Positions 1 through 64,000 of a stretch of DNA of 64,000 nucleotides are shown piece after piece. Source of the DNA: an uncultured virus (IMG/VR IMGVR_UViG_3300025133_000082). Taxonomy: Duplodnaviria > Heunggongvirae > Uroviricota > Caudoviricetes. Below the pieces are notes generated by a model. The model saw nothing but the letters and a program-made list of their open reading frames with translations. It ran no database searches and was not told where the DNA came from. Within the stretch, counting starts at the first letter, position 1. Each line of letters begins with the position of its first letter. The translations under genes and the position numbers were made by a program. Location: the IMG/VR virus record IMGVR_UViG_3300025133_000082; one strand, written 5' to 3'.

Positions 1-145
1 TTTGAGCGCACCCCGAAGGGGGGGGTGGGGGGTCTGGCTTTTGAGCGCACCCCGAAGGGGGGGTGGGGGGGTCTGGCTTTTGAGCGCACCCCGAAGGGGG
101 GTGGGGGGTCTGGCTTTTGAGCGCACCCCGAAGGGGGGTGGGGGG
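1..145 (+). repeat. G-rich tandem repeat, about 37-40 bp unit, 3 full copies plus 1 partial (may continue left of the window)
   Basis: Unit TTTTGAGCGCACCCCGAAG(n)TG(n)TCTGGC repeated head to tail; copies differ only in G-run length; no unique spacers. Confidence 0.95.
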
Positions 146-231
146 CAACGATACAAATTTACCTCACCTCCCTCTAGGTGTATACCTTTTGTGACGACTC
201 CCCTCTCCCTTCCCTATAGGGGGTGGGGTTA

Positions 232-723
232 TTATAATTTAATCTTACCTTCCAGTAACCCGATCACCATACCCTGCGCGATTAATCTATCTAAGAATGC
301 TACACCTATCTCTACCCTGTTCTTCTCTAGGGGGTGGGGGGTGGTTAATTTTCTTAACTGTCTCTTCAAGTATTCGCCCTGCTCTATTGCGCGAAAGATC
401 TTCTGAACGATCTCTTCATGTGTATCTCCACCCGCCTGACCCGTCTCCTCCGCGCCCTGTAAGAAGTAGTATCTATCTAGGACTTCTCCTGAAGCTCTCA
501 GTAGGATAACGATCTCCCCTTCTATCCGCGATAGCGCGACCTCCCTCCCCCTCATCATACCTGCGCTCCCGATGGGGGTAAGCTCCCCAGAGGATGTGGG
601 GGTGGGGGTGGATTTAAAATTACTTGTCTCCAAAATATCGTGGGGTCGCATATTGACTCTCTTCTCTCTAGGGTATAGATTACTTGCGCCCCCTGTGGAA
701 CGTGGCATTGAGAACCCTTTCAC
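232..723 (-). CDS. hypothetical protein
   Basis: 163-aa ORF with natural helical composition in its C-terminal half; no recognised motif. Confidence 0.55.
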   Translation of the reverse strand: MKGFSMPRSTGGASNLYPREKRVNMRPHDILETSNFKSTPTPTSSGELTPIGSAGMMRGREVALSRIEGEIVILLRASGEVLDRYYFLQGAEETGQAGGDTHEEIVQKIFRAIEQGEYLKRQLRKLTTPHPLEKNRVEIGVAFLDRLIAQGMVIGLLEGKIKL

Positions 724-1494
724 TGATAGGGGGCAGATTTAAATCTCTTAGAGAAAAGTTGTTGAAAAGTCAATACTTACTGTTGGTTCTAGGGTCATCG
801 AGGTTCGCTCCTCACCCTTCCCTTAATACTGTGGCTACATGGGGGGTGGGTAAAGTTTTAGTAGAGCGCGAATTTGGGGGGTCTATGATGGTTGATCTCC
901 TCGACCTCCCCGAGCGATAGCTCCTTTTTGGGAGGGGGGTGGTTGTCAAAAACCGCAGTGATGAGCACGTTTTTGTTCAGTCAGAGGATCGATTCTAAGC
1001 ACTCCTCACCCTCCCTAGAATCCAATGGGTATTGGGTAGGGGGGTAAACTCTCGACAGAGAGGGAGGGGGGTGGCTTAAAAAAGATCCGAGCTTGAATTG
1101 TGGTGGAGCGATGGCATCTTTTTTTGAAGACCTAATTCTCCCAGATCGCCCCTCAGAACCTGAACACCTGATCAGGTAGGGAGGGGAGGGCGGAGTAAAA
1201 TTCATACTTCATATTTATGAATTAGTATTTATGAATTATTAATTAGTAAGTCTTAAAACACAAAAGGTGACGGATTATGTCACCTCCCTCCTCTGATCCC
1301 TAAAGCGGAACTCGCTTCCTACTTAATCCTCTGGGGATTCTTTTGGAGAACCTTCCTCTTCTACCCGCTCTGGGAACTTGAGTTGTTGGTCATGTGCTGT
1401 ATAATAATACGTCTCTGGGTCGTAACAGTCGTTACAGTAACGACTCTCGGTGATCAGTCCCTCCTCCTCGCGCTCCTCTGCGCTGGGTGAGTAA

Positions 1495-1914
1495 TTAAAA
1501 TCTCCAAAAACAATAATAAATTGAGAGATACTCGATGTGTCCGAAGAGCGCGATGATGACCTCTTTGGCCTTCTCCTCAGATGAGCATACGACCCACTCT
1601 CCCCTCTCCTCGATCCCCCATCCCTCGATGATCGTCACTACGCCCTCCTTGATGAAGAGCTTGTCTAAGACCTCCTCATCGCTCGATGCGTTTAGTGCCG
1701 AGATTGGAGCGTAGACGACCTCTTTATACTCCTCACCCGCTACGGGACTTGAGACTTTGTAGAAGCTACTCCTCTCGATTGTTGGAATATAACCGCGCTC
1801 CTGAAGAGAGAGAGCGCATACTGCGTCCCATGCAGGATTTTCATCGATGTAGTATCCCTCTGGGAGCGTGATCCAAGTATCCTGTACACTCCGTCTCACC
1901 TTATACTCAATCAT
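1495..1914 (-). CDS. hypothetical early-region protein
   Basis: 139 aa, overlaps the stop of the upstream gene in a packed minus-strand array. Confidence 0.7.
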   Translation of the reverse strand: MIEYKVRRSVQDTWITLPEGYYIDENPAWDAVCALSLQERGYIPTIERSSFYKVSSPVAGEEYKEVVYAPISALNASSDEEVLDKLFIKEGVVTIIEGWGIEERGEWVVCSSEEKAKEVIIALFGHIEYLSIYYCFWRF

Positions 1915-2263
1915 TTAACCACCCTCTCAGTGTGTTGTTGAGATCTGATCGGGTAGGAAACATCGTCAAGAGATGTCCATTCTTCAGAAGATGATAATTG
2001 TAGATCGTCTCCTCCCTGTCTTTCACCTCCACCGCGTACTCATCATCATCAGTTTGGGCGAGAGCATCAAGCATGATGTTTGTCTCCGCCACCTCACTCG
2101 CCTCCTCTTGGGTCGCGCCCCATCCCATCCATTTTAACCCACCCCCACAAACACGCACTCCTGCGCCCCACATAGCCTGATCACTGTCACTGCTTGGGTT
2201 AAAGTATTGCTCGTCTTGGAAAGAGAAGACGAGTCCAAAAGTTGTCGAAAAGTCGTTATTCAC
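1907..2263 (-). CDS. hypothetical protein (start revised to GTG at 2263)
   Basis: The ORF-track start at 2467 overlaps 2292..2552; GTG at 2263 follows AAGGA and removes the overlap. Confidence 0.6.
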   Translation of the reverse strand: MNNDFSTTFGLVFSFQDEQYFNPSSDSDQAMWGAGVRVCGGGLKWMGWGATQEEASEVAETNIMLDALAQTDDDEYAVEVKDREETIYNYHLLKNGHLLTMFPTRSDLNNTLRGWLND

Positions 2264-2291
2264 TGTTAAGATCCTTAGATTAAAAGGGTGA

Positions 2292-2552
2292 TTAAAAGGG
2301 GACTGTGGCGCAGTCAACGCGCTGAAGAAGAGAGGGAATCCGAGCGTTCCACTCAGGTTGAAGGAAGGAGGGGAGCCATTGGCCTGCCTCCTCAAGAGTT
2401 TGTGAGGATGCTGGGCAAGAGGAGTCGAAGTTACCTTCCTCATCGAGTCCACCAATCTCAGTGTCATCGAGGTGACGGGCGATTAGCCCAGCAAAGGTCA
2501 GAAAGATTACACCCCCACAGCAGGGACAATGTGTTGAGACACCAGTAAGCAT
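2292..2552 (-). CDS. small CxxC-containing protein
   Basis: GGAG upstream of ATG; CPCC, H and C residues suggest a zinc site. Confidence 0.65.
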   Translation of the reverse strand: MLTGVSTHCPCCGGVIFLTFAGLIARHLDDTEIGGLDEEGNFDSSCPASSQTLEEAGQWLPSFLQPEWNARIPSLLQRVDCATVPF

Positions 2553-2553
2553 T

Positions 2554-3015
2554 TTAAAATCTCCATGTGGGTAGGATGAGCTTCTCAGAGTAAGATGGTG
2601 ATCGAGAGGTCAAGTCGAGTGAGCGGGGGGTAGGGGAGCCAAACTTACTCCCGATGAAGAAGTCAATGATCTCTGCGCGGATATTCGCGCCAACGTATCT
2701 CCGAGAGGAGAACTCTGAGAAAGAGAATCTCCCCTCCTCCTCCATGACTGCGTAGAGTCCTTTAGAGATGCGAAGCATGAGATGTGAGCGACCGTTGGCC
2801 TGCTCCTCGTATGCCTTGCCGAGTCCCCAGAAGTGACCCGCAATGGCCTTGAGCGAGATGTAACTCCACTCCCCAAACACTCCTGTCGGAGACATGATCT
2901 CCTGAGAGGTGAGTGACCGTTGAGCGCGGATCGCGAGGCGGAAAGACTCAGCCCATGAGAGGCCGAAGCTCTTCTTGAGTTGGTGAGCGAGGCGGTTTAA
3001 TTCTTTGGTAATCAT
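2554..3015 (-). CDS. hypothetical early-region protein
   Basis: N-terminal AHQLKK..GLSWAESFRLA helix pattern seen in small phage early proteins; has its own promoter-like sequence upstream. Confidence 0.7.
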   Translation of the reverse strand: MITKELNRLAHQLKKSFGLSWAESFRLAIRAQRSLTSQEIMSPTGVFGEWSYISLKAIAGHFWGLGKAYEEQANGRSHLMLRISKGLYAVMEEEGRFSFSEFSSRRYVGANIRAEIIDFFIGSKFGSPTPRSLDLTSRSPSYSEKLILPTWRF

Positions 3016-3044
3016 CTTCTTGTCCCCTTGAGGTCGGTGTAATT

Positions 3045-3080
3045 CAGTATCTATCAGTAGAACACTGAAGGCAATAAAAA
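3045..3080 (-). promoter_or_regulatory. sigma70-like promoter
   Basis: Minus strand TTGCCT-17 nt-GATACT preceded by a T-tract. Confidence 0.5.
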
Positions 3081-3098
3081 GTGTTCATTTTACTTTTT

Positions 3099-3410
3099 TT
3101 ATTTTTGAACTGTTTCCTTAAATTGGGTCTTCACCCATTTAGTAGCTACTGCGGCACTCCGACAATTCGCTCTCATTGTGTGAGTGACTAAGGAGTAGGC
3201 GTAATACCTAAGACCCTTCATACTACCGAGGTTATAATTGACTATAGTAAACCCCGCGATTGTTTTTTCTCTGTTCTCGATCAAACAAATATTTTGTGGT
3301 CGTAACCCTCTTTGATCAAAAAGATCACAGAAATATCCCTCTTTGACTTGGGTTTTTATTTCTCCCCATTCGTCTGATTCAGATGTAATGTATCTTTGTT
3401 TAAGGTTCAT
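3099..3410 (-). CDS. hypothetical protein
   Basis: 103-aa ORF with A/G-rich leader. Confidence 0.7.
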   Translation of the reverse strand: MNLKQRYITSESDEWGEIKTQVKEGYFCDLFDQRGLRPQNICLIENREKTIAGFTIVNYNLGSMKGLRYYAYSLVTHTMRANCRSAAVATKWVKTQFKETVQK

Positions 3411-3443
3411 TTTTTGTCTCTTTCTTGCCCAGAGGGGTGAGGT

Positions 3444-3638
3444 CTATTTTAGATTTAGTATGCGCTGACGCGAGATCCCAGATTTGACGAGGAGGTTCAC
3501 GATGTCTTCTGCTCTCATCTGCGCTCCGACCCGTAGATAATTTGGAACTGCGGGATTTGAGGACGTTTTTTTACAGTCTCTATACTCTCGTACCAAGCTT
3601 TTTTGTTTTTTTGTGAGTCTTAGTAGGGTGTTACTCAT
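3444..3638 (-). CDS. small basic hypothetical protein
   Basis: 64 aa; leader has a GCTC-TTCG-GAGC hairpin. Confidence 0.6.
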   Translation of the reverse strand: MSNTLLRLTKKQKSLVREYRDCKKTSSNPAVPNYLRVGAQMRAEDIVNLLVKSGISRQRILNLK

Positions 3639-3739
3639 GATATTTCTTTCTTGCTCCGAAGAGCGGGTTCTGATTAATTACTGACTACATCTATAACGCA
3701 CTCAGAGTAGAAATGCGTACAAAGTTTTTTAGTTTATTT

Positions 3740-4228
3740 TCACAGAGCGTAAGCGACTCTTCGATCACTTCTGAAGAATCCGACACACTTGTCACTGTCC
3801 CAGCCACTAAGGCCGTACTCGCGCCCATCAAACGCGACAGCTTTAGGGAGTGACTTATATGTCTTATAGTCATCACAGGGAACAGTGAGGACTCCGACTC
3901 CACAGGGGAGAGTCTCATTAGAAATGATCTGGACAGCGTCCCCCATTGGGAGAACAATAGTCTTTGTATTCGCGAGGAGCCAGTCGAGTTCTTCATACAT
4001 CTCATCGAGATCTGATTTGAGAGAAAAGTAAGTCTCAAAATTGTTTTCAGAGAACGCGATTCGGAGGTCGCTCATCTTTCCTGAGAGTGAGAAGAGACGG
4101 GTTTGGATCTCCTCTGACCTGTGATGACTGCACTTCTTCTGAACCTCTGCACAAATCGCAGAAGTTCTTTGGAACACTTCTTCAGATCTTTTTAGGGTTT
4201 TTGTCTCTTCTGCGATATTAAATTTCAT
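3740..4228 (-). CDS. hypothetical protein (likely start ATG 4228, MKFNIAEE)
   Basis: Coiled-coil N-half; leader GAAAAGAGACAGAAAAATG resembles that of 3099..3410. Confidence 0.7.
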   Translation of the reverse strand: MKFNIAEETKTLKRSEEVFQRTSAICAEVQKKCSHHRSEEIQTRLFSLSGKMSDLRIAFSENNFETYFSLKSDLDEMYEELDWLLANTKTIVLPMGDAVQIISNETLPCGVGVLTVPCDDYKTYKSLPKAVAFDGREYGLSGWDSDKCVGFFRSDRRVAYAL

Positions 4229-4297
4229 TTTTCTGTCTCTTTTCTCCCCCGCAGGGGCTGTGTGTCTGGGGTGGTCTTTCTCGCTCACCCCAGAATC

Positions 4298-4333
4298 AAT
4301 CTATACTACTAGAACCCCCCAAACAATAAAAAA
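4298..4333 (-). promoter_or_regulatory. sigma70-like promoter for the leftward early genes
   Basis: Minus strand TTGTTT-17 nt-TAGATT preceded by a T-tract. Confidence 0.5.
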
Positions 4334-4810
4334 CGTGTATAAATTTTATATATATTTTTTATCGTTAAATTTTATACACATAGATCGAGGGTAGATCTCT
4401 CCCCAAATCTCCTCATGAGGCTGAGAGTATTCTCTGTATAAAGAGCGAAGCTCCCTAGACCCCCTTCTGGACTTGTCAAAAAACCCCCAAAAATGAAAAA
4501 TTGTTAACCCTTGGGATTATCAAAATCTCTATAGAGAAAGTACCAACGTAAGTATATGATTTTATTCATTTCACGTTTTTTGGCCCCCTGTTGAAAGACA
4601 CATCTTTTTAGCACCCCATTTTGGCCCCTTGAGGAACGGTGGAGGGCTGGTCAAAAAACACCATAACGCCCGTACCTAAGGAGATATTACCCAGATCCGC
4701 CCTCCGAGGATCAGAGACACCCAGAGCGGAGGCGTTTCTTCTCGTTTTTGACCCTGATTTTAGGCCCAAAAGGCACTTTTTGACCCCTTTTAGGTCAAAA
4801 TTCACCCCCC

Positions 4811-4840
4811 TTTATTATCGAACAATCGTTCGATAATAAA
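4811..4840. repeat. perfect 13-bp inverted repeat
   Basis: TTTATTATCGAAC-aatc-GTTCGATAATAAA in a non-coding region. Confidence 0.9.
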
Positions 4841-5072
4841 AAGCCTTATAAATCATGGACTTACGACCCTCTTTTGTCACCGATGGGGGTCATATTTTTA
4901 TTAACCCTCTGTATTAGATTTAACACTTGGTTTTATTTTAGTGTTTGATATTGGGTACTTACGTTAATGATATTCAATTATCACTAAGGAGAGATATTTT
5001 TAGAATTGTGTTGCATTTATGATGGGGGTGATCCAATCTCCTCTAATTACATTGCAGGGAGAGGACATTTAA

Positions 5073-5750
5073 ATGCGTATATGTATAGAGGGTAACATGG
5101 GAGTGGGTAAGTCTACTCTATGTTCTTATTTGTTAGGGGGATCTATTCACTTTGCGCCCGAACCGAAATTTGGTGGTTTTGGTTCTGGGTTTGGTATTGA
5201 GATTAAGTATTTACTAGAGAGGTATCGTCTTTGGCGCGAAATTTCAGATGTGCATACGGGGGAATCTCTACTGAAGGAGTATGTCCTCTATGACCGATCT
5301 TGTTGGTCTTCTGAGATCTTTTGGAGAGTCGGTACTTTCCTAGAGGATCTCTCTATGGATGAGTCTAAGCTCCTTCACGAGATTTGGGATACTCTTCGCC
5401 CGAATTGCTCACCACCAGATTGTATCGTTTATCTCGATGCGCCTGTTACCGCCTCCCTTGAGCGCGTTAGGCTGAGAGGTCTTGATGACGCAGAGGTCGA
5501 CATCGCATATCTCGCCCGAATGAAATCGGAGTATGAGATGTGGCTGATACACCAAGAATTGACGTATAAGACTCCTACCCTTAGATATGATGTCTCTCAA
5601 GACATGACGATCTCTGAACAACAACAATTCTCTCAGAGAGTCTTTAGAGATCTTAAAGAGATCTTTCCAGATATATATGACTCCTCTGTCCCGCCCCCAG
5701 AAGATAAAGGTGACTTTTCAACAACTTTTGAGGGTGAATCTCTTGGATAA
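5073..5750 (+). CDS. deoxynucleoside kinase (dNK family)
   Basis: IEGNMGVGKST P-loop, PEP, DRS motif, PDCIVYL and RVRLRG lid. Confidence 0.9.
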   Translation: MRICIEGNMGVGKSTLCSYLLGGSIHFAPEPKFGGFGSGFGIEIKYLLERYRLWREISDVHTGESLLKEYVLYDRSCWSSEIFWRVGTFLEDLSMDESKLLHEIWDTLRPNCSPPDCIVYLDAPVTASLERVRLRGLDDAEVDIAYLARMKSEYEMWLIHQELTYKTPTLRYDVSQDMTISEQQQFSQRVFRDLKEIFPDIYDSSVPPPEDKGDFSTTFEGESLG

Positions 5751-6057
5751 ACTCCGCAAGATTGCGCCTACGATTCTCTTTGGCGGATATGTATGCTTTA
5801 TCGGGTTTTACCTCTCCCTAGAAGCGTTCCTCTGCTCGATTCCTCTGGTGATCGGCACATGGGGTCATCTCTTTATCCCGAACACCGACCTCATCGTGTT
5901 TATCACTAACAACGAAGATCTAGGAAAGGTGTTTATCGCTGAGACGAAGAGTGACTATGATAACTACCATATCTATGAAGCGTTTATAACCGAAGAACAA
6001 ATCCTTGAGATGGCTAAGGAGATGGAGAATGAAGAAGACGAAGAAGATGAAGAGTAG
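5677..6057 (+). CDS. membrane protein with acidic tail (start may be GTG near 5734)
   Basis: Two hydrophobic segments followed by an E/D-rich C-terminus. Confidence 0.6.
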   Translation: MTPLSRPQKIKVTFQQLLRVNLLDKLRKIAPTILFGGYVCFIGFYLSLEAFLCSIPLVIGTWGHLFIPNTDLIVFITNNEDLGKVFIAETKSDYDNYHIYEAFITEEQILEMAKEMENEEDEEDEE

Positions 6058-6220
6058 ATTTAAGTACACAATTCATAATCTCATAGGACACCCTCTGATG
6101 GAAATTCTCCACCTTATGGGCCTACAGGTATTAAGTGAGTGGGCGCATGACGCTACGCTCCCCTCGGACATTGGAAACGAGTCTATAGAAGACGCAGGTG
6201 AACCTGACTCAAGAGTCTAG
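6005..6220 (+). CDS. small conserved-type phage protein (start probably ATG near 6047)
   Basis: HNLIGHPLMEIL...WAHDAT pattern typical of a small phage protein family. Confidence 0.6.
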   Translation: MRWLRRWRMKKTKKMKSRFKYTIHNLIGHPLMEILHLMGLQVLSEWAHDATLPSDIGNESIEDAGEPDSRV

Positions 6221-6643
6221 ACGAATTAAAGGGTATCCTCTCTCTTTTAACCAAGCGTTATAGAGTACAGAGTTTGGGTCTTTATAATCGTCTAGATAAT
6301 AAACTTTATCTATGCCCGATTGGATGATGTTCTTAAAACAATTCCAACAGGGTTTGGTCGTACAATATAAGACAGTGCCGTTTAACCTTGCCCCGATTTT
6401 CGAGGCATGATTGATCGCGTTTGTCTCCGCGTGAACGGTTCTGGTGCAGTGACCGTCAATGATATAACAACCAACATCAGTACAATGCTCTGCTGAAGGG
6501 AGACTCCCATTATATCCTGTGGAGATGATCGCTTTAGACTCTGGGTCTATGATTACCGCCCCCACCTTCTTACGATTACAGGTGGAGCGCGAAGCTACGA
6601 CCCTCGCGATCTCCATAAAATAATCATCCCAAGATTTCCTCAT
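6209..6643 (-). CDS. dCMP deaminase
   Basis: WDDYFM..A...RSTC...VGA, TGYNG, HAE and PCxxC zinc motifs. Confidence 0.95.
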   Translation of the reverse strand: MRKSWDDYFMEIARVVASRSTCNRKKVGAVIIDPESKAIISTGYNGSLPSAEHCTDVGCYIIDGHCTRTVHAETNAINHASKIGARLNGTVLYCTTKPCWNCFKNIIQSGIDKVYYLDDYKDPNSVLYNAWLKERGYPLIRLDS

Positions 6644-6903
6644 TCTGTGTGCCTTAAATCCGATTCATCAGGGAACTGGAAGGACACATTATAATAATGA
6701 GAGAGAGGTTCTACGTTGAAGTCGAACCACTCAATACCCATTACCTCTGCGTCTTCTTGTGATATACCATCGGTTTTAAACTGTTCTATAAAATAGGCGA
6801 CTACCTTCCACCCATCATACTGAATATCAGTTTCTGTCTCTTCGAGGATAAACTCGTCAAAATCACATTTTGGCTCTAGGTATATTTTCTCTTTCATCTT
6901 CAT
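6640..6903 (-). CDS. small acidic phage protein, paralog 1
   Basis: YLEP..FD....YD..K...EDA...EWFDFNV pattern shared with 7269..7529 and 7526..7852. Confidence 0.7.
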   Translation of the reverse strand: MKMKEKIYLEPKCDFDEFILEETETDIQYDGWKVVAYFIEQFKTDGISQEDAEVMGIEWFDFNVEPLSHYYNVSFQFPDESDLRHTE

Positions 6904-6910
6904 ACTCCGA

Positions 6911-7201
6911 TCAACGTCTTAAATATAAATTGTAATACTGGTCGTTCCGCTCTTTGACCTTTGCTCGATATTTAGGACAAGATCTGAGCTTTCTCATATT
7001 CTCTCTAGTCCGATCTCGATTCTTCTCCGCTTGTTCTTCAGGTGTAAATTTTAAAGGTTTATTGTGACGCTGATCAGCGACTCCTTTACACAGATTGTAA
7101 ACTTGATAGAGAGATATTGAGTAACCCTCATTTATCATCTGTCTCTGCACTTGGATACCTGTTAAACCTGACTTTTTTAATTCCCTAACTCGGAGTTTCA
7201 A
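6911..7201 (-). CDS. basic, putative HTH DNA-binding protein
   Basis: GLTGIQVQRQM...ISLYQVYNL helix-turn-helix-like N-terminus and basic tail. Confidence 0.5.
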   Translation of the reverse strand: MKLRVRELKKSGLTGIQVQRQMINEGYSISLYQVYNLCKGVADQRHNKPLKFTPEEQAEKNRDRTRENMRKLRSCPKYRAKVKERNDQYYNLYLRR

Positions 7202-7268
7202 AATATCCCCATCTCATCCATCCCCCAAATTATGATTATACTGAAGATAAATATTAGTATCCAAGGTG

Positions 7269-7529
7269 TCATACTCGAAAGTCCAAATCATCTTCAAACT
7301 CGACAGCGAGATCCCCCTGTAACGGCAGTACACGATGTTCTAACCACAGCACAGACTGACGTTTAATCTCATCTTCACTTAGAGGCGCATCACTCACTCC
7401 GTTGTCGTCTCTTAGTAATTGTCGATAACTCAGAATTAATTTCTCCATCGAGTAAATTAGGTTATCACCCTCTTCACTAAGAAGAGCGTTGTCATATAAG
7501 TCGCGAGGTTCTAGGTAGTCTTTCATCAA
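7269..7529 (-). CDS. small acidic phage protein, paralog 2
   Basis: YLEPRDLYDNALL...IYSMEKLI. Confidence 0.7.
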   Translation of the reverse strand: MMKDYLEPRDLYDNALLSEEGDNLIYSMEKLILSYRQLLRDDNGVSDAPLSEDEIKRQSVLWLEHRVLPLQGDLAVEFEDDLDFRV

Positions 7530-7852
7530 ATGTCCTTTTGGTTAAGAATTGTTCTTACAAGAGTAGTCGAATCTTCAGAGTCATCTATCTCTCCGAGATC
7601 TGAGATTAAGGATGATACGAAACCGTCAACATTGGTAATAAATCGAACAGGATTCTCTGTTTTCTTTAAGCGGTCTAACTCCTCTAGTGCTAGAGTGTAT
7701 GCGATGAAAGGGGTGGTTTTACCATTAAGATCATGAATCACCCCATCACTGAGGATCTTGATCACCTTTTCTTCATCATAAACCCCTACACCTTGATTAT
7801 CAACGACCAATAATGCGCTGTTGAACAACAATTCTGGTTTTAAAATTCTCAT
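7526..7852 (-). CDS. small acidic phage protein, paralog 3
   Basis: LKPELLFNSALL...VYDEEKVIKIL. Confidence 0.7.
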   Translation of the reverse strand: MRILKPELLFNSALLVVDNQGVGVYDEEKVIKILSDGVIHDLNGKTTPFIAYTLALEELDRLKKTENPVRFITNVDGFVSSLISDLGEIDDSEDSTTLVRTILNQKDI

Positions 7853-8349
7853 TTAATCTTCCACTCTTTCTTTATGTTGGAGGGTAAATCCTCAAGGTCG
7901 ATCATCGATATAAGATCACCCCGTCCGACTCTAGTATACGCTTTGTACAAAGAATTAATCGGATTATCTACCAAACACTCTAGGTCACATTTTTCTTTGC
8001 AAAAAGTTAATAATCCGAGACGATTAACGATAACCAAACCGCTTTGCTTCTCAAAAACTATGAAGTCAGCACCTGTTATTAACCACCCCTCATACCCTGC
8101 ATTGTTCTTAAATTCAACATAGGTATATCTGTCTTGAGTTACCATGCCCCTCTTTATAGATTTCATGGCCTTACAGTCTATTGACCATCTAGCCTTATCG
8201 ATCTCGACCCAGAAGTCCGTATGGAGATAATAGTCCTCATCTCTAGTCGAGGGAATGACAGTATAACCCCTCTCTCTAAAGACCTTAGAGGCTCTTATCT
8301 CAAAAGATCGACCTCTATCCCAACTCGCTCTATCGTATGGATAATCCAT
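7849..8349 (-). CDS. PD-(D/E)xK nuclease-family protein
   Basis: GRSFE...HTDFW...SIDCKA catalytic pattern, followed by VEFKN..G..GW. Confidence 0.75.
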   Translation of the reverse strand: MDYPYDRASWDRGRSFEIRASKVFRERGYTVIPSTRDEDYYLHTDFWVEIDKARWSIDCKAMKSIKRGMVTQDRYTYVEFKNNAGYEGWLITGADFIVFEKQSGLVIVNRLGLLTFCKEKCDLECLVDNPINSLYKAYTRVGRGDLISMIDLEDLPSNIKKEWKIK

Positions 8350-8355
8350 CTATAT

Positions 8356-10407
8356 TTATCTCTCTGATAATTGTTTCTTATATTTAGTAAGTCTCTGAAA
8401 GACTACCGTCAAGAGTTCTTTGTCTCCTGAAACATAATCAAATGCCTCGATGATTTGGTTCATAAAGATGGAATCTGGTTTGTTGAAACCCGCCCCGTCT
8501 TTCTCTTGTGCGCCATCACATCTATTTAACAGGAAGGTGATGTCGTCAAAGACTTTCTCTTCATCAACCTCAATAACCTCAATAACATCATCTACGAGAC
8601 GCTCACGCTTGTTTTTAACTGTATCTATAGCCTGTGCCTTAACAATCTCTTTAATGCGCTCATCGCGCTCCTCACGAGTCTCCTCGATCACTTGGTTTGA
8701 AGTGGAGGCCACTATTGATACTTCATTCTCAATAGCGTTCTGGATCATCTCTTTTTTACGATCTAAGAGATTTAGGACATGGAGATCAAGATCACAATCA
8801 GTGACTAATCGGATATACTGTAGGCTATCAGCCTCTTGTCCAATTCTACAGATGCGATCCTCTGCTTGTAGATTGAGCGCAGGGTTCCACTCTTGGTCGC
8901 AGAAGATCATCTTAGATGCTCTGGTAAGAGTGATACCAACACCGCCTGCTTTGATTGTACAAGCGATACCCTTGAGTAGACCCGCTTGGAAAGCCTCGAC
9001 AACCTCTTGACGCTTCGATTGTGGAGTATCTCCCATGATGATCTCCCAACCGTCACGCTCTCCCATAGCCTCGATTGGCGCACGATGCGCAGAGAAGACA
9101 ACGATAGGTTCATCTGCGTCCTCAAACGATTCTACCATCTCAGTGAGAGCAGGGATGCGTGATGATGCAAGTTCTGCTCTCAGCGTAGAGAACTCAGAGA
9201 AGTGAGGTAACTCTCCTACCCCATACTCTTTAAGACTCTCTAACGCCTTCTTAGAGAGTTTCTCAAGACTCTTGGAACATCCAACCAAGATGTCCTGATA
9301 AGTCTTAGGGGGGAGGCTTGTCAGAACCTCGGTTTTGAGCCTGCGAAGCATTACTCTTCTCATCTTCTCTGGGACAGAAGGGTCAGGTGTCCCAAACTCC
9401 CAACCGCCCCAATAATTTTTATATGCGTTCATCGATTTAGTGAACCCCTTGAAGCCACCAAAGATCTCTCTCCCCATACCGAAGGTGCTGACCACGCCCC
9501 ACAGGTCAAACCCCTTAGAGAGAAGAGGTGTACCCGTCATCGCCCAAGTCTTCTTACACAGGCTAGAGAGGATCTTTGTACGCTTAGATCGAATGGCCTT
9601 GTGGCTCTTACAGAGGTGAGCTTCGTCAGCGATGAGAGTAGTCTCAGCGAGAATCTCTCTCCACTCCTGAGATACATCACATTCTTGTCCCCACTTATCT
9701 GTAGGGGTAAACTCTTTAGGTAGGATGTCGTAATTGATGATAACAACCTCATCCTTAGCAGGAAGCACAAAACCTTTACGCCCTTTGCAGACGATAGGTG
9801 TAAGGTCAGATCTCCATTTCTTGACCTCGTTTGCCCAATTAATCTTGATGGTAGCGGGACAGATCACGATGGCTCTCCCGCCTTCCTCGATAGCCATAAG
9901 ACTTTGGAGAGTCTTTCCAAGACCCATGTCATCTGCGAGGAGACATTGATCATGTGAAGCGAGGAACTTAACACCCTCTAACTGGTAGTCATATGCACCG
10001 CCATTCTTGGCGCGGGACACAGCATCAATCACCGAAGCATCATGCTGAACAATATCAAACCCTTCTGGGAAGGAGAGGTTTAGTCGCTTAACTCCCTCCA
10101 TGACCCGCGAACGATCACGAGTCTCAAGGGAAACCACCCAACAAGTGTTCTCTCGATCAAACCGAGCCTTGGGCATACCTCGAAGAATCGGGAGAGAATC
10201 AGCCTCATAAGGCATAAAGATTTGACCCTGCTCATTGATGAGACGATCATCAGAGGGGACTTCTACCCCTGCATCCTCGATGCAAACATTAGATTTACAG
10301 AGTGTGATCCACTTCCCAGCTACCTTCGTAGCGAAGCCTTCTGCTTCTCCAACAAAGATCTTACACTGAGAACATTTTTTTCCGAAGCGATTACTTATCA
10401 TTTTCAT
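8356..10407 (-). CDS. SNF2/HARP-type helicase with N-terminal zinc finger
   Basis: YQ..GV, LADDMGLGKT, DEAH, TGTP, GGVGITLT, WNPA...QAEDRICRIGQ; N-terminal CxxC. Confidence 0.92.
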   Translation of the reverse strand: MKMISNRFGKKCSQCKIFVGEAEGFATKVAGKWITLCKSNVCIEDAGVEVPSDDRLINEQGQIFMPYEADSLPILRGMPKARFDRENTCWVVSLETRDRSRVMEGVKRLNLSFPEGFDIVQHDASVIDAVSRAKNGGAYDYQLEGVKFLASHDQCLLADDMGLGKTLQSLMAIEEGGRAIVICPATIKINWANEVKKWRSDLTPIVCKGRKGFVLPAKDEVVIINYDILPKEFTPTDKWGQECDVSQEWREILAETTLIADEAHLCKSHKAIRSKRTKILSSLCKKTWAMTGTPLLSKGFDLWGVVSTFGMGREIFGGFKGFTKSMNAYKNYWGGWEFGTPDPSVPEKMRRVMLRRLKTEVLTSLPPKTYQDILVGCSKSLEKLSKKALESLKEYGVGELPHFSEFSTLRAELASSRIPALTEMVESFEDADEPIVVFSAHRAPIEAMGERDGWEIIMGDTPQSKRQEVVEAFQAGLLKGIACTIKAGGVGITLTRASKMIFCDQEWNPALNLQAEDRICRIGQEADSLQYIRLVTDCDLDLHVLNLLDRKKEMIQNAIENEVSIVASTSNQVIEETREERDERIKEIVKAQAIDTVKNKRERLVDDVIEVIEVDEEKVFDDITFLLNRCDGAQEKDGAGFNKPDSIFMNQIIEAFDYVSGDKELLTVVFQRLTKYKKQLSER

Positions 10408-10513
10408 ACCCCTTGAGGTTTCATGGTTACCTGACTTAGAAAGTCTACTACAGTTAAAACACGTTTTTCAACAGCAATCGTTCAAAATAATTAAATTTAT
10501 TTTTCCCTTTTGG

Positions 10514-11386
10514 CTATGAAGACTTAGACTTCTCTTGATAGAACTCTTTTAGAATATCCGAAGCTAAGAGGGCCATTGGGCCTCGATACTGCCCTGTGAG
10601 TTTAACTCCTGTCGCGAACCCAGACTCAAAGAATGAGTCACTAGAGACTAACGCGCTCAATCCTGTTCGTTCCCAAGAGTCTTCAGTATCTATCTGATTA
10701 GGGTCACCCAAAATAATCACAGTAGAGTTAGACCCCACCCGACTTAACGCGGTCATTAATTCATGTACGCTCGTATTCTGAGCTTCATCGATGATCACTA
10801 CACAATTCTCAAAGTGTAGACCTCTGAGTAATTCTAGAGGCTGAAAAGTGATCTTCCCCTCCTCTTCTAATTGATATAGATGATGCTCAAAGTTTTCTCC
10901 TAAAATCTTCCTTAGAGACGCTAAGTAGGAATCTATATACCCCTCCATTTTCTCTCGATGATCCCCAGAGATTGTCCCCATCGCATTACTCCGTAAACCC
11001 ACATAAACAGTAGGTTTACACAGTATCAAGGATCTACCTTTCCGAAAGACTTCATTCATGCCGTAGGCTAAGGCGCATGAAGTCTTACCCGTACCCGCCC
11101 CACCTATACCCACAATCAAGTCATAATGAGTTAATGCCCAGAAGAAACAACTTTGTGTTGCATCCTTTGGAGATAACCCTTGATAAGATAAACCCTTAGT
11201 GTTTATACGGACTAATTGATCACCTTCGTAAGCGACCAAAACACTTTGTGTCTCACATAAGGTTGTTAATAAAAAAAATAATGAGTCAACACCCTCCTCT
11301 CCCAACACATCATTACCCACTTTCCCCTCTTTATAAATTTTATTTATTACACTACTCTCTGTAACGATCCTTTTTAATTCAAGCAT
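10514..11386 (-). CDS. phoH: PhoH-family ATPase
   Basis: GGAGTGKT, LLRG, IIDEAQN, LSRVG, LGDPNQID. Confidence 0.92.
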   Translation of the reverse strand: MLELKRIVTESSVINKIYKEGKVGNDVLGEEGVDSLFFLLTTLCETQSVLVAYEGDQLVRINTKGLSYQGLSPKDATQSCFFWALTHYDLIVGIGGAGTGKTSCALAYGMNEVFRKGRSLILCKPTVYVGLRSNAMGTISGDHREKMEGYIDSYLASLRKILGENFEHHLYQLEEEGKITFQPLELLRGLHFENCVVIIDEAQNTSVHELMTALSRVGSNSTVIILGDPNQIDTEDSWERTGLSALVSSDSFFESGFATGVKLTGQYRGPMALLASDILKEFYQEKSKSS

Positions 11387-11474
11387 AGAGCCTCCTAAAT
11401 CGGTTTACTCTATTCTATCAAATTACAATTACTCTACGCCTTTTCATACATCATAAAAAGAATAGGAGACTCTT

Positions 11475-11597
11475 ATGTATGACCATGAAGCAAAAAAGAC
11501 CTTATTATTTCTCATTTTAGTCTTTTGGACTGTCGGGATCTTTAAAAGTCTAGGTTATCATCTTGATACCGAATGGTTATCTTCACTCATGCCGTAA
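11475..11597 (+). CDS. 40-aa single-TM micropeptide (not in ORF track)
   Basis: AGGAG at 11464-11468 then ATG; MYDHEAKKTLLFLILVFWTVGIFKSLGYHLDTEWLSSLMP. Confidence 0.5.
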   Translation: MYDHEAKKTLLFLILVFWTVGIFKSLGYHLDTEWLSSLMP

Positions 11598-12280
11598 GGG
11601 ATGGGTGGTTCTATTACGTTTAACTCATAAAGAAAGTTAAACGTAAGAGGGTACAGGTCACTTAGATAATCTCTTATCCCCATAGCGACCTCTCGCGTTT
11701 CTTGTTGTGTATGTGAATCCAACCTCAAGACTAGGAACTTTATAAAGTTATTTAAGTTTCCACTCATCCAGAACGAGGTGAATTGAGATTGAGGTAGAAT
11801 CATTCGAGCTTGCTCTCTAGCAACCCCACCCTCAATTAGAGTTTGATATGTCTGGACAGAGTTTTCAATTATCTCTCTCATTATCGCTTGATCTAAATAA
11901 CGGTCATTAAGTTTCCCCTCGCTACACTGAAGATCATTCTTACTCTGTGATCTTAGGTGGTCAGGTTGATAAAACTTGTTGATATTCTTTGAAGTATATC
12001 TCCTTGAGACTTCATTATAAGAGAAGGTTCTATGTCGCATAATTTGTGATCGCACAAATAATGGACAATTCACTCTGAAGGTGATGTAACAATGCTCAAG
12101 AGTAGAAGTGTGCTTGTTTTTTATCAGGTAGCGTAAGAGTTTTTTGTCCCTATCCGATAGATCGCGATCCTCCATCTCTCCTGTTTCATCAAACGAGACT
12201 CTTGCAGAGTCGACTATCGTTTTATCGTCTCCCATACTTGAGATTAGATCTACTCCAATATCTGCATATTTAACTGTCAT
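11558..12280 (-). CDS. thyX: flavin-dependent thymidylate synthase
   Basis: SARVS, H.STLEH, RHRTFSYNEVSRRY signature, REQARMILP, HTQQETR. Confidence 0.96.
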   Translation of the reverse strand: MTVKYADIGVDLISSMGDDKTIVDSARVSFDETGEMEDRDLSDRDKKLLRYLIKNKHTSTLEHCYITFRVNCPLFVRSQIMRHRTFSYNEVSRRYTSKNINKFYQPDHLRSQSKNDLQCSEGKLNDRYLDQAIMREIIENSVQTYQTLIEGGVAREQARMILPQSQFTSFWMSGNLNNFIKFLVLRLDSHTQQETREVAMGIRDYLSDLYPLTFNFLYELNVIEPPIPYGMSEDNHSVSR

Positions 12281-13719
12281 TTAGATTCTTTCTTAGGTGA
12301 GACTAACTCTATACCCACTACACCGTTGTTTGGTTCAACTCGGAACATTGCTAATTGAGGTCTATTCAGACTGTACCCCATCAGTTTGTGCCAACGATCT
12401 GTACCGCTCAAGGCAGGCATTGTCCAGACTCTACAACCATTATACTCATTCACTTTTAAAATCAAGCTGTGAAGATGTCCTGTGAACCATTCCCAATTAC
12501 CTGCACATTCTCCCCAATCCTTCGGCTTCTCCCCCGACATCAAATTTGGGAGTTTATTATGTTTAACAGAATCCCCATGATTAAACCCTAGAAGGGATTT
12601 ACCATAACGTATGTAGGCAGAACCCTGTGACCCGTCAATAACTTCTATATCATCGTCAGAATTGAATCTCGCAGAGAGCATCATGCCGAGCATACCTGAT
12701 AACAGTCTATCGTGGTTCCCTGTCATTGCCACAATTTTCACAGGTGCGCTTGTAGATAGTCTTAATATGATAGACTCCATCGTTGAGTAAGCAATCGCCA
12801 TCATCTCCGATACGTCAGTATCAGTATCCATCGGTGTACCCCTCTCAGTCGTACCTCGATAATTATCGACATGAATCATGTCACTACCACAAGTGATTAC
12901 CCAAAAGTCAGGTACTCCCCATGTTCTCTCTGCCTTCTCTTGTGCTTTTGCGGTAGTATTGATCGCCCTAGAGGAAGCAATTTTAGAATTATAACCGTCT
13001 ACTCCACGTTTACCTATGTGTAAATCGGTTAGACCCAGTATAGCCACATAAGGTTTATTTGACTTTTCAACAACTTTTCTTGGTCTTGGGATCTTTATTG
13101 TCTCTAATCGATCTCCGATCCCTGTGATTAAATGTTTTAAAAGTGCTTTATCTTCAAAACCTTTCTGCGCTTCTCTCAAACTCTTCTGATGAGCTTTAAC
13201 AAGTACCCGTTGTTCTTTTGCTTTTAAGAGAGAGTCTACAAGAGACTCTTCTCCCTCCGAGATAACTGTTTCAGAAGAGAATGGAATACTATCATGAGTC
13301 TTACCCAAGACACTGAGGATCTTCTGAACAGTGACTCTGCTTAATAAATATTTTCCAGCGATTTGGTTTATGGTCATTCCGCCAGAGTAATTAGAATAAT
13401 CTTTTAATAGACTATCAATCTTATCTCGACTAACGCGAACACTTGGAGGTTGGTCGGGCAACCCAAAAAAGATGTACTCTTTCTTCGTATCATCATAATG
13501 ATAACTAGATTCATCATTACCAAAAAAAGAAGTCTTCACTTGTTCCGTAGAGACGATTGTTTCTTTTTCAACATCTAAGGGTACTTCTATCTCAAAGTAT
13601 AGGAAACCATCGGCTCTTCTTTCTCTTTTGATCTTTCCCCTCCGAACCCTTCCCCTGAGGGCCTCACCACTAATCCCTAATACTGAAGTCGCCTCTCTTC
13701 TATTTAACCATTTTTTCAT
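12277..13719 (-). CDS. calcineurin-like metallophosphoesterase with N-terminal HTH
   Basis: DLHIG, GSD..H, GNHD, HGD, GHLH; N-terminal WLNRREATSVLGIS...RGRVRRGKI excisionase/MerR-like HTH. Confidence 0.85.
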   Translation of the reverse strand: MKKWLNRREATSVLGISGEALRGRVRRGKIKRERRADGFLYFEIEVPLDVEKETIVSTEQVKTSFFGNDESSYHYDDTKKEYIFFGLPDQPPSVRVSRDKIDSLLKDYSNYSGGMTINQIAGKYLLSRVTVQKILSVLGKTHDSIPFSSETVISEGEESLVDSLLKAKEQRVLVKAHQKSLREAQKGFEDKALLKHLITGIGDRLETIKIPRPRKVVEKSNKPYVAILGLTDLHIGKRGVDGYNSKIASSRAINTTAKAQEKAERTWGVPDFWVITCGSDMIHVDNYRGTTERGTPMDTDTDVSEMMAIAYSTMESIILRLSTSAPVKIVAMTGNHDRLLSGMLGMMLSARFNSDDDIEVIDGSQGSAYIRYGKSLLGFNHGDSVKHNKLPNLMSGEKPKDWGECAGNWEWFTGHLHSLILKVNEYNGCRVWTMPALSGTDRWHKLMGYSLNRPQLAMFRVEPNNGVVGIELVSPKKESK

Positions 13720-13754
13720 AAAGTATCTCCTTAGTTTAGATACTCATAATAACA

Positions 13755-15686
13755 TTAGATCTCGCAAATTCCACCTACACACGCAATCTCAGAACTGCCT
13801 TGACTCATATCTCGATTCTCATAATCCCCTAATTTTGAAAAATCAACTTTTGGGAAATCCTGTATAATATCAAGATATTCTTCTTCAGAGATCTCTTCAA
13901 AGGGAGCGAGTTTATAATTTCCACCGTCATAAGGTAAGAATGATAATCCTACAACTTCATCAAAATGATCCCACAACCAATCACCCACCTTCCCCCAATC
14001 CCCATCTTTAACATAGATTGTAGCGGATTGATTGTGGCCCTTCTTCTTACACCAATTTTTCATAATACGGAGATACCTCTCCATCTGTTGGAAACTATCC
14101 TCATCACTTCTTAACATACTCTCTGAAGGGGATTTGATGGGGAACCTAAATACCCATGTTTTCACTTCCTCTTCATCAAGATATTCTTGCCCCACTTCTG
14201 GAAACATAGGAACGCCCTGATCGCTTAGTAATGAGGAGAGAGGGTCATCAGCAGATACTCGTATGTGTCTATAATAATACTCAGAGTATCTTGGATGAAA
14301 CCCACTCGCACAATCCAACATCTGAGATGTGTTCCCTGAAGGTTTCCCACAAGTGATAGCTACAGGACAATTAATCCCAAGGTGTGTAGAAGCCTCTTCT
14401 GCTGTCTCTAAGGCTACTTTATTAAGTTCTGATAGGACAGAGCCATAGGCGAGTAATTCTGCATTGTCACACTGTCCTGTCAAGTCTACTCCTATGAGCC
14501 TATCCTCCTCACACAATTCCTTCCAAGCAGGTCTTAGATATGGGAAGTAAGTGAAGGTCGCTTGAAGACAACCAATCCATGTAGCGATTCTGACTTTCTT
14601 TTTAAGACTCTCAAGTGTGTCTTTGGGACGCACAACGACAGCGGAGAGATTACAAAACTGACCACCCCCACCCTCTCCTGTCCAAGGGTCACTTGCTTCC
14701 CTATATCTTAACGAAATCTCATGACATGGATTTGAGCGGGAACCGCCTTTTGGTCTGTCTGCATACTTCCACCAGTTATCAATACTAAAGCCTCTCTCTC
14801 CTGAACCGCTCTCAGCTAGTGCCTCCCACTCTCGGTCAAAGACCTCTCTAGAAGGTTTGTCCTCAAAATATGCACTATTATTAGACATATATCGCTTGAT
14901 AGGGAAGTCACCTCTCTTCCAATCTTTAGCGTGTCTCATATCCTCATCATCAGGATCCGAGAAGGAGATCATCGCGCTCCTCCTGACCCCCCCAACAACG
15001 ACCACTTCTGCTAAAGCACAGCAGATGTCGTACACTTCAATCGTCTTGAGTTTTCTCCCCTCTGCCCCTCTTATCGTATTGGTAAGAAAATCAATCGCCT
15101 TCTGTAGAGGCTCTGGGCCTGAAGCTCTTCCGCCTTTGGTTTTTAACTGACTACCTCTCGGCCTAATTAGAGAATAATCTAATTCACACATTTCTCCTTT
15201 ATAAGAAGAGACAAGCGCAAAGTAAACCGCATCCGCCCACCCATCACTACTGTCTTGGATTTGGTGGATTGTTAAATCATTATCAATACTTAGACTGATC
15301 TCAGGAAGGTTGTTTATAAACTTCTTCTCAACACTAAACCCGACTCCTGTCCCCTGCATAAGAATGTAGATCAATTCAGAGAATGCTTTTAGGTTATCTA
15401 TAGGGAGAAAAGAACAGTTATAAATACAAGTATTATCGACCTTTGCGAAGGCTCCTGCGCCCCACAATGAGCGCATCGAAGGCATGACCTCTTGCTCCAT
15501 GACCCCCCACCAAATATCGTTTTTTATCTCTTTAGATAAGTCTTTATCTTGAGTCAAAAAGTCAAAAACCCGACTTACAGTTTCAGGCCAGATCTCCCTC
15601 CGTTTCTCGGTTTCATCCCATCTAGCGTATGAACGCTGATATACCAATTCTCCAAGATCATTTTTAAACCACTCCGTTTTATTCAT
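13755..15686 (-). CDS. nrdJ: class II (adenosylcobalamin-dependent) ribonucleotide reductase
   Basis: YNCSF, GTGVGF, GGRASGP, VVGGVRRSA, NPCHEI, FCNL, KPSGN, C-terminal ACVGGICEI. Confidence 0.95.
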   Translation of the reverse strand: MNKTEWFKNDLGELVYQRSYARWDETEKRREIWPETVSRVFDFLTQDKDLSKEIKNDIWWGVMEQEVMPSMRSLWGAGAFAKVDNTCIYNCSFLPIDNLKAFSELIYILMQGTGVGFSVEKKFINNLPEISLSIDNDLTIHQIQDSSDGWADAVYFALVSSYKGEMCELDYSLIRPRGSQLKTKGGRASGPEPLQKAIDFLTNTIRGAEGRKLKTIEVYDICCALAEVVVVGGVRRSAMISFSDPDDEDMRHAKDWKRGDFPIKRYMSNNSAYFEDKPSREVFDREWEALAESGSGERGFSIDNWWKYADRPKGGSRSNPCHEISLRYREASDPWTGEGGGGQFCNLSAVVVRPKDTLESLKKKVRIATWIGCLQATFTYFPYLRPAWKELCEEDRLIGVDLTGQCDNAELLAYGSVLSELNKVALETAEEASTHLGINCPVAITCGKPSGNTSQMLDCASGFHPRYSEYYYRHIRVSADDPLSSLLSDQGVPMFPEVGQEYLDEEEVKTWVFRFPIKSPSESMLRSDEDSFQQMERYLRIMKNWCKKKGHNQSATIYVKDGDWGKVGDWLWDHFDEVVGLSFLPYDGGNYKLAPFEEISEEEYLDIIQDFPKVDFSKLGDYENRDMSQGSSEIACVGGICEI

Positions 15687-17079
15687 CTTTATCCTCTAAT
15701 GGAGACACATCAATTATCCGTTCAGATTGAGAGGGTTTAGATCCTCCCCCTTCTCGACCATAGCCTCCGAACAGTCGAGAGATAACACCTGACCCCTTAG
15801 CTTTTATCATTACTTCATCTTGTCCCAATGGGTTCATAATCTCTTTACTGTCTTTTATGATCTTAGTTAAGACTTCCATCTCTTTTGAGACTTCGGGATT
15901 TAGACCCATCCCCTGCGTTTTTTCTGCAAATGCTGTGAAGAGAACCCGCTCTCCTTGGATCTCTATGATTCTGTTTAGTAGAGCATTAACATCATCAGGC
16001 GTATCAACACGCGGTCTGGTTGAGATTGAACAATCACTTCCCTCCATAAACGCAGGACACTGTGAAGCTAGATAACACGAATTACATTCCCGTAAGTATC
16101 CGATACCCGCTTCCCTAGATGCAAGTTTTGTATCTTGGTTTTTTCTTTGTAATTGTGTTTGTTGAGTTTTTTTCTTCTCTTTTTTCATGTCAGATCCTTC
16201 GTCTCTAGACCGATGAGTAGAAGCATAGACCGCTTGAGCGTATAAACTCCACTGGTGAGCGTTCCAAAGATTTATTGAATCCCTATCCTCTGCTAAAAAA
16301 GAATCAAAATCTATCCCCAACGAGTCACATTTACTCTTTAGGTTCATCTTCGGGTCTTTAACCCTACTACTCTTTTTGTTGTAGAGGACTAATTTTAAGT
16401 TACCAACATAATTGTAAATATTTCCGTATTTCTCCCCTGTCAGCCAACTCGGACTTGAGATAGACCAAAACAAGCCTTTTAAGACCGTTTCTTTGTCCCC
16501 CCTATTCCACCCATGAAGTTTGGTTCCTTCTGCTCTAAGAAGGGATCTTAGAGGGTTTAAATGGTATATCAGGTCACTACTCTTCACTGAAGGACAAACT
16601 CCTATGTACTTGTATGTCTTTATCAAGTGAGTAACATCTTGCTCACTAAAATCTAGTGTAGGCATACACTTGTCTTTAATTACGGACATAAGGACATCAA
16701 GATCTAACCCTACAACACTGGGGATTCTCGGAATACAAACGACATCAAGATAAGATTCGTATCTTATACACCAGTCCCTGTATGCCTCAATTTTACACCT
16801 TATCTCTTCTCTTATGTGGATACGGCCTGAGTCTAAACTCCCATGCCTCCTGATAAGTCGAGATAATTTTAAGGAACCCTTCTCTTCAAAAGCATATTTA
16901 TACTTGTTCCAAAGACCCTTAATCTCAAACTGAATAACAACCCAACAGGAAGTGTCCACTTTGGACAGGAAGTGGGGAGTCTCCTTTAGAGCATAATCTA
17001 TAACTACGCCTCGAAGATCTAACCCATTCAAAGTCTCAAGCCTATTTGCCCTCGAAAGTCCCGAAAGACAAACAATCAT
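15679..17079 (-). CDS. degenerate TGT/DpdA-like barrel fused to a Cys-rich C-terminal domain
   Basis: YIGV...KLHGW...SISSPSWLTGEKYG resembles the HxxG...SxDSxSW..G..YG pattern of phage TGT-like proteins; CNSCYLASQC...C cluster. Confidence 0.5.
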   Translation of the reverse strand: MIVCLSGLSRANRLETLNGLDLRGVVIDYALKETPHFLSKVDTSCWVVIQFEIKGLWNKYKYAFEEKGSLKLSRLIRRHGSLDSGRIHIREEIRCKIEAYRDWCIRYESYLDVVCIPRIPSVVGLDLDVLMSVIKDKCMPTLDFSEQDVTHLIKTYKYIGVCPSVKSSDLIYHLNPLRSLLRAEGTKLHGWNRGDKETVLKGLFWSISSPSWLTGEKYGNIYNYVGNLKLVLYNKKSSRVKDPKMNLKSKCDSLGIDFDSFLAEDRDSINLWNAHQWSLYAQAVYASTHRSRDEGSDMKKEKKKTQQTQLQRKNQDTKLASREAGIGYLRECNSCYLASQCPAFMEGSDCSISTRPRVDTPDDVNALLNRIIEIQGERVLFTAFAEKTQGMGLNPEVSKEMEVLTKIIKDSKEIMNPLGQDEVMIKAKGSGVISRLFGGYGREGGGSKPSQSERIIDVSPLEDKDE

Positions 17080-17084
17080 TCTTT

Positions 17085-17474
17085 TTACCCCTCTGTCGAT
17101 TCACCCTCTTGATTGAGTTTTACTCCCATGAGTTCCGCTACATTTTTTAGACTTGTAGAGTTTATATGACTGAAGATCTGAGCCAATTCCCCCACGACTC
17201 GTACCGCACTGATCTGATCTTTAACATCAGCACACATTCTCAATATCTCATGGGCATTAGCTACGCGCTCCATCTTTAAATTATCAAGGGTAGTAATCGG
17301 GAGAACCTGTCCACTTTTGTTCATAATCAGAAGAACTGCTGTGACAATCTCTTCTTCAAATTGATTATTAACGGTGAAATCTGCTTCGTTTTTAGAAGTC
17401 TCTTCCGCTACTTCTTGCTCTACTTCTTCCTCTACTTCATTCAATCGTTCTGTGTTTTCAACGTATTCAGACAT
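17085..17474 (-). CDS. acidic hypothetical protein
   Basis: 129 aa, coupled to its neighbours. Confidence 0.75.
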   Translation of the reverse strand: MSEYVENTERLNEVEEEVEQEVAEETSKNEADFTVNNQFEEEIVTAVLLIMNKSGQVLPITTLDNLKMERVANAHEILRMCADVKDQISAVRVVGELAQIFSHINSTSLKNVAELMGVKLNQEGESTEG

Positions 17475-17793
17475 TTAGTCTACTCCATGTATTTTCTGTT
17501 GGTATAAATTTAACTTCTAATCCAGAGGTGACTACAGAAACCTCTGAGCATTGTACTCTAGGGTGCGCCTTTGAATGGACTAGGTAGTCCGTTGTATTTG
17601 CCCACAGCCCTAGACAACTGTCTTCAGGCGAGGAACAAATAGTCTCAGGATCTTCCCACCATTTGTCGACATAATCTCTGACCCCATTAAAGTCAACACC
17701 TTCCCCCTCTTTTGATAATTCTTCAACAATAAAAGTTAATTGGAAGCATAAAGAGGAACCAAGCATTTGTAATGTATACGATATTTTAAACAT
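17467..17793 (-). CDS. possible degenerate QueD/PTPS-like T-fold protein
   Basis: EGEGVDFNGVRDYV, SSPEDSC and terminal EVSVV echo the PTPS G...DF, P.xE and V.V elements; no zinc-binding His motif. Confidence 0.35.
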   Translation of the reverse strand: MFKISYTLQMLGSSLCFQLTFIVEELSKEGEGVDFNGVRDYVDKWWEDPETICSSPEDSCLGLWANTTDYLVHSKAHPRVQCSEVSVVTSGLEVKFIPTENTWSRLNV

Positions 17794-17795
17794 TT

Positions 17796-18068
17796 TTATC
17801 TCTTATGGATGAAGAGCTTCATCGCAGTTTTCTCTTCACCATCGATAATCTCTGTAGAAAACCCAGAGGTAAAGAAAAGATCATAACCGTTTGATGCGAT
17901 CATACTCCGCGCTATTGTTGCGCTTTTTAACATCTGATTTACTGCACCAGCACCAATCGCGGTAACACTCACTTCAATATCCTCTTGGAGGAATTTGGTA
18001 ATAGAACCTGCTACTTTGTCTACTTCAGATCGACCTGCAACCTTTAGATTTATTTTCTTATTAGCCAT
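17796..18068 (-). CDS. spoVS: SpoVS-family (Alba-like fold) protein
   Basis: LKVA..S...KVAGSI...AIGAGAVNQMLK...IAR...G.DL....GF....IDGEEKTAMK matches SpoVS end to end. Confidence 0.92.
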   Translation of the reverse strand: MANKKINLKVAGRSEVDKVAGSITKFLQEDIEVSVTAIGAGAVNQMLKSATIARSMIASNGYDLFFTSGFSTEIIDGEEKTAMKLFIHKR

Positions 18069-18534
18069 CTCTTAATGCCCTCTCGTTATTTCGTCTTGTT
18101 ATCTCTCTACTTATAGCAGAGTTTTTAAGATCATAACCGACAAGTACCGATTTTAATACCTTTAAATCCGCCTCGATGGTGGCAATTCTTTTTTTTAAAG
18201 ATCTAACGATTGTCGTTGAGAGGACAGCGTTCTTTGCTTCAGTGATACTCTTATACTTATTAGACAACCGATAGAGCCTTAACTCATAAGCCTCTTCGCA
18301 TTCCTCTTTTACTAAGATTAGACTCCCTTCCAAAACCGCAACCTTTTGGTGTGCGTAAGCGCAGAGACTCGACCAGTAAGATAAATGCTCCCCAAGTTCT
18401 CCATCATGAAGCGCACCTAAATCAGAGGGAAAGATTAATTCTTTAGACGGTCTTGTAGGTGTTGGTAATCCTAGAGAAGATAGAATATCTCTCGATCTTG
18501 AACCAAATTCAATTATTCCCTCTTCAAAGCTCAT
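18061..18534 (-). CDS. UvsY-like recombination mediator (coiled coil)
   Basis: All-helical, about 157 aa, ends SREITRR; lies in the recA operon. Confidence 0.5.
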   Translation of the reverse strand: MSFEEGIIEFGSRSRDILSSLGLPTPTRPSKELIFPSDLGALHDGELGEHLSYWSSLCAYAHQKVAVLEGSLILVKEECEEAYELRLYRLSNKYKSITEAKNAVLSTTIVRSLKKRIATIEADLKVLKSVLVGYDLKNSAISREITRRNNERALRDG

Positions 18535-19375
18535 TCCAATCCTCTTTCATGAAACAAGCGTGACAAGTAGCGCACTCTTTAGCTCGTTTACTCCGCACAG
18601 ATTTACAGTCACTGACCCTTGAGGGTATAAACCCCTTCTCTACAGAATTTATTGAGTATTCGATTTGTTCTAAAACATCTTTAATGATCGAGAAGTCCTT
18701 TTCTACAAAAAAGTCGAGTTCTTCTCCTGTATCCTTATTGACGTAGAGAATCAAACACCCTGTCACGTTCATCTCTTTCTCGATGTTATTTGGCGCGAAG
18801 GCATATAATTGCGCTTGAAGGACATGATAAGGTCTTGGTTCCTTCTTAGCCTTCATGAACCTAAAAGATTGATCGTTACTCGATTTTATCTCTAATAGAA
18901 CCCATTGGTTATCTACAAAGACCAAACCATCCGCGTAACCTGATATTCGATACTCAGGCCAAAGTATTCGAGGCTCTACATAAGACCACCCCTCCCCCTC
19001 AGGTTTGAACCCTTCGATCTTCGTCTCCTCCTTCTCCCAGAACCCATACAAACAACCTGAGTCTGCGAGGATCTTATCTTGATACATACTATGAATCGCA
19101 TGACCATGATGGAATATTCGGAGTAACTTATTCTCATGTGGCGCAGGTGGAGATAATCTCAGGCCCAAACTCTCTCTAAGCATAAAGAGCGCATAAGACC
19201 TTGGACAAACACCTGAGAAGGCAATTTTACTCGGATGGAACCGAGTCATTTTGTCCTCCCAAACAGAAGGGTCTTTTGAGGTTGATTCTTTGAGGAGAGA
19301 CTTCTCGATTGAAGGTAGAACAGAAGGTACTCCCCCTGCCCTATGGATACTCTTTATTACGTCAGTAAGACTCAT
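18524..19375 (-). CDS. Cas4-like PD-(D/E)xK exonuclease
   Basis: HPS...CPR, G..IH, SGYADG, LEIKS, Q.QLY and a C-terminal Cys cluster (Fe-S staple). Confidence 0.85.
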   Translation of the reverse strand: MSLTDVIKSIHRAGGVPSVLPSIEKSLLKESTSKDPSVWEDKMTRFHPSKIAFSGVCPRSYALFMLRESLGLRLSPPAPHENKLLRIFHHGHAIHSMYQDKILADSGCLYGFWEKEETKIEGFKPEGEGWSYVEPRILWPEYRISGYADGLVFVDNQWVLLEIKSSNDQSFRFMKAKKEPRPYHVLQAQLYAFAPNNIEKEMNVTGCLILYVNKDTGEELDFFVEKDFSIIKDVLEQIEYSINSVEKGFIPSRVSDCKSVRSKRAKECATCHACFMKEDWNEL

Positions 19376-19377
19376 TT

Positions 19378-19479
19378 TTACACCCCCCAGAAACCAAAAT
19401 CGTCATCATCGTCATCATCGTCATCATCAGGGTTTACATGATTCCAATCATCCCACCCTTCATAAGGCTCAATACTCAT
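19378..19479 (-). CDS. 33-aa poly-Asp/aromatic micropeptide (not in ORF track)
   Basis: ATGA overlap with the parB stop; MSIEPYEGWDDWNHVNPDDDDDDDDDDFGFWGV; ends 2 nt before the next ATG. Confidence 0.65.
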   Translation of the reverse strand: MSIEPYEGWDDWNHVNPDDDDDDDDDDFGFWGV

Positions 19480-20354
19480 TTTTTACCCCACGATCCTGTA
19501 GCCTCACATAAGGTGTTTAAGCCGTTTGTGAGTCCACTAAGGTCACTTAACCCAAGCCTCTCAAACTCACAAGAATTAATCGCGATTTGGAAGGAGAAAA
19601 AAGCCATCTCATCCTTTATGTAATTACCTCCAAGATCTAAAAGAGCAGATCTTACTGCTGAAGCAAGTACCTCTCCAGATTGTGAATCCTCTTCTTTCTT
19701 TGAGTTATCAACCTCTTCATCGTCTTCAGTCTCCCCACTCTCCTCCTCTTCTTCAACAAACTCATCTTCTCCAATCACCATCAAGCGATCAACCTCTCCC
19801 CTCAGATCTCGCGCTGTCATGCCCTCAATAGCATGATCAATTAAACGCTCAACGATGTCCTCTGGAGCATCATTTAAAGCTCTCGCTTGATTCACAGAGA
19901 TAGAATCGTCTTGGAGAGCGTCTTGGATCATAGGAACCATATCCAAAAGAGACAATCGTTGTGTGATCATCGTCTTTGAGAACCCAAGAGACTTTCTGAA
20001 GACCTCAAGGTCTTTGCCGAGATCAACAATTCTTCGTATAGCCACTGCCTCCTCTAAGGGTGTCAGGCTCTTACGACTTACATTCTCTTGGAGGTTGATA
20101 ATGAGGAGATCTGTCTCATCCCCCTCACATAGATTCACCTCAACCTCTGTCCATCCTAATTGTGAGATCGCGTTGAACCTCCTGAACCCATAAATCAATC
20201 CGTAATTACCATCTTCTTTTTGAGCCACTCCGAGAGGTTGATGTAATCCCGTCTCTGAGATACTTTCAAGAAGATCGTCTACGTTGAGATCTCTTCGGCA
20301 ATTTGTGATGAATGCTGTATCAATATCGGATAACTGTATTTTCTGTATATTCAC
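19476..20354 (-). CDS. parB: ParB/Spo0J-family protein (CTPase domain + HTH)
   Basis: R......L.ESI...GL.QP, LIYGFRRFNA, EN..R..L.P.EEA, HTH LGFSKTMITQRLSLL. Confidence 0.9.
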   Translation of the reverse strand: MNIQKIQLSDIDTAFITNCRRDLNVDDLLESISETGLHQPLGVAQKEDGNYGLIYGFRRFNAISQLGWTEVEVNLCEGDETDLLIINLQENVSRKSLTPLEEAVAIRRIVDLGKDLEVFRKSLGFSKTMITQRLSLLDMVPMIQDALQDDSISVNQARALNDAPEDIVERLIDHAIEGMTARDLRGEVDRLMVIGEDEFVEEEEESGETEDDEEVDNSKKEEDSQSGEVLASAVRSALLDLGGNYIKDEMAFFSFQIAINSCEFERLGLSDLSGLTNGLNTLCEATGSWGKK

Positions 20355-20409
20355 TTTTTTCCTGTCGTGTCATGGGGGGTGTAATGTTGACTTTTCAACA
20401 ACTTTTGTT

Positions 20410-20844
20410 TTAAAGGGTATCTAGATAAGTGTCAACGAGTTCTGTAAAAACATTTGCAGGAATTAAAACCCAATCCTTATCCATGTGTTCTTCTAAACCT
20501 TCCATAGTGATCGCCATTCCTGCCCATTTATTGTTTAGAGAAGCCTGTCTCTGAACTTCCATAAGAACATCAGGAGTAATCGTGAAGCGGTCTTTCTTGG
20601 TCAATTTGGCTTGCCATACGAATAGATTGTCCTGAAGGTCGCCCTTCTTAGAGATCTCAGGTCTTGCCCCAGAGTTTGGGGTCACCTTAGACCTCAAAAT
20701 CGACTGTAGACGCGCCTCGTGGTCAACACTCCTAGACTTGTTACACTTCGTCTCCTCTTCTGCGCCTGTTAAGAACAGAGGCACAGGTTTTTTTGAACCA
20801 AGACTCAAGATGAACCACCTAACCAAGAAACCTCCTTCTCCCAA
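20410..20844 (-). CDS. Holliday junction resolvase (Hjc-like); likely TTG start at 20808
   Basis: HE...PNSGA...KGD....WQAK.T nuclease pattern; downstream of recA. Confidence 0.7.
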   Translation of the reverse strand: MGEGGFLVRWFILSLGSKKPVPLFLTGAEEETKCNKSRSVDHEARLQSILRSKVTPNSGARPEISKKGDLQDNLFVWQAKLTKKDRFTITPDVLMEVQRQASLNNKWAGMAITMEGLEEHMDKDWVLIPANVFTELVDTYLDTL

Positions 20845-21920
20845 ATTTGAAAAGTTAAATGCTCTAACAATTCTTTATCCTGAAGGAGAGCTTTCCCTGC
20901 CTTCACCGCTCCCTGATACCGCGCCCCATCAGGGAACTCATACCAAGAACCCTTACGCTCAATTAATTTCCAATACTCTGCGACTGTGATCACTTGTTCC
21001 GCGATGTTAGAGGCTCCCGCTAGGTAATCCTCTGTCTCCCTAAAGAATAAAGAGAAGAGACATGACTTGTTAGGTGGTGCTGTTTTGTTCTTTAAGAACG
21101 TAACTTCCATCTCTTGTCCTAATGGTGCGCCACCAGAATCCTCTTCAATATAGGCTTTCCGCTTCACTTTACAGATGATCGAAGAAGCAAAGTCAATACC
21201 CTTACCTCCAGGACTCGTCTCAGGTGAACCGTAGAAAACACCTACTTTATGGCGTATCTGATTGATCAAGATTATTGTAGGAGGTCGATCTCTTGTGAGT
21301 CCTATTGAATTTTGGGCCGACACCCACTTCCTCATTGCTTTGTTCATGAGACGCGCATGAACCCCTACCTGCCACTTTTCTGAGGACTGTTCAATCTCTA
21401 CTGAGGGTGTTAATGAAGCCACAGAGTCTACCACGAGGAGATCACATTCTCCTGAACGTATAACGGCATCTGCTACGTCTATACCCTGTTCCGCAAACTC
21501 TGTCCGTATGACGTAAGTTTGGGCGTTTACCATGCCTAGTTTCTCTGCCCAATCGTTTTGATAAGAACCCTCACCATCAAACCAAACAACCCGCATAGAT
21601 TCTGGGTTATCACAGCATTCGATAGGTACACCGTCTTGGAGATGCTCTTGGAAGTCACACATCTCACCACCACAATTACGGCAGTATCGTTGGAATGCGC
21701 CACCTATACGATGAGCAAGTGCTGATTTACCTGATGAAAACTCCCCTTTAAGAGTCATTATCGTCCCAAGAGGTACTCCACCTCCCATTGCTAGATCAAA
21801 GGTGAGTATCCCTGTAGGAATCCTATGCCTTTTGGAGAGACGCGCACTCTCAGAGGCTTTAACAATCGACTCACCACCATACCTCTTATTAATGGTTTTT
21901 AAGAGATCATTTAGGCTCAT
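20805..21920 (-). CDS. recA: RecA-family recombinase with Cys-rich insertion
   Basis: IPTG...DLAMGGGVP, GEFSSGKS, VVDSVASL, ARLM.KA.RK, INQIR, ETSPGGKG, KNKTAPP. Confidence 0.95.
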   Translation of the reverse strand: MSLNDLLKTINKRYGGESIVKASESARLSKRHRIPTGILTFDLAMGGGVPLGTIMTLKGEFSSGKSALAHRIGGAFQRYCRNCGGEMCDFQEHLQDGVPIECCDNPESMRVVWFDGEGSYQNDWAEKLGMVNAQTYVIRTEFAEQGIDVADAVIRSGECDLLVVDSVASLTPSVEIEQSSEKWQVGVHARLMNKAMRKWVSAQNSIGLTRDRPPTIILINQIRHKVGVFYGSPETSPGGKGIDFASSIICKVKRKAYIEEDSGGAPLGQEMEVTFLKNKTAPPNKSCLFSLFFRETEDYLAGASNIAEQVITVAEYWKLIERKGSWYEFPDGARYQGAVKAGKALLQDKELLEHLTFQIWEKEVSWLGGSS

Positions 21921-22167
21921 TACGACTCGCTTTAATCTCAGAGATCTTGATGGTTAATTGTCTCTCAACCTCTGCCCAAGCTCTCTCAAACTCTTTGGGT
22001 ACATCCTCCATGAATACTGGTAATTCGATCCCTGCTTCAACTCTTGCAGACTCATAGTTACCCAAGTTAAGGGTCATACTCGCCCCTGCTTTTACGATTA
22101 CTTTTTCTTTAGTCATTGTCATCTTCCTTAAATTCTGATTCGGGAACCCCACCAATAAGAGTCCCAA
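21907..22167 (-). CDS. conserved small phage protein (start probably near 22122)
   Basis: TLNLGNYESARVEAG motif common in phage recombination operons. Confidence 0.7.
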   Translation of the reverse strand: MGLLLVGFPNQNLRKMTMTKEKVIVKAGASMTLNLGNYESARVEAGIELPVFMEDVPKEFERAWAEVERQLTIKISEIKASRNEPK

Positions 22168-22672
22168 AAGCGTAATTAATTTTTTCTGTGATCTCTGGCC
22201 TTATTCTCATTAAAAGATATTCTTTTTTTAATCTTCTTCTCTCTTGTTTAACGATAATTTTTAAGAGTCCAACTTCATACTCGGTATATAATCGATAATT
22301 CTTCTTCGATCTGTACTGTGGGAACGGAATGCGATCAAGGTGTACCCAAGATTTTATTTGGGTCTTTGGTATCCCTATGATTTTTGCCGTTTCTGGGAGT
22401 GTATACATCATACACACGCAGTACCGAGAATCGTCTTCAGGATGAATAATCTTCATCCTAACTCCTCTTGGTTTGTTACCATGTAACTTCTTGTACTCAT
22501 TCTCTTGATGCTTTTTTAAAGCCCTTCTTCTCTTACGGTCTTCTCGTCTCTTTTTCTTCTGTTCCTCTACCCATTCTGGATCTTTCTCATATCGGTTCCT
22601 TAAACGACCCAAGATCCTCTTCTTATTCTGTTTATAATACTCTCTCATGTACTCTGCTCGATGTACCATCAC
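22109..22672 (-). CDS. MerR-like HTH DNA-binding protein
   Basis: YTLPETAKIIGIP..QIKSW....IP.P.....YRLYTEYEV; basic N-terminal helix. Confidence 0.75.
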   Translation of the reverse strand: MMVHRAEYMREYYKQNKKRILGRLRNRYEKDPEWVEEQKKKRREDRKRRRALKKHQENEYKKLHGNKPRGVRMKIIHPEDDSRYCVCMMYTLPETAKIIGIPKTQIKSWVHLDRIPFPQYRSKKNYRLYTEYEVGLLKIIVKQERRRLKKEYLLMRIRPEITEKINYAFGTLIGGVPESEFKEDDND

Positions 22673-23004
22673 TTATTCTCCTTAACAGTCAATGTCTTAA
22701 TCTCATTAACTGTCGCGCACTTATCGAATAACGAAGGATCTAATCTCCCTGATGAGACTAAACTCTCCACTTTCTTTAAACATACTTTGTAATCGGCATA
22801 ATCTTCAGGCGAAAACCCTTGATGAGCTAATTCAAACTCTAACTGCTCCAAGTCATAGGTAACCCTAAGACGGGTAGAAATTTGCGCTCTTATTCCATCT
22901 TCTTCAGGAACCTCAGGTTCCAAGAGGATCTGATCTCTCAATTTGTTTTTTTGAGTGGTTAAATCTTTGATCTGATCTAAGATCTTTTTATATTCGGCAA
23001 TCAT
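22669..23004 (-). CDS. hypothetical phage protein
   Basis: 111 aa with coiled-coil N-terminus; AGGA upstream. Confidence 0.7.
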   Translation of the reverse strand: MIAEYKKILDQIKDLTTQKNKLRDQILLEPEVPEEDGIRAQISTRLRVTYDLEQLEFELAHQGFSPEDYADYKVCLKKVESLVSSGRLDPSLFDKCATVNEIKTLTVKENK

Positions 23005-23057
23005 GTCTCTGTCCTTATTTTTACGATTTAAAGTCTAATTATAACTTTGTTGAAAAG

Positions 23058-24320
23058 TCAAACATATTTATAAGAATGTCTCTCGTAGACCTTTCTTCTC
23101 GCCCACCAGTATGCTGTAAGTACCTCTATTCTTGAATCAACGATGTCTAGAACAATAGGAGACTTTTTATTTGGCGAATCCCTCAAGATTCTACCTACGG
23201 ATTGAGTAATAGAAGTCTTAGGAGTGGCTAAAATAAGAGTGTCTAACTCAGGGATGTCTAACCCCTCTTGAGCCATAGCGTATGTACCTACAATTACATC
23301 GGCCCTAGAAGAGATCACCCTAGCCTTTGAGGTCATTCCACCAATATATTTATCAACAGTAAAATCCTCGGTCACGAGTTCTTTGAGGAGACTAACCATC
23401 TCTTTTACATGAGCGACTCTTTCACTCAAGATTAAAATCTTTCTCCCTGTCTTTAAAGCCCTTAAACAATAAGTGACTATAAGATCAGTCCTCTCAGGAA
23501 CTTTCGACACCATAGTGACCAATTTTGAAGTATTAACCTCCCCATTCCAGAGCTTATAAGAGCGGGGCGCAAAATGAGTATCAGTATCAATCCTCCAGAT
23601 TGAAGGAACCCTAGTATGTCCTTCCATCTCATAGACAATCGGCCCTATGTGGAGGAAGATAATCTCCTGAAGACCATCTTTTCTTTCGGGGGTAGCGGTA
23701 AGTCCTATCCTAAACCTAGCAGGCATCTTTGAGATTGCTTCCTGCCACATCGGTGCGCCATATCGATGAGTCTCATCGCAGATGAGTGTCCCGAACATCC
23801 TATAGATTGAAGGGTCGTACTCCCTCTTAGGATTTACGAGACTCTGAACCATCCCGATCACAATATCTTCGTCTCCTGTAGGGATAATATCCCTCTGCCA
23901 CAAACCTACCTTTGCCTCTGGGAGAAACGTCTTAATGCGATCTACCCATTGGTCGACTAAGAAAGACTTGTGGACTAAAACTAAGGCCGTTCGATTTAAC
24001 CTCCTGATTATATCAAGACCCATCACCGTCTTACCCTTACCGCAGGGAGCATATAGAACCGCTCCCGTTCCTCTCTCTCTTAAATGATTCATAACGGCTT
24101 CTACAGCAGGCTTCTGTTCATCCCGTAGAGAGATGGGTGTAAATTCAGATAACTCCTCTCCAAGCGTCTCTAAAGGGTCTTTATGGGCAAACCCCTCATA
24201 GCCTCTCGGTACGAGTAACCCCTCTGAAGATTCCTTATAGAGAAGGTGGTCTTCTTCTTTCCTTAGAGTAAGACTCTCTAGGTCACTTAAAGACCAATCT
24301 TTCTTTAGACCCCACCCCAT
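23058..24320 (-). CDS. SF2 DNA helicase (UvsW/XPB-like)
   Basis: LRDEQ, APCGKGKT, DETH, GLTATPER.DG, EGLDIP.LD, QSVGRILR. Confidence 0.92.
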   Translation of the reverse strand: MGWGLKKDWSLSDLESLTLRKEEDHLLYKESSEGLLVPRGYEGFAHKDPLETLGEELSEFTPISLRDEQKPAVEAVMNHLRERGTGAVLYAPCGKGKTVMGLDIIRRLNRTALVLVHKSFLVDQWVDRIKTFLPEAKVGLWQRDIIPTGDEDIVIGMVQSLVNPKREYDPSIYRMFGTLICDETHRYGAPMWQEAISKMPARFRIGLTATPERKDGLQEIIFLHIGPIVYEMEGHTRVPSIWRIDTDTHFAPRSYKLWNGEVNTSKLVTMVSKVPERTDLIVTYCLRALKTGRKILILSERVAHVKEMVSLLKELVTEDFTVDKYIGGMTSKARVISSRADVIVGTYAMAQEGLDIPELDTLILATPKTSITQSVGRILRDSPNKKSPIVLDIVDSRIEVLTAYWWARRKVYERHSYKYV

Positions 24321-26149
24321 TATTTAGCCTCTGCCCATGAGTCACCTATCGCAGGCTCTGCTATTAAAGGAACCTTTAGAGTCACGCAATTCTCCATCTC
24401 ATATTGAAGAGTTTTTGCAATGTACTCAGCAATACTCTCCTTCGCTTCTACGACCACTTCATCATGAACCTGTCCAATGATCCGACAGTCTTCTACCGTA
24501 TACCCCTCACTCCTAACTCGCCTATGGAAGTTCCGCATACCGATCTTGATGATGTCACTAGCGGAACCCTGAACCTGAGTATTGATCGCTTGTCTCTCTG
24601 CTCCGTTACTCTCTCCCTTATCCTTAGAATTAATCTTTGGGAGAGGTCTTCTTCTCCCTGTGACCGTCCAAGTAAATCCCTTTCTCCTAACTCCTGCAAT
24701 AAGATGGTCTTGGAATTGAGCTACACCTGCATATTTTTCAAAATATCTATCAATATAATCTTGCGCTTCCTCCTGAGTCTTCTTTATTCGGTTCCCAAGA
24801 GTCTTCGCACCCATCTTGTAGATAAGACCAAAGTTTATCTCTTTAGCATTATAACGAGCGCAATTACAAGCATCTGCCGTCATCTGATGAATATCACCGT
24901 TATCTTTATAAATACCCATCATCACTGGGTCTTCACTTAGGTGTGCAGTGACCCTCAATTCTACCTGTGAGTAATCGGCAACAATCAATTTATACCCTTC
25001 CTCACAGATAAAGGCTCTTCTTAAAGCATCCCCTTCGGGTGTCCTAGATGATGGTATATTCTGCATATTAGGGTTAGAGGAGGACATTCTTCCTGTCCCT
25101 GTACCCCATTGATTAAATGACCCATGCACTCGTCCTTCATCATCAGCAAACAGGACTAACTTTGTACTGTAGGTAGATACCATCTTAGAGAACCTCCGAT
25201 AGTCTAATACCCACTCCGCGACCTCTCTCCCTCTATCAGTCGTACCCTCAATCTCTCCCTCTTTCCATTTTAAGAGATTGTCCTTAGCTGTCGAGTATTG
25301 CTTACTAGCACCCTTTTTAAGTCCAACAACACCCCAAATTCTCCCGCAGAGATTATTCGATAACCATTTACTTGAACTAATCAGCGCATCAGAACCAAAA
25401 ATAGACTTAAAATTATCCTCGATCTCCTTCGCCTTCGCTTCCATTACAATCCCAGCTTTTTTTATGTTTGATGTGTCAATCTTAAAGCCATAATGTTCCA
25501 TCTCTTCAACAATCCTCATAATAGGCATTTCTAACTCCTTAAAAACTTTAACATTTAAAGGGGTTAATTCAGGATATAAGACACCGACTAACTTTAAGAG
25601 ATAAACCGCGTCATCGATTGCATACTTCCCCATCATTCCGACAGGAACCTCACAGTTTTTAAAACTCTTAAACTGCTTAAAACTCCCCATCTCATGCCCT
25701 AAAATTCGTTTTACGAGACTCTTTAACCCATGCCCACCCTCGCGCTCTGGTTCTAATAACCATGAGACACAGAGGGTGTCTAAGACCTCGCAGGAGAAGT
25801 TCTCGACATCAAGTCCCTCATTCCTTAATACCTTCAGATCAAACTTAGCATTGTGAATCCAAATAGTGTTCCCAGAATCCATGAAGATTTGGTTCAGTAA
25901 ACTAAACGCCTCCTGCCGAGGAGCGTTCTTAGGAGCTACTGAGAATAAGTCATCCCCCTGTTCATGCGCTATCGGGACATACCATCCTCTATAACCCTCA
26001 TCAGTTTTCACACTCAAAGAGTAGCCGATGGCGCGTCTATTAAAAGACAAACCATCAGTCTCGGTATCAAAACTAAACTCGGTGAAATTCTTGAGGTATC
26101 GTTGTAATGATTCTAAATCAGACGACTCAGTTAAAATACCAGACTGCAT
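24320..26149 (-). CDS. polA: family A DNA polymerase with 3'-5' exonuclease
   Basis: FDTET, HNAKFD, YAIDDA; TGRMSSSNPNMQNIP; motifs A ADYSQVELR, B RYNAKEINFGLIY, C QVHDE. Confidence 0.97.
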   Translation of the reverse strand: MQSGILTESSDLESLQRYLKNFTEFSFDTETDGLSFNRRAIGYSLSVKTDEGYRGWYVPIAHEQGDDLFSVAPKNAPRQEAFSLLNQIFMDSGNTIWIHNAKFDLKVLRNEGLDVENFSCEVLDTLCVSWLLEPEREGGHGLKSLVKRILGHEMGSFKQFKSFKNCEVPVGMMGKYAIDDAVYLLKLVGVLYPELTPLNVKVFKELEMPIMRIVEEMEHYGFKIDTSNIKKAGIVMEAKAKEIEDNFKSIFGSDALISSSKWLSNNLCGRIWGVVGLKKGASKQYSTAKDNLLKWKEGEIEGTTDRGREVAEWVLDYRRFSKMVSTYSTKLVLFADDEGRVHGSFNQWGTGTGRMSSSNPNMQNIPSSRTPEGDALRRAFICEEGYKLIVADYSQVELRVTAHLSEDPVMMGIYKDNGDIHQMTADACNCARYNAKEINFGLIYKMGAKTLGNRIKKTQEEAQDYIDRYFEKYAGVAQFQDHLIAGVRRKGFTWTVTGRRRPLPKINSKDKGESNGAERQAINTQVQGSASDIIKIGMRNFHRRVRSEGYTVEDCRIIGQVHDEVVVEAKESIAEYIAKTLQYEMENCVTLKVPLIAEPAIGDSWAEAK

Positions 26150-26190
26150 ATGCTCTCCATTATTGCCCCTAAAGGCGAGTTATTCTTCTA

Positions 26191-26973
26191 TTAAAATGGT
26201 ATTTTTCCATCATTAGGATTTTGGTTCTTACTGTTAAAATAAGAGTCGCCCTGTGAAGGAGACGAACCATTGTTACTCCAAGAAGATTGCGAAGAATTAT
26301 TCTCTCCTTTATCACTCCAAGAGGAGGTTTCTTTCGGGGTATTACCCCCACCCCAACTACTATTATCTGTAGCGGGATTGAATACTGCCTCTAATTCTAC
26401 TCTCGTCTTCGGCTTTAAGACCTCAAGGTAATTAAAAGGAACCTCTTCTGGCTCTGAATGATCTAGGTACTCAAGCATCGAACCCACTGCGGGAGACTTG
26501 TCCCCCATACGACTCACATTAAACACTCGCCCTCTTAGTGAACCATGTCGACTCATTAACTTTTCAATTTGCTTGTAGATGGGTGCAGATCGCTTAACCA
26601 CGAACAATTTCAATTCATCTTTGTGTTGGGTTCCCTTTTTATCTGTCCATTCGCTGTGGTCGATGATTGTGAAAACAGCTACTCTGGAAGCTCGATAACC
26701 CATCTCTTTCAAGAGGTCGTCTTCAGGTTTGAAAGGTCTTGTGAACCAATTTCTCCAATGACCGTTCAAGTTCAATTGATACTCCTCAATGAAGAGTGGA
26801 GAAGTAATCTTCGTATCACCGCACATCACAGTCGTATCATCTACGAACGTGATTGTTTTCTCTGAATCCTTTGGCATCCAAAACCGATTCACATAATTCT
26901 TCTTTGGTCGTTGGGCCTCAAAACCCTCATCGTTATTAAACCAAGTCATATTTGCTCCTTTATGGCATTTCAA
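26191..26973 (-). CDS. single-stranded DNA-binding protein (gp32-like); start probably 26949
   Basis: Lies between primase and polymerase; aromatic core and low-complexity tail ending in IPF like SSB C-termini. Confidence 0.7.
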   Translation of the reverse strand: MKCHKGANMTWFNNDEGFEAQRPKKNYVNRFWMPKDSEKTITFVDDTTVMCGDTKITSPLFIEEYQLNLNGHWRNWFTRPFKPEDDLLKEMGYRASRVAVFTIIDHSEWTDKKGTQHKDELKLFVVKRSAPIYKQIEKLMSRHGSLRGRVFNVSRMGDKSPAVGSMLEYLDHSEPEEVPFNYLEVLKPKTRVELEAVFNPATDNSSWGGGNTPKETSSWSDKGENNSSQSSWSNNGSSPSQGDSYFNSKNQNPNDGKIPF

Positions 26974-27030
26974 TGTTGGTAGGTTATGTTTAACATTTTA
27001 TTTACAATAAGAAAAGTGTTTTTTAACTAT

Positions 27031-27987
27031 TCATAAAAACCTTGAGTTCTCAAGTGTATAGAGGATCTCTTCTGTAGAACATTCCCCAAAGTCTTTTTTA
27101 TTGACCTCCTTTATAGAACCAACCTTTGTCATGACATGAGGTGAGATAAGTTCCTTCGCTAAGGATGCTCCGCGCTCACCTGCTTCATCATTATCAAAAC
27201 AAAGAATAACTTCAGTAGAGAATTTTAAAATTAACTCCGTTTGTTCAGAGGTGATGGAAGCACCAAGTATCGAGACTACACCGTATTGATTATCTTTCCC
27301 CTGAACTTGGAGAGCCTGCTCTGTAATAACCGCATCGAGTACGCCCTCAACTACAATTATTTTTCTCTGCGTATTTATTAAATGCGCTCCTAAAACCTGC
27401 TTCCCTTTCTTCATCTCCCAGTAGTTCAAATACTTTGGGTGCGCCCCGTTTATACTACGACCAACACACCCCCATAACCGCCCTTGATAATCTCTAACAG
27501 GGAATACGGCCCTCTTGCGATCTTTATCGAACCCCAAGCCCCACCTCTTCGCTGTCTCAATAGAGACTCCCCTCTTCATTAAGTACCTTGGAATATGACC
27601 ACTAAACGGAGCGAAGAGGGATTCATCGAAGGGTTTCAATTTCTTCTTCTTCTTTGCTAAATAACTCATACCGTTTAACCCCTCCATGATCTCCTCTGAT
27701 TCCATCAGGAGACAAGCATCTACAGCGGGTGACCAATAGGGGTCATGGTGAGCGAGTCGCTTATAAAGAAAGCTCAATTTTCTAGCCTTAAACCCACAAG
27801 TGAAACAATTCACCAATACACTTGTATCGGTTATCTTGATACCCATCGAAGGTCTTGAGTCTTTATTTGATGAATGAAGAGGGGAATAAGGTGCAAGGGG
27901 GCAACCAATACCGATGTTTGATTCACCTCTCCTCATCTTAAAGCCTGAGATCCGTAGTATCTCCTCTACCTTTTCTTCTTTAGTCAT
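27031..27987 (-). CDS. DNA primase (zinc finger + TOPRIM)
   Basis: CP....H...D..PS...CFTC; KYLN; VVEGVLD; FDNDEAG. Confidence 0.93.
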   Translation of the reverse strand: MTKEEKVEEILRISGFKMRRGESNIGIGCPLAPYSPLHSSNKDSRPSMGIKITDTSVLVNCFTCGFKARKLSFLYKRLAHHDPYWSPAVDACLLMESEEIMEGLNGMSYLAKKKKKLKPFDESLFAPFSGHIPRYLMKRGVSIETAKRWGLGFDKDRKRAVFPVRDYQGRLWGCVGRSINGAHPKYLNYWEMKKGKQVLGAHLINTQRKIIVVEGVLDAVITEQALQVQGKDNQYGVVSILGASITSEQTELILKFSTEVILCFDNDEAGERGASLAKELISPHVMTKVGSIKEVNKKDFGECSTEEILYTLENSRFL

Positions 27988-29216
27988 TAGAAGGTCACTG
28001 ACCCAAAGTCGGACTCTTCGACTTCGTTAAATGTCATCGTTCCCATATCCCAATCACACTCTATCTCTGGGCGTTCGCCCTCTCTCTGCTTTAAGACCTT
28101 CAGCGTCATCCTCTTATTCAATCGCTGATCCTCGTCTTGGAATAACCCTAAGATCACATCCGCGTCTTTGGCGATGTCCCCATATGCAATATGACTCGCA
28201 TCTCCCTTAGAATTATCAGCCTGTCGGTTAAACTGAACCGTAGCCATAATTGGAACCTGAACACGCTTACTTAACTTTTTTAGATCCCTTGAGATGTTCC
28301 CGATCTTTAACCAATTATCTCGCGCTCTCTGGTCATCATCCATCAGGTACATACCATCGATGTAAACGATGTCAGGCTTATGACGCTCAATCTTCGCTGA
28401 GACATGACTCACCCCCCCACTCTCCTCACCTACAATGAATAATTCTCCCTTTCCCTTCATTGGGTTCTTAACCGCCTTACTCCACTCAGCCTCTTTAAAT
28501 GAATTTAGCGACCCTTTTCTCAAGTCTTGATATGAGAGGTCAAACTCTAATGCGTCAAAGCGTCTAGCGACTTGTCTCGAAGGCATCTCCTTTGTAAAGT
28601 ATAGAACTCTCAAACCCTCCTTCAGATTTCGATGCGCGAGGATGTTCGTCAACCATGTCTTTCCTACACCCTGACGAGCGACTACCAAGATGAACTCCCC
28701 ATCATGGAAACCTTGAGTAGCTTCATCTAAGGTGGGGAATGGGGTCGTATACCCATCAATACCTTTGTTCTGTTGGAGTTTTAAATACTCCGCGTATCTC
28801 TCTTCTGCGGTAGCGTTCCAATCAACATCGGCTTCTGATGCCGTTGAGTCCTCGATCTGCCTCACCGCTTCTCTTAATCGATCAACAGCCTCCTCCACGT
28901 TTTTCTCGTTTAGATGTCCGTAAGCCTCACTTACTGCGGTTACCGTCAAATTGAAAGCGTGTTTCCTCTTTAATTGCTCGATGTAATAACTGAGGGGTTC
29001 ATGTGGAGGGAAGTCCCATGTGTAATCTGGGAACTCTTGGTTTAAGGCATCAACACTTGGCCCAAGTCCATGCTTCTTAGAGTAGGACTGACAGAATGAC
29101 CACATTTTTGTGTAGACACCCTCAAAGAGGTCTTCGGTCACTGCGTTCTCATACGCTTTGGTGTAGAGATTTGGATCTCCAACGCATAGATCAATTATAC
29201 TTTTTTCAATGTTCAT
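27987..29216 (-). CDS. dnaB: replicative DnaB-like helicase
   Basis: ARQGVGKT, FTKEM, YIDGMYLM, ISRDLK.L, QFNR, DAD, KQREG. Confidence 0.93.
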   Translation of the reverse strand: MNIEKSIIDLCVGDPNLYTKAYENAVTEDLFEGVYTKMWSFCQSYSKKHGLGPSVDALNQEFPDYTWDFPPHEPLSYYIEQLKRKHAFNLTVTAVSEAYGHLNEKNVEEAVDRLREAVRQIEDSTASEADVDWNATAEERYAEYLKLQQNKGIDGYTTPFPTLDEATQGFHDGEFILVVARQGVGKTWLTNILAHRNLKEGLRVLYFTKEMPSRQVARRFDALEFDLSYQDLRKGSLNSFKEAEWSKAVKNPMKGKGELFIVGEESGGVSHVSAKIERHKPDIVYIDGMYLMDDDQRARDNWLKIGNISRDLKKLSKRVQVPIMATVQFNRQADNSKGDASHIAYGDIAKDADVILGLFQDEDQRLNKRMTLKVLKQREGERPEIECDWDMGTMTFNEVEESDFGSVTF

Positions 29217-29569
29217 TTTCTGTATTTCCTTGGAAGGGATGCTGTGTACTGAACAATATCGGTTGAAACAAGAGAAGTATCATCTACAACCATCTCAATA
29301 ACCCGCTGATCTGTTCTTAATGTCTCTCGACAATCATAAATAGTTTTAAATGTTAGATGGTCATAGTCCTTTAAGAGAGCGATAGGCTCTTGATCAATAT
29401 AGATAATTATGGGTTTTACCCTCTCAGATAAAGACCACAAAAACCCCTCTCTTATGACTTCATATCTCTTAGGCCCAATCAAAAGTTTTCTACCCACATA
29501 TTTAAGGACAACTTCTGAATGAACCCAGACTGAAGGAGAGAAGGTGTTTCCAATAGAACCTCTTAACAT
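29213..29569 (-). CDS. hypothetical protein
   Basis: Coupled ORF inside the replication operon. Confidence 0.7.
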   Translation of the reverse strand: MLRGSIGNTFSPSVWVHSEVVLKYVGRKLLIGPKRYEVIREGFLWSLSERVKPIIIYIDQEPIALLKDYDHLTFKTIYDCRETLRTDQRVIEMVVDDTSLVSTDIVQYTASLPRKYRK

Positions 29570-30192
29570 TAGAGAAGTGTCCTAGCCTTATCTTTAGAAG
29601 ACGCGAGTCTCCTGTCTTCACCCTTCATCTCCACCGCGACCATACACTCCATCGCTAATGATGCTGTAGAGTTCTTATAACGCTCCTTAAACGCGCTTGG
29701 AGAGAGGTTTGTAGTTATGAAGGTAGGTAGACACTCTCTACTCCTCTTGCGGAGCATATTCTCAAAACAGAGTTCAGCCCAACCACTTCCCTTCCCAGAG
29801 TATTCTTTACCTAGATCCTCTAAGAGTAGGAAGTCAACCTTCTCTACTCGTTGAGTGATCGAGTTATCTTCGTCAAACCTCGATCCGTCAATGTAGGAAA
29901 CCTTCAAGACATCGCTGAGAATACAGTAAGAAGAGTAGCCTCTCTTTGTGACCTCTTTTAAGAGCGCACAAGAAGCATGGGTCTTTCCAACACCATTAGC
30001 CCCATATAGAAAAATCCCCCAACCGCTGTCGTAATTGTTGGAGAGGTCTTTAACGTAATTCCTGAAGATGGTCTTGATCTGGGATTCTGGGAAGTCAGTC
30101 ATCTCTGCCCCCCAATATCTCTTACCAATGTTCATTCGCCTTAGCATATGCTGTGTCAATTCTGTGTTTTTAGGTGTCTTATGGTTCATCAA
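29569..30192 (-). CDS. DnaC/IstB-like helicase loader
   Basis: GIFLYGANGVGKTH, LLLEDLGKE, PTFITTN, G.DRR. Confidence 0.9.
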   Translation of the reverse strand: MMNHKTPKNTELTQHMLRRMNIGKRYWGAEMTDFPESQIKTIFRNYVKDLSNNYDSGWGIFLYGANGVGKTHASCALLKEVTKRGYSSYCILSDVLKVSYIDGSRFDEDNSITQRVEKVDFLLLEDLGKEYSGKGSGWAELCFENMLRKRSRECLPTFITTNLSPSAFKERYKNSTASLAMECMVAVEMKGEDRRLASSKDKARTLL

Positions 30193-30434
30193 TCACATCC
30201 ACATTTTGTCGTACGATATTATAAGATAACGCCAAAGCTCTCGCTTGTCTTGGCGCGGATAAACAGGAGTATTCATGTGAGACAATACGAGGTCTACCTC
30301 CAATAAACTCTTTGTCGTAAACAACAATCTTTGTTCTTTCTCCTTTCAGGTGAATCTCCATCATCCTAAAGTTTTTTAATACTTCAGGACTATAAGAACC
30401 CTTATGTCCGATATTTTCTTTGTCTAAATTCATC

Positions 30435-31328
30435 TTACCATCCAATCTCTTCGCCCTCTGGGCGAGAATCTTTCTCTGTGTCGTACTGTGAACCCCATGA
30501 AGGCTTATCTTCAATTTCACCGTCAATTATCATAGGGAATATACTGTTTCGGAACCCCCAAAATATGGGCATACTCGGATAACCATTAATCTTAAACTTA
30601 GAAGAGATCTTCTCCCAGTCTCGTATACAAGAGATTAAAACCTGCGCCACAATTTCTGGACTGTAAATGTTTATAAGCTCCTTAACGTGCTTTAGATCTC
30701 TACCAAAGAATCTTGGAGGTGGCGACTTCCACTTTTTCTGCCACTCCATTGCTACCACTAATTCCATGTCCTTAGAATTGTAATGAGTAGGCTCTTTATC
30801 TAAGAAACTCTGAAGCCTCTTCCAGTGAGAGGGAGAGGTTTGGACAGGTGTCCTCCCCTTAGACTTATCTTTGGCGAGTTTCATCGAAGCATCAATTAAA
30901 CCTTTAAGTCTAGAGACACCTTCAGGTGGCGCGGGAGTATCCTTTCCATCACACTCAAGTGAAACACTGCCCCCAGAATACCAATTCTGTGGTTCAGGTT
31001 CAGGATCAGCGATCCCCACTAAGCTCCGCACAGTAACCAATAATGGTGTGAAGTCATAGGTTTTGTCTCTCCCTGATAATTTAGGAATCAGATACCCTTT
31101 GTAACTTAATGACCTGAGATAGGTTCTAATCGTTTGTTCTGACTTACCCGTCTTCTCGGCAAAAAATCTTGTTGAGGGGAAGGGGTTTTTACCCATCCAA
31201 GAATAATCCATCAGGTGGATGATGAGCATAGCCTCTTCCATAGAGATGTTAAGACTAGAATACTTATCTAAGAGTATCCGACAGAAAGGCGCAAATCCTC
31301 TTTCATCGATCCCATGCCACCGAATCAT
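30435..31328 (-). CDS. putative replication initiator (winged HTH, DnaD-N-like)
   Basis: PFPS..FFAEKTGKSEQTIRTYLRSL..KGYL...YDFTPL; immediately upstream of the DnaC-like gene. Confidence 0.7.
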   Translation of the reverse strand: MIRWHGIDERGFAPFCRILLDKYSSLNISMEEAMLIIHLMDYSWMGKNPFPSTRFFAEKTGKSEQTIRTYLRSLSYKGYLIPKLSGRDKTYDFTPLLVTVRSLVGIADPEPEPQNWYSGGSVSLECDGKDTPAPPEGVSRLKGLIDASMKLAKDKSKGRTPVQTSPSHWKRLQSFLDKEPTHYNSKDMELVVAMEWQKKWKSPPPRFFGRDLKHVKELINIYSPEIVAQVLISCIRDWEKISSKFKINGYPSMPIFWGFRNSIFPMIIDGEIEDKPSWGSQYDTEKDSRPEGEEIGW

Positions 31329-31558
31329 ACTCTACTCTTTTCATCTTCAATCGGTTCATGGTGATCTGTTAAATCACAATCAAAAATCTCTTCCTCTCCT
31401 CTTAGTGATCTTGAGATCTTCAACAGGATTTTCTCATCCTCTAGGTCTGTCTCTGCATGGAGCATTATGGTTTCAATCACCATATCAGCGAGTTTTCTTG
31501 CAGGTCGATACCGCAAGTCGATTATAAATTTCTTCTGTTCAGCGTCTATCCTGATCAT
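31325..31558 (-). CDS. hypothetical protein
   Basis: Strong TAAGGAGG SD; TTTTTATTGACG promoter-like sequence upstream. Confidence 0.75.
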   Translation of the reverse strand: MIRIDAEQKKFIIDLRYRPARKLADMVIETIMLHAETDLEDEKILLKISRSLRGEEEIFDCDLTDHHEPIEDEKSRV

Positions 31559-31618
31559 GTGACCTCCTTAGTGGCTACTCACACAATTAGACCCTAAAAA
31601 CCAAAACGTCAATAAAAA

Positions 31619-31912
31619 TTATAGATGTTTTTTATAAACTCCCATTGTGATCCTTGAACCGATTAAAGAATCCTTTAGATCCCAGTCCCCCACTCTAGTG
31701 GGTATCCTCCCACCACCCATAAAATGAAGAACAACTGTCTTCTTACAACCTCTAAAACTTATGTCTTTCAATACTTTAACTGTTATAAGACTTACCTCCT
31801 CCCCAAGAAGAGAAGGATCATCACACATAAAAGAGTTTATACTTCTCGCCAAAAGATTTAGATAAGGTCTACGGTTAATGAGTGTCTTTTCAACAACTTT
31901 CATATCTACCAC
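31619..31912 (-). CDS. hypothetical protein
   Basis: AAGGAG SD with GTG start. Confidence 0.65.
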   Translation of the reverse strand: MVDMKVVEKTLINRRPYLNLLARSINSFMCDDPSLLGEEVSLITVKVLKDISFRGCKKTVVLHFMGGGRIPTRVGDWDLKDSLIGSRITMGVYKKHL

Positions 31913-31950
31913 CTCTCCTTAAGGGTTAAATATGTCTTTTCGACAACTTT

Positions 31951-32235
31951 TTAGCAATTCTGATCCTCAGAGGAGAAGATTAATTTCTCCAAAAGAGGTC
32001 TGTGATCCTCTTCTAAGACTAGACCCCACCTGTCAGGCGACCAAGGCACACACTCCTCACTATCAGAAAAGTAATCATAACCGTAGACATCCCCTGAGAG
32101 ACAACTTGGATTAAAATAGACCTCCTCATCCCCATAAAAGATCACAAGACCAAAATCTAAAAACTGGTCGGATACAGCAACTAAAGTGTACCCATCAAGG
32201 GAAGTAAAACTTCCTAGAGACTCTAACTGTTTCAT
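31951..32235 (-). CDS. acidic hypothetical protein
   Basis: GAGGAG SD with ATG start. Confidence 0.7.
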   Translation of the reverse strand: MKQLESLGSFTSLDGYTLVAVSDQFLDFGLVIFYGDEEVYFNPSCLSGDVYGYDYFSDSEECVPWSPDRWGLVLEEDHRPLLEKLIFSSEDQNC

Positions 32236-32326
32236 AATCTCTCCTCTTCTTTAAGAATATATATATTATATTATATATAAAAACGCGCACACGCGCACAC
32301 GCGCACGAGGAGAGTTCCTAGAAGAC

Positions 32327-32686
32327 TCAAGGTCTATAAAACAACCAACAGTATCTCTGCCTAGATTGAAGATACCCTTCAGTTTGATCAAAGAGATGAG
32401 CTTCTTGTTCAAAACAGATTCTTCGGTAAGCCTCTCGCCCAGATCTATACTTTATTAACCCAATTAGAAAGTCAACCAAGTAGATCAAGAGAAACCCAAC
32501 CACAAAAGTCTCCAAATACTGTTGGAAATGGATCGTCTCGTGGCGTTTTAGCCTTTCCCCGACCCTACCCCTAGAGAACACAATAAAGAACGCTGTAATC
32601 GCAGATATGTTGATCGGAGAAACCTTTGATAACCAAATAGGTATCTTCGAGTTCTCGATGAATATCGGTTTAAGGTTCCTTAGCAT
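32327..32686 (-). CDS. HExxH (zincin-like) membrane-associated protein
   Basis: RHETIHFQQ, hydrophobic segment, AYRRICFEQEA. Confidence 0.75.
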   Translation of the reverse strand: MLRNLKPIFIENSKIPIWLSKVSPINISAITAFFIVFSRGRVGERLKRHETIHFQQYLETFVVGFLLIYLVDFLIGLIKYRSGREAYRRICFEQEAHLFDQTEGYLQSRQRYCWLFYRP

Positions 32687-32949
32687 CCTCTAACTCCTTA
32701 ACCCTATGCTGTAACTTCCCGATCTCTAGGAGACATACTGCGATTAAGGACTCTAGGTCTATGTAACCTAATTCACCCTCAATCAAAGATTCAGTCTTTA
32801 CCAACCGATCTCCTCTTCGCGGGAATCCTTTATTATTTAGTATCTTATGTATACTTAAATCGTCTACAAGAACACGAGAAGCCTTTAAAAAAAGGTAAGT
32901 CTCTTTCTTTTATACGTTTATAACTATATGGGTTTTTTACTGTTTTCAA
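32670..32949 (-). pseudogene. frame-split ORF resembling a stand-alone tail-fibre intramolecular chaperone (S74-like)
   Basis: TTG overlaps the upstream stop; frames join if the T7 run at 32887-32893 is read as T6; C-terminus YIDLESLIAVCLLEIGKLQHRVKELE. Confidence 0.4.
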
Positions 32950-33287
32950 TGATTTCCCCCAAACCAAAAACAGCCATGAAGATCCCCGATACTCTTGGGA
33001 ACTACCGCCCCATTCTCGTCAAGAGCGCAGGGCCGTAAGACTCCCATTACGGGGCTGATAGAAGTCAAGGATATGTCTCCTGATCCATCCAACCCAATCC
33101 GCGTTGGTTCTGTCGAAGCGTATTGGAAGGGTAATTTAATTTGAACTTTCCCATGAATCATCAATGTTAAATCCTTCCCACCCTCAACGCTCTCTTCATG
33201 AACCACAACACTCGTGATCCCATTTGTTATGTAAATGTCGCCTACTTCGTTTGTTGACGCGGAGTCTACTCTTTCCATAATTCTCAT
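32946..33287 (-). CDS. hypothetical tail-associated protein
   Basis: Beta-rich 113 aa at the distal end of the tail-fibre operon. Confidence 0.6.
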   Translation of the reverse strand: MRIMERVDSASTNEVGDIYITNGITSVVVHEESVEGGKDLTLMIHGKVQIKLPFQYASTEPTRIGLDGSGDISLTSISPVMGVLRPCALDENGAVVPKSIGDLHGCFWFGGNH

Positions 33288-33300
33288 AATTAAACCCTCT

Positions 33301-33930
33301 CTATGTTAGTTTTAAAATCTCAGTTTCAGCACCCACGCAGGTGATACCGTAAAAAGATGAATTGTAGCCGTTATTTGTGGAGGAATAACTAGGGTGATTC
33401 TTCCCATGCATTATGCCTGCTGTATTTATACCGCTCCAATAGTCATCACTCGTAAGAACAAAATCTAGCCCCAGCGTCACATGAAAAAGCCCCCCTTGCT
33501 CGAAATTTGTGCATCTTGTTGTTGGAGCAAAAGCTATAGAGCTTGCCGAAGTGCTGGACGGGAGATCTGAGGTCACCGTAACACCGCTTATACCCGTAAA
33601 TGTAGGGTAAGATAAATGAGTCCAATATACGTCACTGCTCCTATAGTTTACTCTAAGCTTGACGCTATACGTTCCTGAGTCAAAATATCCATCTCCCACT
33701 CTCCCATAAATGTTGCTCTTTAGATCATTCCTCACCACAACCCACGCCAAAGGATCCACAGTCGTTCCGTAAGTAGGGTTTGGGTGTCTACGGTCACACC
33801 ACCCATCAGTCTGTACATAATCGAAACGATAAAAGCCATATGAAGAACTAGAGAAGTCAGGTTTGATCATGTGGAATCTGCCGAGATCACCACTTGTACT
33901 ACCGCCTCCGCTACTTTGTATATATGTCAT
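33301..33930 (-). CDS. putative fibre-tip/receptor-binding protein, paralog A
   Basis: S/T/G/Y-rich; first 25 aa identical to 33946..34623. Confidence 0.65.
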   Translation of the reverse strand: MTYIQSSGGGSTSGDLGRFHMIKPDFSSSSYGFYRFDYVQTDGWCDRRHPNPTYGTTVDPLAWVVVRNDLKSNIYGRVGDGYFDSGTYSVKLRVNYRSSDVYWTHLSYPTFTGISGVTVTSDLPSSTSASSIAFAPTTRCTNFEQGGLFHVTLGLDFVLTSDDYWSGINTAGIMHGKNHPSYSSTNNGYNSSFYGITCVGAETEILKLT

Positions 33931-33945
33931 AACTCTTCCCTTTCT

Positions 33946-34623
33946 CTAGGCTAGTTTAATAATTTTAGTTTCAGCACCCGAACAAATCAGCCCGTACATC
34001 CCCGAGGTTTTCATCGGATTGTTCGTTGCACTGTACGAGGCACTGTCTTTCCCATGCATCAAATCAGTGTAAATCCCTCTCCACGCCTTGTCGCTCTCGA
34101 ACACAAACTGCAGGGACAGAGATATGTGAAAAAGCCCCCCTTGCTCGAAGTAATCACAAACCGTTGTCGGAGCAAACGCGACCGCGCTATTAGCACTAGA
34201 GGTCGGGAGATCTGTTGAGAATGTCGTTCCGCTTTCTCTTGTTGTAAAGTTTGGATAAGTGAAGTGTGTATAGTCTACGGAGGATTTCTTATAATTGAAC
34301 CGTAAAAATACATTATAAGTACCTGCCTCAAAATAACCGTCCCGATAAGAGTTTGCAAAAGACGAACCGCTAGGCCAAGTGTAGGCCCCGCTTTTCAAAT
34401 CATTACGCGCCACATTCCAAGCAAGAGGATCTACAGATACATATCCAGCCGATGGGTTTGGGTGCTCACGTTCACACCAGCCATCGTTTGTGCTGTTTTG
34501 TGAGTTGGACATCCAGTAGTATTTATACCCGCTGTTATAACTCGTATAATCAGGTTTGATCATGTGGAATCTTCCGAGATCACCACTTGTACTACCGCCT
34601 CCGCTACTTTGTATATATGTCAT
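33946..34623 (-). CDS. putative fibre-tip/receptor-binding protein, paralog B
   Basis: Paralog of the adjacent gene, directly downstream of the long tail fibre. Confidence 0.65.
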   Translation of the reverse strand: MTYIQSSGGGSTSGDLGRFHMIKPDYTSYNSGYKYYWMSNSQNSTNDGWCEREHPNPSAGYVSVDPLAWNVARNDLKSGAYTWPSGSSFANSYRDGYFEAGTYNVFLRFNYKKSSVDYTHFTYPNFTTRESGTTFSTDLPTSSANSAVAFAPTTVCDYFEQGGLFHISLSLQFVFESDKAWRGIYTDLMHGKDSASYSATNNPMKTSGMYGLICSGAETKIIKLA

Positions 34624-34633
34624 AAGAGTCTCC

Positions 34634-37600
34634 TCAGATCACAAAATAATTAGACCCGTCACATACTACAGTGACAGAATCATATTGAGTAGATAGGACA
34701 AACGAAGAAGCTCCGTCAATCGTTCCTGATGCAGTGTCAATCGTCACCGCTCCAGCCCCTACGCTCTTGATGTTATATTTAAAACCACTCGCTGAAGCGG
34801 GATCAGGTAGAGTGATTGTCGAGGCACTCCCCGCATTTATCAAGTAGATCTCCTCATATATTGGCGCACCGCTCGGTGCGCTCAAGGCTGTAGTCCCTGT
34901 GAGTGAAGAGTTTAACTCTGATGAGTTAGGGATCGCCACATCTTCAAAAGCACCGTATCCCGTAGTCCCGCCCGTACTGTTCCATTGCAGAATACGCCCG
35001 TCAGTAATGTTTAGGTCGAACTCTGTAGCCGTTGCGGATTTCGTTAAGTCGAGAGGGAGAGGCTGATTCAGCCCGAAGTCACAATACCAAACTTCTTTAT
35101 GAGAAGAGGAAACCGTATTTTGCTCATTCTGAACACAAGTCAGTTCTAGCGTTGAGAGAGTCTGCAAGAAGATTTTCTCAGCACTGGAGCCTCCCTGCGT
35201 CAACCCATCAAAAATGTAACTCTGGTCTTGATTATTTCCAAGTCCTATTTGAACTGTACCTGTTCCACCCCCGCGCATAATCTTTATTCTATGCCCTAGT
35301 TTTGGATCCTCAGGCATTGAGATAGTGAGAGTTCCTGCGCTCCATGTTGACGGAATAAAGACTATGTCCCCCGCCTTGGGGAAATACCCCGTAGCAGTGT
35401 TATCGACAGTCACAACGTTCCACGCACCAATGTCTGATTTAACAGGGGTGACGGTGATTGCCGTTGTTCCTAAGGTAAATGAGGCGGGCCTAGTAACCAC
35501 ACACTCATAGCCTGACCATACATCGTTTTCGACATAGACCCGCGTTCCGTTTTTGATCTCTGCGTCAGAATCAAATGAAGATAAGCGAGTGAAGACAACT
35601 GAGGTTACGCCATAGACGGTTAGTGCGCTTGTTACTTCGTATAACCCACAGGCTTGAGGCTGGAGTGTCGAACTCAAATAGATCCCGCCTCCGAACAGAA
35701 TAGTGTCTCCCTGCGAAAGACTCGTCCCCGAACCGATCCCCAAGAAACCCACATTCCGTTGCCACCAAACATCATCGGTTGACGTGCTCTGACTCTGATG
35801 AGCAATAGAGATCGTTGTGTCCGTAATCGCGTTTGCTGTCACTGTTCCGAACGTAGCATAGTCAACGGTAAGGTGTTCAGCGGGTGCGCCTTCAGACCCA
35901 GTAGGCCCCGTAGGCCCCGTAGGCCCAGCAGGCCCCGTAGGCCCCGTAGGCCCCGTAGACCCCGTAGGCCCCGTAGACCCAGCAGGCCCCTCTAGAGAGC
36001 CTCCTGAAATCCACCCGCTCTGGTTGTAAGGGGATGTCCCGTCATACATTAGAAAAACGTTCTCATCTACTCCTGAGAACTGTGAGATGACGGCACTCCC
36101 CAACTGTGGAGTGAAGGTTCCCCCGCCAATAACAGAAAAAGGAGGACTACCACTAAATACGGAATCTGTACCGATCTCCCCTTCAAAAGTAATGCCTGCT
36201 CCATCAGTTCCTGCTGGGCCTACTAGCCCTTGTATACCTTGTGGACCTTGAGCACCATCAGTTCCATCGCCCCCTTGGGGGCCTGTGGGTCCTGCGGGTC
36301 CAACTGCCCCATCGGGGCCTATGGCTCCTTGTGGGCCTTGTACCCCTTGAGGTCCAACAGGCCCTTGTGATCCTTGTGGTCCCTGTATTGAACCTCCAGA
36401 GACAAAGCCATGTATTCCGCTAGTCGTTGTACCATCATGGATATGGAGAGAGTCATCAAGTTCTACTAGCCACGCATCGCCTATTGTGCCACCAGCCTCT
36501 AGATCATTGGTCGTTGGCTTTGTCCCTTTAAAGTTTATTCCTGTGCCTGCTACTCCTTGGATGCCTTGGACTCCTTGTGCTCCAGCATCACCTGATACAC
36601 CCTGTGTACCTTGGTCGCCTTGAGGTCCCTGTGCTCCTTGTGGCCCATCGGGACCTGTGGGACCTGTGCCTCCTGTATTTCCTGTTGGGCCTGTTGGTCC
36701 TATTGCGCCTTGTGGTCCTATTGCGCCTTGTGGGCCTTGTGGGCCTTGCGTCCCCTGATTTCCTTGAGGGCCAATTTCTCCCTGTACGCCTTGGTCGCCT
36801 GTTGGCCCTTGCCCTGAAGCAGGCATGATCAACTCTGTTAAGTTATTAGTGCCGAGACGTGTGTACGCTACTGTAGCGTCAAACACATTCCCCTTATTAA
36901 TGTAAGTCTTCGCATTCTCAGGGAAGTCGCTGTCTACGGTGACATAGATGCCGTACACATTGTCAGCCCTGCCTTGATTGGCAGAGGTACTCGTATTATC
37001 AATGATGAAGTGTGAGAAGGTGGCCTCAGACCGAATGTTGGTAGCTCCAGCAATGTAAATCTGCCCATATGCGTCTGCATTGCCTCCCCACGAGGTAAAC
37101 TCACTGAACGCGGTGTTGATTATGGTGTTGCCTTTGACAGTGAAGTCGGAGACGTGCCATCCCATGATACCCGAACCCCAAGTGTCTTGGATCCGATTAT
37201 TGAGAACCCGATTGTCACAGCCCCCTATAGAGACTATACCATGTTGTCCTGCTTCTACGATGAAGTTGCCCTCTATAACAAACCCTGTGCAACCCTCTTC
37301 TCCATCGTAGGATCCCGATGCTAAATAAATGCCGTTATCAAGCACATGATGTACCTCATTGTTGGCGATTACTCCGTTGGTGCAGTCTTGGACTCTTAGT
37401 CCTCTAAGGCAGTAACTTACGATGCACTCTCGGATTTCGAGAGGCCCGCACCCTTCAATCCTACATGCACCCCCGTTAGACGTATCAGTACCCGCGTATA
37501 TGGCGTTGCACTCAGCCTGCGTCTTACCGTTGTTGATATGGTGGTCTAAAATACCCTTAGATCCGCACTTTGTAAAGTGTACGTTTAAGCACTTAACAGA

Positions 37601-39226
37601 CCCACTTGTCTTAAAGTAGAATCCATATTTCGAGTCCTGAATAGTGAGATTTTCTACATGGATACCCCCACTTTTGTTCTCTAGTTTCAAGCCATCGGAC
37701 GTAATTCCTGAGTTAGATGTCCCCCGTAGACGAACGCTGTCTCTGTTTGCTCCAATGAACGACAATTTGCCCGTCCAAGCGGTATCGTCATCCAACCCAT
37801 CGGTATAGTAGTCACCAGAATTAAAGAAGAACGTAGTGTTCGCGGTGGGATTCGCGATGACATCCGCGAGGGCGCGATTCCACGCACCTGCAAAAGTCTT
37901 AAAAGGCTCTGCTTGTGAACCTGATTCGTTCCCACTCCACGATGAATCTAAGTAGATTACATTCCCTTCGAGTTTGGGTGAGACGATTACGGTGTTATCG
38001 ACTTCTTCCCAGTCCTCTTGAGTGCCTCTGTCGAACAGATCCCCTGCGCGGAGTGATGCGTCATGACCCGTCATTGTCTGATAAAACGAGAGCCACTTGG
38101 AGAGAGAAACCTCTGATAACTCGTTAGTGGTAGCATGAGTGTTGATCTCGGCCTTCAACTGAGGAAGAGTGAGAACACTGCCTTGTCGCTCATTGAGATC
38201 TCGGATAATTCTAGGAATAGTGGCCTTGTTTCTCTTCCTGAACTTGGCTTTACCGCCCTCGATAGAGATCTTGTGATCGTCACCTACCCATAAAGAGTTA
38301 TCAGAGATGAAAGCATCACGTATCTTGTACTCGGCAGATCCGATGTCGTATGTATCATTAGTAGTTGGGATGATATGACCGCCAAGAGCTATCGAAGATA
38401 GATTTGAAGTGCCTGAAACAAACAGGTCACCAACGCGGTTCGCGGAAGACCCTATGTTGGGCAACAGAGAAGCAGAATCGGGAATAAAATCCCCTAAGCC
38501 CGAATCCTCTGTCCAATTTTGGAAGCCAACTCCATCAGCACCCGCAGGGCCAGTTGCTCCTACTGCGCCATCAGCACCCGCAGGCCCCGTTGCTCCTACT
38601 GCTCCTACTGCTCCGTCAGCACCCGCAGGGCCAGTTGAGCCTGCATTTCCTTGGATGCCCTGAATACCCTGAATACCCTGAATACCATCTGAGCCATCAG
38701 CACCAGTTGGCCCCTGTATTGAGCCTCCATCGACAAAACTAGAGCCATCCCATATGTGAAGTGAGTCATCTTCTTGAACGAGGTACGCATCGCCTACAGA
38801 ATTACCCGATATAGGGAGATTCCCCTCAGTAGTAATATCGCCCTTAAAGGTGATTCCCGACCCAGTAGCACCTTGTGGCCCTGTTGGCCCCGCGACACCC
38901 TGTGGCCCATCAACGCCTTGTGCGCCTTGTGCGCCTTGTGCGCCTTGTGCGCCTTGTGGCCCTGTTGGGCCTGTTGGGCCTGTGGGGCCAGGATTTGAAT
39001 CTACATAACTCTTAGTAGCCTCCTGAGAGGGAGGAACCGTAGTGCTAGGAGAGGTCATCCCCACGAGGGGTGTATTGTCTGCAGGCGTTACGGAAGCACC
39101 GTTAATCGTTAAGGAGCCATCCAGATCCACATCTTTTGCATACAGAGCCTTGTAACGCTTTGTTGTGGAGCCTAAGTCATGAGTTTTATCGTCTTTAGTT
39201 CTAATACTAGGCATATTAACCTCCAA
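34634..39226 (-). CDS. long tail fibre with collagen-like repeats and a parallel beta-helix domain
   Basis: Five Gly-X-Y blocks; PFKTF..A then beta-helix repeats (I.NN.V, I.GN.I, V.NN.I, V.GN.I); C-terminal TITLP...KYNIK...TIDG module. Confidence 0.88.
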
Positions 39227-39638
39227 AAATCATTTCTGTGTTACCAACAGACCAAGAGAAGCTCTCTTCTGGGAAACCCGTTGGGAGTGAGTGGAATATA
39301 ATATCCCCTGTCAAGGCTTGAAGCGATGTTCCGCCTGTATGGCCTGTGATTATGTCCGTAGCGACATAATCATCACCCTCAAGAGGAAAAAGTGTCGAAG
39401 CGGGTATCGTAACACTTAGATCTTGATCGTCTACATACTTCTTAGTGGCTACATGCGTATCCAGTGAGGGATCAGGAACATGGAAAGCTGAAACCGAAGA
39501 GAAGTCGAAAGTGCCTGTCATATCAAGTTTACCAACAGGAATTGAACCCGCTAACTTGTCTGCGGTCACTGCACCGTCTGCAATCTTTGCTTCTACGATT
39601 GCGGAATCCGCTAATTGTTTACCTTTAATTAAGGCCAT
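39216..39638 (-). CDS. tail fibre-associated protein
   Basis: LIKGKQL, KIADGAVTADKL and ATKKYVD fibre motifs. Confidence 0.7.
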   Translation of the reverse strand: MALIKGKQLADSAIVEAKIADGAVTADKLAGSIPVGKLDMTGTFDFSSVSAFHVPDPSLDTHVATKKYVDDQDLSVTIPASTLFPLEGDDYVATDIITGHTGGTSLQALTGDIIFHSLPTGFPEESFSWSVGNTEMIFGG

Positions 39639-39674
39639 TTTCTTTCTCCTTAAATCTGCACATAATGATAGCAG

Positions 39675-40451
39675 TTAAACTCTAAACCACCCAATATTTA
39701 CATTGGCGTATCTTAAAAAAATCGTTTCTTTGTCGGCTAATATAACATCAGAACTCACTCCATCGATGTTGTGCGCTCCATGCTTTATGGTCACATTCTC
39801 CCCCCCGAAGCGAGAGATTACAACGACATCACCCAGTGAAGGGGTAATAGGTAAGGAAGCTAAGAGCGCATTTGCAGAGGTATCGAGGATATATGCTCTC
39901 TGCACCTCTGTGTCCACATTAGCCGTTAAGAGACTCGTGGGGAGGTTTGGTTGTGCCGTAGATGCGATGGTCACACCTGTGCCGTTTGATGTGATAGAGA
40001 TGTCCGTACCACCCGTAAGTTTCTTGTTCACAAACTTACTGTCATTGCGGATTAATAGATCTCCTGCTGTCGCCCCCTCAATCGTAACATCCGTAAGATG
40101 CGTAAGAGAGGTAACGTCACCGCCCATAGGGACAGAACCATACGCGCTCTTAGGAGAATACCATACCGCCAAGATCTCTTCTGGTTCCAAGACCACAGGA
40201 CTTATCCATGTGATCGTCTTTCCGTCTAGACTATAATCAACACCATACTCAGCTACGACAGAATTATAGTGTATCTGTAAGACGTAATCTCCGTCTCTAT
40301 CCGTTGTCGGCTCACTAGGGATAACAAACGTATTAGAGATAGGATCAGGTACAGTAAACGTAACCTTCTCCCATGTAGCCTCTACAGGTATTGAGATCGG
40401 GTTCTCGTAAACCTCAACATTCGTAATGTTTGGATATACATCTACTCTCAT
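39675..40451 (-). CDS. tail fibre-associated protein
   Basis: GVDYSL, LTHLTDVTI...GDLL, YILDTS..LP..P..GD motifs. Confidence 0.7.
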   Translation of the reverse strand: MRVDVYPNITNVEVYENPISIPVEATWEKVTFTVPDPISNTFVIPSEPTTDRDGDYVLQIHYNSVVAEYGVDYSLDGKTITWISPVVLEPEEILAVWYSPKSAYGSVPMGGDVTSLTHLTDVTIEGATAGDLLIRNDSKFVNKKLTGGTDISITSNGTGVTIASTAQPNLPTSLLTANVDTEVQRAYILDTSANALLASLPITPSLGDVVVISRFGGENVTIKHGAHNIDGVSSDVILADKETIFLRYANVNIGWFRV

Positions 40452-40822
40452 CGTGTTACCTCGCCTTCAATTCTACATCGACCTTTGATCAGTTTTGTGA
40501 CGACATTCTCAGCAGATTTTACTTCTAAGTCGTATACCGCCACCGATGGAGGGAGTAGTGCAGTTTGCTCATAACCTATGGTTAGATTAATCGCGCCCTG
40601 TGTTTCATATATTTGAATCTGATCTGAGTCAGAACTATCTAATTCTAAGAGAACGACACTCGAACCCGTTGAAGATCTAATCTGCATCTTCGCAGAGTAA
40701 CCTGCCATATTTATTGGATTATTCGCGCTGTTCAACCAGTACAAAGCCAATTTATATGTGCTTCCCTGCTCAACAGTTATATTGTAAATTCCTGAAATCA
40801 TTCTTGAATCCCTTCTATACAA
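40448..40822 (-). CDS. virion structural protein (BppU-N-like Ig fold)
   Basis: YNITVEQGST...PINMAGYSAKMQIR...VYDLEV...G. Confidence 0.7.
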   Translation of the reverse strand: MYRRDSRMISGIYNITVEQGSTYKLALYWLNSANNPINMAGYSAKMQIRSSTGSSVVLLELDSSDSDQIQIYETQGAINLTIGYEQTALLPPSVAVYDLEVKSAENVVTKLIKGRCRIEGEVTR

Positions 40823-41067
40823 AGATCTAACGCTATAAGAAGTTCTTCTTCTTGGGACATTCTCAAGAGCATCCAGTCCTTAGAGACAGTAAAACTACCA
40901 TCTTCGTTCTCGGTTATATCTGACTTTTCAACAACTATTACCACTTCACTAGGCTCTTTTTCTTTTTCGAGAAGAGCGCAGAGCGGAGCGCAACCGCTTA
41001 TCGTGACGAGTCCAAGAGATAGACACAAGCTCCGCAGAATCTGCGGTGTTAAGTTTTTTAATCTCAT
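40798..41067 (-). CDS. putative outer-membrane lipoprotein spanin (Rz1-like)
   Basis: GAGGA SD; signal peptide with lipobox ISG-C; overlaps the upstream TM gene in another frame. Confidence 0.6.
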   Translation of the reverse strand: MRLKNLTPQILRSLCLSLGLVTISGCAPLCALLEKEKEPSEVVIVVEKSDITENEDGSFTVSKDWMLLRMSQEEELLIALDLCIEGIQE

Positions 41068-41170
41068 TATAAACCTTCCTCTTAGGTGGTTCATCAGTGA
41101 TTTTATCACAAAAGTGGTCTAAAAGCAGAGGGACTATCATTGATAAGATCCCGATGATTGCTTCAATCAT
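40949..41170 (-). CDS. putative inner-membrane spanin (Rz-like)
   Basis: N-terminal TM and basic C-terminus; between the holin-like gene and the lipoprotein. Confidence 0.55.
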   Translation of the reverse strand: MIEAIIGILSMIVPLLLDHFCDKITDEPPKRKVYNEIKKLNTADSAELVSISWTRHDKRLRSALRSSRKRKRA

Positions 41171-41535
41171 ACATCTAACTTCTTCTCTCCTGTCGCCCCA
41201 ACAGATTTTAATTGGCCCAATTCCTCGTCAATCATTCTGACAAGATCATTCTTTTTTAGTTTGGGATACATCACCGCCAAGTTATCTAGAACCCACTCAC
41301 CTTTAGAGGCTCCAGAGACAGGGTTCTGCTCAACCTTAGCCTTACGAGAGGCCCATTCTTCGGCTCCCGCGATAGCCATACGGATACCCTGTCGAACCAT
41401 ACCCATCTTATCTTCTTCGAGTTTTATCCCCAACCTCTTCGTAAGAAGCATCGCCCCATAGGAAGCAATCGCTGTCAGAAGCGCACCGAAGACAGGGATT
41501 AATTGTTCCGCAATTTGTTGGAATATACTTTCCAT
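41167..41535 (-). CDS. putative holin (LL-H-like)
   Basis: One N-terminal TM, then AI..AEE...G..K.....L.......IDEE pattern. Confidence 0.6.
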   Translation of the reverse strand: MESIFQQIAEQLIPVFGALLTAIASYGAMLLTKRLGIKLEEDKMGMVRQGIRMAIAGAEEWASRKAKVEQNPVSGASKGEWVLDNLAVMYPKLKKNDLVRMIDEELGQLKSVGATGEKKLDV

Positions 41536-41544
41536 GATGATCTC

Positions 41545-44500
41545 CTAGTTCTTTGTACTTAAAATGGAGTGAGTTTTAATCGGTGCAGAATCAATCTCTA
41601 CACCATAATGACGCTCGTTGACCGCATCTGAAGAATGACGCTCACTAGGACGATTGACCTCTAATGTCGCTGAGATATGACACCCCGCCACAGAAGGAAC
41701 GTGTTCGATATTAACAACATCATTAGTATCATGTAGTTTTGCGCCATAATGACCTGTATAGAGAACGAAGACTAACTCATGATCACCCGCCATCGTTAAT
41801 TCGTTAGCAGTGGGAATCATATCTAAGAGATTCAACGAGGTTCCGTTGATGTCAGAGGACAACGCTAATCCGTTAGTCGCGGAATTAGTGTGCGCTCTAT
41901 TTAACTCGTTGATCAGGTCGATCTCCATACCAGAATTTCTTGGATGTTCTGTGTCCTTAAAGAGAGCTTCTGTGACTACACTGTCTTGTGCATGATTAAA
42001 CGTATAGTCGAATGGATCTACCGCGTAAGTATCACCCATTGAACTCGTCTTTACAGTCGCAACAGAGTAATTGTAAGCCTTATTACGACTACTGGTAAGA
42101 TGTGCGGTTTTTTCGTTCGTACCCCCTGTCGAGTCAGAAATCATCCCATAAAGGTGGCTGACCTTATCGTAATTAGGATGTCCTACGGAAGCGGAAGCAG
42201 GGTGCATAGAACCGAGATGGAGAAACGGCTTCTTATTAGGGTCTGTAGGCCCACTGGTGAACGCTTTATCGACAATAGAAGTCCCTGTCCTATCATGAAC
42301 CAAAAAGATCTCTGTGAGCGATTTAGGCATTGGCGAGACTTCTGAATAGTTTGTTGGTCTAGAGTGAAGAACCCTGAGAGAACAATTCCAAAGAAGTTTA
42401 TGCTGTAGTCCCATGTCATTGATCGCAGTAAACACTCCCATGATAGGTGACTCAAACTGAGCCAAGTCCATCTGGTAACGCGCATATTGGAATGGATCTC
42501 TAAAGACATCCCCATCAGTATCGTGACTATTGTGAACGAGAACACCTGTTTTGTGGATAGCTCCAATACCAAGATTAAAGGGAGACAGGAACCCTGATCG
42601 GTTACCGTTCCCACCTAGAGCAGTACCCATATCACCAACAAACAGAGTATCCGTTGGGTTATCAGGCCCAATCGCAGGTGGAGTGTTATAACCAATCCCC
42701 TGAATTTGACCTCCACTAGTATAGTCTCCTGCTAGAGCGAAGGGCATTGAATAGTCATAGTCTGCTGAAAGATTAGCGTCATCAAGTCCTGTAGCAAACG
42801 AAGTTCTCACAAGATCAACGATACCCGCGACAGTCCTCGTTCTAATCGCAGAACGCATCACAGGCACACTCCACGCATCAAAACCTGCCTGTAGTCCTGT
42901 TGGGAGGTTTGACGCATCACCATACGCTTCACCTTCCCAATAAACACTCTTGTCGTCATAAGGAAAACTATCGTCTTCAATTTGAGCAACATCGTTCCAA
43001 TACGCATGAGAATAATTCTCTATAAACGTATGGAACCCGACATGAGGTTCTGGGGTAGCATCCGTATCTTGCGCTTGTTGAGCGAACATTCTTGAAGCAG
43101 GTAAGAAAACAGGCCCAACTTCTTTATTAAGATCATTCAATGTAGGGATAGAGGGAAATGATAGATCCATTAAAGGGTCATTAATTAATGTCCCATTGTC
43201 CATTGTATATTGACGATTATTACTGTTTGCCCCACCCGTCATATGTCTATGTGTAGAATGAATTGGGTATGGGAACAATGTAGTATTTATAGTCGTAGAA
43301 TCAGTCTGTACATCAACTTGTCCACCAATCCCATCCCAAGTGGATGAAGTATCAGTGTGACTTGCGGGACTCCCTGTATATTCTGCAAGAGTATGATCGT
43401 TTACTCCATCATTATAAGTGTAAGCAGACCCTGTGCTTGGCACGAGTGCAGGAATTATCAAAGATCGTCTACCCCATTTAGGGTAAAGCGTTACCCTGAA
43501 ATTGTTATTATTCCCATCCTGTGTCGGGTATAGTATTGCAGTATTAGGGGAACTCGGTGCAGGAGCTTGGATATGGTTCTGTGCGGGGTGATACCAATGC
43601 ACGAACGGCTGATGCTCATGTCCAAACGGCAGGTCAAGATCATCTACCGCCCCGATAGCCAATACGGTCGTGTCAACCCCACTATCAGTACGAGTCTCGG
43701 TATGACTCGGACTTGTACTCTGTACCAATGGTTGATTATTACCGTTTATCAACTTCTGAGTGTCACCAAGACCATGTGCGACCTTCAGTAGAGCCTCAAT
43801 ACCCTCCGCCATAACAAAGGAGTTCTCAAGGATACTGTGTTGATGCTTCGGCATCGTCATCCAATGAGTCAAAGAGAGGGGTTCAATCCGCACAAAAAGA
43901 TTAAGATTGTCCACTAAGAGGTTCCGAGGATAACCTCTGGAGTCGACCTCCGCAGGATAGAAGTCACCAATGTGATAGCGTAACTTCATAGACGTACATC
44001 GATTAGTCCATGTGTCTAAAGCCATATCAGATAAAAGGTTAGCCGAAGATGTTGTATTATTGACATTAAAACGATTCCAAGGCCCATACTCTTTATCAAC
44101 ATCCTGATCCTCAGTATATAGAGACATTACGCCCCCATCATGCTGATATTGTTTCATTAACTCTTTAGGGTCAAATAGTGAAACGTCTTTAGGGATGAAT
44201 TTCCTATAATCTTCTCCTGCACTTATCGCTGTATCCTCAACGGTAAGATACGAGTACGAGTCAAGAAACACATTTGACCTATCAGCTTGTGCAGAGTTCT
44301 GAAGATAAGGAATCCTGAAAGAATTACTTGATGCTTGTAAGAGTGAAGAACCATGAAGAAACATGGTTACGGCTTCAGTCGCTGAAGTAACACGAGTTTC
44401 ACTAATCGTAAATAAATCTGCACTGTTATGTGCTGTAGTCTTTATCGCCAATTTTCTGAAGTTAATACCGTTCAAGAAAGCCACAGCTTGTGCTGGGCCT

Positions 44501-46518
44501 TCATCCCACGCCCTCACAGAAACGTCCGTTGTGTTGTTATTGTTCAGACCCGATGCTTCTTTCTTATAGAAACTCCAACCGAGATCCTCATCGTTTACCC
44601 CAACCGTATGTGATGCTCTCGCGCCTTTTTCTCGGATAAGGTAACTAGACGTACCAGACACAAACCCTGTCTCTTCTGTAGTAGTCGCTAGAGGGTTCAA
44701 TGGGACAACGCTTCCTGCGCCATAACCCGCTTGTGCGAAGCCTGTAGTCGTACCCGCTAATTGATAGTTTACTGCGCTCGGAATACGAGCATCCGCGCCC
44801 GTCTTCCCAAGCGCACTACCAAGACCACTCATACCCAACAAAACTTGATCTAGGAAAGAGAGGTGAGAGGCGACACTACCAAAAACGAGTGGTGCTGTGT
44901 CACCATATAAAAGACCTCCCTTAACCCCAAAGAGAGTTCTACTCTGAAGGTTATCTGCGCTTAGATCCGCCTGTGTATGGAACACCCTCGGTGGAGCTAA
45001 GAAAGAACCCTCTTGTTGTGTAGCGTCAGAGCGACCCGCATCTTCAAAAGGCCAACCAAAGTTCACTCTCGCATGGACAATAGGAGCGACTTGATTGTCT
45101 GTGATATGTCCAAGATAGAAGTAAGGAGATAAAGTCTCGTTTGGCGCATTCGCTTCACTCTTACTCTCAGAGTAATGGATGTTTAGTAACTGTACATCAT
45201 TAGTACCGTCATTCGCGTCTAACGCCTCCAACATAACCGCTTTAAGGAAGGCCCATGACATTCTATCAATCTGCGCTTCTTGTGCAGTAAAGAAGTGCAT
45301 AGGAGAGATACTCATATTTGAGAATGGAGAGTTCTGCTGATCCATATCAGAGTATGGAGAAGCATTATTACTGTAGTAAGACTTCCAGAACTGAGATTGA
45401 GTATTGATCTTAGAGGTCATATCCACAGAATCAAACATCGTCTGATTGTCTAGTTTTCTCTCTTGATTGAGGTAACTCATGATGTGATAAGGCTTTAAAC
45501 TTGTATTGTTTCCCTCGCCATCAACAGAACCTCTGTATTTACAAACCCTTACGCACCATCTTAATTGTGTCCTGTGTGTCGTCTCAAACCCAAGTGCAGA
45601 AGATTGAATAGAGGTGTCCTCTTCTGAGGAGATGTCTTCATCAAACACCTGAACATACATCAATAATTGTGGAAGACCTGTGGTTAATCCCGCGACCTTT
45701 GAAGCGTCTTGAGTTTGTGTCGCATCATATAAATCCCTGTACTCTTTAAGAGTATTAGAGGGGATTATTACATACTCATCTCCAATCGCAGGGATTGCAG
45801 AGAAGGCTACGCCCACAGTTAATGTAGACCCAGAAACTCCTGTTAATACCTGCTCTTCTCCTGAGAGCGCACCACTCGTAAACCTTACTCGACAACCGCC
45901 TTCAGTGATGTTGGCAATAAAATCTTTCGTAGTATCTGTGATCGCATCATCCGCTTGTGAAGCAACAGAAGCACTATCAGGACTTACCACAATCGAACGA
46001 TTAATACCTAAAAGTCTCTTCTTATCATTCGTCCCAAAATTCTTATTTTCATCTAAAAACACAAGAGTAGAAGTAGGGTCTGTAATTGTTCCCTTATACA
46101 TATAATTCGAGAAGACTCGATCATTTGCAGAAGTGACGGTTAAGTCTTGAATCTTCCCGTAATCGAATATGATGGATTTATCTAAGGAGTCTACGTCCTT
46201 TAATGACGCAGTATCAATCACACCCTTAAAGGTATCTAATCTACCTAAAGACAAAGCGAAATTATCTTGGTTCCTATTCGAGACTACACTCGTGGACTCC
46301 ACCGACATGACCGCCCAGTCTTTAAAATCTAATTGTGGTGGCCCATATCCCATCTTCTCAATGAGTGTCGAAGTGGTTTGTGCAGATAAAGCTGAAGACG
46401 CATCATTAAGATCAACGTCTAAGATAGGTTTACCCTGCTGAAAAACTACATTCTTATAACCCTTAGTCTTATCAAAGGAATGATTCGGATTACTTAGATT
46501 AGGTGATGATGAGGGCAT
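41545..46518 (-). CDS. large baseplate-attached fibre/structural protein (DUF6519-like N-terminus)
   Basis: FD..KGY..VVFQQGKPILDVDLND and ETTHRTQLRW motifs as in DUF6519 proteins of contractile systems. Confidence 0.7.
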   Translation of the reverse strand: MPSSSPNLSNPNHSFDKTKGYKNVVFQQGKPILDVDLNDASSALSAQTTSTLIEKMGYGPPQLDFKDWAVMSVESTSVVSNRNQDNFALSLGRLDTFKGVIDTASLKDVDSLDKSIIFDYGKIQDLTVTSANDRVFSNYMYKGTITDPTSTLVFLDENKNFGTNDKKRLLGINRSIVVSPDSASVASQADDAITDTTKDFIANITEGGCRVRFTSGALSGEEQVLTGVSGSTLTVGVAFSAIPAIGDEYVIIPSNTLKEYRDLYDATQTQDASKVAGLTTGLPQLLMYVQVFDEDISSEEDTSIQSSALGFETTHRTQLRWCVRVCKYRGSVDGEGNNTSLKPYHIMSYLNQERKLDNQTMFDSVDMTSKINTQSQFWKSYYSNNASPYSDMDQQNSPFSNMSISPMHFFTAQEAQIDRMSWAFLKAVMLEALDANDGTNDVQLLNIHYSESKSEANAPNETLSPYFYLGHITDNQVAPIVHARVNFGWPFEDAGRSDATQQEGSFLAPPRVFHTQADLSADNLQSRTLFGVKGGLLYGDTAPLVFGSVASHLSFLDQVLLGMSGLGSALGKTGADARIPSAVNYQLAGTTTGFAQAGYGAGSVVPLNPLATTTEETGFVSGTSSYLIREKGARASHTVGVNDEDLGWSFYKKEASGLNNNNTTDVSVRAWDEGPAQAVAFLNGINFRKLAIKTTAHNSADLFTISETRVTSATEAVTMFLHGSSLLQASSNSFRIPYLQNSAQADRSNVFLDSYSYLTVEDTAISAGEDYRKFIPKDVSLFDPKELMKQYQHDGGVMSLYTEDQDVDKEYGPWNRFNVNNTTSSANLLSDMALDTWTNRCTSMKLRYHIGDFYPAEVDSRGYPRNLLVDNLNLFVRIEPLSLTHWMTMPKHQHSILENSFVMAEGIEALLKVAHGLGDTQKLINGNNQPLVQSTSPSHTETRTDSGVDTTVLAIGAVDDLDLPFGHEHQPFVHWYHPAQNHIQAPAPSSPNTAILYPTQDGNNNNFRVTLYPKWGRRSLIIPALVPSTGSAYTYNDGVNDHTLAEYTGSPASHTDTSSTWDGIGGQVDVQTDSTTINTTLFPYPIHSTHRHMTGGANSNNRQYTMDNGTLINDPLMDLSFPSIPTLNDLNKEVGPVFLPASRMFAQQAQDTDATPEPHVGFHTFIENYSHAYWNDVAQIEDDSFPYDDKSVYWEGEAYGDASNLPTGLQAGFDAWSVPVMRSAIRTRTVAGIVDLVRTSFATGLDDANLSADYDYSMPFALAGDYTSGGQIQGIGYNTPPAIGPDNPTDTLFVGDMGTALGGNGNRSGFLSPFNLGIGAIHKTGVLVHNSHDTDGDVFRDPFQYARYQMDLAQFESPIMGVFTAINDMGLQHKLLWNCSLRVLHSRPTNYSEVSPMPKSLTEIFLVHDRTGTSIVDKAFTSGPTDPNKKPFLHLGSMHPASASVGHPNYDKVSHLYGMISDSTGGTNEKTAHLTSSRNKAYNYSVATVKTSSMGDTYAVDPFDYTFNHAQDSVVTEALFKDTEHPRNSGMEIDLINELNRAHTNSATNGLALSSDINGTSLNLLDMIPTANELTMAGDHELVFVLYTGHYGAKLHDTNDVVNIEHVPSVAGCHISATLEVNRPSERHSSDAVNERHYGVEIDSAPIKTHSILSTKN

Positions 46519-46520
46519 AA

Positions 46521-47090
46521 TTAACTCCTATTTATTGAGAACTGAATGTCGACTTCTCGGTCGATCACTAGCGTATTGTCTTTTTGAATGAGCGGATGGG
46601 TGATCCAATTAAACATCGTCCCTGTATCCGCGTTTGCAGTAGTCTCTCCCCCAAATAACCCAAACTCCCTAAGATCCCCGTTTGCGTCATTCGCGCCCAG
46701 AGTGATCTCCATCTTAAATCTAGGTGAGATCGATTGTGGATTCAACACCACTCCCCCGTTATCAAGGAAAGTAAAGTTATCCGCAGTAATCGCGATCCGA
46801 GCAATCTCAGAGGTCAACGTAGTTTGTGTTACAGGCTTATTTACATTATTCGGATCTGCATCCCATGCGACATCCCCCGACCCAAATGCGATATAATTTA
46901 TTGCGCCAAAATTGATGAAAAGACCATTTGTATTGGTCGATGCGTCAATCAGTTGTGCCGTAATTAGATTAAGAGCAGAATCTTGAATTTGATTCTTTCT
47001 CCAAGGAGAGACAATCGTCTTATCGAACCCATTAATCGTCTTATATCTAAACGTGTCTCTATATCTACCGATAGCTTCTACAAGAATCAT
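46521..47090 (-). CDS. tail collar/fibre-attachment protein
   Basis: YIAFGSG...TQTTL.SEI.R...ANGDLREFGLF...I.K. Confidence 0.75.
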   Translation of the reverse strand: MILVEAIGRYRDTFRYKTINGFDKTIVSPWRKNQIQDSALNLITAQLIDASTNTNGLFINFGAINYIAFGSGDVAWDADPNNVNKPVTQTTLTSEIARIAITADNFTFLDNGGVVLNPQSISPRFKMEITLGANDANGDLREFGLFGGETTANADTGTMFNWITHPLIQKDNTLVIDREVDIQFSINRS

Positions 47091-47098
47091 TTTTACCT

Positions 47099-48550
47099 CT
47101 ATGCGAATGCTGTATGGAAAGTTCTACCCGCAGGAGAACTAAGACCCGAAGACCAAGTTACATTTACAGGATCTTGATTAGGGTCAATATGGGGGTAAGT
47201 ATACAATAAAGGAATGTTACTTGTGTCAGAAAGTGATTCCAAGATGTCAAGACTCCCTAAATCATCAGAAGCTCTAAGCGGTGAATCCGCATAATCATCG
47301 CTGATATTTAATACAAGACTCTCTGTAAAGTTCTCAAGAGCCTGCAAAGAGAAATCCGCGTAGTGTATGCCCAAATAGGGCAGTAGCCTATGGATCTTCT
47401 CAATCGCTAGATTATTTAGAAGAGGCTGACCAGATCCAAGAGGGGTAGTAAGAAGAATCAGAACACCAAATAATGAACGCCAATCCTCGCCTGTTAAGGA
47501 CATCATCACTCTATAATTGTCCGTAGGTAATCCTTCGATCCGTACCGAGTTAGGATCACTCAAATCTACGGTTCCATTAAACGGAACAGAATTAACAATA
47601 TCTGCCCAGACACCATCAGTAGCCTCTACCCAACCCGCAGGTGGGTTCCCTGCTTGTATAGCGTCCTCTTCTGTCGCAGTGTAAAGGATATAATTGAACC
47701 CAAGATAAATCTCTACGTCCCAACCTGTGAGGGTCTGAAGAGATAACTCAAAAGCATCATTCGTACCCTTACTGCGCCATATATCAATGGCGTTCGATGT
47801 CTCTTTTCTCCTCCTCACCTCTCTTAACTCAAAGTTTGTAGGCCACCCTAACAGGTGGTCAATGTAAGGGATAAAGGAAGCATCAACAGATTCTACTTTA
47901 TAACTCTCATCTTGAAACTTCTTAGTCCTTTGGTTCACCTCATCAAGAGACTTTCCGAAAGTCTGCAATAAGTTAAATAGTGCGTCCCCATTACGAGCAT
48001 CTAAAATCTTAACGCCTCTAGGCATATAATCAAAGAGAGATACCCCCATAGAAGACTCACCAGAGTCAAGACCGAAGGTGCGGTCATGTGATGCGAGTGG
48101 TGAGAAACACCATAACGTATTATTGTTTACATCTGTACCCTCATAAAACACCGTATAATACCACGTTTGATGTTGGTTACTCGTCAGGTGGTCGAGGTGT
48201 AGAAAGTATGTATCTCTCTCGACTAAACCTAGATTTGCAGAGAGATCTTCATCAACGACTAAGACTGCCGTTGTGTCTTGATAGTCTCTTGGAAACTCTT
48301 TGGTTTTTCTGAGAACCTTAATCTTGCCCGTTAAGGTAAACCCGTTCTCATCTTTAGGGAGCGTATAATAAACCCTTATATGGTCACCTGTGACGATCTC
48401 AGTAGGAAACAGATCATCAGGAACAGTACCCACAACGAGATTACTCGGCTCTACCTTAAAGTGTTTCTTATACCCTAAACGAGTAAAGGGTTTAACTCCC
48501 GCGCCAATTTCTCTTACAAAAGAGAACTGCCACGACTCATGGGTAGACAT
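47099..48550 (-). CDS. baseplate wedge protein (P2 gpI-like)
   Basis: FIPYIDHLLGW...RRKE...AIDIWRSKGT...L..LTGW. Confidence 0.8.
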   Translation of the reverse strand: MSTHESWQFSFVREIGAGVKPFTRLGYKKHFKVEPSNLVVGTVPDDLFPTEIVTGDHIRVYYTLPKDENGFTLTGKIKVLRKTKEFPRDYQDTTAVLVVDEDLSANLGLVERDTYFLHLDHLTSNQHQTWYYTVFYEGTDVNNNTLWCFSPLASHDRTFGLDSGESSMGVSLFDYMPRGVKILDARNGDALFNLLQTFGKSLDEVNQRTKKFQDESYKVESVDASFIPYIDHLLGWPTNFELREVRRRKETSNAIDIWRSKGTNDAFELSLQTLTGWDVEIYLGFNYILYTATEEDAIQAGNPPAGWVEATDGVWADIVNSVPFNGTVDLSDPNSVRIEGLPTDNYRVMMSLTGEDWRSLFGVLILLTTPLGSGQPLLNNLAIEKIHRLLPYLGIHYADFSLQALENFTESLVLNISDDYADSPLRASDDLGSLDILESLSDTSNIPLLYTYPHIDPNQDPVNVTWSSGLSSPAGRTFHTAFA

Positions 48551-50454
48551 TAAATACCTCCTCTAAAAGAGAGGTTAAATTGTTCATCGAGTAGATTACC
48601 GTCTGCGCCTATCGGAGCCACAATGATCTCATGAGGCTTCGCATCTATATTCCCTAGATAATCGTCTAGAGAAAAGTCCCAGAGGTCGCCCTGTTGAGGA
48701 ACAGTCGCCCCCGTAGTTATCGTTATGGAGAATTGAACTAACTCAGGAGCTTGATTGTTCTGAGGATTACTAATGTACCTCGTCACCGTCTCTTCTATAC
48801 CCGCAGTAAAGATTTGATCTGCACCCAGACTCGTTTGAACATAAGAACCGCTAGAGGTTAAAAGTTTGAAAGTATTAGCCCCTAACCATACGACTCTATA
48901 AGTCTCGGATCTCGTTTGTATATTTATCCCTGTGATCTCCATCAAAGAGTTATCAAAAGCGTCTTCAGAACCAGATAGCCTCCTTAAAGAAGGTATCCTG
49001 TGGAACGCGGTGACATCTAAATAGTCTACCCCTTGAGTGTTCTCAATGGCTTGGATCACTGCGGATAATGGTAACCCTTCTCCAAACTCATCAGTGACAT
49101 TAGAGAATAAATCCTGAAGAGATAATTCTACTCCAAACTCAACGCCATCTCTCAACATATTAGGGTAAACATGAATGATCGCCTCAAAATAAGGATTGAT
49201 CGCTGTAGGTGCTATGACCTCTAATTTAGTCGGGACAGGCATTCTCTGAGAGACATACCTACCTACAACCCCTATTGCCCCCCAACCCGCGTTAAGATTA
49301 GAATACCACCTACCTGTAGGAATCGGATTGTTACCCTCTGTAGCCACATATAAATTAACCTCTATTGGCGCGTCTCCTCTACTCGCCCTCGCTGACCTCA
49401 CACCTACGGAGGGTGTACTCTTTGCGATAGTCTCAAAGTCCCCAAGAGTAACAGCACGATCAAGAGCGCGAAGCGATAACGGCCCGTTCTTCTTGGCTGT
49501 CTCTACTGACTCTGGATTAACACCCCCAGACGGCTGACTTAGATTGTAAACAGAGGAAACCCCGATAACAGAGTCATACTTGATGATGCTCCCGACACCC
49601 GCTCTGTTTGTCTCTGCCCCACCATCGATCCGATACGATACAAGGATAACACCTCCTATCGTTGGGATCTTTCCGTTTACCCCATCACCAAAAGTGATCG
49701 TAACCTCTTCGGTCGAGAGGAATTTATAAACAAAAACCTCTGAAGTAGGCTCTGTACCTAGAAAAGAGGTCTTACCTTCCCATGTATTCCCATTAACCGT
49801 TAAAGAGACTGCGCTTCCATCAACGGGATCTAAACATACAGGAGACGATGAGAGTAGGAAAGACTGGTCAGGTTCTCCGTTTGAAACCCCTAGACCCTCA
49901 CTTACAAGTGAACCTCCTGTGAAGATTAGAGAATCATTAGTGCTAAACGTCTCTCCACTAAATGTCCTTTGCGCCTTACTTAATTCGTAAGAGACACAAT
50001 AAGACCCCAAAGCACCTAATAGTACAGGTGCGTTAAGCTGATAACTCAACGAACCTACCGCCTCATTAGAATCAGTCCTTACCGTAAAACCAGATGGTAG
50101 TAAGACATTATTGAGATTCGTTCTGATGATCATACCTACAGTCGCAGGAGACGCAGGACTTAACTCATAACCAATCAATCTTAATAGATCGACAACCGCC
50201 TCTCTTGTCTGTGCGGAGGCTAAATAAGACTCATTCTGCGCCCTATCAATTCCATAACTTAAAACGTCACCGAGATAAGCCACTGCTTCAAGAATCGTAA
50301 CTCCAATATCGCTTGGCTCTCGATCCGTCCACAAAGGATTTAATTTAGTCGCTAGAAGTAATAATTCATCCCTTATAGAAGAGAAGTCCCTAGTCGTATA
50401 GTCGATTTGTATAGGTAACCCACCTAATGATGATGGCTCTGGGCGAAGGGGCAT
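48550..50454 (-). CDS. baseplate wedge protein (gpJ/T4 gp6-like)
   Basis: IDYT.RDF..IR, WTD...SD.GV.ILE, FGDGVNGKIP, GG...ES, RAVT..DFE. Confidence 0.9.
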   Translation of the reverse strand: MPLRPEPSSLGGLPIQIDYTTRDFSSIRDELLLLATKLNPLWTDREPSDIGVTILEAVAYLGDVLSYGIDRAQNESYLASAQTREAVVDLLRLIGYELSPASPATVGMIIRTNLNNVLLPSGFTVRTDSNEAVGSLSYQLNAPVLLGALGSYCVSYELSKAQRTFSGETFSTNDSLIFTGGSLVSEGLGVSNGEPDQSFLLSSSPVCLDPVDGSAVSLTVNGNTWEGKTSFLGTEPTSEVFVYKFLSTEEVTITFGDGVNGKIPTIGGVILVSYRIDGGAETNRAGVGSIIKYDSVIGVSSVYNLSQPSGGVNPESVETAKKNGPLSLRALDRAVTLGDFETIAKSTPSVGVRSARASRGDAPIEVNLYVATEGNNPIPTGRWYSNLNAGWGAIGVVGRYVSQRMPVPTKLEVIAPTAINPYFEAIIHVYPNMLRDGVEFGVELSLQDLFSNVTDEFGEGLPLSAVIQAIENTQGVDYLDVTAFHRIPSLRRLSGSEDAFDNSLMEITGINIQTRSETYRVVWLGANTFKLLTSSGSYVQTSLGADQIFTAGIEETVTRYISNPQNNQAPELVQFSITITTGATVPQQGDLWDFSLDDYLGNIDAKPHEIIVAPIGADGNLLDEQFNLSFRGGI

Positions 50455-50457
50455 AAT

Positions 50458-50826
50458 CTACTCCTCTACGATTAGTGAAAGATCGTGGTACTCTGTACCT
50501 GTGTCTATTTTAAAGGTCATATTAATTAATAACTTACCTTTATCTGTGGGAGTCAAATCAACGGAGATAACACTGACCCTCGATTCGGATAACTCAACAC
50601 CTGTTCTTATGTAGTTTTGTAACTCTTGTCCACTCTGAGAATCTATCGATTTAAAGAGGTATAAATAACCAAGACTACCAACATTAGGCGACATAACGCG
50701 CTCACCCATAGAGGTGAGAATAATCGCTTTTATGTTGTCTTTTATCTTATCAATACCCGTTGACTCTATAAAAGAACCTCTGGGGCCAATTCTAAGCGGA
50801 AAACTTAATCCTTTTAGTATCGCCAT
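50458..50826 (-). CDS. baseplate gpW/gp25-family protein
   Basis: GLSFP, I..I.LT..GERVM.P..G, ESRV. Confidence 0.9.
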   Translation of the reverse strand: MAILKGLSFPLRIGPRGSFIESTGIDKIKDNIKAIILTSMGERVMSPNVGSLGYLYLFKSIDSQSGQELQNYIRTGVELSESRVSVISVDLTPTDKGKLLINMTFKIDTGTEYHDLSLIVEE

Positions 50827-50829
50827 AGT

Positions 50830-52080
50830 TTATTCCTCTCTCTGAGTCCATTGGGTTTTACCACGCCTGATCTCTACGAACTTATTATAGTTCTCTTGAG
50901 TCCTACCCGTTCCGCCTTCAAGATCTTCTTTTAGATCTTCTCCTGCGATCATATTAATAATAGTTTGGATACGAGAAAATTCAGTATCTACGCCTGCTTG
51001 TATGTGCATAGCTACACCGCCCCCAAAACTATATTCCTGTCCCAATTGTCGAGAGGTGTTTAGGATATTCTCTCCTGTACTCTTTAAAAGAATATCCTTC
51101 TCATATGTCTCCGACTTTGGATAAGAAGGGTGAAGAGGGGCATTGATAACTGCCCTCCCAAAGTCCTCACTGTCCCCTTTACCAGCACAAATAAACAACG
51201 CTAGAGGAGAACCAAAAGTAAAGAAGTCTATCAAAGACGCGATAGTCGAGATTAATTGAGTAGCAAGTTCTGTTATCCGAGATATACGGAGATTAACGGT
51301 ACGAATTATCTCATTGATCTTATCAAAAAAACCTTTAAGTGTAGATAACTGAAGGAGAGTCTCTGTTAATCCATACAGTAACTTTTTAAAAATAGGTATG
51401 TCAGAAAGAGCATATGTCTTTCCCCAATCAGGAGCCATACCAGAACCACCCCCCTCCACCCTAAACTCTAAATCCGTAAAGGGGTCATTCAATTTACCTA
51501 GACCCATCAGGTCATCACTAAGGCCGTCAAACCCCCTAAACTTCTTTAGAATATTATCAAAAACTTCCATCAAAGCATTAAGATCAGGTAACGACCATAT
51601 ACCTACAACCACCGCACCATGACCGTCCTTATTTAATATAGGTCTATTATTGTCCTCTTTATCGAGATATGACATACCGATGTCGTACAAAATCTCGTTT
51701 GGCCTTCTTCTAGATTTAGGTGACGTAGGGAAGTGGTAAAGAAACGATAACGAAGTCCCCTGTAACAATTCTATTAATTGCTCAAGGATCTCGTTCACTA
51801 AAATGTAAACCCCCTGAAGAACGTCTACTGAGATCCTCAGAACTAATGCCAAAAGATCTACAGCACTACTAAGTAAATCAACCACTCCCTGCAATACCGC
51901 TAACCCCGTTAAGATTCCCTCACTTGCAGTCTCTATTATTTCAGGGATCGGAGATAACTTTTCTCTTATCTGTTCTTCAGTTAGACCCCGTACCCATTTT
52001 AGTTCAAAGTCTGATGGGAGAGCCTCTACAGCACTCTCAATATCATCTTCTCTTGTTAATCCTCTTTGACTTGTGGGCAT
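50830..52080 (-). CDS. helical hypothetical protein in the baseplate operon
   Basis: 416 aa with long amphipathic helices. Confidence 0.75.
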   Translation of the reverse strand: MPTSQRGLTREDDIESAVEALPSDFELKWVRGLTEEQIREKLSPIPEIIETASEGILTGLAVLQGVVDLLSSAVDLLALVLRISVDVLQGVYILVNEILEQLIELLQGTSLSFLYHFPTSPKSRRRPNEILYDIGMSYLDKEDNNRPILNKDGHGAVVVGIWSLPDLNALMEVFDNILKKFRGFDGLSDDLMGLGKLNDPFTDLEFRVEGGGSGMAPDWGKTYALSDIPIFKKLLYGLTETLLQLSTLKGFFDKINEIIRTVNLRISRITELATQLISTIASLIDFFTFGSPLALFICAGKGDSEDFGRAVINAPLHPSYPKSETYEKDILLKSTGENILNTSRQLGQEYSFGGGVAMHIQAGVDTEFSRIQTIINMIAGEDLKEDLEGGTGRTQENYNKFVEIRRGKTQWTQREE

Positions 52081-52399
52081 TGGTGATCTCTCTTGCTAAT
52101 TGTGCTTTTATCATTGTCTTTGCGTGGTGGGTTTCTTTTTTTATTGAGGCCCAAGTGATAAAGTCTAATGTGTCTACTGCGGTAGATTTAACTAATGAAG
52201 AATCTCCTGTCCCGCTTTCAAGAAGAGTTTTAAAATCCTCAAGACCTTCTTTTAATTTTACCATAAATTCTTCTTTTGTTTGGCCTTTCTTATCCCAAGG
52301 AGTGATTAACCCCTTATCTAACCCTGTTATTAACTCCCCAACCTTCTCCTCTATATCGTTAATAGACTCTGTAGTTTTTGGAGTATTTTCTTCACTCAT
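52043..52399 (-). CDS. hypothetical protein
   Basis: 118 aa, acidic N-terminus and basic C-terminus. Confidence 0.65.
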   Translation of the reverse strand: MSEENTPKTTESINDIEEKVGELITGLDKGLITPWDKKGQTKEEFMVKLKEGLEDFKTLLESGTGDSSLVKSTAVDTLDFITWASIKKETHHAKTMIKAQLAREITNAHKSKRINKRR

Positions 52400-52426
52400 C
52401 GCTGTGCCTTTTTTGTTGAAAAGTCA

Positions 52427-53245
52427 TTAATTATACACAATATGTTTGTCGATAAAATTAAGAACCGCTTCCTTTAACTCCCCAAACCATCTTAGATCAA
52501 TATCGAAGAAGTCTAAATAGATCCACCGACAATCTGTCCAAACCGTATATGAGATTAACCATAGAGCGTACACAAATATTATGAAACCTAAGACCTGTTT
52601 TAAAAACCTTAAATAATCAGAACCACTCCAGTCCGTCCCCCATTTCGGTTTATTTACTCTTTTGACCTTCTCATTCTCTTTCGGAAGGGTAAAGTCAGAA
52701 GATTTAAACCCTACAGCGTGAATCATCATAGGGTTCTTAACTCCTTTTAGACGATAACTCCCCAAATTCTTAAAATGAGCACCCTTTGGAGTAAAGGAAT
52801 TAAGACGGTTCTCAGATGCCCTTCTCGCAGAGGTTGAGAGTAACACCTGACCTCCACTAGCCAAACTCATTATTCTTGCGCCTATCGGCTTCGCAAGACC
52901 CTCTACCTCTATTCTCTTCGCTCCTTGGTCGACATAGATCTTCTTATTCTTCTTTAGTACCACTTCTCCCCAATGTATTCCGATTCTCGCCTTAAACCCT
53001 GTCCTTGCAGGGATTGATTGGTGGTAGGCGAGTGCAAAGTTCACTGCATCTATCGTTCGATCAAAGATCACTAAGAACCCATCCGTCTTATCAATCTCGA
53101 TACCGTTAAATCGATAGATCATAGTCCTTACCAATTTATCATGATAAAAGAAAACCTGTGCTGATCTTCGACTCCCTACCCTCTCAATAAAACGAGTAGA
53201 ATCAACTACGTCTAAGAGTAGGAGAGCTTTTAAAGAGGTTTCCAT
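52427..53245 (-). CDS. class III nucleotide cyclase-like protein with C-terminal TM
   Basis: LLDVVDST, IDKTDGFL..F, ARIGIHWGEV, GARIMSLA.GGQVLLS, LG.YRLKGV..P; TM VLGFIIFVYALWLISY. Confidence 0.85.
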   Translation of the reverse strand: METSLKALLLLDVVDSTRFIERVGSRRSAQVFFYHDKLVRTMIYRFNGIEIDKTDGFLVIFDRTIDAVNFALAYHQSIPARTGFKARIGIHWGEVVLKKNKKIYVDQGAKRIEVEGLAKPIGARIMSLASGGQVLLSTSARRASENRLNSFTPKGAHFKNLGSYRLKGVKNPMMIHAVGFKSSDFTLPKENEKVKRVNKPKWGTDWSGSDYLRFLKQVLGFIIFVYALWLISYTVWTDCRWIYLDFFDIDLRWFGELKEAVLNFIDKHIVYN

Positions 53246-53556
53246 TACTTCTCTACTTTAGCCTGTAATTGTGCAACCGTAACCTTTAAAGCGTTTAAGT
53301 CCTCCCAGATCTTAATTCGTCCATCCCTACATTGAGTCCCTATCTCTGTGTTCTTCTCAATGTAGGTATTAACTTTTTTTTCAATAGAGTCCTCTAACGC
53401 ATCTAACTTCTTCTCTTGTTGTTCGTTTAATTGAACTGCACTGGCTAGGTCGCTCTTAATACTATTTATAAGCGAAGAGATATACCAAATCACGCCTATA
53501 ACAGACCCTAAGATGGATATAACCTGAATCAACATCTCTACAGTGATAGTCATCAT
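53245..53556 (-). CDS. N-terminal TM + coiled-coil protein
   Basis: Hydrophobic residues 8-30 then heptads; its stop overlaps the cyclase start. Confidence 0.7.
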   Translation of the reverse strand: MMTITVEMLIQVISILGSVIGVIWYISSLINSIKSDLASAVQLNEQQEKKLDALEDSIEKKVNTYIEKNTEIGTQCRDGRIKIWEDLNALKVTVAQLQAKVEK

Positions 53557-53588
53557 GACCTCCTATTTTATCGCTAGTATACAATAAT

Positions 53589-53918
53589 TTAAGAGATTGT
53601 ACCTACACCTGTTCCTGTACCCGTACCACCACCTGTTATTGGGACAGTGTTCGATTGTGCGACCGCAGTACCTTGGACATTAACAGTCGCAGGAGGGTGT
53701 AAGGTAGTTAGATTCGTATTCACAGTCGAACTAACCACTGCTCCTGTTGTAAGCCAAAGATGGATCGCTTGAGCGTATCCCTGCGCTCTCTGTGCGATAG
53801 AGGCTTTAGTTACAGGATCAATCACAGGAGGTACTCCGTTTTGAGTGTATGATTGGAGAATTAAAGTTTCATCTACTGCGATTAATGCCGTTGCTAAGGC
53901 TTCGGGGACAAGTGCCAT
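53589..53918 (-). CDS. small structural protein (possible spike tip)
   Basis: Follows the spike gene; T/G-rich end GTGTGTGVGTIS. Confidence 0.55.
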   Translation of the reverse strand: MALVPEALATALIAVDETLILQSYTQNGVPPVIDPVTKASIAQRAQGYAQAIHLWLTTGAVVSSTVNTNLTTLHPPATVNVQGTAVAQSNTVPITGGGTGTGTGVGTIS

Positions 53919-53930
53919 ATCTATTCTCCT

Positions 53931-55325
53931 TTAAACTTTTGAAAGAAAAACTGACTCACTTAGAATCAGTGGCTGTGTTGGTGCGGGTACTGTTAAAAAT
54001 GTAGATTGTGCGGTAGTCAATGCGACATTGGCTAAAATTGAAGACGCTTGAAGAACAGGATTAGGCCCACCAAACCCTGTAGTCACCCCTCCCGATAACT
54101 GAAGCGTGGTGAAGAAGGTCTGTAAAGTACTCACGAGAGTGTTTAAGAATAAATTTAATTGTAGACCCATTACAGCAGGCTCTTTTGTAAGAGGTACAGG
54201 CCCAAGACCTAGTGTTACAGTCCTAAGAGCAGGAGTCAAATTACCTAAATAAACTTGACCCCCTAAACCCCCTCTCGCCTCTACACCGTATACAGAGATG
54301 TTCTGAGTAGGATCTCCAGAGATAAACTTACTCGTACCGCCCGTTCCGACAATCGTACAAGACTCAGATACATACATTGGTTCAGGGATAGAGAGAGCGT
54401 TATTAAAGTTTAAATAACCCGTACCCGCGCCCACAAACTCAAAATCTCCAAAAGAAGATAGACTAAAATCACCGCCTGCGTTTACCTCAAATAGATTCGC
54501 TAAGGTAGCAGTCAAACCCCCACCCGTTAAGTTTATATTGTCCTTTATCGTTACAGAACAATTACTCGCAGAATGAGTCTGTGACCTCTTAATCTTTGTA
54601 GTGACATCACCATTCAAAATTGTTGAAAAGTCACCATCTACCTGTGAACTAACTGCACCTGAGATCTGTTGTCTCTTATCACCTGCAATAACCTCTACAG
54701 TGTTGGTCGAGCGCGTTCTGATATTCCCCTCCGCGATTATATTAACCGTCCCGTCTGGGAGTATCTCTATATGAGAACCCTTAGAGTGAAAGATCTGAAC
54801 CCTCTCTCCACCCTCAGTGTCATCAAGTTCAAGCATATGACCCGCAGGAGTTCTGATGATGGTGACCTCTCCATACTCCGCTTCATAAGAAGACGCAGGT
54901 ACTCCGAAGCTCCCCTTCATCCCATAATCACTACCATCATAATCAGCGCGACCATGAGCAGGCACAGGTGAGGATTCTAATTGATACTCTGAAGACTCCT
55001 CAATCGCAGAACCGTCCGTAGAGTGACCATCAGTAATCTCGTCATAAAAACCCCCTACAAATATCGGATGCTCTACCATCCCCTCCTCACACTCTATCCA
55101 AACTAAAGAGCCGATGGGAGGTACGCTAAAGAATCCAGAATCTCTGCCCCCATACATAGGGAAACAGGGAGTAGCCCAAGGACTCACACCTGTACCATAT
55201 AACTCTACGTTCTCTACTCGGATTCGCCCTAACTTCTTAGGGTCTTGATTCTCAGCAACCCTCGCCCTGCGCTTCCCATAAAAACGATTATAATACTTGT
55301 CTTCGTACTCGGATAAATGAAGCAT
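53931..55325 (-). CDS. baseplate central spike (gpV/gp5/VgrG OB fold)
   Basis: FYGK.R..V..NQDP.KLGRIRV, WA.PC, PPIGS.VWI..E.G, TPAGH.LELDDT.G.ER. Confidence 0.92.
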   Translation of the reverse strand: MLHLSEYEDKYYNRFYGKRRARVAENQDPKKLGRIRVENVELYGTGVSPWATPCFPMYGGRDSGFFSVPPIGSLVWIECEEGMVEHPIFVGGFYDEITDGHSTDGSAIEESSEYQLESSPVPAHGRADYDGSDYGMKGSFGVPASSYEAEYGEVTIIRTPAGHMLELDDTEGGERVQIFHSKGSHIEILPDGTVNIIAEGNIRTRSTNTVEVIAGDKRQQISGAVSSQVDGDFSTILNGDVTTKIKRSQTHSASNCSVTIKDNINLTGGGLTATLANLFEVNAGGDFSLSSFGDFEFVGAGTGYLNFNNALSIPEPMYVSESCTIVGTGGTSKFISGDPTQNISVYGVEARGGLGGQVYLGNLTPALRTVTLGLGPVPLTKEPAVMGLQLNLFLNTLVSTLQTFFTTLQLSGGVTTGFGGPNPVLQASSILANVALTTAQSTFLTVPAPTQPLILSESVFLSKV

Positions 55326-55343
55326 AACTAACTCTCCTCAAAC

Positions 55344-57500
55344 TCAGGAAAAGGATGTGTTCAATCGTGAAGTATTCCCCGTTAGTAAATCTTCACTCTC
55401 TTTCAGTACAAAAGCTGTCTTCTTCTTCTCGATTTTAGGTTCCGCGTCACCCTTTTTTCTAGTCTTAGAAGAAGGACTTCCCCCAGCCCTTCCACCATAA
55501 CGATCTACAGTCTTCGAGGTCGCCTTCTTCGCAACTACCTTTGTATGAAACCCACTAACATCAATCGTATGCTCTTCGCTAGATATAGAGTAATAACCAT
55601 CGACTAAACTGTATAAATCAACAATCTCTAAAAGACGACCCACTCTTAATGTCCAATCTCCTACCTTCGTCTTCACACTTATAGAGGTCACGATCTTACC
55701 TGAAGACATTTTTCTTGAAGAGTTCCCCTGACCCGAAGGTTTATTCTCGCCACGAGCTTTCCCGTCTTGAGTCGTAGGTGCATTATCCCTATCTTCTCCT
55801 TGTTGGTAAAGAGACTTCCCCCCAGATTCCTTTTTTGGTTTCTCTTTACCCTTCTCACGATAATTCTCTAAAACTATCCTAGATGTTTTACTATCAACTT
55901 TTTCTACCTTAATCCTATTAGTTTTACTATGATTGATTGCTTGGTTTCTCATTTTCACGATATGGGCATAAGTCTCAGGGTCTGATCTAAAATAATCGTG
56001 ATCTTCGTTAAGTGCGATTGTACTCTCGTTAAGAATCGACCTTTTTGGGACATTCGCACTCGTCTCTACAACCCATTCCATTTCGGGTTCGGTCGTAACC
56101 GTAGTAGTGACAGGTTCAACTTCTTCCTTCTTCTCGACTTTAACGGCATTAGGGTCTGTTAATGTCCATATTTTGACTTTTATTTTGTCTTCACTAACGA
56201 AACTTAGGACTTTTATTACCTTATTAGATCGAGGCGATAATTCAAGAAAAGTTTCCTTACTAATCTCTCTAGTTTCACTTTCTACAGTGCGCTTACCTAC
56301 ATTAACTTCCTTAAAAATATGGAATACTTCCCCCGCCCCAACGTCTGCTATTCCCTGAGATCTTTTGTCTCTAGCGTGTACTTCATAATCTTTTTCTTTT
56401 GGGAACGCTTTTCTCGCCTCCTCTATGTTTGAAAAAACAGCCCTAGTATAGGGGAATCCCACCTCGAATATCGAGTTATTTTTCGAGAAAACTCCATGTA
56501 CCAGTTTTAAAAGAGTAGTATTATCCTCGCTTATCTCACCCGTCCCACCTTTTGCTTCTTGACTCAAACCTTTACGATAAGAACCCCTAGAACGCTTTTT
56601 CTTTGGATACTTTTTCGTATATTCAATGGACGCGATTGGAGACGCAGGAAACCCATAAGTCATACGGTAGGCTTTTGCACCCCTCTTTATAAGATCTAAT
56701 TTATAGGGAGAGGCTAATCGAATCTCCTCCCTCTCAGGGTTTACAAAAAAGTCTATTTTATATTTTGTTGATTCTGTCCATACCAATGCCCCAAAGTTTA
56801 GCCCTGCGGTCACAATAGCGTCTTCAGCCTGTCTAACCTGATCTAATTCGTCTTCTAACAATTCCTTATAGTCGACCTTCATCCCAACGACACTCGCTAA
56901 TTGTTCTATTCCAGACTTCCCATACTCCGCAGTGAACACCTCATTCGTATTGGTAGCAGAGAGACGATTACCCGCCTTCCCCTTAACCTTTAAGACCGCT
57001 GTACCCTCTTCAAAGGCAATCTTATGCTCATATACTACGAGGTTAGACCACTTGGTGTGTGCATTCCTATAACCCCATTTTACACTGAAGTTTGCGCCCA
57101 TCTTAAATAGAGTAATCTTGTCTTGAACCTTTAACCCTTTTTTATCCCGATAATCAGGAACATACATCTCAAACTCAACAGTAGGGTACTTCCCTATCTC
57201 ATTCTTTAAAACCACCTTTTTAAGACCTTTTCTCAAAGGCGACACTTCCCAGTGTGGTAGAGGTTGAAAAAATAATAAATCCTCATTGTCTCCTTTAAGA
57301 TTAATCCAGACATAAGGCTCAAGTCGACCCTCTCCAATCATTGCATGAAAAGGCATAGAACCGTTTTGTGAAGTTATCTGTTCTTGGTCAAGAGCAAACC
57401 TCTTTGGTCTATAAACCTCTGTCTTTTTAGGAGAGCTTTTAGGTGGTTGTACTTTAGGTATTACCTTTGTCGGTGACCTTCTCTTAGTCGGCTTACCCAT
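55344..57500 (-). CDS. baseplate hub (gpD/gp27-like) with large charged insertion
   Basis: V.WGY near the N-terminus, GD..LRVGR...DGYY.I....H.I...GF.T C-terminus; upstream of the spike. Confidence 0.75.
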   Translation of the reverse strand: MGKPTKRRSPTKVIPKVQPPKSSPKKTEVYRPKRFALDQEQITSQNGSMPFHAMIGEGRLEPYVWINLKGDNEDLLFFQPLPHWEVSPLRKGLKKVVLKNEIGKYPTVEFEMYVPDYRDKKGLKVQDKITLFKMGANFSVKWGYRNAHTKWSNLVVYEHKIAFEEGTAVLKVKGKAGNRLSATNTNEVFTAEYGKSGIEQLASVVGMKVDYKELLEDELDQVRQAEDAIVTAGLNFGALVWTESTKYKIDFFVNPEREEIRLASPYKLDLIKRGAKAYRMTYGFPASPIASIEYTKKYPKKKRSRGSYRKGLSQEAKGGTGEISEDNTTLLKLVHGVFSKNNSIFEVGFPYTRAVFSNIEEARKAFPKEKDYEVHARDKRSQGIADVGAGEVFHIFKEVNVGKRTVESETREISKETFLELSPRSNKVIKVLSFVSEDKIKVKIWTLTDPNAVKVEKKEEVEPVTTTVTTEPEMEWVVETSANVPKRSILNESTIALNEDHDYFRSDPETYAHIVKMRNQAINHSKTNRIKVEKVDSKTSRIVLENYREKGKEKPKKESGGKSLYQQGEDRDNAPTTQDGKARGENKPSGQGNSSRKMSSGKIVTSISVKTKVGDWTLRVGRLLEIVDLYSLVDGYYSISSEEHTIDVSGFHTKVVAKKATSKTVDRYGGRAGGSPSSKTRKKGDAEPKIEKKKTAFVLKESEDLLTGNTSRLNTSFS

Positions 57501-57837
57501 TTGCGCCCCCAGTGTATGAGAAGACTTCCCTAGATGGAGGTATTATTATGTCATCCCCTTCTTTCAAGGATAAGGGATCTAAGAGAGGATTATAATCCGC
57601 AATAAACCACCAATAACGAGCGTCACCATAGTATTTTAAAGATAACTGATGGAAGTTCTCGCCCTGCTTTAATGTGTGTACTAGCGTCTCTAAGAGGCTC
57701 TTAAAGAACGTAGGGCGAGTGAAGGCTACCATCGTGTTCTTCTTAGGCTGAGAAGAGAGTATTCTGTCCTCTATCGCGTACTCTTCATAATGAAGGAAAC
57801 CGTACTCTTTATATCTTGTAGTTAAATCAAACATCAA
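57493..57837 (-). CDS. LysM-type baseplate protein (gpX/gp53-like)
   Basis: HTLKQGE....LSLKYYGD...WWFIADYN...L..G..IIIP. Confidence 0.85.
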   Translation of the reverse strand: MMFDLTTRYKEYGFLHYEEYAIEDRILSSQPKKNTMVAFTRPTFFKSLLETLVHTLKQGENFHQLSLKYYGDARYWWFIADYNPLLDPLSLKEGDDIIIPPSREVFSYTGGANG

Positions 57838-58317
57838 TCAGCCCCCTATAAAAAACTTTAAATGCTGTACATCCTCACTAATACCTCTTGATGTCTCAAC
57901 AAACTCAATACTCGCTGTGGCATGAATCGGTGTTAAATTACTAACTCTTTCTATCTTTATATCTATAGAAGTAAAGACCCCATACCTATACCCATCAAAT
58001 CCTGCCATATCTAAACTACACATATTTGGCGTGTTCTGTTCATAGTGGTCAAGTCTAGACACACGTTTAGGGAGTAACAGAGTCCTTAAAAAATCGAGTT
58101 TTTTCTGTATCCCTCCATGATGAAACAAGAACAATTCAAAACTAATCGTTGTAGGTTCTACCATTCCGAATTGCGCCAGTGGTAAGACCTGACCCTGACC
58201 CTCGCTCAGATTCCAATTCACTGCCCGTTTCTCGCTATAAGTCGTAGGATTAAAGAGAAACGTCATAGAGTTTTTATCTTCACCTAGTTTTGTGATTGAA
58301 CCTTTAAATTGAATCAT
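57838..58317 (-). CDS. tail tube initiator (CIS tube-like)
   Basis: FLFNPT.Y......NW...QF......ISFELF...PIHAT.SI.F. Confidence 0.8.
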   Translation of the reverse strand: MIQFKGSITKLGEDKNSMTFLFNPTTYSEKRAVNWNLSEGQGQVLPLAQFGMVEPTTISFELFLFHHGGIQKKLDFLRTLLLPKRVSRLDHYEQNTPNMCSLDMAGFDGYRYGVFTSIDIKIERVSNLTPIHATASIEFVETSRGISEDVQHLKFFIGG

Positions 58318-58326
58318 AACTATCTC

Positions 58327-61300
58327 CTATTGACCCATCATAGTATTGGGGTCAGTGAAGACATCCCAACCACCTTGTGGTTCTCCACCGATTGTTTGTC
58401 TTACGTCCTCAAGCTGTCTCTGAGACATATTCTTATCAAGATTTATTGTAACCTTTTGTTTATTATGTACGTTTGTAGTCTGCCCCTGCGGATTGGGGTT
58501 ACTCGTTGTAGAGGGTGTACTACTACCAACATTTATGCCCAATTTCTTAGACACCGCCACCTCTTTATCATCATCCCACCAACCCCCTAACCACGCCAGT
58601 CCCGCTACTAACCCTGCGATTAACCCGATAATTAGTATTATCGCCCCCGCTACTCCAAGAATCGGGGTTAAGAATCCCCACATAGCGACCGCACCCGCCC
58701 ATAATAAAGGAGCAACCATTGTAAGTAGAGGGAGTAATAGAGAGAGTCCCATAACCATATCAAAGATGGTCTTACCCCACCCCGACTCATCCGCTCCTGT
58801 ATAACTCATTATCCCGCCAATAGCGAGAAGTCCCATCTCTACTTTCATTAGTTTACCCCCTAGACTTGTAGAACCTCTACCCATTTTATTGAGTCCTGCG
58901 GTAAATCCTGCTTGTTTCATCCTTATACGTTCTAACGTTCTTCCCCAAAACCCAAGTGAAACGCCAGTCTTGCTAATGTCTTGGTCTACTCTCACAAGTG
59001 CGACATGAAGGGCATCATTATTACCCTTAACAGCCAACAATTTCAGTCTTAATTTATCCCATCCCGATGCGTTCTGAAACGTTGTTGTGGTAAGCATTCT
59101 TTGCGCCCCCGCTAAACGAGCCTCTGCCGAAGCGATCCGCGTAAACGTCCCCGTTACAGTAGAAGCCATCTTTTTCATTATAAAGACGATCATCATAATA
59201 ACCTTAAACCCCGCAAAGATACCCAAGACCCAACCTAAGATTACACCAAAGGTCGTTAAGGTTTTTGAGTTCTCATCTGCCGAAGCCCCAAAATATCCGA
59301 GTAAGTCTAAAACAATCCGAATAGGTAAGGTCAAAAGCATAAACACCTTATATAAACCGTCTAAGATTAAACCCATTGTTTTACCCATCGGCCCTAATGC
59401 CCCATCAACTACAATCTTTAGTCCGTTAAATATAGATTTTAATCTGTCTACTGTACTAACAATCTTATCACTCGATTCAGTAAAACCCGATTCTATTAAA
59501 CGATCTGTCCCCGCCTGCCCTATGATCTTCTCGTATGTTGTCATCTCCTTTGATAACTGCTTCAATCTTTCACCAATCTGTTTTTCCCGTACGAGATTCA
59601 TATCTGGATTTTGCTTTAATTTATTTTGTAATCTTGTACTCTCATCGTAAAGGTTTTTATAATTTGCGAGAATCTCCGCAGAACCTTTCTTCTTAAACGC
59701 ATCTTCCCCACTAAATAATAGTTTAAGAGCATAAGAGGCATCCATAGCCTTAGTCTTAATATCCCCTAAGAAGTTTGAAAACCCCTCCCCAATAGTCTCT
59801 GCATCACTGAAGTGCTTCATTAACGCCAACACTCCTAGACCCACGACAAACAAACCACCACTCATCAATAATAAAACGCGCACTGTTGGTGCTAAGAATA
59901 CTGTGTAGAAAGACTTCAGGATACCCGATAATCCTGTCACCGCGCCTCCCGCAACCTTCGCTGAATGCGCCAGAGCGATACTGAACGTAGCACTCGCAGT
60001 TAACGCGAAACCTAATCTAAACCCAATGTCTGTAGCTACCTGCATAGACCTACCTAATGCGCCTATAGTCGCTGTAAGACTTTTATTCTTACGCAACACT
60101 GAGGTCACTGTCCCTAACATCGCAGTGTATGTCTCAACTAAACCCTTAGTCATTACGTCTTGTTTCATTAACGTCTCTGATAACGCATCTTCCGCGCTCG
60201 ATAACACCTTTAACTTATTCTCTAAAGATTTTAACGCTTCCTCTTGTGCTTTTTTTAACTCGTCTTGGTCTTTACTGATCCCTACCACAAAATCTCTTAA
60301 CTTCTGCCCCCCTTTTGTCTCAAAATCAACCACCGCATTTAGAACAAACGCCCCTGCCTCTTGACCAAATGCTTGTTGAGCTATCGCTTTAGCCTCACCA
60401 GAACCCCTTTTTTTAATTAAGTTTTTATAAGAAGTTCTTAACTTCTCGATAAGTTCAGTAGCACCTAATTCTACGAACTTACCACTCTTTGTTCTCTTCA
60501 TTAATTGTCTCTTTAAAAACTCATCCTGTATTCTATTTAGCCCTGCGTCTACTAGACCATACTCTTTGGCTAACTCCTTTAATTTTTCCTTTCCTCCTTT
60601 TTTCCTCGCAACGCCAAAGAAATTCAAAAGATCTTGTCTCTTTAAAGAGAATCTCGGCTTCATTGTCCCTGAAGTCTTATGAGCATATAATTCACCCTTA
60701 CGCGCAGTGTTATACATACTCGCTATTGATCGCGTGAATTGTTCTACCTTCTGACCACTCTCCTTCGCGCCTAAACCCATCCGCCTCACAATCCCCACTA
60801 ACGCCATCATCTCCGCAGGTTTAGAGAGTATACCGTCACCCTGCTCAGTCTCCCCAAATCTAGTTTGCGCCCCCTTGAGACTACTCATAACACCTTCGAG
60901 ATCCTTAAAAGAAACCTTTGTCTTCTGAGTCATCCGTAACAACATCCCGAAGTTCTTTGCCGTATCGTTAACATTACCTCCCAAGGTAGTCATCTGGAGA
61001 TCCGCTAACTGTATCGCTTCTGTCAATCCTAACTGCCCCATAGAAGCAGTAGTTAATTGAAGAGTAGGGACTAACTGTTTCATCGCATCTTCTGCGGATC
61101 TACCACTCTGTATTAGACTAGAGAACGCATCCGCTACCTGCTTCTTCGTATACTCAGTAGTCTCCGCATACTGATTTATCCGCGTCTCAAAGTCTCGATA
61201 ACTCCCTAACTTAGCTACCATCGTAGTATCATCACTATTCTCCTCCCCCGCGATCCCCATAGTGATTCTTAACCGAACCATCGCAGATTGCGCTTGGATG

Positions 61301-61572
61301 AACTTCGTCTTCATCTTATCAAACACATTGTCTAAGGTCTGATTTACATTCATCAAATATGTTGATAACTGAACAAGACCCGCTTGCATATTCGCGAGTC
61401 CCTGATCACTAAGATTCTTAGCCCCGCTGTTCGTCTTCTTTGTCGTCTTTTGATTCTGGACAAGCCTCTTGTTCAGCCTATAAAAAGATCTCTCTACTCG
61501 ATGGAGTGACTTCTCTAACTGTTTCGAGTCTAAATTTACTGTAATTGTACTCGTAGAAGTTGATGTTGGCAT
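58327..61572 (-). CDS. tape measure protein
   Basis: 1081 aa helical; T.YT..QVA.A...L.QSG core; hydrophobic C-terminal segments; downstream of the tail chaperone. Confidence 0.92.
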   Translation of the reverse strand: MPTSTSTSTITVNLDSKQLEKSLHRVERSFYRLNKRLVQNQKTTKKTNSGAKNLSDQGLANMQAGLVQLSTYLMNVNQTLDNVFDKMKTKFIQAQSAMVRLRITMGIAGEENSDDTTMVAKLGSYRDFETRINQYAETTEYTKKQVADAFSSLIQSGRSAEDAMKQLVPTLQLTTASMGQLGLTEAIQLADLQMTTLGGNVNDTAKNFGMLLRMTQKTKVSFKDLEGVMSSLKGAQTRFGETEQGDGILSKPAEMMALVGIVRRMGLGAKESGQKVEQFTRSIASMYNTARKGELYAHKTSGTMKPRFSLKRQDLLNFFGVARKKGGKEKLKELAKEYGLVDAGLNRIQDEFLKRQLMKRTKSGKFVELGATELIEKLRTSYKNLIKKRGSGEAKAIAQQAFGQEAGAFVLNAVVDFETKGGQKLRDFVVGISKDQDELKKAQEEALKSLENKLKVLSSAEDALSETLMKQDVMTKGLVETYTAMLGTVTSVLRKNKSLTATIGALGRSMQVATDIGFRLGFALTASATFSIALAHSAKVAGGAVTGLSGILKSFYTVFLAPTVRVLLLMSGGLFVVGLGVLALMKHFSDAETIGEGFSNFLGDIKTKAMDASYALKLLFSGEDAFKKKGSAEILANYKNLYDESTRLQNKLKQNPDMNLVREKQIGERLKQLSKEMTTYEKIIGQAGTDRLIESGFTESSDKIVSTVDRLKSIFNGLKIVVDGALGPMGKTMGLILDGLYKVFMLLTLPIRIVLDLLGYFGASADENSKTLTTFGVILGWVLGIFAGFKVIMMIVFIMKKMASTVTGTFTRIASAEARLAGAQRMLTTTTFQNASGWDKLRLKLLAVKGNNDALHVALVRVDQDISKTGVSLGFWGRTLERIRMKQAGFTAGLNKMGRGSTSLGGKLMKVEMGLLAIGGIMSYTGADESGWGKTIFDMVMGLSLLLPLLTMVAPLLWAGAVAMWGFLTPILGVAGAIILIIGLIAGLVAGLAWLGGWWDDDKEVAVSKKLGINVGSSTPSTTSNPNPQGQTTNVHNKQKVTINLDKNMSQRQLEDVRQTIGGEPQGGWDVFTDPNTMMGQ

Positions 61573-61573
61573 G

Positions 61574-61801
61574 TCACTTTCTCCTATATGCTTCTCGCTC
61601 TTTGTCGATTATCTCTTCAAAGCACTCAACATACATCTCTCGTTGTCGCGTAGGTAGTGACAGTATATCATATTTAGTCCACCCCCATCTCTCTGCGAAG
61701 GCGACTATTGTCCTTACGAGTCCCTTCTCCGTAGTTTCCGCCCACTCTTCCCATTTCGCACACCCTTTCGGGTCTTGGGTGTGTCCGAACTGAAAAAACC
61801 C
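61574..61801 (-). CDS. -1 frameshift extension of the tail assembly chaperone (gpGT-like)
   Basis: Frame with no upstream in-frame start, open from the slippery site to TGA 61574: ...TIVAFAERWGWTKYDILSLPTRQREMYVE... Confidence 0.85.
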   Translation of the reverse strand, partial: GFFQFGHTQDPKGCAKWEEWAETTEKGLVRTIVAFAERWGWTKYDILSLPTRQREMYVECFEEIIDKEREAYRRK

Positions 61802-62544
61802 ATCAGACTTAACTCTCCCTCCTCTTCAGACTCACAGGACTCACACACAAACTCAATGTGCGTGTCTACGCCCACCTGCTCACGCATAATCAAATGTGCG
61901 AACATATTCCTGTCTCGCGAAGATAAACGCCTCACATCCTCAGTAGAAGGTGTAAATTCCATACCCTCGACCTTCCTGATACCACTAGTCAGCATCGAGG
62001 TCGCCATCTGGTTCTGAGCTACCCGCGCCAATAACTCCTGTGTCTTACCTGTGGGGAATGCCCATGTGATCTTATTGTGATACGTCTCTGTCTTCTCTTG
62101 ATAGAATCCACGAGGTAACTCAATCTCAACCTCTACAGGCGCATCCTCTTCCCACTCATAAACATCTAACTCCTTCAAATCAACGTTGATCTCGTTTGGA
62201 TGCCCACAACTACCACAACTGACATGAGAATCAAATCTCTCTTGGTTCGATAACATCTTGATAGATAACATTAAGAAGTCTCGGTCTGCGACAAACATCT
62301 GACGAACGATCTTCTCGTCAATCAATCCAAGTCGGTTTCTCTTCTTCTCTACCAAACCAGTGATCTCTTGAATACATCGCTGTAACAAGAGAGTCACTCC
62401 CTTAGCACTGTTATTCTTAACCTTCTTTGAGGTGAGGTTCTCTTCATCGACACCCGTCATCTCATCGATAACGACTTCTCGATAACGTACACCATCCACA
62501 TCTACCCCAATAGGTAGAATCACTTTTTCATTATAATTAAGCAT
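61714..62544 (-). CDS. tail assembly chaperone (gpG-like) with two CxxC motifs
   Basis: LPIG, EMTGVDEE, DRDFLM..I, CxxC, duplicated architecture; between tube and TMP. Confidence 0.85.
   Translation of the reverse strand: MLNYNEKVILPIGVDVDGVRYREVVIDEMTGVDEENLTSKKVKNNSAKGVTLLLQRCIQEITGLVEKKRNRLGLIDEKIVRQMFVADRDFLMLSIKMLSNQERFDSHVSCGSCGHPNEINVDLKELDVYEWEEDAPVEVEIELPRGFYQEKTETYHNKITWAFPTGKTQELLARVAQNQMATSMLTSGIRKVEGMEFTPSTEDVRRLSSRDRNMFAHLIMREQVGVDTHIEFVCESCESEEEGELSLMGFFSSDTPKTRKGVRNGKSGRKLRRRDS
61792..61801 (-). other. programmed -1 ribosomal frameshift slippery site
   Basis: ATG GGT TTT TTC contains in-phase heptamers G GGT TTT and T TTT TTC. Confidence 0.85.
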
Positions 62545-62577
62545 TTTTTAACCTGTTTTATGTCTTATGTTTTTTTC

Positions 62578-63072
62578 TTATTGAACTTTATTTGTCTCTT
62601 CAATCCCATGATGCTGAAGAACCAACGTGGAGATGACAACATCGTTTGAAGTAGCGTCAAAGTCACCAATACTATACTCACTAGGGAAAGCATCCTTGAG
62701 TTTATAAATCTTCACGATTTCTCCCTGCTTGTTAAAGAGATTAATGATGACATCCATACGATAACTATCTGGCCCAAAGTCAGCATGACCGCCATTTGGG
62801 GGATTTCCAGTAACACCAACAACATTAGTCACACGTTTAATCCATTGATTGAAATCATCGTCATAGGATACTCCACGCTCTAAAGTTACGGTGTCATAAG
62901 TAACCATACCAGCGAGTTTCTCGACCCTATCAAGGTTATTACCCTCTCGATAATCGACAACTTCAATGGAGGTCTTTAAGCCACTAACCTTTTGGAAAGA
63001 GGCTCTGGTAAACCCCTTACTCTCTACCGTAAATTTAAAACCTCTATAAATATCTTTCTCTAGGTTTCCCAT
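62578..63072 (-). CDS. tail tube protein (T4 gp19-like)
   Basis: FKF.VE, FQKVSGL, YREG, K..G...Y..VTLERG, AFP.......DA.SN.V. Confidence 0.93.
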   Translation of the reverse strand: MGNLEKDIYRGFKFTVESKGFTRASFQKVSGLKTSIEVVDYREGNNLDRVEKLAGMVTYDTVTLERGVSYDDDFNQWIKRVTNVVGVTGNPPNGGHADFGPDSYRMDVIINLFNKQGEIVKIYKLKDAFPSEYSIGDFDATSNDVVISTLVLQHHGIEETNKVQ

Positions 63073-63076
63073 CTTT

Positions 63077-64000
63077 CTACTCCTCTACGCTAGTTCCGCC
63101 AGTTTGTGACTGACTGAACTTGAAAATAATGAACTCGGCAGGACGAAGTAGCGCAACACCTACCTCTGCATTCATAATGCCCTGACGCATATCAGATGAT
63201 GAATTGTTTGTACCGTCAATCTTGACGTAGAAGGACTCTGCGTCAGAAGATCCCGCTAATTGACCCGTTCCCGCCAAACTACTGAGGAATGACTCTAGGA
63301 GGTTTGTCATCTCTCCCCAGATCACAGGCCCATTGTTCTTAAAGAGATAAGGCTTGGCGATGTTCTTTGCATTGTCTTCAATGAAGGTCATCATTCTACG
63401 AACATTGATGTAGGTGAAGTCCTCTTTTGATGAAAGCGTTCTCGCTCCAAGAGTAAGAACCCCTGACAAAGCACCATTCGCTTTAGCCATCAAACGGAGA
63501 CAGTTAATCCCCATAACATTCAATGAACCATGATCAGCGTCTGAGATCTCAGAACCTACTCCAACCACGCCCTTGATAAGACCAGACTCCCCATGCCCCG
63601 CAGGACTTGAAGAGATACCACCGAGTGGAGGACTCATTCCGTCAACGCGACTGTAAAGACCCGCGACTGCGCCTGAACAAGGGATTGTCTTTGTGACGTT
63701 ACTGTTTGGCTTCTTAACCTTAATATGAGGGAAGTACATAGCTCCCCAATAACTGTCAACACCGAGACTTCCTGCGCGATAATCCCCAACACTACCTCCG
63801 CCTGTTGCTTTACCCGTAAGACCCGCAGGAGTGTCCAAAATAGCGAACATATCCATTCGGTTTCCGCAGAACTCAAGCATACCCATTTGGAGATTAGGGA
63901 GCATCGCGGTGGTGATCTTCCCAGCACTGTCTGAAGGAGGGATTACCAAGAGATTCGCCTTCTTAGGACTTAAAGAATCAATCCCTCGACCATCACTGTC
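63077..64000 (-). CDS. tail sheath protein, C-terminal part (5' end beyond the window)
   Basis: FAILD.P, AMYFP, P.SG.VAG.Y.R.D, LN..GINC, GARTL, YINVRR, RPAEFIIF. Confidence 0.95.
   Translation of the reverse strand, partial: DSDGRGIDSLSPKKANLLVIPPSDSAGKITTAMLPNLQMGMLEFCGNRMDMFAILDTPAGLTGKATGGGSVGDYRAGSLGVDSYWGAMYFPHIKVKKPNSNVTKTIPCSGAVAGLYSRVDGMSPPLGGISSSPAGHGESGLIKGVVGVGSEISDADHGSLNVMGINCLRLMAKANGALSGVLTLGARTLSSKEDFTYINVRRMMTFIEDNAKNIAKPYLFKNNGPVIWGEMTNLLESFLSSLAGTGQLAGSSDAESFYVKIDGTNNSSSDMRQGIMNAEVGVALLRPAEFIIFKFSQSQTGGTSVEE

Follow-up and report, generated by a model that had tools for sequence, protein, structure and literature searches.

A dispersed pseudo-palindrome in a myophage genome as the putative loading and operator site of an orphan ParB-family protein encoded by the phage

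The DNA analysed here, referred to as the window, is a stretch of 64,000 nucleotides that forms part of a myophage genome of ~85 kb. Scattered along it are 11 copies of a short site with the core (G)ACTTTTCAACAACT. A sequence scan recovered every copy listed in the original prediction, namely exact 18-mers at 754-771(-), 5712-5729(+), 13061-13078(+) and 20389-20406(+), further exact 13-mers at 23047(-), 40922(+), 52413(-) and 54620(-), and mismatch variants at 2237(-), 31884(+) and 31934(+), and the widest gap between neighbours is 11,489 bp, in keeping with the ~11.5 kb given before. The site is the top-ranking dispersed 11-mer of the window, and in 200 shuffles preserving both protein sequence and codon usage the exact 13-mer, present eight times in the window, occurs on average 0.035 times (maximum 1), while the 18-mer with two mismatches or fewer, present nine times, has a mean of 0.36 and a maximum of 2.

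The sites lie both between and within genes. The first, GACTTTTCAACAACT at 757..771 (-), is intergenic, its 18-mer standing 30 bp upstream of ORF 232-723, and the second, with one mismatch (2240..2254, -), falls within ORF 1907-2467, where it is read DFSTT. Two exact copies follow, one in the interior of a deoxynucleoside kinase gene toward its 3' end (5712..5726, +; DFSTT) and one antisense within the exonuclease-like gene 12277-13719 (13061..13075, +; VVEKS), which only L013 shares among nine aligned orthologues. The exact fifth site (20389..20403, +) lies 34 bp upstream of the start of parB, and a site with a degenerate right arm (23045..23059, -) lies between ORF 22669-23004 and the helicase gene. 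Upstream of the replication module is a pair 50 bp apart, its first member with one mismatch (31884..31898, +) and its second with two (31934..31948, +), the latter 21 bp before 31912. An exact copy (40922..40936, +) is antisense within a small lipoprotein-like gene, read VVEKS and found at the same position in 7/7 aligned ingroup records; another with a degenerate right arm (52411..52425, -) directly precedes ORF 52043-52399, with TATAAT 4 bp earlier; and the last, with one mismatch (54618..54632, -), is within a baseplate spike gene and read DFSTI. Six of the 11 sites are thus in genes, because the copy at 40922 also lies within a coding frame (VVEKS). Measured from the 18-mer, the distances to start codons just downstream are 8-37 bp, consistent with the earlier claim of sites directly ahead of genes.

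The site had been described as non-palindromic. A pseudo-palindrome of 14-16 bp (ACTTTT-CA-ACAACT) is the better reading of this candidate site, since the form found in the related genome G002 (AGTTTT-CA-AAAACT) has perfect 6-bp arms; the arms are perfect in eight G002 sites, and 4/6 pairs match in the window form. Some lineages carry their own version, AGTTTTCAA[A/T]AACT at nearly all sites of G002, where the A form is the palindrome with 6-bp arms, and ACTTGTCAACAACT at nearly all sites of G007. In G002 position 2 is G in 12/13 sites and position 10 is A or T in 13/13; in G007 position 5 is G in 7/9; and in the window the variable places read C/T/C in 11/11. The small lipoprotein-like ORF (40798..41109, -; start uncertain) follows suit, its residues being VVEKS, VVDKS, VVENS or VIENN to match each genome's own variant. 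Such coordinated change points to one trans-acting reader for the sites of each genome. The suggestion that the constraint acts on the DNA is sustained, in that this is a DNA-level site, apparently read in trans, and present in ParB-bearing relatives. Were ParB not the reader, the array would still attest to selection on the DNA strong enough to prevail over protein sequence. An RNA-level role was rejected because half of the sites are antisense.

Related records hold 5-20 copies each (7-20 in G002 to G007); the nearest record, G001, duplicates only 22.9-58.8 kb of the window. Assigned sites in related records show little preference of orientation (55 vs 46, n=101), and spacing is more even than random in 5/7 genomes tested (G002, p 0.008; G003, 0.013; G004, 0.0007; G005, 0.0005; G006, 0.044), the values for the window and G007 being 0.074 and 0.41. 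Orthologue alignments show that the in-gene sites are mostly lineage-specific. An identical 14-mer is retained across GC contents of 38-57%, and G023 (GC 56%) has five exact sites. The multi-copy site was found in this clade alone: a 15-mer scan of viruses listed 80 of 124 matches, from which 48 loci were taken on together with L001 and L002, and of the 48 other viral records then searched, mostly picked for one chance match, three have more than one copy. Two of the three (G023 and G049) are clade members, and the third, G014, has 2 sites over 129 kb, while clade genes were absent from both of the 10-kb stretches inspected there. In bacterial genomes the 17-mer occurs at most twice per genome among the 80 of 121 matches listed, a count that cannot gauge host enrichment. 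A literature search found no published case of such a layout.

The parB gene (19476..20354, -) encodes an orphan ParB-family protein of 292 amino acids, with ParB_N and HTH_ParB domains, an acidic linker and a helical C-terminal domain. It scores over the Pfam cut-offs for PF02195 and PF17762 and reaches 81.6 against TIGR00180 (cut-off 58.45), and its score of 89 against the Noc family TIGR04285 is below the cut-off of 315. The motifs N-x-R, G-F-R-R and E-N-x-x-R and the HTH are intact, with G-x-x-R and E-N-x-x-R invariant in the ParB alignment; CTP hydrolysis is uncertain, because GFRR stands where Noc and ParB have GERR. By sequence and structure comparison its closest solved relatives are Noc, ParB and KorB (best PDB sequence match Noc, E 4e-26; KorB E 4e-15, TM 0.54). 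A dimer is predicted through residues 238-286 with a score of 0.52 against 0.00 for the best control, at a mark which 20/30 solved pairs and 1/23 single chains reach and which may be passed by family likeness; prediction runs agree in at least 63% of contacts with pLDDT of at least 71. The C-terminal domain gave no family match, nor any hit of 0.9 or more in an atlas search, and no solved relative was found for a neighbouring TGT-like protein. Single-protein searches of cultured phages with ParB and the polymerase returned distant matches only, and a ParB scan of viruses one unrelated locus. No ParB relative was found in bacterial genomes, and for this reason no host was found.

Comparison of the genomes makes this ParB the most likely candidate reader, and we consider that the pseudo-palindrome is probably the loading and operator site of the phage's own ParB-family CTPase. 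Co-occurrence of the array with parB, a check that the original prediction had proposed, is seen in relatives. The recognition helix GWSKT..[T/S]QR is nearly invariant, and G023 keeps both helix and site while its MerR helix and initiator N-terminus are rewritten. In 15/26 ingroup records, near-duplicates included, a site is found no more than ~60 bp from where parB starts, and the outgroups G058 and G009 also have their sister motif ahead of parB; the other 11 ingroup records have no strict site there, and two other genes match or beat this frequency (4/5 and 4/6). Conservation of the helix extends to G009, yet the 105 kb of that genome contain no more than 2-3 near-matches, and two outgroup phages whose helix is the same bear the sister motif on sigma70 -35 boxes; a 65-copy repeat of G009, considered as an analogue, proved to be ribosome-binding-site context. 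Position 201, of a type reported to set specificity in ParB and Noc (PMC7383237), is N, R, S, G, T or M among relatives, and no clean code from this residue to a base was found among the ParBs and site variants, since G023 and L022 are both K-R-E-G, yet have different sites, and G008 and G003 are both K-R-E-N, with no ingroup-type site in G008. De novo motif finding in more distant ParB phages (30 loci) yielded no motif to carry forward.

The foremost competing explanation, which we regard as unlikely, is that another phage protein reads the site, whether the MerR-type HTH protein (22109..22672, -), the HTH_36/DnaD-like initiator (30435..31328, -), or an HTH protein of ~75 amino acids, for example as a head-to-tail binder on ACTTTT-N5-ACTTTT acting in repression or packaging. 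The gene for this small protein lies outside the window, between those for terminase and portal, and escaped the original prediction. It is present in 6/6 records spanning terL to portal, the helix of its product having conserved R and K residues, and the 11-bp direct repeat is discernible in the window and in the G002 consensus, but the trailing TTT of the site is only moderately to weakly conserved among relatives. The initiator helix is conserved in 9/11 aligned rows, but its N-terminus has diverged in G023 despite the five exact sites, and iteron-like clustering is lacking; the MerR helix varies widely among genomes that share one site. Own-start sites are absent for all three (MerR 0/16, initiator 0/8, small HTH 0/4), so that the MerR-like protein and the initiator, both named earlier as possible readers, have lost ground. 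The MerR-like and small HTH proteins may be candidates for KorA/TrbA-like clamp-locking partners.

Slightly less probable still is a host reader, be it RNA polymerase at a promoter element (TTGAAA/TTGACA on the other strand), a regulator or a nucleoid protein, with site variants following changes of host. The outgroups G008 and G058 have a TTGACA-centred sister motif that runs with transcription in 22/24 cases, on sigma70 -35 boxes and often with a -10 (in G008 enriched at p 0.0005), a pattern that an ordinary promoter accounts for with no need of ParB. One of the G007 sites corresponds to a promoter site of G008, and in G002, G004 and G005 a CTA lies 4-6 bp upstream of the site as another element that may be part of a promoter. 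Within the ingroup, however, a -10 placed 16-18 bp after TTGA(A/C)A is not enriched in six genomes (p 0.32-0.97, window 0.33; G007, 0.046), half of the sites would drive antisense transcription of genes, and the site upstream of parB keeps its place but is flipped between the window and its relatives. Retention of the 14-mer over so wide a range of GC and the absence of arrays from unrelated phages, among the 48 records drawn from the matches listed, also tell against a host reader.

A true centromere array, as in a plasmid-like prophage segregated by host ParA or SMC, or a set of DnaA boxes, is very improbable: G002 has terminal repeats and may circularise, the ParB fold resembles partition proteins, and a 9-mer of the site is one mismatch from the DnaA box consensus, but a ParA family match occurs in 0/5 records (two of them complete), there is no integrase in the complete relatives, the sites are dispersed and evenly spread rather than clustered, at an origin or otherwise, lineage variants alter the DnaA-invariant end and move further from the box, and the window has three true DnaA boxes of its own. 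No match within 3 mismatches of the canonical parS consensus occurs in the window. With no cognate ParA (none among the 73 ORFs of the window, as first noted), ParA-binding peptide or clustered parS, the network is not a parABS partition system. The proposal that ParB or another phage protein binds the site stands with ParB as leading candidate, while segregation is weakened as its job, ParA being absent and ParB, which starts at the CTPase domain, lacking the N-terminal ParA-binding tail (motif as defined in PMC12704722).

With ParB as reader, a dimer held by its C-terminal helices would bind the site through two HTH domains, and on CTP binding would close into a clamp and slide across adjacent kilobases; given sites at intervals of 3-7 kb, sliding ParB could reach the whole genome. 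Sites directly upstream of genes, parB included, would be operators and those within genes loading points. The likeliest job would be to control transcription across the genome in the manner of KorB, timing or damping early and replication genes, and perhaps also to coat the phage DNA; ParA-driven segregation is unlikely. Tentatively, and with less confidence than in ParB binding itself, we suggest that a phage that shows no sign of lysogeny turned a ParB operator on -35 boxes, as kept in G008 and G058, into an orientation-free clamp-loading grid, evenly spaced by turnover and written into proteins, with which ParB coats the chromosome during infection, whether to silence it, to counter silencing, to shield it or to deliver other enzymes. 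Help to DNA-modifying enzymes is a minor possibility that we set aside, since the ParBs described in that role (PMC13229309) have no HTH and the phage protein retains one.

Among known systems the array would work most like KorB/OB or Noc/NBS. KorB of RK2 (IncP-1), as described in PMC11790492, shares the ParB-family CTPase fold with HTH and has operators both near and far from promoters, as here, where there are many alike in either orientation, and its long-range sliding reach would fit the phage array. KorB, however, carries a tail that binds IncC (ParA) and acts with KorA, whereas the phage ParB has no ParA, tail or known lock protein; the phage site is an imperfect palindrome, and the element a tailed phage without integrase. 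Noc of the Firmicutes is, in the accounts of PMC8429893 and PMC7383237, likewise a ParB paralogue of the orphan kind whose sites are dispersed across the replicon, but its specificity residues are Q-K-K-R against K-R-D-N here, the phage protein has neither the N-terminal amphipathic helix nor an N-terminal extension, and no NBS-like site was found in the window. Cluster A stoperators, as presented in PMC9283540, are also asymmetric 13-mers, at least 20 over a phage genome and read by one phage protein, but they track transcription direction, which the sites here do not (55 vs 46), and no such repressor or integrase is found here.

Phages commonly carry orphan ParB genes, mostly without a known target or job (PMC12704722). 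The clade offers a short candidate site and natural site variants to pair with natural ParB variants, and together with outgroups whose site lies over promoters it makes the question of what such a ParB does directly testable. A ParB may also be worth trying as the reader of other arrays that lack an explanation, among them the 17-bp dyad repeats of Cluster O mycobacteriophages. By the description in PMC4351075 these number more than 30 and resemble the present sites in lying in and between genes, without orientation bias, in phages that have a ParB-like gene and no integrase or parAB; they differ in being perfect dyads of another sequence, and in that account are not assigned to the ParB-like protein. 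Finally, from its layout the lipoprotein-like ORF 40798..41109, which has no family match, is in our reading an 'o-spanin'.

The dispersed array is real. All 11 copies of the site, a 14-16 bp pseudo-palindrome, were found where the original prediction had placed them, and the enrichment it expected over a codon-preserving null was clear, with the exact 13-mer core occurring 8 times against a mean of 0.035 and a maximum of 1 in 200 shuffles that kept each protein and the codon usage. By strength the site is the top dispersed word of the window. Six of the 11 copies lie in reading frames, translated as DFST(T/I) or VVEKS/T, and, as had also been claimed, five lie upstream of start codons, at distances of 8-37 bp.

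The window is the majority of a contractile-tailed phage genome, with a replication module (initiator, DnaC-like loader, DnaB, primase, PolA and helicase), RecA, nucleotide enzymes, baseplate and tail genes, and an orphan ParB-family protein (ParB, 292 aa; 19476..20354, minus strand). Ten full-length relatives of ParB share 41-99% identity, and their alignment, used as a query, recovered 9 viral and 29 metagenome loci and no locus in the bacterial genomes searched; the record names of two loci among the relatives indicate marine samples. Compared as whole records, G002-G009 show synteny with the window; of these, G002 (84,945 bp, with terminal repeats) and the outgroup phage G009 are complete, and neither a ParA nor a tyrosine integrase match was found in G002, G004, G005, G008 or G009.

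A de novo motif search ranks the same word first in every ingroup record, and the site recurs in parB-bearing relatives as anticipated, with 12 copies in G002, 15 in G003, 20 in G004, 15 in G005, 16 in G006 and 7 in G007 after removal of three weak matches. Two clade members, G023 (five exact sites, GC 56%) and G049 (two sites, GC 57%), were recovered through the motif alone; among the matches listed for the 48 records searched, 44 of the other 46 have one match, G014 has two and G056 none. At 11053-11882 of G023, recA and a resolvase gene are absent between a small conserved ORF and parB. In G002-G006 the sites are spaced more regularly than chance would give (p 0.0005-0.044); the window is a borderline case (p 0.074) and G007 shows no such regularity (p 0.41), and gaps pooled over five genomes are non-exponential (p 0.004), these genomes being related and hence not independent. 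Orientation relative to local transcription divides the sites 55 to 46, with 5 unassigned. Most in-gene sites occur in only some orthologues, and therefore sites turn over while their density is maintained. A second element, CTA, stands 4 bp upstream of the core in G002 (10-11 of 12 sites) and 4-6 bp upstream in G004 and G005.

The word itself differs between lineages, being AGTTTTCAA[A/T]AACT in G002 (the A form with perfect 6-bp arms), ACTTGTCAACAACT in G007, AGTTTCCAA[A/T]AACT in the parB-bearing loci L015, L036 and L040, and ACTTTCCAACAACT in locus L019. Because one change runs across nearly all sites of a genome, a single reader acting in trans is indicated. A small lipoprotein-like gene has an internal site in 7/7 aligned records, with 10 of 14 columns invariant there and 31/120 and 21/120 in the flanks, and its protein sequence tracks the site DNA: VVEKS, VVDKS (G007), VVENS (G004) and VIENN (G002).

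Several properties of ParB bear on whether it is this reader. It retains the CTP-binding motifs and the HTH, lacks the N-terminal tail, and has a fold resembling ParB/Noc/KorB. A dimer is predicted, with its interface in residues 238-286 and a score of 0.52 against 0.00 for the best control, a mark that 20 of 30 solved pairs and 1 of 23 single chains also attain (contact agreement at least 63%, pLDDT at least 71). Its four specificity positions, aligned on Noc, read K-R-D-N, unlike the R-T-A-G of ParB and the Q-K-K-R of Noc (PMC7383237), and a new site is therefore expected. The recognition helix is almost fixed throughout the clade, and the residue at position 201 does not predict the site variant. 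Of 26 ingroup records, 15 have a site no more than ~60 bp from where parB starts, leaving out degenerate ones in L019 and L021, the same count giving 4/5 and 4/6 for two structural genes; the window copy ahead of parB is oriented opposite to those of other records. We consider it reasonably probable that ParB is a KorB-like genome-wide regulator, which would bind the sites, load there as a CTP clamp and then slide, pre-gene sites serving as operators and in-gene sites as loading points.

In the outgroup phages G008 and G058 the ParB helix is nearly identical and the ingroup-type array is missing; both carry, on the other strand, a sister word, GTT(C/A)TTGACAAAC, of which 22 of 24 copies are aligned with transcription, often with a -10. 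One G058 copy lies directly upstream of parB without a good -10, and the best match in G009 is the -35 of the promoter upstream of parB. This pattern fits an operator overlaid on promoters, its tie to them later lost; plain promoters not involving ParB also fit. No -10 was found after the hexamer in the ingroup. Another candidate reader is a small HTH protein whose gene lies beyond the window, flanked by those for terminase and portal, and the three rival HTH genes have a site near their own start in 0/16, 0/8 and 0/4 cases. The MerR-type protein (22109..22672) and the initiator (30435..31328) are disfavoured, since the helix of the former varies among genomes with one and the same site and the N-terminus of the latter is rewritten in G023 with the site unchanged.

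Among known systems, the tests applied place the array outside parABS, Noc and stoperator systems. KorB/OB would be the closest in working to what we propose for ParB, a KorB clamp being able to repress at more than 1 kb (PMC11790492), and Noc is an orphan ParB that spreads from dispersed sites (PMC8429893); Cluster O repeats, themselves unexplained, have a similar layout (PMC4351075), and orphan ParBs are described as widespread and largely uncharacterised (PMC12704722). Our literature search, which covered few subscription papers, found none in which the orphan ParB of a phage is linked to dispersed sites of this kind. This case is set apart by a site of imperfect symmetry, by lineage variants that have swept its copies and rewrite a protein, and by the sister state tied to promoters.

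A GC-rich tandem repeat (1-145; 39-bp unit, 3.8 copies) and an AT-rich non-coding interval separating divergent genes (4300-5070) possibly mark an origin or genome-end region; GC skew is flat to ~6 kb and negative beyond. Near the end of its record, G005 has one perfect copy (72549-72564) of the canonical parS-type palindrome, of which the window has none; it could reflect host ParB recruitment, chance or host DNA. Downstream of parB, a clade-conserved 466-aa protein (15679-17079, minus strand) matches a queuine tRNA-ribosyltransferase PHROG (E 3e-23), with neither a Pfam nor a PDB match, and is possibly a DNA base-exchange enzyme. Two small, very basic proteins of G002 (36872-37261 and 65020-65511; 76-90% identity among ingroup relatives), without homologues in the window, are possible DNA-condensing proteins. 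A SpoVS-family gene (17796-18068, minus strand) has 53-71% identity across the clade, and a class III nucleotide cyclase-like gene (52427-53245, minus strand) sits within the baseplate module, its G002 homologue being located elsewhere. At 40798-41170 (minus strand) a membrane-anchored ORF overlaps the lipoprotein-like ORF, both conserved in 7 records, in what we read as a putative spanin-pair arrangement, a layout that suggests a Gram-negative host, and 53245-53556 has an Rz-like PHROG match.
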